Shown one piece after another: positions 1 through 64,000 of a stretch of DNA of 64,000 nt. The notes below the pieces were generated by a model, which saw only the letters and a list, made by a program, of their open reading frames with translations, did not search any database and was not told where the DNA came from. This DNA comes from Octopus sinensis (Eukaryota), in NCBI RefSeq assembly GCF_006345805.1, contig NC_043026.1:12131579-12195578 (forward strand). Reading direction: 5' to 3'. Both the position numbers and the translations under genes were made by a program. Within the stretch, counting starts at the first letter, position 1. Each line of letters starts with the position of its first letter.

Positions 1-33
1 AAGAAAACATTTGAGTTGCCAAATCAGCTATTT

Positions 34-318
34 GTTCCTTCTCGAGCCACGCCTGGCTCATAAGGGCTGGTTTCCCAGTTTCCTTGGTGTATAGGTTCCC
101 CACCTGGACGGGGCACCGGTCCGTCGCAGGTGAGCTGCAAGATGCAGGAGGAAAGAGTGAGAGAAAGTTGTGGCGAAAGAGTCAGCAGAAGTTCGCCATT
201 ACCTTCTGCCAGACCCACGTGGAGCTTAGGTGTTTCGCTCATAAACACACACATCGCCCGGTCTGAGATTTGAACCCGCGAGTCCGCTGCTCTAACCACT
301 AGGTCATGTGCCTCCACA
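34..318 (-). mobile_element. tRNA-derived SINE (family D) with RTE-like tail
   Basis: Minus strand starts GTGGAGGCACATGACCTAGTGGTTAGAGC (A box) and GGGTTCAAATC (B box); ends ...TTATGAGCCAGGCGTGGCTCGAGAAGGAACAA. Confidence 0.6.
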
Positions 319-330
319 GCTATTACACTA

Positions 331-938
331 TACTCTTTACTCTTTTACTTGTTTCAGTCATTTGACTGCGGCCATGCTGGAGCACCGCCTTCTAGTCGAG
401 TAAATCGATCCCAGGACTTATTCTTTGTAAGCCTAGTACTTATTCTATCAGTCTCTTTTGCTGAACCGCTAAGTTACGGGACATAAACACACCACCATCG
501 GTGGTGGGGGGGACAAACACAGACACACAAACATATACATACATACTTCGCCATGTTGAATCGCTAGCTTCTGCACGCATTTTTTTCTCTCCTTGTTTCT
601 CTCCGTGTTTCTTTTCTGTGTATCTTTCTGTTGAAGAGCGTAGGCTCGAAACGTAAAAGACTTGTTTTATTTATATTCCTGAGCGCCATACTAATAAAAT
701 TGTTTGTTTGTACTCCACCTGCCTTCGTCTTTTGTTTATTTTCATAAAGCTTCCCGTTATATATATACATATATACGACGGGCTTCTTCCAGTTTCCGTC
801 TACCAAATCCACTCACAAGGCTTTGGTCGGCCCAAGGCTATAGCAGAAGACACTTGCCCAAGGTGCTACGTAGTGGGAATGAACCCAGAACCATGTGGTT
901 GGTAAGCAAGCTACTTACCACACAGCCACTCCTGCGCC
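331..938 (-). mobile_element. tRNA-derived SINE family A, split by a Penelope-like terminal fragment (546-756)
   Basis: 5' half GGCGCAGGAGTGGCTGTGTGGTAAG...GGTTCA and 3' half ...GCTCCAGCATGGCCGCAGTCAAATGACTGAAACAAGTAAAAGAG match the other family A copies in the window. Confidence 0.85.
623..661 (+). ncRNA. Minimal type I hammerhead-like motif, CUGUNGA core variant
   Basis: TCTTT-CTGTTGA-A-GAGC(GTAG)GCTC-GAAA-CG-TA-AAAGA: stem I TCTTT/AAAGA, stem II GAGC/GCTC, palindromic ACGT at stem III. Confidence 0.5.
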
Positions 939-1498
939 TATCCAGACTAATTTCCTGTGATTGATGTATTGTGATTTCATTGACTGTTGAAATTTTTCTC
1001 TAGTGACGCATGGAAAACGGACGCTAAATGATGATGATGATGATATATATATATATATATATATATATGACAGACAGACATGTAGATATATAGTGAACAG
1101 ACACATGTGGTTAACTGTTACTCCAGTCTATACAAAATCAACCATATACTGGAATATTCTACCAACAGAAAACATATTTGTATGTTAAATTTATTCTTAA
1201 AGTTCTATAACCAGATATATATTGAAAGAAGGAGGGTGTAGAAAACACCACTGTTGGTGGTTTGTAAATTATAAAGAATGAGGAAATGTTTGTCCCAGGG
1301 TATGACATAATAGTATATGTGCATGTATGTGTGTAATACATATATTACACACCCAACTCACCCAACAAAAACTCACTACTTGAATGGACCATAAACAAAA
1401 CTTGACTTAAACAGGATTCAAATAATCCTATCAGGTGGTGCTATTAAGTAAGACATGACCTGGACCAATCTTTAGTCGAAACATATCTAAGTTTATAT

Positions 1499-1902
1499 GC
1501 AGGAGTGGCTGTGTGGTAAGTAGCTTGTTTACCAACCACATGGTTCTGGGTTCAGTCCCACTGTGTGGCACCTCGGGCAAGTGTCTTCTACTATAGCCTC
1601 GGGCTGACCAAAGCCTTGTGAGTGGATTTGGTAGACGGAAACTGAAAGAAGCCCGTCGTATATATGTATATATATATATATGCGTGTGTGTGTTTGTGTG
1701 TCTGTCTTTGTCCCCCTAGCATTGCTTGACAACCGATGCTGGTGTGTTTATGTCCCCGTTACTTAGCGGTTCGGCAAAAGAGACCGATAGAATAAGTACT
1801 GGGCTTACAAAAGAATAAGTCCCGGGCTCGAGTTGCTTGACTAAAGGCGGTGCTCCAGCATGGCCACAGTCAAATGACTGAAACAAGTAAAAGAGTAAAG
1901 AG
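1499..1902 (+). mobile_element. SINE family A
   Basis: Near full-length match to family A with the central (TA/TG)n tract. Confidence 0.9.
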
Positions 1903-2404
1903 TATACATACATACATATATATTTGTTTAAATATACAAATATATATGAAATATACACCCTAGCTTCCTAAAAAGAAATGAGAAAATGGATAATGTAGTC
2001 TTAGATATACTGTGCCTAAAGTTAAGATGTGATGGTCATGGTTGGAATGTCACAAGCTTGATGGATTTAAATAACAAAGACATCAACAATAATGACATCC
2101 ATGACTATGTGCAAGCAAAGTGTAACCGTTTTGTACAATGTCTCTGATATTGTATATTCTTGTGTTATTAAATAATCATTATGCCTGTGAGGGGGTGTGA
2201 ACTTTCTCTGTGATCAATAATCTAGTAATATGCTGATTTTTCTAAGTTTAACTTCTCATGTCAACACTGTATTCTCACTCACTGTAATTAGTCAACCCAA
2301 CTAGGTCCCAGCGTTGGATTGGTGACTACTTTGCTCTGGTGAAGCTTGATATAAACTTACCTGAAACTGCCTTTGACTCTACTATAAAAACCCCCTCGAC
2401 AGCG

Positions 2405-3121
2405 ATTTGCATTGGACAAAACAATCGCTAAAATTGCCAAGAAGGCTGAAGGTATCTTGGCATCACTCACCAAGTCCTTTGTGAGCCGCTCTCCGGCTAT
2501 CTATCTGCGGCTTTACATAGCTATGGTATGACCTCACCTGGAATTTGCATCACCAGTCTGGAACCCCTATCTTGCCCAGGATATTAATCCTCTGGAAGCT
2601 TTTCAGTGACGTGCAACCAAGAGAATACCCTCCATCAGGCATTTGCCATATTCTGAACACCTTACTTCCCTGGGCATGGACACATTGAAACTCCGACGTC
2701 TGGCAGCTGACTTGGCAGATACCCATAAAATTATTAACCATCTTACTAACAATAACTATCAGAACCTTTTCAAACTCCACCTGTCTAACACCCGTGGACA
2801 TGTTTACAAAGTCAGAAAACAGCACAGCTCCCATGACTTTTGGAAGGATTTTTTCACGCTAAGAGTTGCTGAAGCATGGAACAAACTGCGGGCATCAGTT
2901 GTTAGTTGTCGGAGCACTGCATCCTTCAAAACTTCCATGCTTCCTGAGATTTGCCAACACTACACCTGATTTTCTCCCCTCCATACACATGCAAGCATGT
3001 ATCTGACTTATACACTGTTCGCTTCCCAGACATTTGTACATTACTGCATATGCTTTATATACACTTTTGACAAGTTGTGGTGCACTTGAGCACTGTATAC
3101 AATAATTTCATTATTATTATT
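2405..3121 (+). mobile_element. CR1/L2-type LINE 3' fragment (family 1)
   Basis: ORF 2643-2969 LKLRRLAADL...TRGHVYKVRKQ...FFTLRVAEAWNKL is a typical CR1/L2 ORF2 C-terminus; 3' UTR ends in (ATT)n. Confidence 0.85.
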
Positions 3122-3254
3122 TTAAAGTGATCTAAGTTAAAACCTGTCAAAATTTCATGTAAATATATTTTTCAAACAACAGCGAAATAAAGTCAGTTAT
3201 TTTACTAAATGTTTCATTATTATCAAAATTAATTGAAATAAAGGCATTATATTT

Positions 3255-3550
3255 TTAATTTGCCAGCCTCGTCTGGCACCTGTGCAGGTGGCACGTAGAA
3301 AGCACTCACTACACTCGCGGAGTGGTGACACATAAAAAGCACCATCCAATCATGGCCGTTGCCAGCCTCGCCTGGCACATAAAAAGCACCCACTACACTC
3401 ACGGAGTGGTTGGCGTTGGGAAGGACATCCAGCTGTAGAAACACTGCCAGATCAGACTGGAGCCTGGCGCAGCTTCCTGGCATCCCAGACCCCAGTCAAA
3501 CCATCCAACCTGTGCTAGCATGGAAAACGGACATTAAACGATGATGATGA
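3255..3550 (+). mobile_element. RTE-tail non-autonomous retroelement (family C)
   Basis: GGTTGGCGTT.GGAAGG.CATCCAGCTGTAGAAAC...GCATGGAAAACGGAC.TTAAACGATGATGATG tail. Confidence 0.7.
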
Positions 3551-3617
3551 GTGAAATAAAGTCAGTTATTTTAATAAATGTTTCATTATTATCAAAATTA
3601 ATTGAAATAAAGGCATT

Positions 3618-3975
3618 GTGACTGTGTGGTAAGTAGCTTGCTTACCAACCACATTATTCCGGGTTCAGTTCCACTGCGTGGCACCTTGGGCAAGTGTCTT
3701 CTACTATAGACTCGGGCCAACCAAAGCCTTGTGAGTGGATTTGGTAGACGGAAACTGAAAGAAGCCTATCGTATATATGTGTGCGTGTATGCTTGTGTGT
3801 CTGTGTCTGTCCCCCTAGCATTGTAGGTGTGTTTATGTCCCCGTCACTTAGCAGTTCGGCAAAAGAGACCGATAGAATAAGTACTGGGCTTACAAAGAAT
3901 AAGTCTCGGGGTCGAGTTGTCCACTAAAGGCGGTGCTCCAGCATGGCTGCAGTCAAATGACTGAAACAAGTAACA
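3618..3975 (+). mobile_element. SINE family A, 5' truncated
   Basis: Body and tail match family A. Confidence 0.85.
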
Positions 3976-4206
3976 GAGAGAGAATGGTAACAATAAAGTT
4001 AAATAAACAAAAATTCCAAGAACCCATTTCCAGCTGTAGATGTTAGGATGTGTACTTTCCTGTTGCAAATGTAATAAGCTGGTCAGGGACTGACGAAAGC
4101 CTCCCTTTTTAACCCATCAGAATCTGAACTCAGTGCTGAGGCAAGAACAAATGATGTGAAATCAAGCATAATAAAAATTATAAATCAAGAAATTGTTATA
4201 CTTCGC

Positions 4207-4862
4207 AATGGTCATTTTGCCAGTTTAGCCAATAAAAACACACGCACTATATATTTGGTGTTATTTTGCTTCAGTGTTATTCATTTTTTACATTTTTCAC
4301 GCTAAGAGTTGCTGAAGCATGGAACAGACTGCCGGCATCAGTTGTTAGTTGTCAGAGCACTGCATCCTTCAAAACTTCCATGCTTCCTGAGATTCGCCAA
4401 CACTACACCTGATTTTCTCCCCTCCATACACACACAAGCATGTATCTGACTCATACACTGTTCACTTCCCAGACATTCATACATTACTGCATATGCAGAC
4501 ACCCATGAAATTATTAATCATCTTATTAACAATAACTCTGAGCACCTTTTCAAACTCCACCCGTCTAGCACCCATGGACATGTTTACAAAGTCAGAAAAC
4601 AGCACAGCTCCCATGACTTTAGGAAACATTTTTTCATGCTGAGAGTTGCTGAAGCATGGAACAAACTGCTGGCATCAGTTGTTAGTTGTCGGAGCACTGC
4701 ATCCTTCAAAACTTCCATGCTTCCTGAGATTCGCCAACACTACACCTGATTTTCTCCCCTCCATACACATGCATTAATGTAAAAATAAATAACACTGAAG
4801 CAAAATTACACCAAATATATAGTGCGTGTGTTTTTATTGGCTAAACTGGCAAAATGACCATT
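4207..4862. repeat. 87-bp inverted repeat (4207-4293 / 4776-4862) enclosing tandem CR1 3' fragments
   Basis: AATGGTCATTTTGCCAGTTTAGCCAATAAAAACACACGCACTATATATTTGGTG... and its reverse complement; the loop is CR1 family 1 sequence. Confidence 0.85.
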
Positions 4863-4939
4863 CCGAAATACAACAATATCTGTTTCAACACACGACTTCA
4901 CATAAAAAATCTTGCACAACAAATATATAAACGTATAAA

Positions 4940-5345
4940 GGCGCAGGAGTGGCTGTGTGGTAAGTAGCTTGCTTACCAACCACATGGTTCCGGGTTCAGT
5001 CCCACTGCGTGGCATCTTGGGCAAGTATCTTCTGCTATAGCGTCGGGCCGACCAATGCCTTGTGAGTGGATTTGGTAGACGGAAACTGAAAGAAGCCTGT
5101 CATATATATGTATATATATATATATATATGCATGTTTGTGTCTGTGTTTGTCCCCCTAGCATTGCTTGACCACCAATGCTGGTGTGTTTACGTCACTTAG
5201 TGGTTCGGCAAAAGAGACCAATAGAATAAGTACTGGGCTTACAAAGAATAAGTCCCGGGGTCGAGTTGCTCGACTAAAGGCGGTGCTCCAGCATGGCCGC
5301 AGTCAAATGACTGAAACAAGTAAAAGAGTAAAAGAGAGTAAGAGT
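4940..5345 (+). mobile_element. SINE family A
   Basis: Full-length match to family A. Confidence 0.9.
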
Positions 5346-5609
5346 ATAAATCAAGAAAATTTTCGATAAACTGACTCAATATTTTACATGTATATTTATT
5401 TACACACTCACACACCACCAGCACTACCACCACCACCACCACCGCCCATACATAAGCAAATATACGTGTATATTCATGAATAGGCTTTGAAGAACAAAAA
5501 GACAGGTGAAATATTCTTTACTACTCTAGGCACAAGGCCCGAAATTTTAGGGGAAAGAGCCAGTTGATTAGATCGACCCAGTACGCAACTGGTACTTAAT
5601 TTATCGTAA

Positions 5610-6030
5610 GGCGGCGAGCTGGCAGAATCGTTAGCACGCCGGGCGAAATGTTTAGCGGTATTTCGTCTGCCGCTACGTTCTGAGTTGGAATTCCGCCAAG
5701 GTCGACTTTACCTTTCATCCTTTCGGGGTCGATAAATTAAGTACCAGTTACACACTGGGGTCGATATAATCGACTTAATCCGTTTGTGTCCTTGTTTGTC
5801 CTCTCTATGTTTAACCCCTTGTGGGTAGTAAACAAATAGGTATTTCGTCTGCCGCTACGTTCTGAGTTCAAATTCTGCCGAGGTCGACTTTACCTTTCAT
5901 CCTTTCGAGGTCGATAAATTAAGTACCAGTTATGCACTAGGGTCGATATAATCGACTTAATCCGTTTGTCTGTCCTTGTTTGTCCCCTCTATGTTTAGCC
6001 CCTTGTGGGCAGTAAAGAAATAGGTACTTA
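5610..6030 (+). mobile_element. tRNA-derived SINE family B with a tandem internal unit
   Basis: GGCGGCGAGCTGGCAGAATCG (A box) ... GAGTTCAAATTC (B box) ... GTCGACTTT.CCTTTCATCCTTTCGGGGTCGATAAATTAAGTACCAG; the body repeats after AAATAGGTAT. Confidence 0.85.
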
Positions 6031-6164
6031 ATTTATCGACCCCGAAAGGATGAAAGGCAAAGTCGACCTCGGCGGAATTTGAACTCAGGACCTGAAGACA
6101 GACGAAATACCAATTTCTTTATTTCCCACCGGGGGCCAAACATAGAAATGGACAGAACAACTGA

Positions 6165-8636
6165 TGGAATCAGTAAAGCGATATGATCGACTTGCCAACC
6201 CAGTTGCAGAGCTGCAAGCCGACCGACTTTTCCCGGTTAATCTTTGCTCCTGCCACCTCTTCGTAAACCTCAATAGTATTACCCACTTCGTTAGGCGTGC
6301 TACCAAGGTTACGCTGATAGTGATATCATCCGCGAAAGCCATAAAACACTCCTCTAGACCTGGTTCTCTCGGGATGCCACTCAACCTTTGCAGTAGGTGC
6401 TCGAGAGCCATCACATACAAAAGCGGTGAGAGCGGACATCCTTGACGAACCGAGTGTCTGATGCAGAACGGCTTCGAAAGGAAACCGTTCACCCGAACTA
6501 TCGAGTCAATGTTGTGGTACAAAGCGATAAACCACCTGAGGAAGCCAAGGCCTAGACCAAACCGCGCAAGCACAGTCGCCAGGTATCGATGGTCAACCCT
6601 ATCAAAAACTTTAGACTGCTCCAAAATGCACCAATGCCCCACCTTTGCCAGATTTATTACCAACCCTCTCTATGGTATAGCGGATTAGATGGAGGGCATC
6701 CTGAATGGTTCTGCCTGGGATGGCACATGTTTGTGCCTCCTCTATTATATCTATTTCTTTATTACCCACAAGGGGCTGAACATAGAGGGGACAAACAAGG
6801 ACAGACATAGGTATTAAGTCGATTATATCGACCTCAGTGCTTAACTGGTACTTAATTTATCGACCCCGAAAGGATGAAAGGCAAAGTCGACCTCGGCGGA
6901 ATTTGAACTCACAACGTAACGGCAGACGAAATACCGCTAAGCATTTCGCCCGACGTGCTAACGATTCTGCTAGCTCGCCGCCTTCTTTGCTAGCTCTTCT
7001 GCTAGCTCGCCGCCTCCTCTATTATACCATTCGCGACACGCGCCACCTTTTTGCTAAGACCTTAGCCAAAATCTTCACTTCTGCGTTTAACAGAGTGATG
7101 GGCCTGAAATTCTCTATAACGTCCCCCTTGTCTGGGTCCTTTCTGACCAACGTCACTACTCCCCGGCGCACAGATCTGGGGATAAACCCATTCTGTTTCC
7201 AGTTCGCGTACACGTCAGCCAGTAGTTGCCCGAACAAGTCTGGCATACATTTATACAGCTCGTACGGAAGACCATCAAGTCCCGGCGACTTACCTGCTTT
7301 ACAGTCGGCCAAAGCCTCCATCACCTCCACAGGCGTGATTGGCCCTTCGCAAGACTCCGCATCCCCAAGAGACACGGCAGCCTGGCAAGAAAGTCCTCGA
7401 GGGCTCTCTCACCACCTCCGAACAGCTGGGTGAAATACTCCCAAAAGGCCTCACACATTTTCTCGGGTTCGTTTACCAAGACACCATTTTGATTCGTCAA
7501 AGACCGAATAGAGGAACTATTTCCTTGCCGAGCTTCCACCGCTTGGGCCCATCCAGCGGCTTTGATTCCTTCACTTCCCATTGCACGTAACTTATCTCTG
7601 GTAATACTTCCCATGTGGTGGGCTTCAAGATGCTGGTTTAACTCCAGTCTTTTCACCCTCGCTTGGTCTGTATTACCAGTCCTCCAGGCTTCTTCTAGTC
7701 CCTTAACTAGACCATCTCCTATTCTACGTCCCTTCTTAGCTAAACTTATGCTAAACCTAATAGACTCATATTTGATGGCTCTTTTTAGGGCGTACCACCA
7801 TTTGTTATTAATGATGGTACATGTTAATGCCCTCTGTATTAACATCTTGATCCGCTTTCTGTACTCCTCAATCGCCAAAAGGGACGTATTGAGTTTCCGG
7901 TAGCCAGATCCTTGACTATCCAACTTATCTACCGTCAGTTTACAGGTAACCATCTTGTGGTCACTGTAGCTGACTAAAAAAAAAAAAACTGTGGAGACTC
8001 GGCCATGGACTTATCTGTTTCTCTAATTAAAATCAAGTCTAGGTATGTTCTGGAAGACCCGTCACTATTTGACCACGCCCACTGTGGAGTGTTCGGGTGT
8101 TCCAACCTATATGGATCTGCTAGCTGAAATTGACTTCGCAGATCCTGTAAGCCTGGGTTACATTTTTTGTTCATGTTCGAGCCAACACAATCTGTGTGTG
8201 CTTCATATATTGTGTTAAAGTCTCCTAACAATACTAGCGAATGCGACGTGGCTAGAAACTTGCCCAAGTCTCGAAAATATTCATTTTGCGGGCCCATAAT
8301 GTTGGGTGCATAAATAGCGATTAGCCTGATTATCTTGCCACAACTGAATGACAGGCCAAGAACGACCAACCTGCCTTCTGGGTCAGAAAAAAACCCAACT
8401 TTTTCTTGGCTCCCCGGTTTCTTTTTAGTAGTACCAACACCCCAGCCCCACCTCCCGCCCAACTCGGAGAAACGTATTTCTCGTAGCCGTTCAGGAGGGG
8501 GAGCAGATCTCTTGGGCCCTTCATTCGGGTTTCCGTTGCAACAATTACATCCAAATTTCTCGACCTGATGTCATTTAGGAAGCGCCCTTGCCTCCAGCTC
8601 GACATCAGGCCACGAACATTTACACAACCAATGTTA
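6165..8636 (-). pseudogene. L1/Tx1-type LINE ORF2 (APE endonuclease + reverse transcriptase), frameshifted
   Basis: APE motifs NIGCVNVRGL, VATET, IYAPN, LLGDFN, YLDLI; RT motifs KSPGLDGLPYELYK, FRPITLLNAEVKILAKVLAKR, VRQGCPLSPLLY, AFADDIT, spread over ORFs 8330-8605, 7974-8462, 7321-7953, 7022-7375, 6611-6808 and 6085-6663. Confidence 0.92.
6750..7011 (-). mobile_element. SINE family B inserted into the L1 RT with a 15-bp TSD
   Basis: GCCTCCTCTATTATA at 6735-6749 and 7012-7026 flanks the insert; the RT reading resumes across it (LAKR...IIEEAQTCAIPGR). Confidence 0.9.
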
Positions 8637-9055
8637 AGTTAAGTTAAGTTAAGTTTTTGGCTCAAAAAGCAAAAAGCAAGGCCATGTAGGGGGACATGGA
8701 GTTATGTACAGGGTGGTGTTCATGCAAAGAGTTCAGGCCATTTCTGGTCAAGAGAGACTTTGAACGGAGCGGTCGTCGGCATCTTCACCATCTCGTCCGG
8801 CAGCTTATTCCACGGATCCGCAACCTGGACGGAGAAAGCCCCTCTCCTTCGATTGAGATGAAATCGTCGCAGATAGAGCTTTTCGGAGTGACCCCGCAGC
8901 CGCCGCTCTGGAGCACGAGTGAAGAACAGCTCTTTCGAAAGGGTTACACTTTCCGCTTATGATGTTGTGAGCAAGAATGAGATCACCACGGCGTGAATAG
9001 ACATGAATTACCTGTTAATCAGGGCTGTCCGGTGGAGAGGGACCCTCTACCTTTT
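8637..9055 (-). mobile_element. CR1/L2-type LINE 3' fragment (family 2)
   Basis: Minus-strand translation RLRGHSEKLYLRRFHLNRRRGAFSVQVADPWNKLPDEMVKMPTTAPFKVSLDQKWPELF; tail (CTTAA)n. Shorter copies at 16076-16215 and 20449-20632. Confidence 0.75.
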
Positions 9056-9221
9056 CTTGATACAGGGTCGGAGGTGCAGGTCTTGGGAAACAGATTTGTT
9101 AAAATCCCGTCTCATTACCGACACAGAATTATTTAACCGATATGAGTTAAAATTCCGCCGAGGTCAATGTAATCGACTTGTTCCCTCCCGCAAATTTCAG
9201 GCCTTGCGCCTATAGTAGAAA

Positions 9222-9224
9222 TTA

Positions 9225-9264
<40 letters not shown>

Positions 9265-9334
9265 TTATTATTATTATTATTATTATTTTTTAATTATTAT
9301 TATTATTATTATTTTTTTTTTATTATTATTATTA

Positions 9335-9365
<31 letters not shown>

Positions 9366-9383
9366 TTTTTTTTATTATTATTA

Positions 9384-9414
<31 letters not shown>

Positions 9415-9491
9415 TTTTTTTTATTATTATTATTATTTATTATTATTATTATTATTATTTTTATTTTTTTTATTTTTTTTTATTATTATTA

Positions 9492-9574
<83 letters not shown>

Positions 9575-9727
9575 TTTTTATTATTATTATTATTATTATT
9601 TTATTATTATTATTATTATATATTATTATTTTTTATTATTATATTATTATTATTATTATTTTTTATTATTATTATTATTATTTTTTTTTATTATTATTAT
9701 TTTATTATTATTATTATTATTATTATC

Positions 9728-9810
<83 letters not shown>

Positions 9811-9841
9811 TATTATTATTATATTATTATTATTATTATTT
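9222..9841. repeat. (ATT)n microsatellite, about 620 bp, with poly-T interruptions
   Basis: Read directly. Confidence 0.97.
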
Positions 9842-9842
9842 A

Positions 9843-9990
9843 GAATGGTTGTATACTGTCAATATAACAAGAACGTGACAGTAGGGGGTACACCACCGTT
9901 GTATAGCCCTGGAGGCATCGAACGCCTCCTGACAGCTTCGACACATTTTTTCCCTGTGTCCTTATATACATATACGAAGAGGAGACATAT
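9843..9990. mobile_element. Terminal fragment of the repeat family that forms the 60612-61051 inverted repeat
   Basis: AATGGTTGTATACTGTCAAT.TAACAAGAACGTGACAGTAGG...CATATACGAAG.GGAGACA matches the arms at 60.6-61.05 kb. Confidence 0.75.
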
Positions 9991-10980
9991 TTACTTATTT
10001 GTTTAACATAGGATGGATATATTGGAAGAAGTAAATTTATACAATTAAAGGTGATTCTGTAAGTTAAATTACATTAGGGACTTTTAATCTAATTCACCGG
10101 TGTTATCCAAACGCGGGAAAATTGTCGACGTCACCGCCTACTTTGTATGTTTAATTAGTTGAGCTAATTTAATTGTGTAGTAATTATCTGATTTACATGT
10201 TTCATGATCTGTGTTCTGTCTTCTTCATGATTAAATATATCTTATTTCATCACAAACTACATTACATCGTATATTGATTGGTCCCTATTTTACAGGACGG
10301 GTTTTGATAATCTAGAAATTAGGGAATATCTATTCTGAATATCTTTGACTTTTTTCGGCTGAATTTCAAATTGAAAAGATTTTTTTTATTTGAATTACCA
10401 TCGCAACACACATTGTTGCTCTTTTCTTCTATTCGTGGGAAACAAATCCTATTTATTGGGACTACACTTATATGCACTTTCTGACAAGCACCTGAGCACT
10501 GTATACAATAATTTCATTATTATTTTTATGAGAATACATACACACTCATATACATACGTACATGTATATCGAGTCTCTATTATAAACACTCATATTCTGT
10601 CTCCCGACATCGGTTTTTTTCGCCGTAATGATTTTTGCTTTTCTCTTGTGATTATTACTGCATTACTATATCTCTTAAGATCGCTCCGATTTCACCAGGA
10701 CGTCCGTTTATGGACTGCTTATCCTTTAGACTGGGACAGCATCTTTTGACCATTTCTGGATTTCTTTGACATATACGTCGTTATTTCTACGGCAGTATAC
10801 GAAACACTTAGATAGGACCCGGTCGGCTACAAGCACTCTAATGGTGAGTTAAAAATGTATCTGCATGGCATATTTTTCATACATGTAAGCAAAGTTTCAT
10901 GCTATCCAAAACAAGAGACTCTACCATAATAGATTTTACTCAGACATTTCTCAGCTTTAACGAATTCTTCAGGAATCAAT

Positions 10981-13539
10981 ATGGAAGATGTTAATCACTC
11001 GGACACTTCAAACACAACTGTTTTTACCAATATAGATACAGTTACAGAAACCGACAGATGTGATAAACTTGTATACAACAATGTTCCTGAATATCACTGT
11101 GAGATTTGTAAGAAGACATTCTCTTCGGAGGATGAAGTCGTCACACACGGAGAAATACACAATAAGAAGAAAGTCTATAATTGCGAAGTATGTGAGAAAT
11201 ATTTTGCTTCAAACAGTAATTTGACAAAACACAAAAGACTACATACTGGCGAAAAACTATTTCACTGTGAAATGTGTGGGAAAATATTCACTGACAATTC
11301 TCATCTTGTTGTTCACAAACGAACCCACACTGGGGAAAAACCATACGACTGTGAAATCTGTGGCAAATCGTTCTCTGAGAAGTCTAGTCTTGTAATTCAC
11401 GTACGTAGTCATACAGGAGAAAAGCCATATCAGTGTGAAATATGTGGTCAGTATTCGGTCACTAGAAGTGAGTTAACAAAGCATAAACGAAAACACTCTG
11501 GAGAAAAACCCTTTAATTGCGAAATGTGTGAGAAATCCTTTATCACTAAAAGTCAATTGAATAGTCACAAGAAAGTCCACTCGGGAGAAAAACCATATCA
11601 CTGTGAAACGTGCGGGAAATCATTCTCAGAGAAGTCTGGTCTTGTAATCCACATACGAATCCATACAGGAGAAAAACCTTTTGATTGTGAAATTTGTGGG
11701 AAAGGATTTATCACTAAAGGCCAGTTGAATAGTCACAAAAGCGTACATACTGGAAGAAAACCGTTTCACTGTGAAGTGTGTTGGAAATCGTTCTCTGGTA
11801 AGTCGAATCTTGTAGTTCACAAACGAATCCATACTGGAGAGAAACCTTACCATTGTGAGATATGCGGGAAATCCTTCTCCGATAATTCTAGTCTTGTAGT
11901 TCACATACGTAGTCATACTGGAGAGAAGCCGTTTCGTTGTGAAATTTGTGGGAAATATTTTGTTCAGACGAGTGATTTAGCAAAGCACAAACGAACCCAC
12001 TCTGGGGAAAAACCATATCATTGTGAAATCTGTGGAAAAACGTTCTCTGAGAAGTCTAGTCTTGTAATTCACGTACGTAGTCATACAGGAGAGAAGCCGT
12101 TTCGTTGTGAAATATGTGGTCAGTATTTGGTCACTAAAAGTGAGTTAACAAAGCATAAACGAAAACACTCTGGAGAAAAACCTTTTGATTGTGAAATTTG
12201 TGGGAAATCCTTTATCACTAAAAGTCAATTGAATAGTCACAAGAAAGTCCACTCGGGAGAAAAACCATATCACTGTGAGACGTGCGGGAAATCGTTCTCT
12301 GAGAAGTCTGGTCTTGTAATCCACATACGAATCCATACAGGAGAAAAACCTTTTGATTGTGAAATTTGTGGGAAAGGATTTATCACTAAAGGCCAGTTGA
12401 ATAGTCACAAAAGCATACATACTGGAAGAAAACCGTTTCACTGTGAAGTGTGTTGGAAATCGTTCTCTGGTAAGTCGAATCTTGTAGTTCACAAACGAAT
12501 CCATACTGGAGAGAAACCTTACCATTGTGAGATATGCGGGAAATCCTTCTCCGATAATTCTAGTCTTGTAGTTCACATACGTAGTCATACAGGAGAGAAG
12601 CCGTTTCGTTGTGAAATTTGTGGGAAATATTTTGTCCAGACGAGTGATTTAGCAAAGCACAAACGAAGACATACTGGGGAAAAACGTTTCCACTGTGGAA
12701 TTTGTGAGAAATCTTTTTCTAGTAATTCTAATCTTATAATTCACAAAAGGAAACATAGTGGAGAAAAACCTTTCTGTTGTGAAATGTGTGAGGAATCATT
12801 TATCTCTAAAGTTCAATTAAATAGTCACAAGATATCTCACACGGGAGAAAAACCCTTCCACTGTGAAGTTTGCGGAAAATCATTTTCTGAGAAGTCTGGT
12901 CTTGTAGTTCACAGGAGGGTCCACACTGGGGAAAAACCGTTCCAGTGTAAAATATGCGGAAAATCATTCTCTGACAAGTCTAGTCTTATAGTTCACCGAA
13001 GAGTCCATACTGGAGAAAAACCGTATCATTGTGAAATCTGTGGGAAATCTTTCTCTGAGAAATCTAGTCTTGTAGTTCATCGAAGAATTCATACAGGGGA
13101 AAAACCTTTTGGTTGTGAAATTTGTGGGAAATCTTTCGCCGAGAAGTCTGGTCTTGTAGTTCACAAACGAATCCACACGGGGGAAAAACCGTATCATTGT
13201 GAAATGTGTGGGAAATCTTTCTCTGAGAAGTCCACTCTTGTAGTTCACATACGTAGCCACACTGGAGAAAAACCATATCAGTGTGAAATCTGTGGGAAAT
13301 ATTTTGTCCAGAACAGTGATTTAACAAAGCACAGGAGGCGGCATACGGGGGAAAAACCTTTCCACTGTGGAATTTGTGGAAAATGTTTTGTCACTACTGG
13401 GGATCTAACAACACACAGGCGTAGTCACACGGGAGAGAAACCCTTCCCTTGTGAAATCTGCGGGAAATTGTTTTCTAATAATTCTAATCTTCTTGTTCAT
13501 AAAAGAAAACATTCTGTAGAAAACACCCTTTCAACGTGA
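10981..13539 (+). CDS. C2H2 zinc-finger protein G1, 852 aa, 29 fingers, no KRAB/ZAD/SET domain seen
   Basis: 29 CxxC-x12-HxxxH units with TGEKP-type linkers after a short acidic N-terminus. Confidence 0.95.
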   Translation: MEDVNHSDTSNTTVFTNIDTVTETDRCDKLVYNNVPEYHCEICKKTFSSEDEVVTHGEIHNKKKVYNCEVCEKYFASNSNLTKHKRLHTGEKLFHCEMCGKIFTDNSHLVVHKRTHTGEKPYDCEICGKSFSEKSSLVIHVRSHTGEKPYQCEICGQYSVTRSELTKHKRKHSGEKPFNCEMCEKSFITKSQLNSHKKVHSGEKPYHCETCGKSFSEKSGLVIHIRIHTGEKPFDCEICGKGFITKGQLNSHKSVHTGRKPFHCEVCWKSFSGKSNLVVHKRIHTGEKPYHCEICGKSFSDNSSLVVHIRSHTGEKPFRCEICGKYFVQTSDLAKHKRTHSGEKPYHCEICGKTFSEKSSLVIHVRSHTGEKPFRCEICGQYLVTKSELTKHKRKHSGEKPFDCEICGKSFITKSQLNSHKKVHSGEKPYHCETCGKSFSEKSGLVIHIRIHTGEKPFDCEICGKGFITKGQLNSHKSIHTGRKPFHCEVCWKSFSGKSNLVVHKRIHTGEKPYHCEICGKSFSDNSSLVVHIRSHTGEKPFRCEICGKYFVQTSDLAKHKRRHTGEKRFHCGICEKSFSSNSNLIIHKRKHSGEKPFCCEMCEESFISKVQLNSHKISHTGEKPFHCEVCGKSFSEKSGLVVHRRVHTGEKPFQCKICGKSFSDKSSLIVHRRVHTGEKPYHCEICGKSFSEKSSLVVHRRIHTGEKPFGCEICGKSFAEKSGLVVHKRIHTGEKPYHCEMCGKSFSEKSTLVVHIRSHTGEKPYQCEICGKYFVQNSDLTKHRRRHTGEKPFHCGICGKCFVTTGDLTTHRRSHTGEKPFPCEICGKLFSNNSNLLVHKRKHSVENTLST
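11341..12684 (+). repeat. 672-bp (8-finger) tandem duplication inside G1
   Basis: Fingers 4-11 recur as fingers 12-19 (e.g. FHCEVCWKSFSGKSNL twice) with an exact 672-bp period. Confidence 0.92.
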
Positions 13540-13865
13540 AATTTGTGGGAAATATTTTGTCAAGAACAGTGACTTAAAAAAACACATAAGAAAATATACT
13601 GGAGAAAAACCTTTCTGTTGTGAAATGTGTGAGGAATCATTTATCTCTAAAGTTCAATTAAATAGTCACAAAAGAGCTCAGCCTTTCCACTGTGAAATTT
13701 GCGGAAAATCATTCTCTGACAAGTCTAGTCTTATAGTTCACCGAAGAGTCCACACTAGTGAAAAACCATATCAGTGTGAAATCTGTGGGAAATATTTTGT
13801 CCAGAACAGTGATTTAACAAAGCACAGAAAACGGCACATGGGGGGAAAAACCTTTCCACTGTGGA
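13540..13865 (+). pseudogene. Decayed continuation of the G1 finger array
   Basis: Out-of-frame fingers ([52 protein letters not shown]) follow the stop; a further finger fragment lies at 15283-15330. Confidence 0.85.
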
Positions 13866-14805
13866 AAATATATATAACTCTTTATTCTCTTATTTACAAA
13901 AGAAGTACGTTGGTATATTGGTATCCACTTCATACGATATAGCAAGGCTGACCTTTAACACTTGTAAGATTCTTACAACAAATTCAGCTGCAACAGAGCA
14001 TGTCAAATTCTAAGCGTCTGGGACTGTAAAGGGAACTGGTTGGTTCTTTACACTTTTTGGGTGCAACCAATTTCCTTTCTTTAGTTTCCAGAAACTACCA
14101 GTCAGGAACAAGAACGCAACCTTAAAAATATATACGACTCTTTATTTTCTTATTTACAAAAGAAGTACGTTGGTATATTGGTATCCACTTGGTTCGATAT
14201 AGCAAGGCTAAATTTTAACATTTGTAAGATAAACCTCACAACAAATTCAGCTGCAACAGAGCATGTCAAATCCTAAGCGTCTGGGACTGTGAAGGGAACT
14301 GGTTGGTTCTTTACACTTTTTGGGTGCAACACAATTTCCTTTCTTTTTGTTTCCGGAAACTACCAGTCAGGAACAAGAACGCAACCTTAAAAATATATAT
14401 AACTCTTTATTTTTTTATTTACAAAAGAAGCACATTGGTATCCACTTGGTTCGATATAGCAAGGCTGAATTTTAACATTTGTAAGATTCTTACAACAAAT
14501 TCAGCTGCAACAGAGCAGGTCAAATCCTAAGCGTCTGGGACTGTAAAGGGAACTGGTTGCTTCTTTACACTTTTTGGGTGCAACACAATTTCCTTACTTT
14601 TTGTTTCCAGAAACTACCAGTCAGGAACAAAACGCAACTTTAAAAATATATATGATTCTTTATTTTCTTATTTACAAATGAAGCACGTTGGTATATTGGT
14701 ATCCACTTGGTTCGTTATAGCAAGGCTGAATTTTAACATTTGTAAGATAAACCTCACAACAAATTCAGCAGCAACAGAGCAGGTCAAATCCTAAGCGTCT
14801 GGGAC
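13866..14805. repeat. Satellite, about 260-bp unit x about 3.6
   Basis: Unit AAAATATATA..ACTCTTTATT...CTAAGCGTCTGGGAC...GAACGCAACCTT recurs near 13866, 14125, 14391 and 14642. Confidence 0.9.
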
Positions 14806-15329
14806 AGGAGAATAGGCTGATCACACGTTTAACATGTCCTTTCTCTTCAATAGCTGTGTCTCAAGTCAACGACACTAAACAAGGAACGCGATAGAATTTA
14901 TTCTTCAGTCTCTAGTGCATGTGCATGAGGGAACTTCCTTAGGCCTTTCTAGAAGGTTCCAGCCCCACACACGCACACTGAAGAATGACGTCACTACAAA
15001 GACATAAAAAAACTGTAGTGTGATGGATGAAGAGGACAACAGAAGAAGAAGGAGAAAGAAATACAAACAGGCCTTACCTCGGTGAAGATCAGACGTCTCT
15101 TACAAATTCGACGCGTCCTGTCGCTTCCTTGTCTCTGCTCGAACTACCCGCTTCCTTGATCGCCACAAGTGCGTCCCGCTTGACCGCTTCTCCCCACACA
15201 TGCGCCCTCCAGTTTTCCACCGGCTCCAGCAAGCCCTACTTCCGCCCACCTCATCTGTCGTCCTCTCCACCGACACCACAAAAGCATACTGGAGAAAAAC
15301 TTTTCCACTGTGAAATATGCGGGAAATCT

Positions 15330-15860
15330 ATTGTTGTATTTAGGAAGGGTCATTTTGCCAGTTTAGCCAATAAAAACACACGCACTATATATTCATAGTT
15401 GATTGCTTGTGTCTCATTTTACAACTTTGTCGGAGCTTCGAAAACGAAATGCAGTTTTATTTGGGAAAACGTTTATATGATTTTGTTGTATTTAGGTATG
15501 GTCATTTTGCCAGTTTAGCCAATAAAAACACACGCACTATATATTTATATTTGATTGCTTGTGTCTCATTTTACAACTTTGTTGGAGCTTCGAAAACGAA
15601 ATGCAGTTTTATTTGGGAAAACGTTTATATGATTTTGTTGTATTTAGGTATGGTCATTTTGCCAGTTTAGCCAATAAAAACACACGCACTATATATTTAT
15701 ATTTGATTGCTTGTGTCTCATTTTACAACTTTGTCGGAGCTTCGAAAATGAAATGCAGTTTTATTTGGGAAAACGTTTATATGATTTTGTTGTATTTAGG
15801 TATGGTCATTTTGCCAGTTTAGCCAATAAAAACACACGCACTATATATTCGGTGTTATTT
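15330..15860. repeat. 152-bp tandem array related to the 4207/4862 inverted-repeat arms
   Basis: Period 152 (repeated ORFs at 15407, 15559, 15711); contains GGTCATTTTGCCAGTTTAGCCAATAAAAACACACGCAC. Confidence 0.9.
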
Positions 15861-15906
15861 TGCTTCATTGTTATTTATTTTTTTACATTAATCTTAATCT
15901 TATTTC

Positions 15907-15953
15907 GGCCACACAGTTCTTTCGTCACACTCCTGTGACCTCATCAGTGGTCC
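15907..15953 (-). ncRNA. Degenerate minimal type I hammerhead motif
   Basis: GGACCA-CTGATGA-G-GTCAC(AGGAGT)GTGAC-GAAA-G(AACT)G-TG-TGGCC: core and stem II intact, stem III and the cleavage triplet mutated. Confidence 0.5.
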
Positions 15954-16074
15954 TTTGCTTTCTTCTTTCTTATTTGTGTGTCTCTCCTTACTCACAATCA
16001 GCCATTTTGTATTTTGTATTCCTATTGTATGTGTCTTCATTTGCGCATGCGTATATCTCTATGTGTGTTTATGT

Positions 16075-16370
16075 TAGTTAGTTAGTTAGTTAATTTTTTG
16101 GCTCAAAAAGCAAAAAGCAAGGCCATGTAGGGGGACATGGAGTTATGTACAGGGTGGTGTTCATGTAAAGAGTTCAGGCCATTTGTGGTCAAGGGAGACT
16201 TTGAACCGATCGGTAATCCAAGCTTAATGAGAATGCAAAGTCATCTTACACAAGTTCCAGACTTTGAAACAGAGAAACTTTGCTAAACGTTGTCAGTCAG
16301 AGGAAATATTTCACAGTGATTTTACCATAGATTTATATAAATCTGGTTCTGCATGAGTTAAAGATTTATT
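16075..16370 (-). repeat. Duplicate of the G2 5' leader segment (20449-20780)
   Basis: CR1 family 2 tail followed by CAAGCTTAATGAGAATGCAAAGTCATCTTACACAAGTTCCAGAC...ATAGATTTATATAAA, found on both sides of G2. Confidence 0.85.
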
Positions 16371-16680
16371 ATTACAATCAACAGAATTATTCCAATAATG
16401 AAATATATGCAATAAACTTCACACTTGAATATACATGACATATATGAAGAAATGTATATAAGGTCCAGAATATATATATATATAATTTTAAAATTTTATA
16501 TTTTATATATTTTGTATATTATATTAATTATTTTTATTTTTATGTATTGGCTTATGTTTTTCATTGTTTGATTTGCCTAATAGTGGTTTTATCTCTAATT
16601 TAATTTATATTTATACTGTGAAATTAGATTTAATACTAAATCTAATTTTTCCCTGTAAGTTTGGATTTACTCCCTACTAC

Positions 16681-16733
<53 letters not shown>

Positions 16734-16759
16734 TATATATATATATATTCACAAAAAAA

Positions 16760-16910
16760 CAAAGATAAGTGGTGTAGATAACAAACAGATGTATTAGTTT
16801 AACGCTTAGGAAATGAAAAAGTGTTTAACGTTTCGAGCCCATGCTCTTCCACAGAAAGAAAAGGAAGAGAAAATAAAGAATGTGTTGTGGCTAGCAATCT
16901 ATCATGGCGA
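16760..16910 (-). mobile_element. Second copy of the Penelope-like terminal fragment, with a hammerhead-like motif at about 16823-16858
   Basis: TCTTT-CTGTGGA-A-GAGC(ATGG)GCTC-GAAA-CG-TT-AAAC; flanks are similar to 546-756. Confidence 0.55.
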
Positions 16911-17097
16911 ATATATATATATATATATATATATCAGGAAGGGCATTCGGCCGTAGAAAACTTGCCACACGCATAGCGCTGCGTATATATTACCCATCAT
17001 TCTGCTAAGATATGATGAAATATTTTCTTTCATGGTTTATGTCACTTCTAAAATTTACTGATGTATGAGAAAACACCTCTTCTATTATCCAAAGTGT

Positions 17098-17420
17098 ATA
17101 TTGTCAGAAAACAGCACAGCTCCCATGACTTTAGGAAACATTTTTTTCACACTAAAAGTTGCTGAAGCATGGAACAAACTGCCAGCATCAGTTGTTAGTT
17201 GTCGGAGCACTGCATCCTTCAAAACTTCCATGCTTCCTGAGATTCGCCAACACTACACCTGATTTTCTCCCCTCCATACACACACAAGCATGTATCTGAC
17301 TCATACACGGTTCACTTCCCAGACATTTGTACATTACTGCATGTACTTTATATGCACTTTCTGACAAGTTGTGGTGCACCTGAGCACTGTATACAATAAT
17401 TTCATTATTATTATTATTAT
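17098..17420 (+). mobile_element. CR1/L2 family 1 3' fragment
   Basis: FFTLKVAEAWNKLPASVV; (ATT)n tail. Confidence 0.85.
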
Positions 17421-17658
17421 ACTTCAAGAAATATGTTAGATGGAATATATATGAGTATTCTGAAATAATAATTTTTATTAAAAATAGCCAAATGGAAATG
17501 TCACCAAAGTAGATATAAACATGATTGCATAAAATAGAGTGTTAGGAGGTGTTCTCGCAGAAAGTCTGAAACAGTTGTAGCTTATTTCATGTGTGATAAT
17601 ATCAACTATAGTATACGATTTTTTTTTTTTTATAAAATGACTTATGTCAATGATACAG

Positions 17659-19921
<2,263 letters not shown>

Positions 19922-20002
19922 CGTTTTCTTTCTGTCATCAAAATATACAAATGCTCTTCTTTTTTTCTGGATTTAGAATTTTTATTCCTAACAAATATTT
20001 AT

Positions 20003-20408
20003 TACTCTTTTACTCTTTTACTTGTTTCAGTCATTTGACTGCGGCTATGCTGGAGCACCGCCTTTAGTCGAGCAAATCGACCCTGGGACTGATTCTTTGT
20101 AAGCCCAGTACTTATTCTATCGGTCTCTTTTGCCGAGAGCTAAGTGACGGGGACATAAACACACCAGCATCGGTTGTCATGCAATGCTAGAGGGACAAAC
20201 ACAGACACAAACATATACACATACATACATATATATACATATATACGACAGGCTTCTTTCAGTTTCCGTCTACCAAATCCACTCACAAGGCTTTGGTTGG
20301 CCCAAGGCTATAGCAGAAGACACTTGCCCAAGGTGCCACGCAGTGGGACTGAACCCGGAACCATGTGGTTGGTTAGCAAGCTACTTACCACACAGCCACT
20401 CCTGCGCC
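20003..20408 (-). mobile_element. SINE family A inside the G2 leader
   Basis: Full-length match to family A. Confidence 0.9.
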
Positions 20409-20642
20409 TGCTATATTTCTGTTAACTGTAATCTTAGTCAATATCTGAAGTTAATTTTTTAGCTCAAAAAGCAAAAAGCAAAGCCATGTAGGGGGACACG
20501 GAGTTATGTACTGGGAGGGTGTTCATGCAAAGAGTTCAGGCCATTTCTGGTCAAGAGAGCCTTTGAACCGAGTGGTCGTTGGCATCTTCACTATCTCGTT
20601 CGGCAGCTTATTCCACGGATCCGCAACCCGTGTAATCCAAGC

Positions 20643-20663
20643 TTAATGAGAATGCAAAGTCAT
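20643..20663 (-). promoter_or_regulatory. uORF MTLHSH* in the G2 leader
   Basis: ATG ACT TTG CAT TCT CAT TAA, homologous in position to uORFs in G3, G5 and G6. Confidence 0.55.
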
Positions 20664-20839
20664 CTTACACAAGTTCCAGACTCTGAAACAGAGAAATTTT
20701 GCTAAACGTTGTCAGTGAGAGGAAATATTTCCCAGTGATTTTACCATAGATTTATATAAACCTGGTTCTCTTTGAGTTCTGCATAACATTTTCTTTTGAT
20801 CTTGATAAATGAGTGATAATCTTTAACGACAACAGCATC

Positions 20840-20870
20840 TGGTTTTCTGGAAATAACAAAAAAAGAGTAT
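20840..20870 (-). promoter_or_regulatory. Putative 3' splice acceptor of the G2 leader/coding exon (AG at 20848-20847)
   Basis: CTCTTTTTTTGTTATTTCCAG|AAAACCAGATG, matching G3 TTCTATTATTTCAG|AAAACCAGATG. Confidence 0.6.
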
Positions 20871-20945
20871 AAACATATGAAAAAAAAAGGAACTTGTCAA
20901 TGAACAAAGATAAAACAAATAGGAAAAATAAACCCAATCTGTTTC

Positions 20946-21798
20946 TTAACCCTTTCGTTACCGTATTCATTTTGAGATGCTCCGTGTTTCTTTGAATTAC
21001 TTTAAATATAACAAAGAATTTAGTAAAACAACTTAGTTATCATTAAGCTAGTGTTAGGAACATAAATTGTGACTAAAGTTTGGTGGAAGATTTTAATTCA
21101 AAACTTACGGAAACAAAACATTTGTACGCAGAGCCAGGGCCGGTTTCAGCCGGTTTGGTATTGAAAGGGTTAAAAACATCTCTACATTTGGGCAGATGGA
21201 CATTAGAAGCAGTTGAAAGGGTGGGGATTGAAAGAAATTTAGGCTATTATTTCTAGCATACAGAGTGACCACATAGAGGTCTCCTTCTCTCATGTCTTCT
21301 GCTGATTATTTTTCTTCTTAACCCTTTTGTTACCATACTTCTGTTGAGATGCTCTGTGTTTCTTTCAATTAATTTTAAATATAACAAAGAATTTAGTGAA
21401 ATATCTTAGTTATCATTCAGCTAGTGTTAGGAACATAGATTGTGACTAAGGTTTGGTGGAAGATTTTAATTCAAAATTTATGAAAACAAGACATTTGTAC
21501 TCAGAGCCAGAGGTGGTTTCAACCAGGTTGGTATCAAAAGGGTTAAGAATTGTTTCTCTATTATATATTTTAACCCTCTTGTTACCATAATTTTGTTGAG
21601 ATGCTCTGTGTTTCTTTCAAATAATTTTAAATATAAGAAAGAATTTAGTAAAATAACTTGGTTATCATTAAGCTAAAGTTAGGAACATAAATTGTGACTA
21701 AGGTTTGGTGGAAGATATAAATTCAAAACTTATGAAAACAAGACATTTGTACTCAGAACTAGAGCCAGTTTCAGCTGAGTTGGTAACGAGAGGGTTAA
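20946..21798. mobile_element. Three TTAA-flanked piggyBac-like MITEs (family P1)
   Basis: TTAA-CCC(T)TT...AAGGG-TTAA ends at 20946-21173, 21318-21546 and 21570-21798. Confidence 0.75.
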
Positions 21799-22174
21799 AC
21801 AAATATATAATATGTAATGTGTGCAACAGAGAGGAAAATTAAAACTGCATATATTGTGAACTTAGAATATGTGTTTATTAATAAAAGTTTAATAACGATA
21901 ATCTTTTATTCATACGAACGTAACTGATATGAAATATGTCATAAATACCAATTTTGAAGAATTTATTTATTCTTTTCTGTAATTCTGTAATTCAAAGACT
22001 AAGAATGTACTCTTAGATTGACTATGCCTAAAAACAGAATGGACAGTCATTGTTGGAATGTCTTTCATCATACTTATGTCTTAACAATACTGCTGCGGGT
22101 CTAAATGTTTTTTTAAAAAAATGACCATCCTATCTGTTTTTTTTAAATATTGTAGTTGTGACCATTCTGTATAC

Positions 22175-22405
22175 CTATTTCTTTATTACCCACAAGGGGC
22201 TAAACATAGAGGGGACAAACAAGGACAGACATAGGTATTAAGTCGATTACATCGACCCCAGTGCGTAACTGGTACTTAATTTATCGACCCCGAAAGGATG
22301 AAAGGCAAAGTCGACCTCGGCGGAATTTGAACTCAGAACGTAACGGCAGACGAAATACCGCTAAGCATTTCGTCCGGCGTGCTAACGTTTCTACCAGCTC
22401 GCCAC
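22175..22405 (-). mobile_element. SINE family B, single copy
   Basis: Full head and body. Confidence 0.85.
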
Positions 22406-22464
22406 CATTCTGTATACCAAATATGATCACCTCACTGCCTGAAAAATTTAAAACAATGGGACGT

Positions 22465-23300
22465 TAATGGCTAGAATACTTTAATCAGCTGAGTAGAGTT
22501 GAACCAGGGCTAGTTGAACAAGTGACAGGTGTATGTGTCTGTATGTCTGTCGACTTTGCCTTTCATCCTTTCGGGGTCGATAAATAAAGTACCAGATACG
22601 CACTGGGGTCGACGTAATCGACTTAATCCGTTTGTCTGTCCTTGTTTGTCCTCTCTGTGTTTAGCCCCTTGTGGGTAGTAAATAAATAGGTATGTCTGTC
22701 AACCAGCATGCTAAAAATAGCAGCTACATCCCTAACCCATTAAAGTATTCTATTATGGCTAGAATACTTTAATCAGCTGAGTAGAGTTGAACCAGGGCTA
22801 GTTGAACAAGTGACAGGTGTATGTGTCTGTATGTCTGTCGACTTTGCCTTTCATCCTTTCGGGGTCGATAAATAAAGTACCAGATACGCACTGGGGTCGA
22901 CGTAATCGACTTAATCCGTTTGTCTGTCCTTGTTTGTCCTCTCTGTGTTTAGCCCCTTGTGGGTAGTAAATAAATAGTATGTCTGTCAACCAGCATGCTA
23001 AAAATAGCAGCTACATCCCTAACCCATTAAAGTATTCTATTATGGCTGGAATACTTTAATCAGCTGAGTAGAGTTGAACCAGGGCTAGTTGAACAAGTGA
23101 CAGGTGTATGTGTCTGTATGTCTGTCGACTTTGCCTTTCATCCTTTCGGGGTCGATAAATAAAGTACCAGATACACACTGGGGTCGACGTAATCGACTTA
23201 ATCCGTTTGTCCTCTCTGTGTTTAGCCCCTTGTGGGTAGTAAATAAATAGGTATGTCTGTCAACCAGCATGCTAAAAATAGCAGCTACATCCCTAACCCT
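22465..23300. repeat. 288-bp tandem array x3 containing the SINE B 3' half
   Basis: ATGGCT.GAATACTTTAATCAGCTGAGTAGAG at 22467, 22755 and 23042. Confidence 0.9.
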
Positions 23301-23664
23301 TGGATAAATTTCTTTGTTAAAACCAATGAATATTGTTTGATTTAGGCACGAGACCAAAAAATTAAGACAGTTATGTTAGGGTTATATAGGCTGCTTAAAC
23401 CAGAATTCTGCTCTGTAATAATGTATAAAAGGGAAATTCTGAGTGCATGATTTACCAATTTTGAAGAATTTATTTATTCTTTTCTGTAATTCAAAGAGGT
23501 CGATTTTGCGCGTCGATCTAATTAGGATTGATGACCCGCTGATTATGGAAAAGGAAGCCATGGCAATCCAACTGATACATTTCTGCTTGAAAATAAGCTG
23601 AATCGTGAAATGTGAGAAAAGTTATTCTCTAATTTGTTGCTAATTTAGATCCATTTCCCCTTAT

Positions 23665-24412
23665 TTGGCAGACACCCATAAAATTATCAACCATCTTACT
23701 AACAATAACTCTGAGTACCTTTTCAAACTCCACCTGTCTAGCACTCGTGGACATATTTACAAAGTCAGAAAACAGCACAGCTCCCATGACTTTCGGAAAC
23801 ATTTTTTCACGCTGAGAGTTGCTGAAGCATGGAACAAACTGCCGGCATTAGTTGTTAGTTGTCGGAGCACTGCATCCTTCAAAACTTCCATGCTTTCTGA
23901 GATTTGCCAACACTACACCTGATTTTCTCCCCTCCATACACACGCAAGCATGTATCTGACTTATACACTGTTTACTTCCCAGACATTCGTACATTACTGC
24001 ATATGCAGACACCCATAAAATTATTAATCATCTTATTAACAATAACTCTGAGCACCTTTTCAAACTCCACCTGTCTAACACCCATGGACATGTTTACAAA
24101 GTCAGAAAACAACACAGCTCCCATGACTTTCGGAAACATTTTTTCACGCTGAGAGTTGCTGAAGCATGGAACAAACTGCCGGCATCAGTTGTTAGTTGTC
24201 GGAGCATTGCATCCTTCAAAACTTCCATGCTTCCTGAGATTCGCCAACACTACACCTGATTTTCTCCCCTCCATACACACACAAGCATGTACCTGACTCA
24301 TACATTGTTCGCTTTCCAGACATTTGTACATTACTGCATGTACTTTATATGCACTTTCTGACAAGTTGTGGTGCACCTGAGCACTGTATACAATAATTTC
24401 ATTATTATATTA
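23665..24412 (+). mobile_element. Head-to-tail dimer of CR1/L2 family 1 3' fragments
   Basis: Two consecutive copies joined at CATTACTGCATATGCAGACACCCAT (about 23990-24015). Confidence 0.85.
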
Positions 24413-25159
24413 TTCTGTAAAATAAGGAACGACCAATTAACGATGTATAATTAAACATTTAATTACGAAGGTGATGGAACACCGACCTTAGAACATGCAG
24501 GTCACCATATGCTATCCATAAACATTAACGTTTACCTTAATAATTAGATAATTATCACACATCGTATAATTAAATTTAATTACAATTATAGTATAAGCGG
24601 TGTCATGAATTAAAAGTCCCTAACGCAATTTAATACCGTACGTCCATGTCTCATTCACTGCGATCCTGTACTTCCTCTCTCTCCATCTTTAAACCGTTTC
24701 CTCCTAACATTTCTTATTTCACACCAATTCATTCCTCTACCTTTTATATTTATCGTACACAAGGTATACTCTATTTATATTCAACTTATATATTTTCTCT
24801 GTTTCGTTTTTCAGCAGTTAATTGTATTTCCTTTCACATGTTACCGTCGTTGCTAATTTTTATGTTGCTAGATGTGATTTTAAGTTGCGATTTCTAGCAA
24901 TTCGAACTCATTTTAATTAATATTTGTTTTGTTCCGAATATACAAATAAGTAACAAACTCGACTGTTAAATAATTGTTAATAACATCGAAAATATCCCTT
25001 ATGAAAAAAACAAGTAGGTTTACAGCACTATATAATAATCTTCCCGCGGCTGCTAAAACAATCTGATAGCAGTTTGGCAAAGTGAAAGTAACGTGTTGAA
25101 CAAAAATCACCGGTAGTTTTCGGGTCCTAGTGGGTTTTTTTGCGGAATTCTACTACATA

Positions 25160-25366
25160 TACTCTTTTACTTGTTTCAGTCATTTGACTGCGGCCATGCT
25201 GGAGCACCGCCTTTAATCGAGCAACTCGACCCCGGCACTTATTCTTTTGTAAGCCCAGTACTTATTCTATCGGTCTGTTTTGCCGAACCGCTAGGTGACG
25301 GGGACATAAACACACCAGCATCGGTTGTCAAGCAATGCTAGGAGGACAAACACAGACACACACACA

Positions 25367-25421
<55 letters not shown>

Positions 25422-25600
25422 TATATATACATATATACGACGGGCTTCTTTCAGTTTCCGTCTACTAATTCCACTCACAAGGCTTTGGTCGGCCCGAAAC
25501 TATAGTAGAAGAAACTTGCCCAAGGTGCCACGCAGTGGGACTGAACCCGGAACCATGTGGTTGGTAAACAAGCTACTTACCACAGAGCCACTCCTGCGCC
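25160..25600 (-). mobile_element. SINE family A with an expanded (TA)n tract
   Basis: Full-length match to family A. Confidence 0.9.
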
Positions 25601-25754
25601 TATATACAATTTCATTGGGTAAGATGGTAATGGGGATTCTTGAAATGTTGAAATGCTGTTGTCTTGGCAAAATCAAAATCTCAATTGTTGAAATCAGAAA
25701 GAAAAGAAATAAAACCCAAAGGGGTGAGGGAAAGTTTTCAACATCTCTGCAACG

Positions 25755-26212
25755 CCTTACTTCCCTGGGCATGGACACTTTTAAACTCCGACATCTGGCA
25801 ACTGACTTGGCAGACACCCATAAAATTATCAACCATCTTAGAAACAATAACTCTGAGCACCTTTTCAAACTCCACCTGTCTAACACCCGTGGACATGTTT
25901 ACAAAGTCAGAAAACAACACAGCTCCCATGACTTTCGGAAACATTTTTTCACGCTGAGAGTTGCTGAAGCATGGAACAGACTGCTGGCATCAGTTGTTAG
26001 TTGTCGGAGCACTGCATCCTTCAAAACTTCCATACTTTCTGAGATTCGCCAATACTACACCTGATTTTCTCCCCTCCATACACACACAAGCATGTATCTG
26101 ACTCATACATTGTTCACTTTCCAGACATTTGTACATTACTGCATATACTTTATACGCACTTTCTGACAAGTTGTGGTGCACCTGAGCACTGTATACAATA
26201 ATTTCATTATCA
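25755..26212 (+). mobile_element. CR1/L2 family 1 3' fragment
   Basis: RLTSLGMDTFKLRHLATDL...RVAEAWN. Confidence 0.85.
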
Positions 26213-26384
26213 TTTTTATCACATTGGAGCCTGGTGCAGCCATCTGGTTCGCTAGCATGGAAAGCGGACGTTAAACGATGATGATAATGATGATGATGAT
26301 ACACTGACATAGAACCATTATATAAATATAGTAATATTTCTACAGTTGAATTTCTATTTTTTAAAGTATTTTCTATACCTTGTA

Positions 26385-26410
26385 CTGTTTTTCTATTATT
26401 TCAGAAAACC
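26385..26410 (+). promoter_or_regulatory. Putative splice acceptor of the G3 leader/coding exon (AG at 26403-26404)
   Basis: CTGTTTTTCTATTATTTCAG|AAAACC, homologous to the same site in G2, G4, G5 and G6. Confidence 0.6.
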
Positions 26411-26592
26411 AGATGTCAGTGGCATAAAGGAAATTTTTGCTTCAGATACTTCATCAATATTGCTCGTCTTTTAAAGACTAAAAGATGTTATACAAAATAA
26501 ATGTAAACCTGTTTATATAAATCTATAGTGAGTTGCTGTGAAATATTTCTTCTGAACTGAGATTAATAGCAGCATTTCTATACCTCACTGTC

Positions 26593-26818
26593 TTAAATCT
26601 TTAGCATTTAAACCAGCCAAAATATTCTATATCCAGCCAAAATATTTTATCTGTTTTATGTTGAAACTGGACAGATCTGGTCTCTCATACGAACCCTACA
26701 AAATTAACAGCTACCTCATCAAAATCTCATTGCCACAAGATAATGCAGGATTAATTCAAAACAATATGGATAAATAAGTATTAGTTTTGACAAAATAATG
26801 TGATGGCTAAATGGGTAA
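26593..26818. mobile_element. Degenerate piggyBac-like MITE (family P2) inside the G3 leader
   Basis: TTAAATCTTTAGCATTTAAACCAGCC...GCTAAATGGGTAA resembles 31409-31880. Confidence 0.55.
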
Positions 26819-26828
26819 TGTTTGTAAA

Positions 26829-26849
26829 ATGACTTTGTATTCAAAATAA
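26829..26849 (+). promoter_or_regulatory. uORF MTLYSK* in the G3 leader
   Basis: ATG ACT TTG TAT TCA AAA TAA. Confidence 0.55.
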
Positions 26850-27052
26850 ACTTGGAGGAATTTATTACAAAGAAGAATTTGCTGCATCTTGACAGTAATC
26901 ACTGTTGATGGAAACGTAGCCAAAGGAATATTTGTCAGAAATAAAATATAAACAGACGGAAAAAAAAGTCGATATTTTGTGACCAAAAAAAATGTTATAG
27001 AAAAATGAGTTGCTTGAACAGTTCAAGGAATTGACTTTTTTTATCTGAAACG

Positions 27053-28822
27053 ATGTCAAAAGAGATAGAAAAGCCATTGTACAATAGTGTTGTCTGTGAA
27101 GAATCATTCTTTAAGGGAAGTAGCTCGGTTGAGCATAAAGAGAAACCATATCATTGTGATATCTGTGGTAAATCATTCTCACGAAATTTTCATCTGACTG
27201 ATCACAGACGTATTCATACGGGAGAGAAACCATATCACTGTGATATCTGTGGTAAATTATTCACTCATAGAAAAAGCTTCACCGGACACAAACGTATTCA
27301 TACAGGGGAGAAACCATACCAGTGTGATATCTGTGGTAAATCATTCTCTGGAAGTAGTGACTTAACTAAACACATACGCAGTCATACAGGAGAGAGACCA
27401 TATCAGTGTGATATCTGTGGTAAAGCATTCTCTGAAAGTAGTGGTTTAACTATACACAAACGCACCCATACAGGAGAGAAACCATATCACTGTGATATTT
27501 GTGGAAAATCATTCTCTCGTAAAGTGCACTTAACTAAACACAAACGCACTCATACAGGAGAGAAACCATATTGTTGTGATATCTGTGGTAAATCATTCTC
27601 TGAAGGACGTACCCTAACAAATCACAAACGCACCCATACAGGAGAGAAACCGTATCATTGTGATATCTGTGGTAAATCATTCTCTCAAAATGACTTAACT
27701 AAACATAAACGTATTCATACAGGAGAAAAACCATATCACTGTGATATCTGTGGTAAATCATTCTCCGTAGCAAGTAGTTTAATTACTCACAAACGCATTC
27801 ATACTGGAGAGAAGCCATATCATTGTGATATCTGTGGAAAGTCATTCTCCCAAAGTTATGAATTAACTTCTCACAAACGTATTCATACAGGAGAGAAACC
27901 ATACCCCTGTGATATCTGTGGCAAACTTTTCTCTCATAGAAGTAACTTAATTACTCACAAGTACATTCATGCAGATGGGAAACCATATCACTGTGATATC
28001 TGTGGTAAATCATTCTCTCAAAATTTTCAATTGATACACCACAATCGCATTCATACTGGAGAAAAGCCATACCAGTGTGATATTTGTGGTAAATCCTTCT
28101 CTCAAAAAGGTAACCTTTGTACTCACAAGCGCATTCATACAGGTGAGAAACCATATCAGTGTGATATCTGTAGTAAATCATTCTCTCACAGAAATGCCCT
28201 AACTACACACAAACACATTCATACGGGAGAGAAACCATATCAGTGTGATATCTGTGGGAAATCATTCTCTCAAAATGGTGAGTTGATTAAACACAAATAT
28301 ATTCATACAGGAGAGAAGCCATATCATTGCGGTGACTGTAGCAAGTCATTCTCTCAAAATAGTGAATTAACTAAACACAGGCGCATTCATGCTGGAGAAA
28401 AACCATATTACTGTGATTTCTGTGGTAGTTTATTTTCTGGAAGTAGCGATTTAATCAAACACAAACGAATTCATACAGGGGAGGAACCATATCATTGTGA
28501 TATCTGTGGGAAATCATTCTCCAATAAAAAATCCTTAACTATACACAAACGAATTCATACAGGAGAGAAGCCACATCATTGCGATATCTGTGGGAAATCA
28601 TTCTCTGTGAAATGTAACTTGATTAAACACAAACGCATTCATACAGGAGAGAAACCATATCTCTGTGATATCTGTGGGAAGGCGTTCTCTCAAATAAATA
28701 CTTTAACTACACACAAACGTATTCATACGGGAGAGAAACCATATCACTGTGAAATTTGTGGGAATTTTTTCTCTTCAAGAAGTAATTTAAATTCACATGG
28801 ATGTACTCATACAGAAGAGTAA
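27053..28822 (+). CDS. C2H2 zinc-finger protein G3, 589 aa, 20 fingers
   Basis: 20 [11 protein letters not shown]-type fingers; finger 7 has a 1-aa deletion (QNDLTKH). Confidence 0.95.
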
Positions 28823-28877
28823 CTATCAATGATTCAGTTAGCAAGACTTTTATTTTATAATTTTACAACTTCTTTCA

Positions 28878-30618
28878 TTAACCCTTTCATTACCAACCTG
28901 GTTGAAACCACTTCTGGCTCTGAGTACAAATGTCTTGTTTCCATAAGTTTTAAATTAAAATCTTCCACCAAACCTTAGTCACAATTTATGTTCATAACAC
29001 TAGCTTAATGATAACTAAGTTATTTTACTAAATTCTTTGTTATATTTAAAATTAATTGAAAGAAACACAGAGCATCTCAACAGAAATACAGTAACGAAAG
29101 GGTTAAAATATATAATAGAGAAACAATTCTTAACCCTTTCGATACCAACCCGGCCAAAACCACCTCTGGCTCTGTAGTACAAATGTTTTGTTTCCATAAG
29201 TTTTGAATTAAAATTTTCCACCAAACCTTAGTCACAATTTATGTTCCTAACACTAGCTTAATGATAACTAAGTTATTTTACTAAATTCTTTGTTATATTT
29301 AAAGTAATTGAAAGAAACACAGAGCATCTCAACAGAAATATGGTAACAAGAGGGTTAAAATATATAATAGAGAAACAATTCTTAACCCTTTCGATACCAA
29401 CCTGGTTGAAACCACCTCTGGCTCTGTAGTAAAAATGTCTTGTTTTCATAAGTTTTGAATTAAAATCTTCCACCAAACCTTAGTCACAATTTATGTTCAT
29501 AACACTAGCTTAATGATAACTAAGATATTTTACTAAATTCTTTGTAATATTTAAAGCAATTAAAAGAAACAGAGAACATTTCAAAATAAATACAGTAACA
29601 AAAGGGTTAAAATATATAATAGAGAAACAATTCTTAACCCTTTCGATACCAACCCGGCCAAAACCACCTCTGGCTCTGTAGTACAAATGTTTTGTTTCCA
29701 TAAGTTTTGAATTAAAATTTTCCACCAAACCTTAGTCACAATTTATGTTCCTAACACTAGCTTAATGATAACTAAGTTATTTTACTAAATTCTTTGTTAT
29801 ATTTAAAGTAATTGAAAGAAACACAGAGCATCTCAACAGAAATATGGTAACAAGAGGGTTAAAATATATAATAGAGAAACAATTCTTAACCCTTTCGATA
29901 CCAACCTGGTTGAAACCACCTCTGGCTCTGTAGTAAAAATGTCTTGTTTTCATAAGTTTTGAATTAAAATCTTCCACCAAACCTTAGTCACAATTTATGT
30001 TCCTAACACTAGCTTAATGATAACTAAGATATTTTACTAAATTCTTTGTAATATTTAAAGCAATTAAAAGAAACAGAGAACATTTCAAAATAAATACAGT
30101 AACAAAAGGGTTAAAATATATAATAGAGAAACAATTCTTAACCCTTTCGATACCAACCCGGCCAAAACCACCTCTGGCTCTGTAGTACAAATGTTTTGTT
30201 TCCATAAGTTTTGAATTAAAATTTTCCACCAAACCTTAGTCACAATTTATGTTCCTAACACTAGCTTAATGATAACTAAGTTATTTTACTAAATTCTTTG
30301 TTATATTTAAAGTAATTGAAAGAAACACAGAGCATCTCAACAGAAATATGGTAACAAGAGGGTTAAAATATATAATAGAGAAACAATTCTTAACCCTTTC
30401 GATACCAACCTGGTTGAAACCACCTCTGGCTCTGTAGTAAAAATGTCTTGTTTTCATAAGTTTTGAATTAAAATCTTCCACCAAACCTTAGTCACAATTT
30501 ATGTTCCTAACACTAGCTTAATGATAACTAAGATATTTTACTAAATTCTTTGTAATATTTAAAGCAATTAAAAGAAACAGAGAACATTTCAAAATAAATA
30601 CAGTAACAAAAGGGTTAA
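28878..30618. repeat. Tandem array of 7 piggyBac-like MITEs (family P1), 252-bp period with a 504-bp higher-order repeat
   Basis: TIRs start at 28882, 29134, 29386, 29638, 29890, 30142 and 30394; two variants alternate. Confidence 0.92.
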
Positions 30619-30995
30619 TATCATGATTCCTTAAACCAAATGTTAATTTGCATATGTCTATACAACCTTCAACTTAATATAACTTGGGTGATATAATCTA
30701 AGCGTCTTCCTTACTGATAATTCAGTTCTCATTTTCCATGCTTTCCATGGATTGAACATGTCTGTGAAAGATATCACAATTTCTCAGTCTTTATCATTTC
30801 TGTGTGGCCCAGAAGCTTGAGTTTTGACTTCATCACACTTTGTGAATATTCACGATAATCCGAAATTTAAATAAAGTTGACATACTCTTAATTCTTGTTA
30901 TATTTCTGTTGAAATACGTTTCCTGTGTTTCAAATGCATTTCTGAAAATAATGACCATGGTGGATTGTGTGTTATGATGTAATTTTTTATGACAA

Positions 30996-31370
30996 TCTCT
31001 CTCTATATAAACGGCAGTTTGTCTGTGTGTGTTTCTGTGTGTCTGTTTGCTTGTACCCTCACCCTGACCACGGCTTTCAACCGATTCTGATGAAACTTGA
31101 CACACACATAGCCCAATGTCATAATTCAAAACTAATGCAGCGAAAATTTTGAAAAGTTCCCCCAGTTCTGAAAAAAATCGATAAATTCGACATGGGGTCA
31201 AGAATCAGAAACACAAACCACAGACTGTCTAGGGGACGCAACTCAACCTTTTTTAACTCTCAAAAGAAAATTTACCATCATTTTTTTGCTATTTTTTGGC
31301 TATAACTCTCTAAAAATGCTTTATAGTTATTTCCCTTACAAACCCGAGCAACGCCGGGCGATACTGCTAG
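30996..31370 (+). mobile_element. Non-autonomous Helitron
   Basis: A|TC 5' end (TCTCTCTCTATATAAA), 3' hairpin CCCGAGCAACGCCGGG, CTAG|T terminus. Confidence 0.8.
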
Positions 31371-31408
31371 TATTTAATAAAATGCAAACAAAACAGCTGT
31401 CCTAAATT

Positions 31409-31880
31409 TTAACCCTTTAGTGTTTAAACTGGCCAAATCTGGCCCAATATATTCTACATATTTTATATTCAACTGGATATATCTAGCCTCTCACACTAAA
31501 CCTACCTTGACATTCTAAAAATAAACAATCACATCATTGAAACCTCAAAGCTATAAGATAATGAATGATTAATTCAAAACAATTTAAATAAAAAAGCGTT
31601 ACATTTAACAGAATAATCTGAACACTAAAGGGTTAAATGCCATTCATGATTGTTTATCCCTTTAGCATTCAAACCGGCCATATCCGGCCAAAATATTTAA
31701 CCTGTTTTATATTGAAACTGACCAGATCTCAATCTCACCTCAGCCCTACCATGTCGTTCTAAAACTAAAAAATCACATCACTGAAATCTCTAAACTACAA
31801 GATAATGAATGATTAATTCAAAAGAATATAAATAAACAAACATCACATCTGACAGAATAATCTGAACACTAAAGGGTTAA
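31409..31880. mobile_element. Two piggyBac-like MITEs (family P2)
   Basis: TTAACCCTTTAG...CTAAAGGGTTAA ends. Confidence 0.7.
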
Positions 31881-31884
31881 ACAC

Positions 31885-32340
31885 ACAGAAGACCCGACAA
31901 ATGAAGGGAGTTCATGGCTCGCAGGACGGCCTGCTGTGCTAACTCTGGATCGTAGAGTGACCCGCTGTTCTTGAGGAGACCTGTTGAGTCAAGTTCGTCA
32001 ACATCAAAAATTCGAATGATAATTGTAGTTAAGACACCAGTGCTGGTGACATGTAAAAGCACCGTTCGAGCGTAGCAGTTACTAGCGTCGCCTGACTGGC
32101 ATCCGTGTTGGTGACACGTAAAAGCACCAACCGATCGTGGCCGTTTGCCAGCCTGCGCTGGCTCCTGTGCTCATAAAGAGCACCCACTACACTCACGGAG
32201 TGGTTGGTGTTAGGAAGGGCATCCAGCTGTAGAAACACTGCCAGATCAGACTGGGCCTGGTGCAGCCTTCTGGCTTCCCAGACCCCAGTTGAACCGTCCA
32301 ACCCATGCTAGCATGGAAAGCGGACACTAAATGATCATGA
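31885..32340 (+). mobile_element. Family C retroelement, longer copy
   Basis: Family C 3' end plus about 150 bp of extra 5' sequence. Confidence 0.65.
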
Positions 32341-32451
32341 CAGAGACGACAGGCTTAATATAAGGGGCAGGATATTGTGAAAGAAGGGTGATTAGAGAGT
32401 GCAGAGGGTGGGGGAAGTGAGTGGTGAAAACCTGGGTATATATATATTTCT

Positions 32452-32975
32452 TTACTACCCACAAGGGGCTAAACATAGAGGGGACAAACAAGGACAAAGG
32501 GATTAAGTCGATTACAACGACCCAGTGCGAAACTGGTACTTTTATTTGTCGACCCTGAGAGGATGAAAGGCAAAGTCGACCTCGGCGGAATTTGAACTCA
32601 GAACGTAACGGCAGGCGAAATGCCTATTTCTTTACTACCCACAAGGGGCTAAACACAGAGGGAACAAACAAGGACAGACAAACGGATTAAGTCGATTACA
32701 TCGACCCCAGTGCGTAACTGGTACTTAATTTATCAACCCCGAAAGGATGAAAGGCAAAGTCGACCTCAGCGGAATTTGAACTCAGAACATAACGGCAGAC
32801 GAAATACCTATTTCTTTACTATCCACAAGGGGCTAAACACAGAGGGGACAAACAAGGACAGACATAGGTATTAAGTTGATTATATCGACCCCAGTGCTTA
32901 ACTGGTACTTAATTTATCGACCCCGAAAGGATAAAAGGCAAAGTCGACCTCGGCGGAATTTGAACTCAGAACGTA
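32452..32975 (-). repeat. SINE B multimer (3 units)
   Basis: Repeated SINE B body units. Confidence 0.85.
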
Positions 32976-33251
32976 TATATAGAGTGGGATGGAGGCTACC
33001 TAATAGCAATGATACAGAGAAACGGGACCATGAGAACAGAACTGAGGAGTGAGAGGTAGGCATAATTTAAGGAGGAAGAGATGTAGAAATGTAGAGTGGT
33101 GTGTTGGGGAAGGATGTGTGAAAAGTTTTCTTGTTACGTGTGGTGAAACACAGTCAAGAGCAAGAAGTGGATAGCAATGATACAGTGAGACATGGCATGT
33201 GGATGGAAGACACAGGTCAGGGGCAATGATGCAGTGAGACAGGATTGAAGG

Positions 33252-34004
33252 AGGCGAGCTGGCAGAAATGATAGCACGCCGGGTGAAATGCGTTGCCGTA
33301 TTTCGTCTGCCGTTACGTTCTGAGTTCAAATTCCGCCGAGGTCGACTTTGCCTTTCATCCTTTCGGGGTCGGTAAATTAAGTACCAGTTACGCACTGGAG
33401 TCGATGTAATCGACTTAATCCCTTTGTCTGTCCTTGTTTGTCCCCTCTATGTTTAGCCCCTTGTGGGTAGTAAAGAAATAGGTATTTCGTTGTCGTTACG
33501 TTCTGAGTTCAAATTCCGCCGAGGTTGACTTTGTCTTTCATCCTTTCGGGGTCGATAAATTAAGTACCAGTCACACACTGAGGTCGATGTAATCGACTTA
33601 ATCCGTTTGTCCCCTCTATGTTTAGCCCCTTGTGGGTAGTAAAGAAATAGGTATTTTGTCTGCCACTATGTTCTGAGTTCAAATTCCACCGAGGTCGACT
33701 TTGCCTTTCATCCTTTCGGGGTTGAGAAATTAAGTACCAGTTACGCACTGGGGTCGATGTAATCGACTGAATCCGTTTGTCCCCTCTGTGTGTAGCCCCT
33801 TGTAGGTAGTAAAGAAATAGGTATTTCGTCTGCCGTTACGTTCTGAGTTCAAATTCCGCCGAGGTTGACTTTGCCTTTCATCCTTTTGGGATTGATAAAT
33901 TAAGTACCAGTTACGCACTGGGGTTAATGTAATCGACTTAATCCCTTTGTCTGTCCTTGTTTGTCCCCTCTATGTTTAGCCCCTTGTGGACAATAAAGAA
34001 ATAG
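33252..34004 (+). repeat. SINE B head plus a 4-unit multimer
   Basis: Units joined at AAAGAAATAGGTATTT. Confidence 0.88.
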
Positions 34005-34169
34005 GATTGGGGAGTGGGAGGTAAGCATAGTGCATGAAGTGGAAATGCGAGGAAGAGAAGAGATTTAGTTTGGTTTGTTGTGGTAGGGTGTCTGAGAACT
34101 TTTCTTGTTAAGTGTGGGTGGGATAAAACAGCGCTTCTAGAACTCAGTTTCACTGATGTAGGTGGGTCT

Positions 34170-34350
34170 TCTCATGAACCTCATATCACCAGACATCTCA
34201 GTCCATTGTCATTTCCTCCATGAAGCCCAACATCCTGAGATCCCTTACCACTTCATCCCACATCTACCTGGGTCTCCCTTTTCCACGGGTACTTTCAGTG
34301 ACTGGTACTTCTTTATGCAGCTGTCCTCATTCACCAATATCAAAGCATTA
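34170..34350 (-). mobile_element. RTE-type LINE ORF C-terminal fragment
   Basis: Minus-strand translation GTRGKGRPR*MWDEVVRDLRMLGFMEEMTMD*DVW resembles the RTE C-terminal RGRPRKTW motif. Confidence 0.55.
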
Positions 34351-34416
34351 AAAGCATTCTAGATGCTCTGAAATTATCAGAACACCTGAATTTATCCAGC
34401 AAGTTCAACAGACTTA

Positions 34417-34806
34417 GGCACAGGAGTGGCTGTGTGGTAAGTAGCTTGTTTACCAACCACATGGTTCTGGGTTCAGTCCCACTGCGTGGCACCTTGGGCA
34501 AGTGTCTTCTCCTATAGCTTTGGGCCGACCAAAGCCTTGTGAGTGGATTTGGTAGACGGAAACTGAAAGAAGCCCATCGTATATATGTGTATATATATAT
34601 ATATGTGTGTCTGTGTTTGTCCCCCTAGCATTGCTTGACAACCGATGCTGGTGTGTTTATGTCCCCGTTACTTAGTGGTTCGGCAAAAGAGACCGATAGA
34701 ATAAGTACTGGGCTTACAAAAGAATAAGTCCTGGGGTCGAGTTGCTCGATTAAAGGCAGTGCTCCGGCATGGCCACAGTCAAATGACTGAAACAAGTAAA
34801 AGAGAG
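34417..34806 (+). mobile_element. SINE family A
   Basis: Full-length match to family A. Confidence 0.9.
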
Positions 34807-35727
34807 ACCATTGATTACAATCCCAGAAAGTCCATGAGATCAATTGCAAAAGATCTCCATGTGTCAGAAAGAACAGCCAGAAATGTTGTCCATGAAGACA
34901 TCAGATATAAGTCATATGTGATGAGGAAAGGTCAACTTGTCAGAAAAAGCAAAAGAAAATCACTACAGCAGATCTTAAAGGCTCTTAAACAAACTGAAAA
35001 GTCCAGCAGATTTGATTTGGTTTTTCTCAAACAAGAAAAACTTCGAGCAAGATCAAAAAATTAACAGAAGAAATCACAGATGGTTATGTGCAGACCCTTC
35101 TGAAGTTCTAAGTGTTATGCATACAAAATTTCCTGCAACTGTCACAGTTTTAGGGGTTGTCAGTTAATGAAGGACATGTGATGCCTCCTTACTTCTTTTC
35201 ACAAGGCCTTAGAGTTAATTCTGTTGCCTACACTGAGGTCCTAGAAATTATTTTCAACCCCTGGATAGACAGTGTATGCAATGGAAGGCCATATGTGTTT
35301 CAGTAAGACTCTGTGCTATCACAAATGGCTCTAGTAACACAGGAATGGATGGCTGAAAATTTTCATGATCACATAACCCCTAACATTTGGCCTCCTAATT
35401 CCTAAGATCTCAATTTATTGGAGTATTACATGTGGAGCATTGTTGAGAGCAAGGTCAATGAACATGCCCATAGCACCAAAGATTCTTTGAAAGCTGCCAT
35501 AGTCAGAGTAATGTCCAAAATGAACCAGGACCACTTGATTCAAGCATGTAGATGATTTAGATCTCATATAGAAGCAGTTGTTGAAGCCAAAGGTGGCTTT
35601 ATTGAATAACATTATAGAAAAGGTTTATTTTTAACCTCATAGAAATTTTTGATAAATAAAGTTATCTGTTATTATATGTTTTTTTATAAACATAAATCTG
35701 TCCTCAAATATCTTATGCATCCTGTGT
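34806..35727 (+). pseudogene. Tc1/mariner transposase remnant, maT (DD37D-type)
   Basis: SMRSIAKDLHVSERTARNVVHEDIRYKSY; MHTKFPATVTVLGVVS; FQ*D followed by 37 residues to WPPNS*DLNLLEYYMW; right end CAAATATCTTATGCATCCTG. Confidence 0.8.
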
Positions 35728-35770
35728 ATGTATATATATATGTATGCATATATTTATATATATATATATA

Positions 35771-36125
35771 GGTGCAGGAGTGGCTGTGTGGTAAGTAGCT
35801 TGCTAACCAACCACATGGTTCCGGGTTCAGTCCCACTGCGTGGCATCTTGGGCAAGTGTCTTCTGCTATAGCCCCGGGCCGACCAATGCCTTGTGAGTGG
35901 ATTTGGTAGATGGAAACTGAAAGAAGCCTGTCGTATATATGTATGTGTTTGTGTTTGTCCGCCTAGCATTGCTTGACAACCGTCACTTAGCGGTTCGGCA
36001 AAAGAGACCGATAGGATAAGTACTGGGCTTACAAAGAATAAGTCCCGGGGTCGATTTGCTTGACTAAAGGCGATGCTCCAGCATGGCCACAGTCAAATGA
36101 TTGAAACAAGTAAAAGAGTAAAAGA
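35771..36125 (+). mobile_element. SINE family A
   Basis: Matches family A with an internal deletion. Confidence 0.88.
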
Positions 36126-36839
36126 TATATATATATATAAAAGGTAAGCAGAGTTAGTGGTTGTAGTAACCACTTAAGGGATATGTATGTATGTCTACAG
36201 GCATGGCTGTGTGGTAAAAAGCTTGCTTCCCAATCACATGGTTCTGGGTTCAGTCCCACTGTGTGTCATCTTCAGCAAATATCTTCTATGATTGTGAGCA
36301 CGGCACTCTAAACACTGGTGAAATTAGGCAGTGATAAAAATATCTTTATACAGCTCATGGAGGAGGGTTGTCTTTCTCTGCGAATAACATTCTTGGGTTT
36401 TGGTGGGTTTAAAAAAAATTTTTTTGTGTTGTTTTTATTCTGCTTAAAATAAATTTTGATGACTGTGAACAACACGAAGCAGAAAACTGTAACAAAATTT
36501 TTTCATCAAAAATTTTTTCCTTTTTTTTTTATTGGCACACAAACAAATTTCATGCATATTTTAAAATATCACATTTCCAAATCTCTCATTCATAAAATTA
36601 CAAGATTTACTAATGAGAATAAAGAAAAGAATTTGATTGAAAAAATTTATGAACAAAAAGTAAAAAAAAGTCTACAGCGTCTATGTTTAATCTCTGTTTC
36701 TCAAGTGTCAACAGTGATATGTACATTGATATTTTATTATTGGGCATTAATAACAAGAAATTACTAATAGTAAAATCATTAGTTATACCAATGATAAAAA
36801 GATACAATTTACTCAACAAAATGTAGGAGATTTATAAGG

Positions 36840-38468
36840 TCATTGTTCCGTATGGGTAGCAACGTGTTCACTCAATTGACGTTTTTGAGAAAATGATTCA
36901 CCACAGATATCACAGCGATACGGTTTCCCTCTTGTATGTGTGCGCTTATGTTTAGTTAAGTAGACACGTCCAGAAAAGGATTTACCGCAGATTTCACAGT
37001 GATATGGTTTTTCTCCAGTATGAATACGTTTGTGAGTGACTAAGTTATGTTTCTGAGAGAAGGATTTACCACAGACATCACAGTGATATGGTTTCTCTCC
37101 TGTGTGAATGCGTTTGTGTTGAGTTAAGTAACTACTTTCTGAGAACGATTTACCACAGGTGTTACAGTGATATGGCTTCTCACCTGTGTGAATGTGTTTG
37201 TGAGTAGTTAGAGTATGTTTATAAGAAAACGATTTACCACAGGCATCACAATGATACGGTTTGTCTCCTGTATGAAGATGTTTGTGAATAGTTAAGGAAT
37301 ATCTATGCGAGAATGAATTACCACAGATATCACAGTGATATGGTTTCTCTCCTGTATGAATACGTTGGTGAGTAATTAAGCTATATTTTTGAGAGAATGA
37401 TTTAGCACAAATATCACAGTGATACAGCTTCAGTCCTGTATGAATGCGTTTGTGTCTAGTCAAGTGAGCAGCATCTGAGAACAATTTATCACAGATATCA
37501 CAGCGATATGGCTTTTCTCCCGTATGAATACGTTTGTGAGTAGTTAAGACAGGTCCATGGGAAAACGATTTGCCACAGATGTCACAGTGATATGGCTTCT
37601 CTCCTGTGTGAGTGTATTTGTGTACAGTTAAAGTATGGCCATGAGAAAAGGATTTACCACAGATATTACACTGATATGGTTTCTCTCCTGCATGAATACG
37701 TTTATGTCTACCTAAGTCACTACTTTGAGAGAACGATTTACCACAGACATCACAGTGAAAGGGTTTCTCACCTGTATGAATGCGCTTGTGTTTAGTGAAA
37801 CGTCTTCCATCAGAGAATGATTTATCACAGATATCACACTGATATGGCTTCTTTACTGTATGGATACGCTTATGTTTGGTTAAGGAGCTATTCTCAGAGA
37901 ATGATTTACTACAGACGTCACAGAAATATGGCTTTTCACCTGTGTGAATGCGTATGTGTGTAGTCAGGTGAACGCTCTGAGAAAATGATTTATCACAGAC
38001 ATCACAGCGATATGGTTTTTCTCCTGTATGAATGCGTTGGTGAGTGATTAGGTTACCTTTCAGAGAGAAGGACTTACCACAGACATCACAGCAATATGGT
38101 TTCTCACCTGTATGTATACGTCTATGTTTATACAGGCTGCTATTTTGAGAGAATGATTTACCACAGGTATTGCAATGGTATGGCTTCTCTCCTGTATGGA
38201 TGTGCTTGTGTTTAGTTAAATGATTTGCCTCAGAGAATGATTTACCACAGACATCACAGCAATACACCTTTTCTCCTGTATGAATACATTTATGTTTAGT
38301 CAGGCTGGTACTGTGAGTGAATGATTTACCACAGACATCACACTGATACGGTGCTTTCCCTTTCTCATTTTTTTCATCATCAATAAAATCAATACTTTTA
38401 GAGTCTGTTTCATATTTAACCTTCTTCTCAATTTCCATAATTTTTTTTTTTATCATCACCATATACAA
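36840..38468 (-). CDS. C2H2 zinc-finger protein G4, 542 aa, 18 fingers
   Basis: 18 fingers after N-terminus [28 protein letters not shown]; the start may be the later Met of MEIE. Confidence 0.95.
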
Positions 38469-38575
38469 ATGATTCGGTTTATTTCATTCCTAGCAAATAT
38501 TTCTACTTCCACATTTCCACCAAATGTAACATTTGATACCTGAAGCCACAAACCCCATTGTAAACTCATTCAAGT

Positions 38576-38596
38576 TTAATAAGTATGTGAAATCAG
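38576..38596 (-). promoter_or_regulatory. uORF homologue in the G4 leader with CTG in place of ATG
   Basis: CTG ATT TCA CAT ACT TAT TAA. Confidence 0.4.
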
Positions 38597-38726
38597 TTTG
38601 TATCTGATTTATACAATGAGAAATTGGAATTAGATGGCAAAAATTGGTGCAAAGCTTTATACGCACTTTTGACAAGTTGTGGTGCACCTGAGCACTGTAT
38701 ACAATAATTTCATTGTTATTTTTAAA

Positions 38727-39130
38727 AGAATTTTGTGAGTGGCTGTGTGGTAAGTAGCTTGCTAACCAGCCACATGGTTCCGGGTTCAGTCCCACTGCGT
38801 GGAATCTTGGGCAAGTGTCTTCTGCTATAGCCCCGGGCCGACCAATGCCTTGTGAGTGGATTTGGTAGACGGAAACTGAAAGAAGCCTGTCGTATATATG
38901 TATATATATATATATAAGTGTGTGTGTATATGTTTGTGTGTCTAGCATTGCTTGACAACCGATGCTGGTGTGTTTACGTCCCCGTTACTTAGCGGTTCGG
39001 CAAAAGAGACCGATAGAATAAGTACTGGGCTTACAAAGAATAAGTCCCAGGGTCGATTTGCTCGACTAAAGGCGGTGCTCCAGCATGACCGCAGTCAAAT
39101 AACTGAAACAAGTAAAAGAGTAAAAGAGTA
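38727..39130 (+). mobile_element. SINE family A inside the G4 leader (antisense to G4)
   Basis: Matches family A. Confidence 0.88.
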
Positions 39131-39318
39131 TAGAATATGGGGGTGGTTTCCATCCGAGTAAAATAGGAATTCAAGTGGTCCATAGGTAAAACAAAAACGA
39201 TTGAAAAACACTGGTCCAGAATAAACTCAAATGCTGAATACTTATGACAGTTCCATATAAATATTTATCTGTAGAATTATATCTGTTCTATATAATACTT
39301 TTGTTTAGCCTTGAAATC

Positions 39319-39460
39319 ATCATCATCATCGTTTAACGTCCGTTTTCCGTGCTAGCATGGGTTGGACGGTTCGACTGGGGTCTGGGAAGCCAGGAGGTTG
39401 CACCGGGCTCCAGTCTGATCTGGCAGTGTTTCTACAGCTGGATGCCCTTCCTAACGCCAA
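39319..39460 (-). mobile_element. Family C 3' fragment inside the G4 leader
   Basis: CATCATCATCGTTTAACGTCCG...GGATGCCCTTCCTAACGCCAA. Confidence 0.75.
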
Positions 39461-39504
39461 TGATGATAAATATTGATGATGTATGTTGATATAAACAACT
39501 CTAT

Positions 39505-39540
39505 ATTGTTCTGGTATTCTGAAATATAAAGGAAACAAGA
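39505..39540 (-). promoter_or_regulatory. Putative splice acceptor of the G4 leader exon (AG at 39520-39519)
   Basis: CTTGTTTCCTTTATATTTCAG|AATACCAG. Confidence 0.55.
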
Positions 39541-39658
39541 ATGAGTATATTTATAATATAGAGATGCAAAAATCGAAATTTTACATTTCAAAAGGAAAAA
39601 AAATCTTTACTGTAATAATTGTACTTATGCAATATTTCTTTCCGTTTTAAAAATGTAT

Positions 39659-40069
39659 GCGCAGGAGTGGCTGTGTGGTAAGTAGCTTGCTTACCAACCA
39701 CATGGTTCCGGGTTCAGTCCCACTGCGTGGCACCTTGGGCAAGTGTCTTCTACTATAGCCTCGGGCTGACCAAAGCCTTGTGAGTGGATTTGGTAGATGG
39801 AAACTGAAAGAAGCCCGTCGTATATATGTATATATATATATGTATGTATGTGTGCGTGTATGTTTGTGTGTCTGTGTTTGTCCCATCCAAGGTCGCTTGA
39901 CAACCGATGCTGGTGTGTTTACGTCCCCGTCACGTAGCGGTTCGGCAAAAGAGACCGATAGAATAATAAGTACTAGGCTTACAAAGAATAAGTCCCGGGG
40001 TCGAGTTGCTCGATTAAAGGCGGTGCTCCAGCATGGCCGCAGTCAAATGACTGAAACAAGTAAAAGAGT
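39659..40069 (+). mobile_element. SINE family A
   Basis: Full-length match to family A. Confidence 0.9.
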
Positions 40070-40375
40070 ATATATATATATATATATATAAATACACACA
40101 CAAACACATATATGTGTAAGATCCTAGGATCTAAGTGGTTCGAAGTTTGTAAGCTTCAAAGCAGTTTACGGCAGGAAAAGAAAAGAAAGAGTGGATAACA
40201 TATGGTCAGGAACATTTATATTAATTCTATTGCCCGCGAATATATAATAGTTTTGATTGCGCAAACTTGGTAAAAGAGAAAAAAAAAATTCGAAATGAAA
40301 CTTCAAATAATTAAATTAGTGAAACATCTATTGACTTTTAAAAAAACTATTCTACAGATTCAGCTTTATATTAGA

Positions 40376-41077
40376 CTAGCAGTATCGCCCGGCGTTGCTC
40401 GGGTTTGTAAGGGAAATAACTATATAAGCGTTTTTAGAGGGTTATAGCCAAAAGATAGCAAAAAAATGCATTAAAAATGGAAAAAGAATGATAGTAAATT
40501 TTTTTTAAATCGTTGACTCATCGTAGACATTTTTAGAGAGTTACTTCCCTTATATAATAGCGAAAAAATGCATTAAAATGGAAAAAAATTATGGTAAATT
40601 TATTTTTAAAATCGTAGACTCATCGTAGACATTTTTAGAGAGTTACTTCCCTTATATAATAGCGAAAAAATGCATCAAAATGGAAAAAAATTATGGTAAA
40701 TTTTTTTTAAAATCGTAGACTCATCGTAGACATTTTTAGAGAGTTACTTCCCTTATATAATAGCGAAAAAATGCATTAAAATGGAAAAAAATTATGGTAA
40801 ATTTATTTTTAAAATCGTAGACTCATCGTAGACATTTTTAGAGAGTTACTTCCCTTATATAATAGCGAAAAAATGCATCAAAATGGAAAAAAATTATGGT
40901 AAATTTTTTTTAAAATCGTAAACTCATCGTAGACGCGCGCTAATACCCAGAAGGGCTCGATATGAATCACGACTATAAGATACCCGGTTTTGGTTAAACT
41001 GCACCGCAAAATGTGGGAGTAGTTAGGAATCTAAATCGTAGGAGACAGACACACAACTTCACTTTTATATATAAAGA
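40376..41077 (-). mobile_element. Non-autonomous Helitron with an internal 101/102-bp tandem array
   Basis: 5' TCTTTATATATAAAAG; same 3' hairpin and CTAG as 30996-31370; TCGTAGAC units at 40521, 40623, 40724, 40826 and 40927. Confidence 0.8.
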
Positions 41078-41457
41078 TTTCGGCAAAATTATGATGAAAG
41101 ATCGCCTAGATTCCTATACAATCATAGACGGTACTTTGGTGATTGTATAGAAATCTCAACAGGAGTCCGTATGACCCTTAGGGCTCCATATAAAATTCTG
41201 TGGTTCAAATTTACGAGCAATTGGTTATACTTCTACAATATACTAAACATCTTAACTTTTCAACACGATTCCAAATAATATTTAATTATAAAAACACTGC
41301 ATCCTTCAAAACTTCCATGCTTCCTGAGATTCGTCAACACAACACCTGAATCATACAATTTTGCATTGTATAAGATGATTTCACATATGTCTGAAAGCTT
41401 TTAGTATCTTCAGATATTACATCATCAATATTTATCTTCTTTCCAAGGTTAAATGGA

Positions 41458-42040
41458 CAGAGTTGCTGAAGCATGGAACAAACTGCCGGCATCAATTGTT
41501 AGTTGTCGGAGCACTGCATCCTTCAAAACTTCCATGCTTTCTGAGATTCGCCAACACTACACCTGATTTCCTCCACTCCATACACACACAAGCATGTATC
41601 TGACTCATACATTGTTCGCTTTCCAGACATTTGTACTTTAAAAAAAAGGAATCATTTGGATAACTATCAGAACCTTTTCAAACTCCACCTGTCTAACACC
41701 CGTGGACATATTTACAAAGTCAGAAAACAGCACAGCTCCCATGACTTTAGGAAACATTTTTTTCACGCTGAGAGTTGCTGAAGCATGGAACAAACTGCCA
41801 GCATCAGTTGTTAGTTGTCGGAGCACTGCATCCTTCAAAACTTCCATGCTTCCTGAGATTCGCCAACACTACACCTGATTTTCTCCTCTCCATACACACA
41901 CAAGCATGTACCTGACTCATACACTGTTCGCTTTCCAGACATTTCTACATTACTGTATATACTTTATATGCACTTTTTGACAAGTTGTGGTGCACCTGAG
42001 CACTGTATACAATAATTTCATTATTATTATTATTATTATT
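41458..42040 (+). mobile_element. Two CR1/L2 family 1 3' fragments
   Basis: RVAEAWNKLP motif twice; (ATT)n tail. Confidence 0.85.
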
Positions 42041-42472
42041 GGCAATCTTTCGTCTCTAGTAGACCTTTCCGTCGATTTCCGTAAAAAAATTTTATTTTTT
42101 TGCATATGGGCTTGCGGGAACTTTTGAAGTAATGAGAGCGAAAGAGACTAAGAGAAAGCGATTGTATGACGAGGGAAGTTCTTTTGAAGTTACCGTCCAG
42201 GGGAAGCATTGATGTACATGTGTGTGTGTGTGTGTGTGTGTTTGATGGGGTGTGGGAGACAGACAGTATGTTGTGTAAGTGAAGTGCTTCTGTTAGTGTG
42301 TGTGAAGAGACAGAGTAATGTGTGAAAGAAAGAGATAACTGAAATTTTTTACTCGGTGTATGTGTATATGTATGTATATTACTTCAAAAGTTCCCGCAAG
42401 CCCATATGTAAAAAAAAAATGTTTTTTTTACGGAAATCGACGGAAAGGTCTACTAGAGACGAAAGATCGCCC
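42041..42472. mobile_element. MITE with about 90-bp TIRs (Mutator-like, tentative)
   Basis: GGCAATCTTTCGTCTCTAGTAGACCTTTCCGTCG...GGAACTTTTGAAGTAAT and its reverse complement; TTATTATT on both flanks. Confidence 0.7.
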
Positions 42473-42899
42473 TTATTATTTTTAAGAGAATTTTGTAAAC
42501 ATAGAATATGGGAGGGTGGGGGTTCCATCCGAATAAAATAGGATTTTCAAGTGGTCCATAGGTAAAACAATGATCTAGAATAATAAATAGATCTGGATAA
42601 ATATTAATTCCACGCGATCGCTGCTGGACAATGGAGATAATATCGATCTCTGATCAACAGCATTAAATAGATTTTCCACTTAGCGATGTTTACCAACTTG
42701 TATTAAATAATATGTACGATTATATCTCTCACCTTTTTATTGGTACAGAATCTGATATTTACAGCGTAAATATGTTTCATTCGCGGGTTCGATTTCCACC
42801 TATATATTTATTTATTTATTCATTTCAGGAAGCATTTTGAGACGATCGCAAATGAAAGGAGGAAAATTTCTTTCATTCAAACAATCAACAAAGGAAGTA

Positions 42900-42975
42900 A
42901 ACAAGGCGGAAGTAAAAATGTGTCATGTGACTTTCGCTCTCTGGCAAATAGAACCCACAAAGCTTCACACTATGA
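42900..42975 (-). promoter_or_regulatory. Putative G4 promoter/first-exon module
   Basis: CGGAAGT (ETS-type) at 42907, GTCATGTGAC (E-box-like) at 42922, and CACAAAGCTTCACAC shared with 53440-53454. Confidence 0.45.
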
Positions 42976-43020
42976 AACGAGATAGGATGGAACTTAATTA
43001 ATACGCCTCTATGTGTTTAG

Positions 43021-44450
43021 AGCGCGGCGAGTTGGCAGAATCGTTAGCACGCCGGGCGAAAGGCGTAGCCGTATTTCGTCTGCCGCTGTTACGTTGTGGG
43101 TTCAAATTCCGCCGAGGTCGACTTTGCCTTTCATCCTTTCGGGGTCGGTAAATTAAGTACCAGTTACGCACTGGGGTCGATCTAATCGACTTAATCCCTT
43201 TGTCTGTCCTCTCTGTGTTTAGCCCCTTGTGGATAGTAAAGAAATAGATATTTCGTCTGCCGCTACGTTCTGAGTTCAAATTTCGCCGAGGTCGACTTTG
43301 CCTTTCATCCTTTCGGGGTCGATAAATTAAGTACCAGTTGCGCATTGGGGTCGATGTAATTGACTTAATCTGTTTATCTGTCCTTGTTTGTCCCTTCTGT
43401 GTCTAGCCCCTTGTGGGTAATAAAGAAATAGGTATTTCGTCTGCCGCTACGTTCTGAGTTCAAATTTCGCCGAGGTCGACTTTGCCTTTCATCCTTTCAG
43501 GGTCGATAAATTAAGTACCAGTTACGCACTGGGGTCGATGCAATCGACTTAATCCCTTTGTTTGTCCCCTCTGTGTTTAGCCCCTTGTGGGTAATAAAGA
43601 AATAGATATTTCGTCTGCAGCTGCGTTCTGAGTTCAAATTTCGCCGAGGTCGACTTTGCCTTTCATCCTTTCGGGTCGATTAAATAAAGGACCAGTTACG
43701 CACTGGGGTCGATATAATCGACTTAATCCGTTTGTCTGTCCTTGTTTGTCCCCTCTGTGTTTAGCCCCTTGTGGGTAGTAAAGAAATAGGTATTTCGTCT
43801 GCCGAGGTCGACTCTGCCTTTCATCATTTCGGGGTCGATAAATAAAGTACTAGTTTATGTACTGTGGTCGATATAATCGACTTAATCCCTTTGTTTGTCC
43901 CCTCTGTGTTTAGCCCCTTGTGGGTAGTAAAGAAATAGGTATTTCGTCTGCTGCTACGTTCTGAGTTCAAATTTCGCCGAGGTCGACTTTGCCTTTCATC
44001 CTTTCGGGGTCGATAAATTAAGTACCAGTTACGCACTGGGATCGATGTAATTGACTTAATACCTATGTCTGTCCTTGTTTGTCCCCTCTATGTTTAGCCC
44101 CTTGTGGGTAATAAAGAAATAGGTATTTCGTCTGCCGTTACGTTCTGAGTTCAAATTTCGCCGAGGTCGACTTTGCCTTTCATCCTTTCGGGGTCGATAA
44201 ATTAAGTACCAGTTACGCACTGGGGTCGATGTAATCGACTTAATCCGTTTGTCAGTCCTTGTTAGTCCTCTCTGTGTTTAGCCCCTTGTGGGTAGTAAAG
44301 AAATAGGTATTTCGTCTGCCGAGGTCGACTCTGCCTTTCATCCTTTCGGGGTCGATTAAATAAGTACCAGTTACGCACTGGGGTCGATGCAATCGACTTA
44401 ATCCGTTTGTCCCCTCTATGTTTAGCCCCTTGTGGACAATAAAGAAATAT
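43021..44450 (+). repeat. SINE B head plus a multimer of about 8 units
   Basis: Units of about 150-185 bp starting TATTTCGTCTGC. Confidence 0.9.
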
Positions 44451-44696
44451 ATACGCCTATATATGTGTGTGTTTTGTGTTTTGAAATTACATATTTCATT
44501 TCGTATTCTGTATTGTCTTTGTGCTTCATATAAATGTTTGTATCAAGCCTGTTTTTATCTCTCTCTCTTTATATATATTTTAGAAATGAGGAAGGCCAGA
44601 TATGATTACCTTAGGTTTCTCGTCCATAAATGGTTTAGCTTTATAGCGTATCGTCAGATCCCAAAACCTGTTGACCCAAGGCTTCTTAAGTATATC

Positions 44697-45085
44697 ATCA
44701 TCATCATCATCGTTTAGCGTTCGCTCTCCATGCTAGCATGGGTTGGACGGTTCAACTGGGCTCTGGAAAGCCAGAAGCTGCACCAGGCTCCAGTCTGATC
44801 TGGCAGTGTTTCTACAGCTGGATGCCCTTCCTAATACCAACCACTCCGAGAGTGTAGTGGGTGCTTTTTATGTGCCACCAGCACAGGTGCCAGACGAGGC
44901 TGGCAACGGCCACAATCGGATGGTGCTTTTTATGTGCCACCTGCATAGGTGCCAGACGAGGCTGGCAAACGGCCACGGACAGATGGTGCTTTTTATGTGC
45001 CACCAGCACGGAGGCCAGTCAGGACGCCGCTGGCAACGGCCACGTTCGGATGGTTCTCTTATGTGCCACTGGCACTGGTATCACA
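44697..45085 (-). mobile_element. Family C retroelement
   Basis: (CAT)n tail on the plus strand; family C body. Confidence 0.75.
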
Positions 45086-45319
45086 GTTACAATTTCCATC
45101 ATTAATATTTTTAAGAGGCCTTGGGTCAACAGGTTTTGGGATCTGACGATATGCCATAAAGCTAAACCCTTTATGGACGAAAAAACTAAGGTAATCCCAT
45201 AAACCGGCCTTCTCCATTTTTAATACTTACTGTTCTATATCTTAGAGTGCTTCTTTTGGATTTATGTTTTTTTACACACACACACACATATATATCCGTA
45301 AAAGAAGTCCATATATCTG

Positions 45320-46010
45320 GGATCTTTTCGGTTTGAACGGCAGTTTTTAACATAATTTCTAGGTAACTAAACACTTTTAAACTTCGTATACTGGTAGAAT
45401 GTGTTTATAAAACATCTTTTTCTCTTGGTTTTATTGAGAAAATTCTATAGTTTGTAAGATATCTTGGATCTTTTCGGTTTGAACGGCAGTTTTTTAAAAT
45501 AATTTCCACGTAACTAAACATTTTTAAACTTCGTATACTGGTAGAATGTGTTATAAAACATCTTTTTCTCTTGGTTTTATTGAGAAAATTCTATAGTTTG
45601 TAAGATATCTTGGATCTTTTCGGTTTGAACGGCAGTTTTTTAAAATAATTTCCACGTAACTAAACATTTTTAAACTTCGTATACTGGTAGAATGTGTTTA
45701 TAAAACATCTCTTTCTCTTGGCTTTATTGAGAAAATTCTATAGTTTGTAAGATATTTGTTGTTTTTTTTCTTCAATTTCTGCAATTTCAACCAATCACTG
45801 ACGTCTATTGAGGTAAAAAGCATTCTGTGCCGTATGAATATGTCCCTCGTTTAAGAAACAGATTGGGTTTATTTACATTTCTGAAGAAAAAAAGATACCC
45901 TAACCCTAAAACAGATTGAAATGCAATAGATCAATACTAGGGTCATAATTATGGGCGACAATTTCATATGACACCGCTAGAAAAAACTGCCATTCAAACC
46001 GAAAAGATCC
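45320..46010. mobile_element. MITE with 29-bp TIRs and an 8-bp TSD (Merlin-like, tentative); left end triplicated
   Basis: TSD TATATCTG at 45312-45319 and 46011-46018; TIR GGATCTTTTCGGTTTGAA.GGCAGTTTTT; 146-bp units at 45320, 45466 and 45612. Confidence 0.8.
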
Positions 46011-46461
46011 TATATCTGAAAATAAAGCATATTTTAAAACGTTACAGCAGTAACATATGTATAGAAGATTAATTGTTATGGCTGCTCAGAGGTGCAAAAC
46101 CAATGGTCACCTTGACCGGCTATAACAATCAACCTTCTCTCTCATACAGATATAGACAGATAGACAGACAGACAGAGGTGGGCACCTTTAAACAAAAAGT
46201 TAACTTTGTTAACCCACTAATTCTCTGAAGATGCAGCCATCCGGCAAACCAGACTCCAATCTGATCTGGCAGAGTTTCTACAGCTGGATGCCCTTCCCAA
46301 CGCCAACCACTCTGAAAGTGTAGTGAGTACTTTTACGTGCCACCGGCACGAGGGCCAGTCAGGCAGAATTGGCAACAGCCACGCTCAAATGGTGTTTTTT
46401 TATGTGACACCTGCACATATATATATATATATATATATAATATATATATATATATAATATA

Positions 46462-48530
46462 TATATGAATAATTGAAAGAATGGAGTCGAACGAAGATGT
46501 TAACAAAATTCCTTTACTCTCGACAGATGAAGACGGAACCATTGAACCCTAGGCAACCCAGATTCATCTTAAAGGACCACATGCAGAACTTTCATACTAA
46601 CCCAGTATTGCGGCTCATATGCCCTTCCAGTTCAGACATCGGTACTCTTAGTAAATACATATTAGGTAAGTATATCCCTATTACTCTCTCTTTACTCTTT
46701 TTCTTGTTTCAGTCATTTGACTGCGGCCATGCTGGAGCACCGCCTTTAGTCGAGCAAATCGACCCTGGGACTTATTCTTTGTAAGCCCAGTACTTATTCT
46801 ATCGGTCTCTTTTGCCGAACCGCTAAGTGATAGGGACGTAAACACACCAGCATCGGTTGTCAAGCAATGCTAGGGGGACAACATAGACACACACACTTAT
46901 ATATATATACATATATACGACAGGCTTCTTTCAGTTTCCGTCTACCAAATCCACTCACAAGGCATTGGTCGGCCCGGGGCTATAGCAGAAGACACTTGCC
47001 CAAGATGCCACGCAGTGGGACTGAACCCGGATTCATGTGGTTGGTTAGCAAGCTACTTACCACACAGCCACTCCTGCGCCTATATTAATTAATAAATTAA
47101 AACTTAGCTTATGGTCCAATTCTGTTCAAGTCGCAGATTAGTTTTCTTCTATTACCGATAAGGCCAACACTAAATTTATCCAATTCGATATATCTAGTTT
47201 CTATTCTTCAATCAACCCTATTATACTTAGTAAGGCCCTACGGCACGCACACAATAAGGCAGGCCTCTCCAGGGAGGAAATTAGTTTGATATTGACTACT
47301 AGGAAATCTTTCATCCAGTTCGATAGCAAGTTGTGGGTCCGCAGAGATACCCATAATGCGTTTGATGTACAAATGGGAAGTACAGACAGCGCCCAGATAG
47401 CTGATTTGGTCGGAATTTATATTCTTTATGAAATGGCAGACCAATTCCCGGTCTGTGGGGTTCTTTATCGTGACGATTGTCTGCTTTACCTCCAAAACGT
47501 TTCGAACCAAAAAATACAGAAGGTTAAGAACAGATTAGTTAGGTTTTTTAGTAGAATGGGCTTGCACATAGTTTTTGACGATGAATTAACTAAAGCCAAC
47601 TTCTTAGACATTACCCTCAATTTGCAGAATAACTCATACTTCCCTTATCATAAACCTTCCACAAATCTTAAGTATATTAGCATTTTCAGTAATCATGCCA
47701 GGCCAATTACCGATAATTTAGTTAAAAACATATCTCTGAGACTGTCCAAATTATCTGCTAATGTCGACATCTTTAACCAAAAGGCAGACTTCTATAACGC
47801 CGCCTTGTTAAGAGCCGGTTATAAGGAGAAAGTGTCATACATCAACTCAGCTCATTCTAAACCAACATCTGCTTCTCCAGATAGAAAAGTTACTTGTAAT
47901 AGGAATAATGATTTCAATTCTAATAGTGCCAGCAACCCTGTACGTAAAATAAATTCTTTACGGACTAGGGGAGGTAAGCGCCATGCAACCCCAAATTTCG
48001 TCCACCCCACTTCTATAGAGAAATTCTTTCCTAAGCCTTCGAACATTCTTTCAATCAACGTACCCTTCCCTCTCCACTTGTTCCCTAGCTATTATTCCTT
48101 TATCCCTTCTCTTCCTACTATCTATCTTTGATGTCAATTCTTCTAACGGTTTTTTTAAAAAAAAATACTCATTATCGCTTTGTTTACCATGTAGGCAATC
48201 ATCGAAATTTGTGTTTGTCTTGTTGTCGAGAGAGGCTCCCTTTCTTTCCTGATGAGAAGACTGCATAATGCACCTTTTATTCCTTTGGAATGAAAACATG
48301 CTGTCTTCGAAACATATGTTGAGAGTAAAGGAATTTTGTTAACATCTTCGTTCGACTCCATTCTTTCATTTATTCATATACAACACACAAATTTCTGCAC
48401 GTGAACCTGGAGTTTCTACCCTTGACAGGTTGCTTCAACCGTGTTTCTGATGTGAATTTGCTACCCAGGTTTCGGTTAAACGAATTTTCCATGCTGACGA
48501 TAAACATAGGATAATTCATTCACCTACTTA
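46462..48530 (+). mobile_element. Penelope-like element reverse transcriptase remnant, interrupted by SINE A
   Basis: FILKDHMQNFHTNPVLRLICP (46560-46650); FIQFDISSFYSSI upstream of and in frame with ORF 47286-48131; MGSTDSAQIADLVG, YRDDCL, FLDITL, YHKPS, SNH, AALLRAGY. Confidence 0.85.
46684..47080 (-). mobile_element. SINE family A inside the Penelope-like RT
   Basis: Full-length match to family A. Confidence 0.9.
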
Positions 48531-49439
48531 AATATATATATATATATGTGTGTGTGTTTGTGTGTCTGTGTTTGTCCCCCTAGCATTGCTTGACAACCGA
48601 TGCTGGTGTGTTTATGTCCCCGTTACTTAGCGGTTCGGCAAAAGAGACCGATAGAATAAGTACTGGGCTTACAAAAGAATAAGTCCCGGGGTCGAGTTGC
48701 TCGATTAAAGGCGGTGCTCCAGCATGGCCACAGTCAAATGACTGAAACAAGTAAAAGAGTAATATCAAAACAAGGACACATAGTGCAAATGCCCAAAAAT
48801 TTACGACATGATCCTCTTACTCATAAGCTTATAGAAAACATTTGCACAAGGTGCCACGCAGCAGGATTGAACCCCGAACCAGGTGGTTGTAAAGCGAAAA
48901 GGAAAACATGTTGAATCCCTCTCTCCCAAACTATCGATATCAATATGAATATTGATTCTTTGTTCCGTAGGGTAATATTAATGGCCCTTTAAAAAGAATT
49001 TCTAAACTATAGGCACAGGTATGGTTGTGGTAAGAAGCTTGCTTCCCAACCACATGGTTCTGGGTTCAGTCCCACTGCATGGCACCATTTACTACAGCCT
49101 AGGCGAACCAAAGCTTTGTGAGTGGATTTGGTAGACGAAAACTGAAAAAAAAACCATAGAATAAGTAACAGGCTGGGGTGGATTTCTTTGACTAAAACCC
49201 TTTAAGGCAGTGCTCCAGCATGGACACAATCAAATGACTGAAACAAGTAAAAGAACACCCAATAAGGTATCATGAATATCGTTATACCAATGAATAAAAG
49301 GAAAGAATTTATTGAAAATTTATAGGGTCAAAAAAGAAAATACAGGGTTGTATGTGCCATGCTTTTACTGTATGTATTACAACCCCATATCATATTCTGT
49401 ATGAACAGATGATATGATTTCTCTCCTCTATGAATGTAT

Positions 49440-50117
49440 GTCTGTTTGTTTATGTCAACACTTTTAAGAAAACAATTTACTAAAAATATCAGTGATATGG
49501 CTTTTCTCTGCATGAATATGTTGGGGAGAAATCAGGTGGAAATTTCAAGAGAATAGTTTACCACAGATTTCACAGTGATACAGTTTCTCTCCTGTATGAG
49601 TGTATTTGTCATTAGTTAAGTCACATTTTCTAGAGCAGTGCTTTTCAAACTTTTTGCTGGAGCGGAACCCCAAGGAAACATTCCACTGGCTCGAGGAACC
49701 CCTGTGCAATAATTTAATAGTCTTATGCACACATATCTGCACAGGAGAATTAAAAATTACTGCCGATTTTAGCAGTTTTGTAACTTCTTGCGGAACCCCT
49801 GGACTGTACTGGCGGAACCCTGGTTGAAAACCACTGAGTTAGACACTAGTTAGACCAGTGCTTTTCAATCTTTTTGCTGGAGCGGAACCCCAAGAAAACA
49901 TTCCACTGGCTCGAGGAACCCCTGTGCAATAATTTAATATTCTTATGCACACATATCTGCACAGGAGAATTAAAAATTACTGCCGATTTTAGCAGTTTTG
50001 TAACTTCTTGCGGAACCCCTGGACTGTACTGGCGGAACCCTAAGGTTCCGTGGAACCCTGGTTGAAAACCACTGTTCTAGAGAATCATTTACCACAGAGA
50101 GCACAGTGATATGGTTT
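49440..50117 (-). pseudogene. Decayed 3' fingers of G5
   Basis: After the G5 stop: KPYHCALCGK*FSR [insert] [27 protein letters not shown], then further broken fingers. Confidence 0.85.
49636..50074. mobile_element. Compound hAT (Charlie-like) MITE dimer with TSD TTCTAGAG
   Basis: TIR CAGTGCTTTTCAA/TTGAAAACCACTG; units 49636-49836 and 49856-50074; TSD at 49628-49635 and 50075-50082. Confidence 0.9.
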
Positions 50118-51200
50118 CTATTGTGTACGAATGCATTTGTGAGTGGTCAACCTGTAGCCACGTGAATATGATTTACCACAGATATGACAATGGTATAGTT
50201 TCTTTCCTGTATGAATGAGCTTGTGTTGACTGTAAGCGCTCCCGTCAGAAAATGATTTACCACAGACATCACAGTGATATGGCTTTTCTCCTGTATGAAC
50301 ACGGTGGTGAGTAATTAGGTGACCGTTCTGAGAGAAGGATTTACCACAGATATCACAAGGATACGGTTTCTCTCCTGTATGAGTGCGTTTGTGCCTATTT
50401 AAGTCACATTTTCCAGAGAATGATTTGTCGCAGACGTCACAGTGATAGGGTTTCTCTCCCGTATGAATACGTATGTGCTTGGTTAAGTGAATGCTTTGAG
50501 AAAAGGATTTATCACAAATGTCACAACGATATGGTTTTTCTTCTGAGTGAATGAGTTTGTGAGTAGTCATGTGTGCATTTTGGGAGAAACATTTACCACA
50601 GATGTCACAGTGATACGGTTTTTCTCCCGTATGAATAGACTTGTGTGTAGTTAAGCTCCACTTCTGGGAGAAAGATTTACCACAGACATCACATTGATAT
50701 GGTTTTTCTCCTGAATGTATAGACTTATGTGTAGCCAAGCTCCATTTCTGGGTGAATGATTTCCCACAGATATCACAGTGATATGGCTTTTCTCCTGTAT
50801 GAATAGACTTATGTTTAGTCAGGCTCCAGTTTTGACAGAACGATTTACCACAGACGTCGCAATTATATGGTTTCTCTTCCATATGAATGTGTTTGTGAGT
50901 AGCTAAGGAATTTGCACGGGAGAATAATTTACCACAAATGTTACAGCGATGTGCTTTGTCTTCTGTGTGAATGCGTTTGTGTCTAGTCAAAGAACCAGCC
51001 TCACGGAACGATTTACCACAGATATCACAGTGATACGGTTTCTCCCCTGTATGAATGCGTTTGTGAGTAGTCAGGGCGTATGTACAGGTGAACGATTTAC
51101 CACATAAATCACAGTAATGTGGCTTTATATTATCAGGAAAATCAACGATTTTAGAGTCCGTTTCACATTTAACAATGTTCTCACTAAACTCAATTTCCAT
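50118..51200 (-). CDS. C2H2 zinc-finger protein G5, 360 aa, 11 complete fingers plus 1 lacking the last His
   Basis: Finger array after MEIEFSENIVKCETDSKIVDFPDN. Confidence 0.92.
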   Translation of the reverse strand: MEIEFSENIVKCETDSKIVDFPDNIKPHYCDLCGKSFTCTYALTTHKRIHTGEKPYHCDICGKSFREAGSLTRHKRIHTEDKAHRCNICGKLFSRANSLATHKHIHMEEKPYNCDVCGKSFCQNWSLTKHKSIHTGEKPYHCDICGKSFTQKWSLATHKSIHSGEKPYQCDVCGKSFSQKWSLTTHKSIHTGEKPYHCDICGKCFSQNAHMTTHKLIHSEEKPYRCDICDKSFSQSIHLTKHIRIHTGEKPYHCDVCDKSFSGKCDLNRHKRTHTGEKPYPCDICGKSFSQNGHLITHHRVHTGEKPYHCDVCGKSFSDGSAYSQHKLIHTGKKLYHCHICGKSYSRGYRLTTHKCIRTQ

Positions 51201-51345
51201 AATTCTTCTTTCCTTTCTATCATATACACCCGTTGCTCTTTGTGTTTTTATATTTTATTCCTAATAAATATTACTTCTGCTATATTTCCATCAAATATTA
51301 TGATATCTGAAGATGCTGCAAATTTCTTTGTAAATTCTTCCAAGT

Positions 51346-51366
51346 TTAATAACCATGTAGAATCAT
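51346..51366 (-). promoter_or_regulatory. uORF MILHGY* in the G5 leader
   Basis: ATG ATT CTA CAT GGT TAT TAA. Confidence 0.55.
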
Positions 51367-51594
51367 CTTACATAGTGGGAAAGTGAAAGTAGAATGCAAG
51401 AACAGTGGGCAAAGAATCAAAGCAGTGAAGTAAACAAAAGTTGGTGTGACATAACAGTTCCAGAGAAATATTTATCTGTAGTTTAGCTTTGCTTTATATA
51501 AACAGTATTGTATCTGTTCTGTGTAATATTTCCTTTTAGACTTGAAAAGACGACATCTATTGATGATGTATATTGAAATAGATGTTTCTTCGTT

Positions 51595-51635
51595 GTTTCT
51601 GATATTCTGAAATAATAGAGAAACAAGAATGTAAG
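51595..51635 (-). promoter_or_regulatory. Putative splice acceptor of the G5 leader exon (AG at 51608-51607)
   Basis: TTCTTGTTTCTCTATTATTTCAG|AATATCAG. Confidence 0.6.
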
Positions 51636-51988
51636 ATATAAGAAATATTTACAATGCAGAGACACGTCAGTCAAAATTGTGCAACATTTCTACAAAAATT
51701 TTAGAAAATCGGAACTGATTGTTACCAGTGTTAAAAATGAAAATGTTGTTTTAGTAAAGATGGTCAATTCAAACCTTTTGATACTGTTAGTAAAACATCT
51801 TATAGTAATTCTACTGTCCACTAATATATAAAAGCTGTCGATTCGGTTTCCATCTACTCCAAACAGTTAAATCTATTTTTCATAATCGTAATTATCTAAT
51901 GTTTACAAGAAAAAGAATTTCGAAAAAAACGGTGAAGGAAGGTTATAGAAAATGAAAAACTATGGAATAGCGAAAAGAAAAAAAAGTA

Positions 51989-52385
51989 GGCGCAGGAGTG
52001 GCTGTGTGGTAAGTAGCTTGTTTACCAACCACATGGTTCCGGGTTCAGTCCCACTGCATGGCACCTTGGGCAAGTATCTTCTACTATAGCCTCGGGCCGA
52101 CCAAAGCCTTGTGAGTGGATTTGGTAGACGGAAACTGAAAGAAGCCCGTCGTATATATGTATATATATGCGTGTGTGTTTGTGTGTCTGTGTTTGTCCCC
52201 CTAGCATTGCTTGACAACCGATGCTGGTGTGTTTATGTCCCCGTTACTTAGCGGTTCGGCAAAAGAGACCGATAGAATAAGTACTGGGCTTACAAAAGAA
52301 TAAGTCCCGGGGTCGAGTTGCTCGATTAAAGGTGGTGCTCCAGCATGGCCACAGTCAAATGACTGAAACAAGTAAAAGAGTAAGG
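51989..52385 (+). mobile_element. SINE family A
   Basis: Full-length match to family A. Confidence 0.9.
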
Positions 52386-52604
52386 AGTATATAAAATAAT
52401 TTTGTTACGCAAATGTTTAAAACCTAGAAATTCCGAGAAATTACGGGATTTTTCTTACTAGATAATTTTCGACTCCATTCTACAGGATTACAAGCTTATT
52501 CAACCGATCGTAATATTTATTATACGTAGTTTTATTTTGTTAATTTTTTTTCCGTATATATGAGTTTATATGTGACTTTTGTATTAACTATAATTCACTC
52601 GTAT

Positions 52605-52962
52605 TCTGCCGTTACGTTCTGAGTTCAAATTCCGCCGAGGTCGACTTTGCCTTTCATCCTTTCGGAGTCGATTAAATATTTACCAGTTACGCACTGGAGT
52701 CGATATAATCGACTTAATACCTATGTCTGTCCTTGTTTGTCCCCTCTGTGTTTAGCCCCTTGTGGGTAGTAAAGAAATAAAAAATAGGTATTTCGTCTGC
52801 CGTTACGTTCTGAGTTCAAATTCCGCCGAGGTCGACTTTGCCTTTCATCCTTTCGGGGTCTATTAAATAAGTACGCACTGGAGTCGATATAATCGACTTA
52901 ATACCTATGTCTGTCCTTGTTTGTCCTCTCTGTGTTTGTCCCTTTGTGGGTAGTAAAGAAAT
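52605..52962 (+). repeat. SINE B dimer without the head
   Basis: Two body units. Confidence 0.8.
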
Positions 52963-53274
52963 ATATAATTCACTCGTGTTGGGCATATAGAACGTCAGAT
53001 GACGTTTATGTGATGAGGGAACTGGTTTTGCGTGTCTGTATTAATTAATAACCAAAATACAGAAATAATATTTAATAAATTTTCAGAGAAAGCGTAACTT
53101 TACATCAGATCTTTCATATACAATTTCAGGAAGATAATTAAAAAAAAAATTGTCTAGAATAATAGTTGATTTGTCTTAATCTTGATTAGATGTGAATAAT
53201 AATTATTTTTAGACAATAAGTACTGAACAATAGAATAAATAGCGATTTCTGAGCAGTAACATCAAAAGGTTTTT

Positions 53275-53460
53275 ACTTACCGATGTTCACCTTAATTTTA
53301 CTAAATAATATCTTCACTTTTATTGCTAAAGAAACCAGTTTTTATAGGGAAATATCTTTAATTACACAAACCAATTAAGACAACTATGAAAACGGAAGTG
53401 AAATGTATTGTGTCACTTCCCCTCTCTAACCAAGAAAACCACAAAGCTTCACACCGAAAG
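53275..53460 (-). promoter_or_regulatory. Putative G5 promoter/first exon with splice donor CATCG|GTAAGT (GT at 53280-53279)
   Basis: ETS-type CGGAAGT at 53393; homology to 42900-42975; canonical donor. Confidence 0.5.
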
Positions 53461-53502
53461 AGAAAGTAGGAAAGAAATATTTCACATGTGTAAACATATA
53501 TA

Positions 53503-54913
53503 CCGTAAATCCTTGAGTATAGTCCGCCCTTTAGGTCGACTTTGCCTTTCATTCTTTTGGTGTCGATTAAATAAGTATGCACTGGGGTCGATATAATCGA
53601 CTTAATCCGTTTGTCTGTCCTTGTTTGTCCCCCCTGTGTTTAGCCCCTTATGGGTAGTAAAGAAATAGGTATGTGTTTGTGTATGCATGGGTCGATATAA
53701 TCGACTTAATCCGTTTGTCTGTCCTTGTTTGTCCCCTCTGTGTTTAGCCCCTTGTGGGTAGTAAAGAAATAGGTATGTGTTTGTGTATGCATGGGTCGAT
53801 ATAATCGACTTAATCCGTTTGTCTGTCCTTGTTTGTCCCCTCTGTGTTTAGCCCCTTATGGGTAGTAAAGAAATAGGTGTGTGTTTGTGTATGCATGGGT
53901 CGATATAATCGACTTAATCCGTTTGTCTGTCCTTGTTTGTCCCCTCTGTGTTTAGCCCCTTGTGGGTAGTAAAGAAATAGGTATGTGTTTGTGTATGCAT
54001 GGGTCGATATAATCGACTTAATCCGTTTGTCTGTCCTTGTTTGTCCCCTCTGTGTTTAGCCCCTTATGGGTAGTAAAGAAATAGGTATGGTTTGTGTATG
54101 CATGGGTCGATATAATCGACTTAATCCGTTGTCTGTCCTTGTTTGTCCTCTCTGTGTTTGTCCCTTGTGGGTAGTAAAGAAATAGGTATGTGTTTGTGTA
54201 TGCATGGGTCGATATAATCGACTTAATCCGTTTGTCTGTCCTTGTTTGTCCCCTTTATGTTTAGCCCCTTGTGGGTAGTAAAGAAATAGGTATGTGTTTG
54301 TGTATGCATGGGTCGATATAATCGACTTAATCCGTTTGTCTGTCCTTGTTTGTCCCCTTTATGTTTAGCCCCTTGTGGGTAGTAAAGAAATATATAATTC
54401 ACTCGCATTAGGCATATAGAACGTCAGATGACTTTTATGTTATGCGGGGGATTTTTAAAGGGCTGTACCTCTGAAAAACCTAAACCTTGTGTGTAATATG
54501 CACCCCTTCTCTAACTTGAGTCAAGGAGGTCTATATAACGTCCTTGGTTTGTAAAACTATACAGTAACGTCCTTTATTATTATTGTATATATAACATAAT
54601 GCAAACGTGTAGCTTTTTTGTGCATTTTGTTTGCAGAAAATAAAGAAATAACAGTAATAACGTTTAATAAATGTTGCTTACTGCAAGTTATGGTTGATTC
54701 TTTTATGACTTCATTGCTTTCAGGCTTAGCTTAAGGTATTTTCCCGCCCGACATCACAAAATGTGTCTGAATAAACATTGCCGGACAGCAAATAGAGACT
54801 CGGACATTGCTTAGAAAATAATTTTAATTTTTAACCTCGTATGTAGTACGCACTAGGGATTTCGACCTTTAAATTTTGGGAAAAAAATGCGGATTATACT
54901 CGAGGATTTATGG
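53503..54913. mobile_element. TA-flanked Tc1/mariner-superfamily non-autonomous element carrying a 104-bp satellite
   Basis: TA|CCGTAAATCCTTGAGTATAGTCCGC on the left and GCGGATTATACTCGAGGATTTATGG|TA on the right. Confidence 0.7.
53586..54392. repeat. 104-bp satellite x8 derived from the SINE B 3' end
   Basis: GGGTCGATATAATCGAC at 53586, 53689, 53793, 53897, 54001, 54104, 54206 and 54310. Confidence 0.92.
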
Positions 54914-55671
54914 TAAACACATACACCCACAAATACACACACATATAGTGTACTGTTCCGTTAATAAACAAAAGGTTTAAATGTGAGTTGCTAAAAGTTG
55001 GACAAGCTTGTACAATGTGCCAGGGATAACTGGAGAATTGCGACCTTCTACCCGCACTGCTTTGTTTCCACACATACTCTTCTACTTGTTTCAGTCATTT
55101 GACTGTGGCCATGCTGGCGCACCGCCGTAAGTCGAGCAAATCGATCCCAGGACTTATTCTTTGTAAGCCTAGCACATATTCTATCGGTCTCTCTATTGCC
55201 GAACCGCTAAGTTACGGGGACGTAAACACACCAGCATCGCTTGTCAAGCGATGTTGGGGAGACAGACACAGACGCAGAAACATATACGATTATATCGACC
55301 CCAGTGCATACTTATTTAATCGACTCCAAAACAATGAAAGACAAAGTCGACCTCAAGGGCGGACTATACTCAAGGACACATATATATACATATATACGAC
55401 GGGGCTTCTTTCAGTTTCTGTCTACCAAATCCACTCACAAGTAGTATATATAATGAAGGCAGCTGTGAGAGCAATGTAAAACCAAAAAGGAAGAATTCAG
55501 TTGTCACTAATTGTGACTGACAATGCAGAGTAGCACCTATATTGCTAGAGTATATGTTGATTTGTCTTAAGTACTAGGCTTACAAAGAATAAGTCCTGGG
55601 GTCAATTTCTATGATTAAAAACCCTTTAAGGCAGAGCTCCAGCATGGCTGCAGTCAAATGACAGGTAAGAG

Positions 55672-56056
55672 AGTGGTAAGTAGCTTGCTAACCAACCACA
55701 CGGTTCCGGGTTCAGTCCCTCTGCGTGGCATCTTGGGCAAGTGTCTTCTGCTATAGCCCCGGGCCGACCAATGCCTTGTGAGTGGATTTGGTAGACGGAA
55801 ACTGAAAGAAGCCTGTCGTATATATGTATATATATATATGTATGTGTGTGTTTGTGTGTCTGTGTTTGTCCCCCTAGCATTACTTGACAACCGATGCTGG
55901 TGTGTTTACGTCCCCGTCACTTAGCGGTTCGGCATAAGAGAGACCGATAGAATAAGTACTGGTCTTACAAAGAATAAGTCCCGGGGTCGATTTGCTCGAC
56001 TAAAGGCGGTGCTCCAGCATGGCCGCAGTCAAATGACTGAAACAAGTAAAAGAGTA
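55672..56056 (+). mobile_element. SINE family A
   Basis: Matches family A. Confidence 0.88.
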
Positions 56057-56236
56057 TATATATGTATATATACAAAATAAGAAAATGGAGGAATACACCT
56101 TAATCAATCATCAACTACCAGATAATACCCAATCACATAATTTATTAACCAACTACATATGAACATCAAGGTCAAACACAATAATACAGAACAAAACAGT
56201 GCACATCAATGAGTAATATGATACCATAAGTACAAT

Positions 56237-56636
56237 ACTCTTTTACTCTTTTACTTGTTTCAGTCATTTGACTGTGGCCATGCTGGAGCACCGCCTTTAG
56301 TCGAGCAAATCGACCCCGGAACTTATTCTTTGTAAGCCCAGTACTTATTCTATCAGTCTCTCTTTTGCCGAACCGCTAAGTGACGGGGACATAAACACAC
56401 CAGCATTGGTTGTCAGGCAATGTAAGGTGACAAACACAGACACATACCTACATATATATATATATACATATATACGACAGGCTTCTTTCAGTTTCCGTCT
56501 ACCAAATCCACTCACAAGGCATTGGTCGGCCCGGGGCTATAGCAGAAGACACTTGCCCAAGATGCCACGCAGTGGGACTGAACCCGGAACCATGTGGTTG
56601 GTTAGCAAGCTACTTACCACACAGCCACTCCTGCGT
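56237..56636 (-). mobile_element. SINE family A
   Basis: Matches family A. Confidence 0.88.
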
Positions 56637-57224
56637 CTGTATAAATAAATATAAATTGTACTTATTGTATCATATTACTCATTGATGTGCACTGTTTTGT
56701 TCTGTACTATTATGTTTGACCTTGATGTTCATATGTAGTGGTTTAATAAATTATGTGATTGGGTATTATCTGGTAGTTGATTATTGATTAAGGTGTATTT
56801 CTCCATTTTCTTATTTTGTATTATAAATTTGAGGTAAAACATTTTACCTTCGCTCATATAATACAATAAATGAATTAATTGCATTGCAATTCTTAGCATT
56901 TATGTATTAACTTTATTGGGTGCTTTACTGGCAGTATATTGGATATATGTTATCCCACAGAGGGTTACACTCACAACCCCTATCTCAATTTGTATATGTA
57001 TATATTCTTTCATTCTCTTACCTGTCATTTGACTGCAGCCATGCTGGAGCTCTGCCTTAAAGGGTTTTTAATCATAGAAATTGACCCCAGGACTTATTCT
57101 TTGTAAGCCTAGTACTTCTTCTATTGGTCTCTTTTGCCAAACTGCTAAGTTACAGGGTACGTAAACACACCAAGCAATGTAAGGGGTGAGGTGCAAAGAT
57201 AAACCCAACACAGACACACACACA

Positions 57225-57560
57225 CATCATCATCATCGTTTAACGTCCGTTCTCCATGCTAGCATGGGTTGGATGGTTCGACCGGGGATCTGGGAAGCCA
57301 GAAGGCTGCACCAGGCTCCAGTCTTATCTGGCAATGTTTCTACAGCTGGATGCCCTTCCTAACGCCAACCACTCCGTGAGTGTAGTGGGTGCTTTTTATG
57401 TGCCACCTGCACAGGTGCCAGGCGAGGCTGGCAACGGCCACGGTCGGATTGGTGTATTTTATGTGCCACCGGCACGGAAGCCAGTCGAGGCGGCGCTGGC
57501 ATCAGCTACGAGTCGGATAGTGCTTTTTACGTACCACCAGACCAGGGATCCTGGCTGGTT
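57225..57560 (-). mobile_element. Family C retroelement
   Basis: (CAT)n tail and family C body. Confidence 0.75.
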
Positions 57561-57984
57561 CAATTCGATTTCGATTTTGCTTGCCCCAACATGTCTTCGC
57601 AAGCAGAGGGGGTTGGCATGGGTGCCTGTCGTACGGTCGGATATACATACAATAGCCTTCTTTCAATTTCTGTCTACCAAATACACTCACAAGGCTTTGT
57701 CAGTCCAAGACTCTAGTAGAAGGCACTTGCCCAAGGTGACACACAGTGGAGTGTCTTCTATTATAGCCTTGTAATTAATTATTTGTAGGATTCTTTTGTA
57801 TCATGGGATTTTAATATTCTTTTCTACTCTAGGCACAAGGCCCGAAATGTTTGGGGTGTGGGCCAGTCAATTAGATCTACTCTAGTATGCAACTGGTACT
57901 TTATTGACCCTGAAAGGATGGAAGGCAAAATCAACCTCAGCAGAATTTGAACTCAGAACATAAAGACAGAGGAAATACCTATTT

Positions 57985-58915
57985 CTTTATTACCCACAAG
58001 GGGCTAAACATAGAAGGGACAAACAAGGACAGACATAGGTATTAAGTCGATTACATCGACCCCAGTGCGTAACTGGTACTTATTTAATCGACCCCGAAAG
58101 GATGAAAGGCAAAGTCGACCTCGGTAGAATTTGAACTCACAACGTAACGGCAGACGAAATACCGCTAAGCATTTCGCCCAACGTGCTAACGTTTCTGCCA
58201 GCTCGCCACCTTTTCTCTTTTTTCGATTACATCGACCCCAGTGCGTAACTGGTACTTAATTTATCGACCCCGAAAGGATGAAAGGCAAAGTCGACCTCGG
58301 TAGAATTTGAACTCACAACGTAACGGCAGACGAAATACCGCTAAGCATTTCGCCCAACGTGCTAACGTTTCTGACAGCTCGCCACCTTTTCTCTTTTTTC
58401 GATTACATCGACCCCCAGTGCATAACTGGTACTTAATTTATCGACCCTGAAAGGATGAAAGGCAAAGTCGACCTCGGTAGAATTTGAACTCACAACGTAA
58501 CGGCAGACGAAATACCGCTAAGCATTTCGCCCAACGTGCTAACGTTTCTGCCAGCTCGCCACCTTTTCTCTTTTTTCGATTACATCGACCCCAGTGCGTA
58601 ACTGGTACTTAATTTATCGACCCCGAAAGGATGAAAGGCAAAGTCGACCTCGGTAGAATTTGAACTCACAACGTAACGGCAGACGAAATACCGCTAAGCA
58701 TTTCGCCCAACGTGCTAACGTTTCTGCCAGCTCGCCACCTTTTCTCTTTTTTCGATTACATCGACCCCCAGTGCATAACTGGTACTTAATTTATCGACCC
58801 CGAAAGGATGAAAGGTAAAGTCGACCTCGGCGGAATTTGAACTCAGAACATAAAGACAGACGAAATACCACTAAGCATTTCGCCCAGCATGCTACCGTTT
58901 CTGCCAGCTTGCAGC
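57985..58915 (-). repeat. SINE B 5' half satellite, 176/177-bp unit x about 5, each unit keeping the A and B boxes
   Basis: CGATTACATCGACCCC at about 58050, 58224, 58400, 58577 and 58753. Confidence 0.92.
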
Positions 58916-59524
58916 CTTTTGGGATTTTAATATTAAGAACACCAAATGAGGGTTGAGATTTGCACATCCATGTATGTACCATATACAAACATACCCATAT
59001 ATATATCCATACATATATGGGCATATTCATTCACATGCACACACAATTATACACACACAATTATACACATACACATGTACATGAAATTATATACCCATGC
59101 ACTCCAGCATGCAGTTTCATGATCCAATGTAAGATCCAGATCCAACACAGGGAAGATTCCAGGAATAGTGTTTATATAAAATAAGAACACAAATGGGTTA
59201 AAGGTTCACTACAGCTGTTTCTGAGGCATTTATTTTTATTGATAATTCGATTACATCATGAAAAAAAAAAAAAAGCTAGTTTCTTCAGGTGAATCAAAAA
59301 TTTTAAATTTGGTTTGGAGAGAAAATACAAGGATATGGAATAGGACTGACTCTCTTATTTCAGTGCTGAAATGCGAGGGTCAATCCACATCTTGGTACAC
59401 ATGCAGGCTTTCTTTTAGTTTCCAGCAACTGAATCCAACCAGCAAGGCATTGGTCAGCCTAGGGTAGTAGCACAAGACATCTTCCCAAGGAGTGGATTTT
59501 GTAGACGCGAACAGAAGAAGCCTG

Positions 59525-59558
59525 TTGTATATATATATATATATTATATATATATATG

Positions 59559-59616
<58 letters not shown>

Positions 59617-59773
59617 ATATATATATGTATATATATATATGTATATATGTATATATAATAGTATATATGTATGTATATGTATATATATATGTATATATAT
59701 ATATATGTATATATATATGTATATATATATATGTATATATATTATATATATTGTATATATATTATATATGTAT

Positions 59774-59823
<50 letters not shown>

Positions 59824-59825
59824 TG
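59525..59825. repeat. (TA)n/(TATG)n microsatellite
   Basis: Read directly. Confidence 0.97.
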
Positions 59826-59941
59826 TTGCAATTAAGGACAACTACTTATAAGGAAAACTTAACAAGAAATTGTCAGGTAGATAGCGTAAAAACCTCATAA
59901 GAGAAAAAATTTCGAAAATAATTATTTCTTATTGAACATAT

Positions 59942-60213
59942 TAATTTATATATAGAGGGCATAATTATACATACATGCCAGGAGGCATTATATATACATG
60001 CCAAACGCTAAGAGGGACAATCAGTCATTTCTACCAAAAATATTACTAATCCCACCGAATGCAATTTTTCAAAGTACTTACTTTGAAAAATTGCATTCGG
60101 TGGGATTAGTAATATTTTTGGTAGAAATGACTGATTGTCCCTCTTAGCGTTTGGCATGTATATATAATGCCTCCTGGCATGTATGTATAATTATGCCCTC
60201 TATATATAAATTA
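59942..60213. repeat. Perfect palindrome with 135-bp arms and a 2-nt loop
   Basis: 59942-60076 is the exact reverse complement of 60079-60213 by eye; centre CAAAGTA-CT-TACTTTG. Confidence 0.92.
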
Positions 60214-60239
60214 TATATATATATGTATATATATTATAG

Positions 60240-60281
<42 letters not shown>

Positions 60282-60487
60282 GTATATATATATATGTATA
60301 TGTATATATGTATATGTATATGTATATATATATGTATATATATATATATGTATATATGTATATATATATGTATATATATATGTATATGTATATATATATA
60401 TGTTATATATATGTAATATATATATATATATATGTAATATATTATATATAATGTTAATATATATATATGTATATATAATATATATAT

Positions 60488-60520
<33 letters not shown>

Positions 60521-60555
60521 GTATGAGAAGGAAAATATATTATATAATATATATA
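60214..60555. repeat. (TA)n/(TATG)n microsatellite
   Basis: Read directly. Confidence 0.97.
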
Positions 60556-60611
60556 AGAAATATTGAATTTCTAAATCTCTCGTAGAGACATGTACGGTGG
60601 TGGGGCGATAA

Positions 60612-61051
60612 AATGGTTGTATACTGTCAATCTAACAAGAACGTGACAGTAGGCGGTACCACCGCTGTATAGCCCTAGGAAGCATCGAACGCCTCCTGAT
60701 GGCTTTGACACATTTTTCCCTGTGTCCTTATATACATATACGATTATTTTGATAATCAGTGAATAGACTTCACTGAGTATAGATATATACAATTACGAAG
60801 TCGAGACAAATATCACCGGTTGACCGGTGTCTGCTACTCTAGGCCGATGAAGGACAACGATCCTGAAACACGTGTCCCTAGATGCAGTTTCGGCAGCCGG
60901 AGGTGTTTGTCTCCCCTTCGTATATGTATATAAGAACACAGGGAAAAATGTGTCAAAGCCATCAGGAGGCGTTCGATGCTTCCTAGGGCTATACAGCGGT
61001 GGTGTACCCCCTACTGTCACGTTCTTGTTAGATTGACAGTATACAACCATT
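60612..61051 (+). mobile_element. Penelope-like terminal repeat with an inverted duplication (arms 60612-60743 / 60918-61051)
   Basis: About 132-bp inverted arms; the loop contains a hammerhead motif. Confidence 0.7.
60831..60887 (+). ncRNA. Minimal type I hammerhead ribozyme (U4C core variant), predicted cleavage after 60876
   Basis: CTGC..TCTAGG-CCGATGA-AGGA(CAACGA)TCCT-GAAA-C(ACGT)G-TC-CCTAGA.GCAG: all three stems pair, and stem III is capped by a palindromic tetraloop. Confidence 0.75.
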
Positions 61052-61075
61052 CTATATATATATATATATATATAT

Positions 61076-61372
61076 CATCATCATCATCATCGTCGTTTAA
61101 CGTCCGTTCTCCATGCTAGCATGGGTTGGACGGTTCGACCGGGTTTCTGGGAAGCCAGAAGGCTGCACCAGGCTCCAGTCTAATTTGGCAATGTTTCTAC
61201 AGCTGGATGCCCTTCCTAACGCCAACCACTCCGTGAGTGTAGTGGTGCTTTTTACGCCACCTGCACAGGTGCCAGGCGGGGCTGGCAACGGCCACGGTCA
61301 GATTGGTGTATTTTATGTGCCACCGGCACGGAAGCCAGTCGAGGCGGTGCTGGCATCGGCCACGAGTCGGAT
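61076..61372 (-). mobile_element. Family C retroelement
   Basis: (CAT)n tail and family C body. Confidence 0.75.
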
Positions 61373-62056
61373 AAGTAATATATATATATATATGAAGTAA
61401 AATTACTTCTCATCTGATGATTACGGTCTTTTATAATGGAATAATGTTCTCATTCTTCTATTACAAGTTACCTAAGAAACAGCTGTAATGGCAGGGGTGG
61501 ACAGCTTGACAGGAGCTGGCAAGGCACCTGTCAAGTCGCCAGGTTCCATAGTCCGTTTTAGCTTGGTTTCTACAGTTGGATGCCCTTCATAACACCAACT
61601 ACTTTTCAGAATGTACTGGGTGCTTTTTACGAGGCCCCATCATCAGTGCTTTTTATGTGGAACCATCACAAGTGCTTTTTTCATGGTACCATCACCAGTA
61701 GTTTTTATGTGGCACCATCATCAATTCTTTTTAAATTAAATCCTTCCTTCATATTCTTTTTAATTGAGAATTTTCCTGTTTAATTATATTCAAAACACTA
61801 AAACAGAAGTTAGTATACTTGAGGGCATAAATGATACAAATATTAAGTTAGGGTACTTGTAATGGATATTCATAAAATTTCTAGACTATTCCAATGAGGC
61901 ATTACCATTGGTGATAAAACTATTGGTTACACCAATGAAAAGTAAAACAGAGACAATTTATTCAGCAAAAAGTAGGGTCATAATAGGATCAAGAAAAAGT
62001 AGAGTTATACATGCAGTGCTTGTTAAACTGTACATAGTTTCTATATTTCAATATAG

Positions 62057-63412
62057 TTACTGTTCTGTATGAGTAGAAGCGTGTTCACTCAAGTCCCGCT
62101 TTTGAGAAAATGATTCACCACAGATATCACAGCGATACGGTTTTCCTCTTGTATGAGTGCGCTTATGTTTAGTTAAGTAAATACGCCCAGAAAAAGATTT
62201 ACTGCAGATTTCACAGTGATATGGTTTTTCTCCAGTATGAATACGTTTGTGAGTGACTAAGTTATGTTTTTGAGAGAAGGATTTACCACAGACATCACAG
62301 TGATATCGTTTCTCTCCTGTATGAATTCGTTTGTGTTTAGTTAAGTAACTACTTTCTGAGAATGATTTACCACAGGTATTACAGTGATATGGCTTCTCAC
62401 CTGTGTGAATGTGTTTGTGAGTAGCTAAAGTATGCCCATAAGAAAACGATTTACCACAGGCATCACAATGATATGGTTTCTCTCCTGTATGAAGATGTTT
62501 GTGAATAGTTAAGGAATATCTATGCGAGAATGAATTACCACAGATATCACAGTGATATGGTTTCTCTCCTGTATGAATACGTTGGTGAGTAATTAAGTTA
62601 TCTTTTTGAGAGAATGATTTATCACAGATATCACAGTGGTATAACTTCAGCCCTGTATGAATGCGTTTGTGTCTAGTCAAGTGAGCAGCATCTGAGAACA
62701 ATTTATCACAGATATCACAGCGATATGGCTTCTCTCCCGTATGAATACGTTTGTGAGTAGTTAAGACACGTCCAAGGGAAAATGATTTACCACAGATGTC
62801 GCAGTGATATGGTCTCTCTCCTGTATGAATATGATTATGGCTCATTAGGGTATATCTACGAGAGAATGATTTACCACAGATATCACAGTGATATTGTTTC
62901 TCTCCTGTATGAATGTGCTTGTGTTTAGTGAAACGCATTCCATCAGAGAATGATTTATTGCAGATATCACATTGATATGGTTTCTTTACTGTGTGAGTAC
63001 GTTTATGTCTAGTTAAGGTACCATTCTCGGAGAATGATTTACCACAGACGTCGCAGAAATACGGCTTTTCCCCTGTGTGAATGCGTATGTGTTTTGTTAA
63101 ATGAACACTTTGAGAGAATGATTTTCCACAGACATCACAGTGATACGGCCTCTCTCCTGTATGAATACGCTGGTGAGTTATTAGGTTGCCTTTCAGAGAG
63201 AAGGATTTATCACAGATATCACACTGATATGGTTTCTCTCCTGTATGAATACATTTATGATTGGCTAAGCTGCTGTTTCGAGAGAATGATGTGCCACAGA
63301 TATCACAATCGTATGAGGTTTTCCCTTTCTCATTCTTCTCATCATCAGGAAAATCAATCCTTTTGGTCTCTGTCTCACATTTAACCTTGATCTCACTTAA
63401 TTCCTTTTCCAT
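62057..63412 (-). CDS. C2H2 zinc-finger protein G6, 451 aa, 15 fingers, close paralogue of G4
   Basis: Shares the G4 finger order and odd linkers (TVKKP, TGLKL, TRGKP) and the THTEQ end. Confidence 0.95.
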
Positions 63413-64000
63413 AATTTTCCTTTTCTTACCACGATATACAAGTTTCCTTCTTTTAAAATTTTATATTTTATTCCTAATAAATATTACAACTATATTTCCA
63501 TCAAGTGTAATCAGAAAATGCTGCAAATTTCTTTGTAAATTCTTCCAAGTTCAATAACCATGTAAAATCATCTTACACATCAATTTCCATAATTCTTCTT
63601 TCCTTTCTACCATATACACCCGTTACTCTTTGTGTTTTTATATTTAATTCCTAATAATTATTACTAATAATAACTATTTCCATGAAATATTATGATATCT
63701 GAAGATGCTGCAAATTTCTTTGTAAATTCTTCCAAGTTTAATAACCATGTAGACTCATCTTACACAGTGGGAAAGTGAAAGTAGAATGCAAGATCAGTGG
63801 GCAAAGAATGAGAGGAGTGAAGTAAACAAAAGTTGGTATGACATAACAGTTGCAGAGAAAGATTTATCTATAGTTCAGCTTTGCTTTATATAAACAGTAT
63901 TGTATCTGTTCTGTGTAATATTTCCATTTAGACTTGAAAAGATGACATCTATTGATGATGTATATTGATATAGATGTTTCTTTGTGGTTTCTGATATTCT
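63413..64000 (-). promoter_or_regulatory. G6 5' leader made of two tandem leader modules with three uORFs
   Basis: uORFs MSLHGY* (63738-63758), MEIDV* (63573-63590) and MILHGY* (63551-63571); 63581-64000 closely matches G5 51191-51608; acceptor AG at the window edge. Confidence 0.7.

What the first reader, a model, noticed from the sequence alone, without database searches (positions are those of the whole stretch)
20643..63758. Positionally conserved 6-codon uORF and splice acceptor in the leaders of G2-G6
Seen: ATG plus 5 codons plus stop at the homologous leader position in G2 (MTLHSH*), G3 (MTLYSK*), G5 (MILHGY*) and G6 twice (MILHGY*, MSLHGY*), and with CTG in G4 (LISHTY*). Start, length and stop are kept (TAA or TGA) while G3 and G5 share only 6 of the 15 internal bases. 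All five leaders begin at a homologous acceptor (TATTTC(C)AG|AA). An overlapping frame also gives a similar peptide, DF(T/V/A)(W/F/Y)xLNLEEF, which could instead be a decayed ancestral coding segment. Inference: a cluster-wide translational control element that has survived TE insertions into the leaders.
Basis: partly seen in the sequence, partly recalled or inferred. Interest (0 to 1): 0.7.

Follow-up and report, generated by a model that had tools for sequence, protein, structure and literature searches.

The report
Inherited short ORF in octopus zinc-finger leaders
The six-codon upstream reading frames are really there, but they look like one of many chance short ORFs carried along in a duplicated non-coding leader of octopus zinc-finger genes; the leader's splice acceptor is well conserved and the short ORF is not.

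Summary
The window is a tandem C2H2 zinc-finger (ZNF) gene cluster from an Octopus species. It is about 95% identical and collinear to O. vulgaris chromosome OX597841.1. All the listed ATG + 5 codons + stop frames exist at the stated coordinates, and there is an unlisted orphan copy at 16224-16244.

They lie in a 0.4-0.65 kb non-coding module that was duplicated together with the ZNF exon. Comparison with 15 further copies of the module from O. vulgaris and O. sinensis gave these results:
- The ATG is kept in 4 of 7 lineages that have the segment. That is no better than the average base or triplet of the module.
- The six-codon length is kept only in the window cluster and its orthologues.
- Intact paralogues lack the whole segment.
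- The stop is part of a block that is conserved whether or not it is in frame.
- Each leader has 7-15 upstream ATGs, the number expected from base composition.
- In the G3 orthologue pair, one of the five substitutions in the core falls inside the short ORF.

The splice acceptor holds up. A pyrimidine tract plus CAG|A is present in every copy, it sits in a 390-nt block with one substitution between species, and two annotated gene models are consistent with its use.

No transcripts could be obtained, so exon or intron status is unresolved. Verdict: ordinary, low interest.

The parts
20643..20663 (-). G2 short ORF, ATG + 5 codons + TAA (MTLHSH*). A TE insertion starts 8 nt after the stop.
   Evidence: Identical in the O. 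vulgaris orthologue, which also gained an in-frame ATG 9 nt upstream.
16224..16244 (-). Orphan copy of the G2 short ORF, in a leader fragment with no downstream ZNF exon.
26829..26849 (+). G3 short ORF (MTLYSK*).
   Evidence: One A>G difference from the O. vulgaris orthologue at 26843.
38576..38596 (-). G4 homologous segment with CTG in place of ATG. The preceding GTAAG is also lost (ACAAAC).
51346..51366 (-). G5 short ORF (MILHGY*). It is preceded by ATG-TAA 7 nt upstream.
63551..63580 (-). G6 proximal short ORF (MILHGY*, TGA stop). An in-frame ATG at 63580 makes it 9 codons (MCKMILHGY*).
63738..63758 (-). G6 distal short ORF (MSLHGY*), in a tandemly duplicated leader segment (63581-63794).
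51607..51631 (-). G5 pyrimidine tract + CAG: putative 3' splice site. The exon starts at 51606 (AATATCAGAAAC).
26380..26404 (+). G3 pyrimidine tract + CAG. The exon starts at 26405. It lies at the centre of a 390-nt block with 1 substitution against O. vulgaris.
20847..20871 (-). G2 pyrimidine tract + CCAG. The exon starts at 20846.
39519..39543 (-). G4 pyrimidine tract + CAG. The exon starts at 39518. A tRNA-derived SINE-like repeat lies between it and the short-ORF segment.
63999..64000 (-). G6 acceptor AG. The rest of the tract lies beyond the end of the window.
51201..51606 (-). G5 leader module, from the acceptor to the main ATG: 406 nt, 30% GC, 7 upstream ATGs against 7.0 expected.
26405..27052 (+). 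G3 leader module: 648 nt, 14 upstream ATGs against 12.3 expected. It contains a ~190-nt insert shared with the L003/L007 paralogues. The ancestral start has mutated (ATA), and a new ATG is used at 27053.
19922..20846 (-). G2 leader module, interrupted by a TE/SINE at about 20011-20634.
38439..39518 (-). G4 leader module (1080 nt including the SINE).
63413..63998 (-). G6 leader module, with a partial tandem duplication. The junction reads ATGGAAATTGA|TGTGTAAG near 63580/63581.
51280..51291 (-). A second positionally shared mini-ORF, ATG GAA ATA TAG. The G3 counterpart is at 26908-26919 (+).
51493..51502 (-). Conserved TATA-like block, TTTATATAAA. Counterparts: G2 20751-20760, orphan 16332-16341, G3 26512-26521, G4 39486-39495, G6 63885-63894.
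50118..51200 (-). G5 C2H2-ZNF coding exon (360 aa). The others are G2 17659-19921 (broken), G3 27053-28822, G4 36840-38438 and G6 62057-63412.

Best explanation
The 21-nt frames are short ORFs inherited inside a non-coding 5' module of about 0.4-0.65 kb. This module has been copied together with the zinc-finger exon during tandem duplication of one Octopus-specific C2H2-ZNF subfamily.

The module begins at a 3' splice site (pyrimidine tract + CAG|A). That site is its best conserved part, and upstream or read-through transcripts are joined to it (inferred). The rest of the module is AT-rich and carries 7-15 upstream ATGs, as many as base composition predicts.

The six-codon ORF is one of these. 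It looks positionally conserved because the window copies are recent relatives, and because it sits between two slowly evolving sequence blocks. Its start, length and stop are not themselves under detectable selection.

If the module is a continuous exon, all these upstream ATGs together would lower translation of the ZNF ORF in a generic way, through upstream initiation followed by leaky scanning or re-initiation. This step is inferred, not shown.
For: **Identity of the locus.**
- The window holds ZNF ORFs.
- It is 94-96% identical and collinear to O. vulgaris OX597841.1.

**Extent of the module.**
- It is alignable from the acceptor to the main ATG in the window copies, in 3 O. vulgaris orthologues (G2, the orphan and G3, in L001) and in 12 paralogous copies in O. 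vulgaris and O. sinensis.

**State of the short-ORF site in eight lineages.**
- ATG present in G2, G3, G5/6 and L003/7. In L003/7 the ORF is only ATG AAT AAT TAA.
- CTG in G4, AGA in L004, AAA in L005.
- Segment deleted in L006, whose genes are intact (579 aa).
- ATG column conservation is 0.76 against a module mean of 0.766. 37% of triplets are shared at least as widely.

**Background expectations.**
- Upstream ATG counts match composition: G5 7 against 7.0, G3 14 against 12.3, L004 8 against 9.2.
- G5 and G3 share 2 of the 7 G5 upstream ATGs, against 2.2 expected.
- The stop lies in the block TTAAACTTGGA.GAATTTAC. This block is conserved even where no ATG is in frame with it (L004), and 13 of the 18 columns after the stop are invariant in the window.

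**Orthologue divergence for G3.**
- Flanks: 3.9-8%.
- The 390 nt around the acceptor: 1 substitution.
- Core from the short ORF to the main ATG: 5 of 260, with one of the five inside the short ORF.

**Acceptor.**
- Conservation.
- An O. sinensis gene range ends at a TAG 21 nt after the acceptor of the next gene, in phase 0. That matches the gene's known phase-0 donor AAG|GTTCGT. In-frame stops 70 nt upstream force the terminal exon to start in that short stretch.
- An O. vulgaris model behaves in the same way at L004.
Against: - No transcript, CAGE or ribosome-profiling data could be reached, so neither the transcription start, the exon limits nor translation of any upstream ORF is shown.
- Within the window clade, the start and stop are better kept than the 15 interior bases (4 of 6 against 5 of 15 invariant columns). 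That is what a sequence-independent regulatory uORF would also give.
- Seven of eight lineages have some ATG within 12 nt of the site, so weak selection for 'a short uORF about here' is not excluded.
- Only about 20 copies in 8 lineages were sampled, out of a family of hundreds.
- The O. vulgaris annotation may be partly ab initio.
- The lower divergence of AT-rich sequence relative to CpG-bearing repeats may inflate the apparent constraint on the acceptor block.
Confidence: 0.7

Rival explanations
1. One reading: in the G2/G3/G5/G6 lineage the six-codon uORF is a selected, peptide-independent translational brake on the ZNF ORF. Ribosomes initiate at it, terminate, and only some re-initiate downstream.
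For: - Start, length and stop are kept in 6 of 7 window copies and in 3 O. vulgaris orthologues, while the interior varies.
- The ATG has a purine at -3 (AAGATGA).
- An ATG at the same site is also present in L003/L007.
Against: - The ATG is conserved only at the module average.
- Its length changes to 3, 9 or 11 codons in L003/7, G6p and oG2, and L005.
- It is lost in G4, whose CDS is intact, and in L004 and L005. It is deleted in the intact L006 genes.
- It is intact in an orphan fragment and in the probably decaying G2.
- One of the five core substitutions between species lies inside it.
- Six to fourteen other upstream ATGs share the leader, at chance density.
Confidence: 0.13
2. The short ORF is not in the mature mRNA. 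Its ATG overlaps a 5' splice site (TGT|GTAAGATGA). A conserved AATATTTRYYAG|GAAT about 110 nt downstream would be the matching acceptor, making the segment a mini-intron. Alternatively, most of the module is removed by some other splice.
For: - GTAAG or GTAAA precedes the ATG in G2, G3, G5 and both G6 copies.
- YAG|(G/A)AAT is present in all window copies.
- The TE insertions in G2 and L005 lie between these two sites.
- Upstream ATGs are not depleted, as expected for sequence that is not scanned.
Against: - The GT is not kept in G4 (AC), L004 or L005 (GC).
- The AG is not kept in L004 or L006 (TTGG).
- The putative acceptor has a poor pyrimidine tract compared with the upstream one.
- No junction evidence is available.
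Confidence: 0.12
3. The module is mainly a promoter. The conserved TTTATATAAA block would be a TATA box, with transcription starting about 30 nt downstream. The upstream CAG would then be used only by read-through transcripts from the neighbouring gene. The short ORF would still lie in the 5' UTR.
For: - The TATA-like block and a GAAATATTTC block about 30 nt downstream are conserved in most lineages.
- There are 0 substitutions in the first 190 nt of the G3 module between species.
Against: - The L006 genes lack the TATA-like block but keep the acceptor and the 3' 140 nt.
- TATA-like strings are common in 30% GC sequence.
- No data on transcription start sites are available.
Confidence: 0.2
4. 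The overlapping frame (DF.W.LNLEEF) is the remnant of an ancestral coding exon, such as an N-terminal effector domain of the ZNF proteins.
For: Similar peptides can be read in all window copies.
Against: - The frame ends at different places in each copy.
- It is shifted between G3 and G5 by indels of 3 and 2 nt.
- There is no credible Pfam match: three peptides gave none, and the 84-aa G4 segment gave only a below-cutoff CwfJ_C_1 hit outside the motif (E=0.009, 16 bits against a cutoff of 21).
- The only two hits among 1.84 billion representative proteins are unrelated repetitive sequences without zinc fingers.
Confidence: 0.03

Closest known systems
Ordinary upstream ORFs in animal 5' leaders (regulatory examples: yeast GCN4, mammalian ATF4; from general knowledge)
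   Same: A short ATG-to-stop frame upstream of the main ORF, with a purine at -3. If transcribed and scanned it would capture ribosomes.
   Different: - No evidence of selective conservation, of ribosome occupancy or of regulated re-initiation.
- It is one of 7-15 upstream ATGs, at chance density.
- Its length and presence vary among paralogues.
Conserved-peptide uORFs (CPuORFs; from general knowledge)
   Same: Positionally shared among homologous leaders.
   Different: The peptide is not conserved (MTLHSH, MTLYSK, MILHGY, MNN), so this class is excluded.
5' UTR exons and promoter modules duplicated together with the zinc-finger exon in tandem ZNF clusters, as in vertebrate KRAB-ZNF clusters (from general knowledge)
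   Same: A non-coding 5' module with its splice site is duplicated along with the ZNF-array exon and homogenised by unequal recombination. Examples here are the G6 partial duplication and the L003b fusion.
   Different: This is an Octopus-specific subfamily without KRAB, SCAN or another known effector domain. The module is AT-rich and repeatedly invaded by SINEs and other TEs.
Octopus lineage-specific C2H2-ZNF expansion (Albertin et al. 2015, PMC4795812, as cited in PMC10547256)
   Same: Tandem arrays of multi-finger C2H2 genes on an octopus chromosome.

Membership tests
Upstream ORF acting as a translational control element | ATG and in-frame stop upstream of the main ORF, on the same strand | tested here: met
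   G4 has CTG instead.
Upstream ORF acting as a translational control element | Lies in the mature mRNA 5' UTR | not testable with these tools
   No octopus transcripts were reachable. Exact protein look-ups failed, and the homologue searches returned only genome-derived loci.
Upstream ORF acting as a translational control element | Start and stop conserved above neighbouring bases across homologues | tested here: not met
   - ATG columns 0.76 against a module mean of 0.766; 37% of triplets do as well.
- ATG present in 4 of the 7 lineages that have the segment.
- 13 of 18 columns after the stop are invariant, against 4 of 6 start and stop columns.
Upstream ORF acting as a translational control element | Ribosome occupancy, or an effect on main-ORF output | not testable with these tools
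   Needs ribosome profiling or reporter assays.
Conserved-peptide uORF | Amino-acid sequence conserved, with mostly synonymous substitutions | tested here: not met
   The peptides differ at most positions. G3 and G5 share 6 of 15 interior bases.
3' splice site (acceptor) of a 5' leader exon | Pyrimidine tract followed by YAG at a homologous position | tested here: met
   84% pyrimidine in -23 to -4, and CAG|A, in all 10 copies measured, covering all eight lineages.
3' splice site (acceptor) of a 5' leader exon | Evolutionary constraint | tested here: met
   G3 -200 to +190 around the site: 1 substitution in 390 nt, against 3.9-8% in the flanks.
3' splice site (acceptor) of a 5' leader exon | Spliced junction observed in RNA | tested here: inconclusive
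   Indirect only. An O. sinensis gene range ends at the first phase-0 stop after the acceptor, and an O. vulgaris model does likewise.
Octopus tandem C2H2-ZNF cluster | Multiple adjacent ORFs of C2H2 fingers with HTGEKPY linkers, orthologous to an octopus chromosome | tested here: met
Protein-coding exon (alternative frame) | Open frame preserved among copies, with homology to known proteins | tested here: not met

The most novel reading that the evidence does not exclude
What selection maintains is not this exact ORF but a uORF-laden leader with at least one short ORF near this site. This would combine with a shared, ultra-conserved leader acceptor that lets transcripts from one ZNF gene splice into the next. 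Transcription and translation of a whole octopus-specific ZNF subfamily would then be damped and coupled in cis.
Probability: 0.1. Interest if true: 0.5.

Novelty: new member of a known kind. Interest (0 to 1): 0.15.

Why it matters
The evidence points instead to the usual outcome of tandem duplication: recent paralogues share leader sequence, including chance short ORFs.

What remains useful:
- A defined 5' module and a strongly conserved splice acceptor, which can help annotate 5' ends and read-through isoforms of octopus ZNF genes.
- A caution that conservation among paralogues in a single window is not evidence of selection.

Tried and rejected
1. **Full-length ZNF protein search.** It was swamped by vertebrate ZNFs and gave no octopus hit. 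The tool appears to return proteins of about the query's length, so one search was wasted.
2. **Exact look-ups of ten window ORF variants.** None is in the collection, so no transcripts or same-species contigs could be fetched.
3. **Searching for an upstream exon 1 by comparing intergenic regions.** Only SINEs and satellites were shared, so exon 1 was not located.
4. **Mini-intron idea (GTAAG...YAG).** Considered and kept only as a minor rival, because the GT and AG are not conserved in distant paralogues.
5. **My first alignment of L003/L007.** It placed the site wrongly. A three-way alignment showed that the ATG is kept there, with a 3-codon ORF. This softened an earlier 'not conserved anywhere' reading.
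6. **Rfam scan of the window.** No family matched.
7. **Pfam and 1.84-billion-protein searches of the alternative-frame peptide.** No credible match: one below-cutoff Pfam hit outside the motif and two unrelated library hits.
8. **Loci L002, L008, L009 and L010.** They contain no copy of the module.
9. **Literature search.** Nothing was found on octopus ZNF leaders.

Full report
**What the window is.** The window holds six tandem C2H2 zinc-finger (ZNF) genes. Each has one long finger-array ORF. The genome around them is 38% GC and rich in repeats. Searches with the short N-terminal part of the proteins returned only Octopus proteins as specific hits. One of these led to O. vulgaris chromosome OX597841.1 at 3.796-3.820 Mb (locus L001). 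L001 is collinear with window 6085-34550 at 94-96% identity. The window therefore comes from an Octopus species close to O. vulgaris but distinct from it. None of its ORFs is in the protein collection.

**The observation.**
The count of 6 shared bases out of 15 between G3 and G5 is also right.
- There is one more copy, identical to G2's, at 16244-16224. It sits in an orphan leader fragment with no ZNF exon behind it.
- The proximal G6 copy has an in-frame ATG 9 nt upstream, so its ORF has 9 codons, not 6.
- The acceptor motif is present for G2, G3, G4 and G5 (exon starts 20846, 26405, 39518 and 51606). For G6 it is cut by the end of the window.

**What the frames sit in.** The region from the acceptor to the main ATG is one alignable module. 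It is 406 nt in G5 and longer where TEs have inserted. Its conserved blocks are, in order:
- a pyrimidine tract + CAG|A(A/G/T)(A/T)AYCAGA;
- a TTTATATAAA block;
- GAAATATTTC;
- GTAAGATGA;
- TTAAACTTGGA.GAATTTAC;
- TTTGCAGCATCTTCAGATAT;
- TTGATGGAAAT;
- AATATTTGTT.GGAATAAA;
- the context of the main ATG.

An HMM of the core found 15 further copies:
- the O. vulgaris orthologues of G2, the orphan and G3 (in L001);
- paralogues on three other O. vulgaris chromosomes (L003 three copies, L004 one, L006 three, L007 two);
- paralogues in O. sinensis (L005, two copies).

ZNF clusters L002 and L010 have no such module. It therefore belongs to a subfamily, not to octopus ZNFs in general.

**Is the short ORF conserved as such?** Eight lineages can be compared.

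| Lineage | State at the homologous site |
|---|---|
| G2 (and orthologue) | ATG, 6 codons; the orthologue has an added in-frame ATG upstream |
| G3 (and orthologue) | ATG, 6 codons |
| G5/G6 | ATG, 6 codons (9 in proximal G6) |
| L003/L007 | ATG kept, but the ORF is ATG AAT AAT TAA after a ~9-nt deletion |
| G4 | CTG |
| L004 | AGA; a different ATG 9 nt upstream gives 4 codons |
| L005 | AAA; an upstream ATG gives 11 codons ending at the same TAA |
| L006 | the middle ~300 nt of the module, including this segment, is absent, although an intact 579-aa gene follows |

- The three ATG columns have a mean majority fraction of 0.76, against 0.766 for the module as a whole.
- 37% of all triplets in the module are shared by at least as many lineages.
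- The TAA belongs to a block (TTAAAC.TGGA) that is present even where it is out of frame with the site, as in L004.
- In the window copies, the 18 nt after the stop are as invariant as the start and stop columns themselves (13 of 18 against 4 of 6).

**Chance expectation.**
- The leaders are about 30% GC and contain as many upstream ATGs as composition predicts: G5 7 against 7.0, G3 14 against 12.3, L004 8 against 9.2, L003b 15 against 12.2. Nearly all of these open ORFs of 1-40 codons.
- G5 and G3 leaders are 66% identical, with 31% identical triplets. About 2.2 of the seven G5 upstream ATGs should be shared by descent alone, and two are.
The other is ATG GAA AT. TAG (G5 51291, G3 26908).

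**Orthologue test.**

| Region (window against O. vulgaris) | Divergence |
|---|---|
| G3 flanking sequence | 3.9-8% |
| G3 CDS | 1.47% (third codon positions 3.7%) |
| G3, 390 nt centred on the acceptor | 1 substitution |
| G3 core, short ORF to main ATG | 5 of 260 (1.9%), one inside the short ORF |
| G2 module | 3.8%, with the short ORF unchanged |

G2 is probably decaying. Its frame is broken, its finger array is 90% homogeneous, and its CDS has diverged by 3.0%. An unchanged 21 nt there is unremarkable, because about 0.4 is expected by chance. The constrained element is therefore the acceptor-proximal block, not the short-ORF region. One caveat applies: AT-rich sequence may mutate more slowly than the CpG-bearing repeats in the flanks.

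**The acceptor.**
- In the 10 copies measured, which cover all eight lineages, the 20 nt before the CAG are 84% pyrimidine, against 51% for the window as a whole. Substitutions there mostly keep pyrimidines.
- In O. sinensis, the gene of P0134 has a first coding exon ending at a phase-0 donor, AAG|GTTCGT. The recorded range of that gene ends at a TAG exactly 21 nt after the acceptor of the next gene's leader, in phase 0. In-frame stops 70 nt upstream mean the terminal coding exon must begin within that short stretch.
- An O. vulgaris model ends 22 nt after the L004 acceptor in the same way.
- This is indirect evidence, and the O. vulgaris models may be partly ab initio. It is nevertheless consistent with real use of the site, at least by read-through transcripts.

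**What remains open.**
- No transcripts could be reached, so the transcription start, the 3' limit of the leader exon, and whether the short ORF is in the mature mRNA are all unknown.
- A possible mini-intron (GT|GTAAGATGA ... YAG|GAAT) fits the window copies. Its GT and AG are not kept in G4, L004, L005 or L006.
- The TATA-like block could mark an internal promoter, but the L006 genes lack it.
- The alternative-frame peptide has no support as a coding remnant.

**Verdict.** The short ORFs are real. They are best explained as one of many chance ORFs inherited in a duplicated, recombining leader module. The splice acceptor is the part of the finding that stands. If the leader is scanned as a whole, its many upstream ATGs would damp ZNF translation generically. 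This is inferred and not specific to this ORF. Novelty and interest are low.

Noticed in passing
window 16216-16440 (-): An orphan leader fragment (TATA-like block through the short ORF, then the same TE as in G2) with no ZNF exon downstream. It differs from its O. vulgaris counterpart at only 3 of 225 sites, while the adjacent sequence is 9% diverged.
   Followed up: partly
window 63404-63794 (-): G6's leader carries a partial tandem duplication running from TGTGTAAG to the first 11 nt of the CDS (ATGGAAATTGA). This creates an extra MEIDV* mini-ORF. The distal copy is nearly identical to G5's leader, whereas the G6 CDS is closest to G4, which points to mosaic or unequal recombination.
   Followed up: partly
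window 17659-19921 (-): The G2 finger array (84-nt period, 21.7 copies) is 90% self-identical, against 67-76% in the other genes, and the ORF is split in two. This looks like recent intragenic amplification in a probably decaying gene. The O. vulgaris annotation has only a 140-aa model there.
   Followed up: partly
window 26205-26594 (+): A 390-nt non-coding block centred on the G3 leader acceptor has 1 substitution against O. vulgaris. It is more conserved than the third codon positions of the gene (3.7%).
   Followed up: partly
L003 9263 downstream (-), O. vulgaris OX597842.1: An ORF reads from three fingers straight into a second copy of the leader's 3' part and N-terminus (...SGKSFVKSNIREEGKPLCTVTREMKIMENELRR...). 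This is a fusion of two neighbouring ZNF units, with its junction at the AATATTTGTTAAG block.
   Followed up: no
L003 10001-10839 (+) and 1358-2196 (+): The annotated 94-aa protein P0121 starts on the opposite strand, inside the first bases of the leader, and reads the pyrimidine tract as KRKRNN before joining a divergently oriented ZNF fragment. This could reflect a bidirectional promoter or be an annotation artefact.
   Followed up: no
L006 (O. vulgaris OX597834.1), three copies: A short form of the leader (171 nt) keeps the acceptor, about 30 nt after it, and the last ~140 nt, but lacks the TATA-like block and the short-ORF segment. A good donor (CCAAG|GTAAAAG) lies about 135 nt upstream of the acceptor and could mark an exon 1.
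   Followed up: no
window 27004-27053 (+) and L004 6285-6335: In G3 and L004 the ancestral start ATGGAAA is mutated (ATAGAAA, ATTGAAA), and the ORF begins at a new ATG about 50 nt downstream (MSKE..., MSEE...).
   Followed up: no
window 6085-8462 (-), 9221-9840, 53575-54392, 28878-30618: Reverse-transcriptase (LINE-like) ORF fragments, a 620-nt ATT microsatellite, and several satellite arrays (104-, 176-184- and 252-nt periods) built from SINE-like units fill the intergenic space.
   Followed up: no
Homologous-protein tool behaviour: All hits had lengths close to the query length (400-630 aa for a 360-aa query, under 100 aa for 56-aa queries). Full-length octopus paralogues were therefore never returned.
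   Followed up: no
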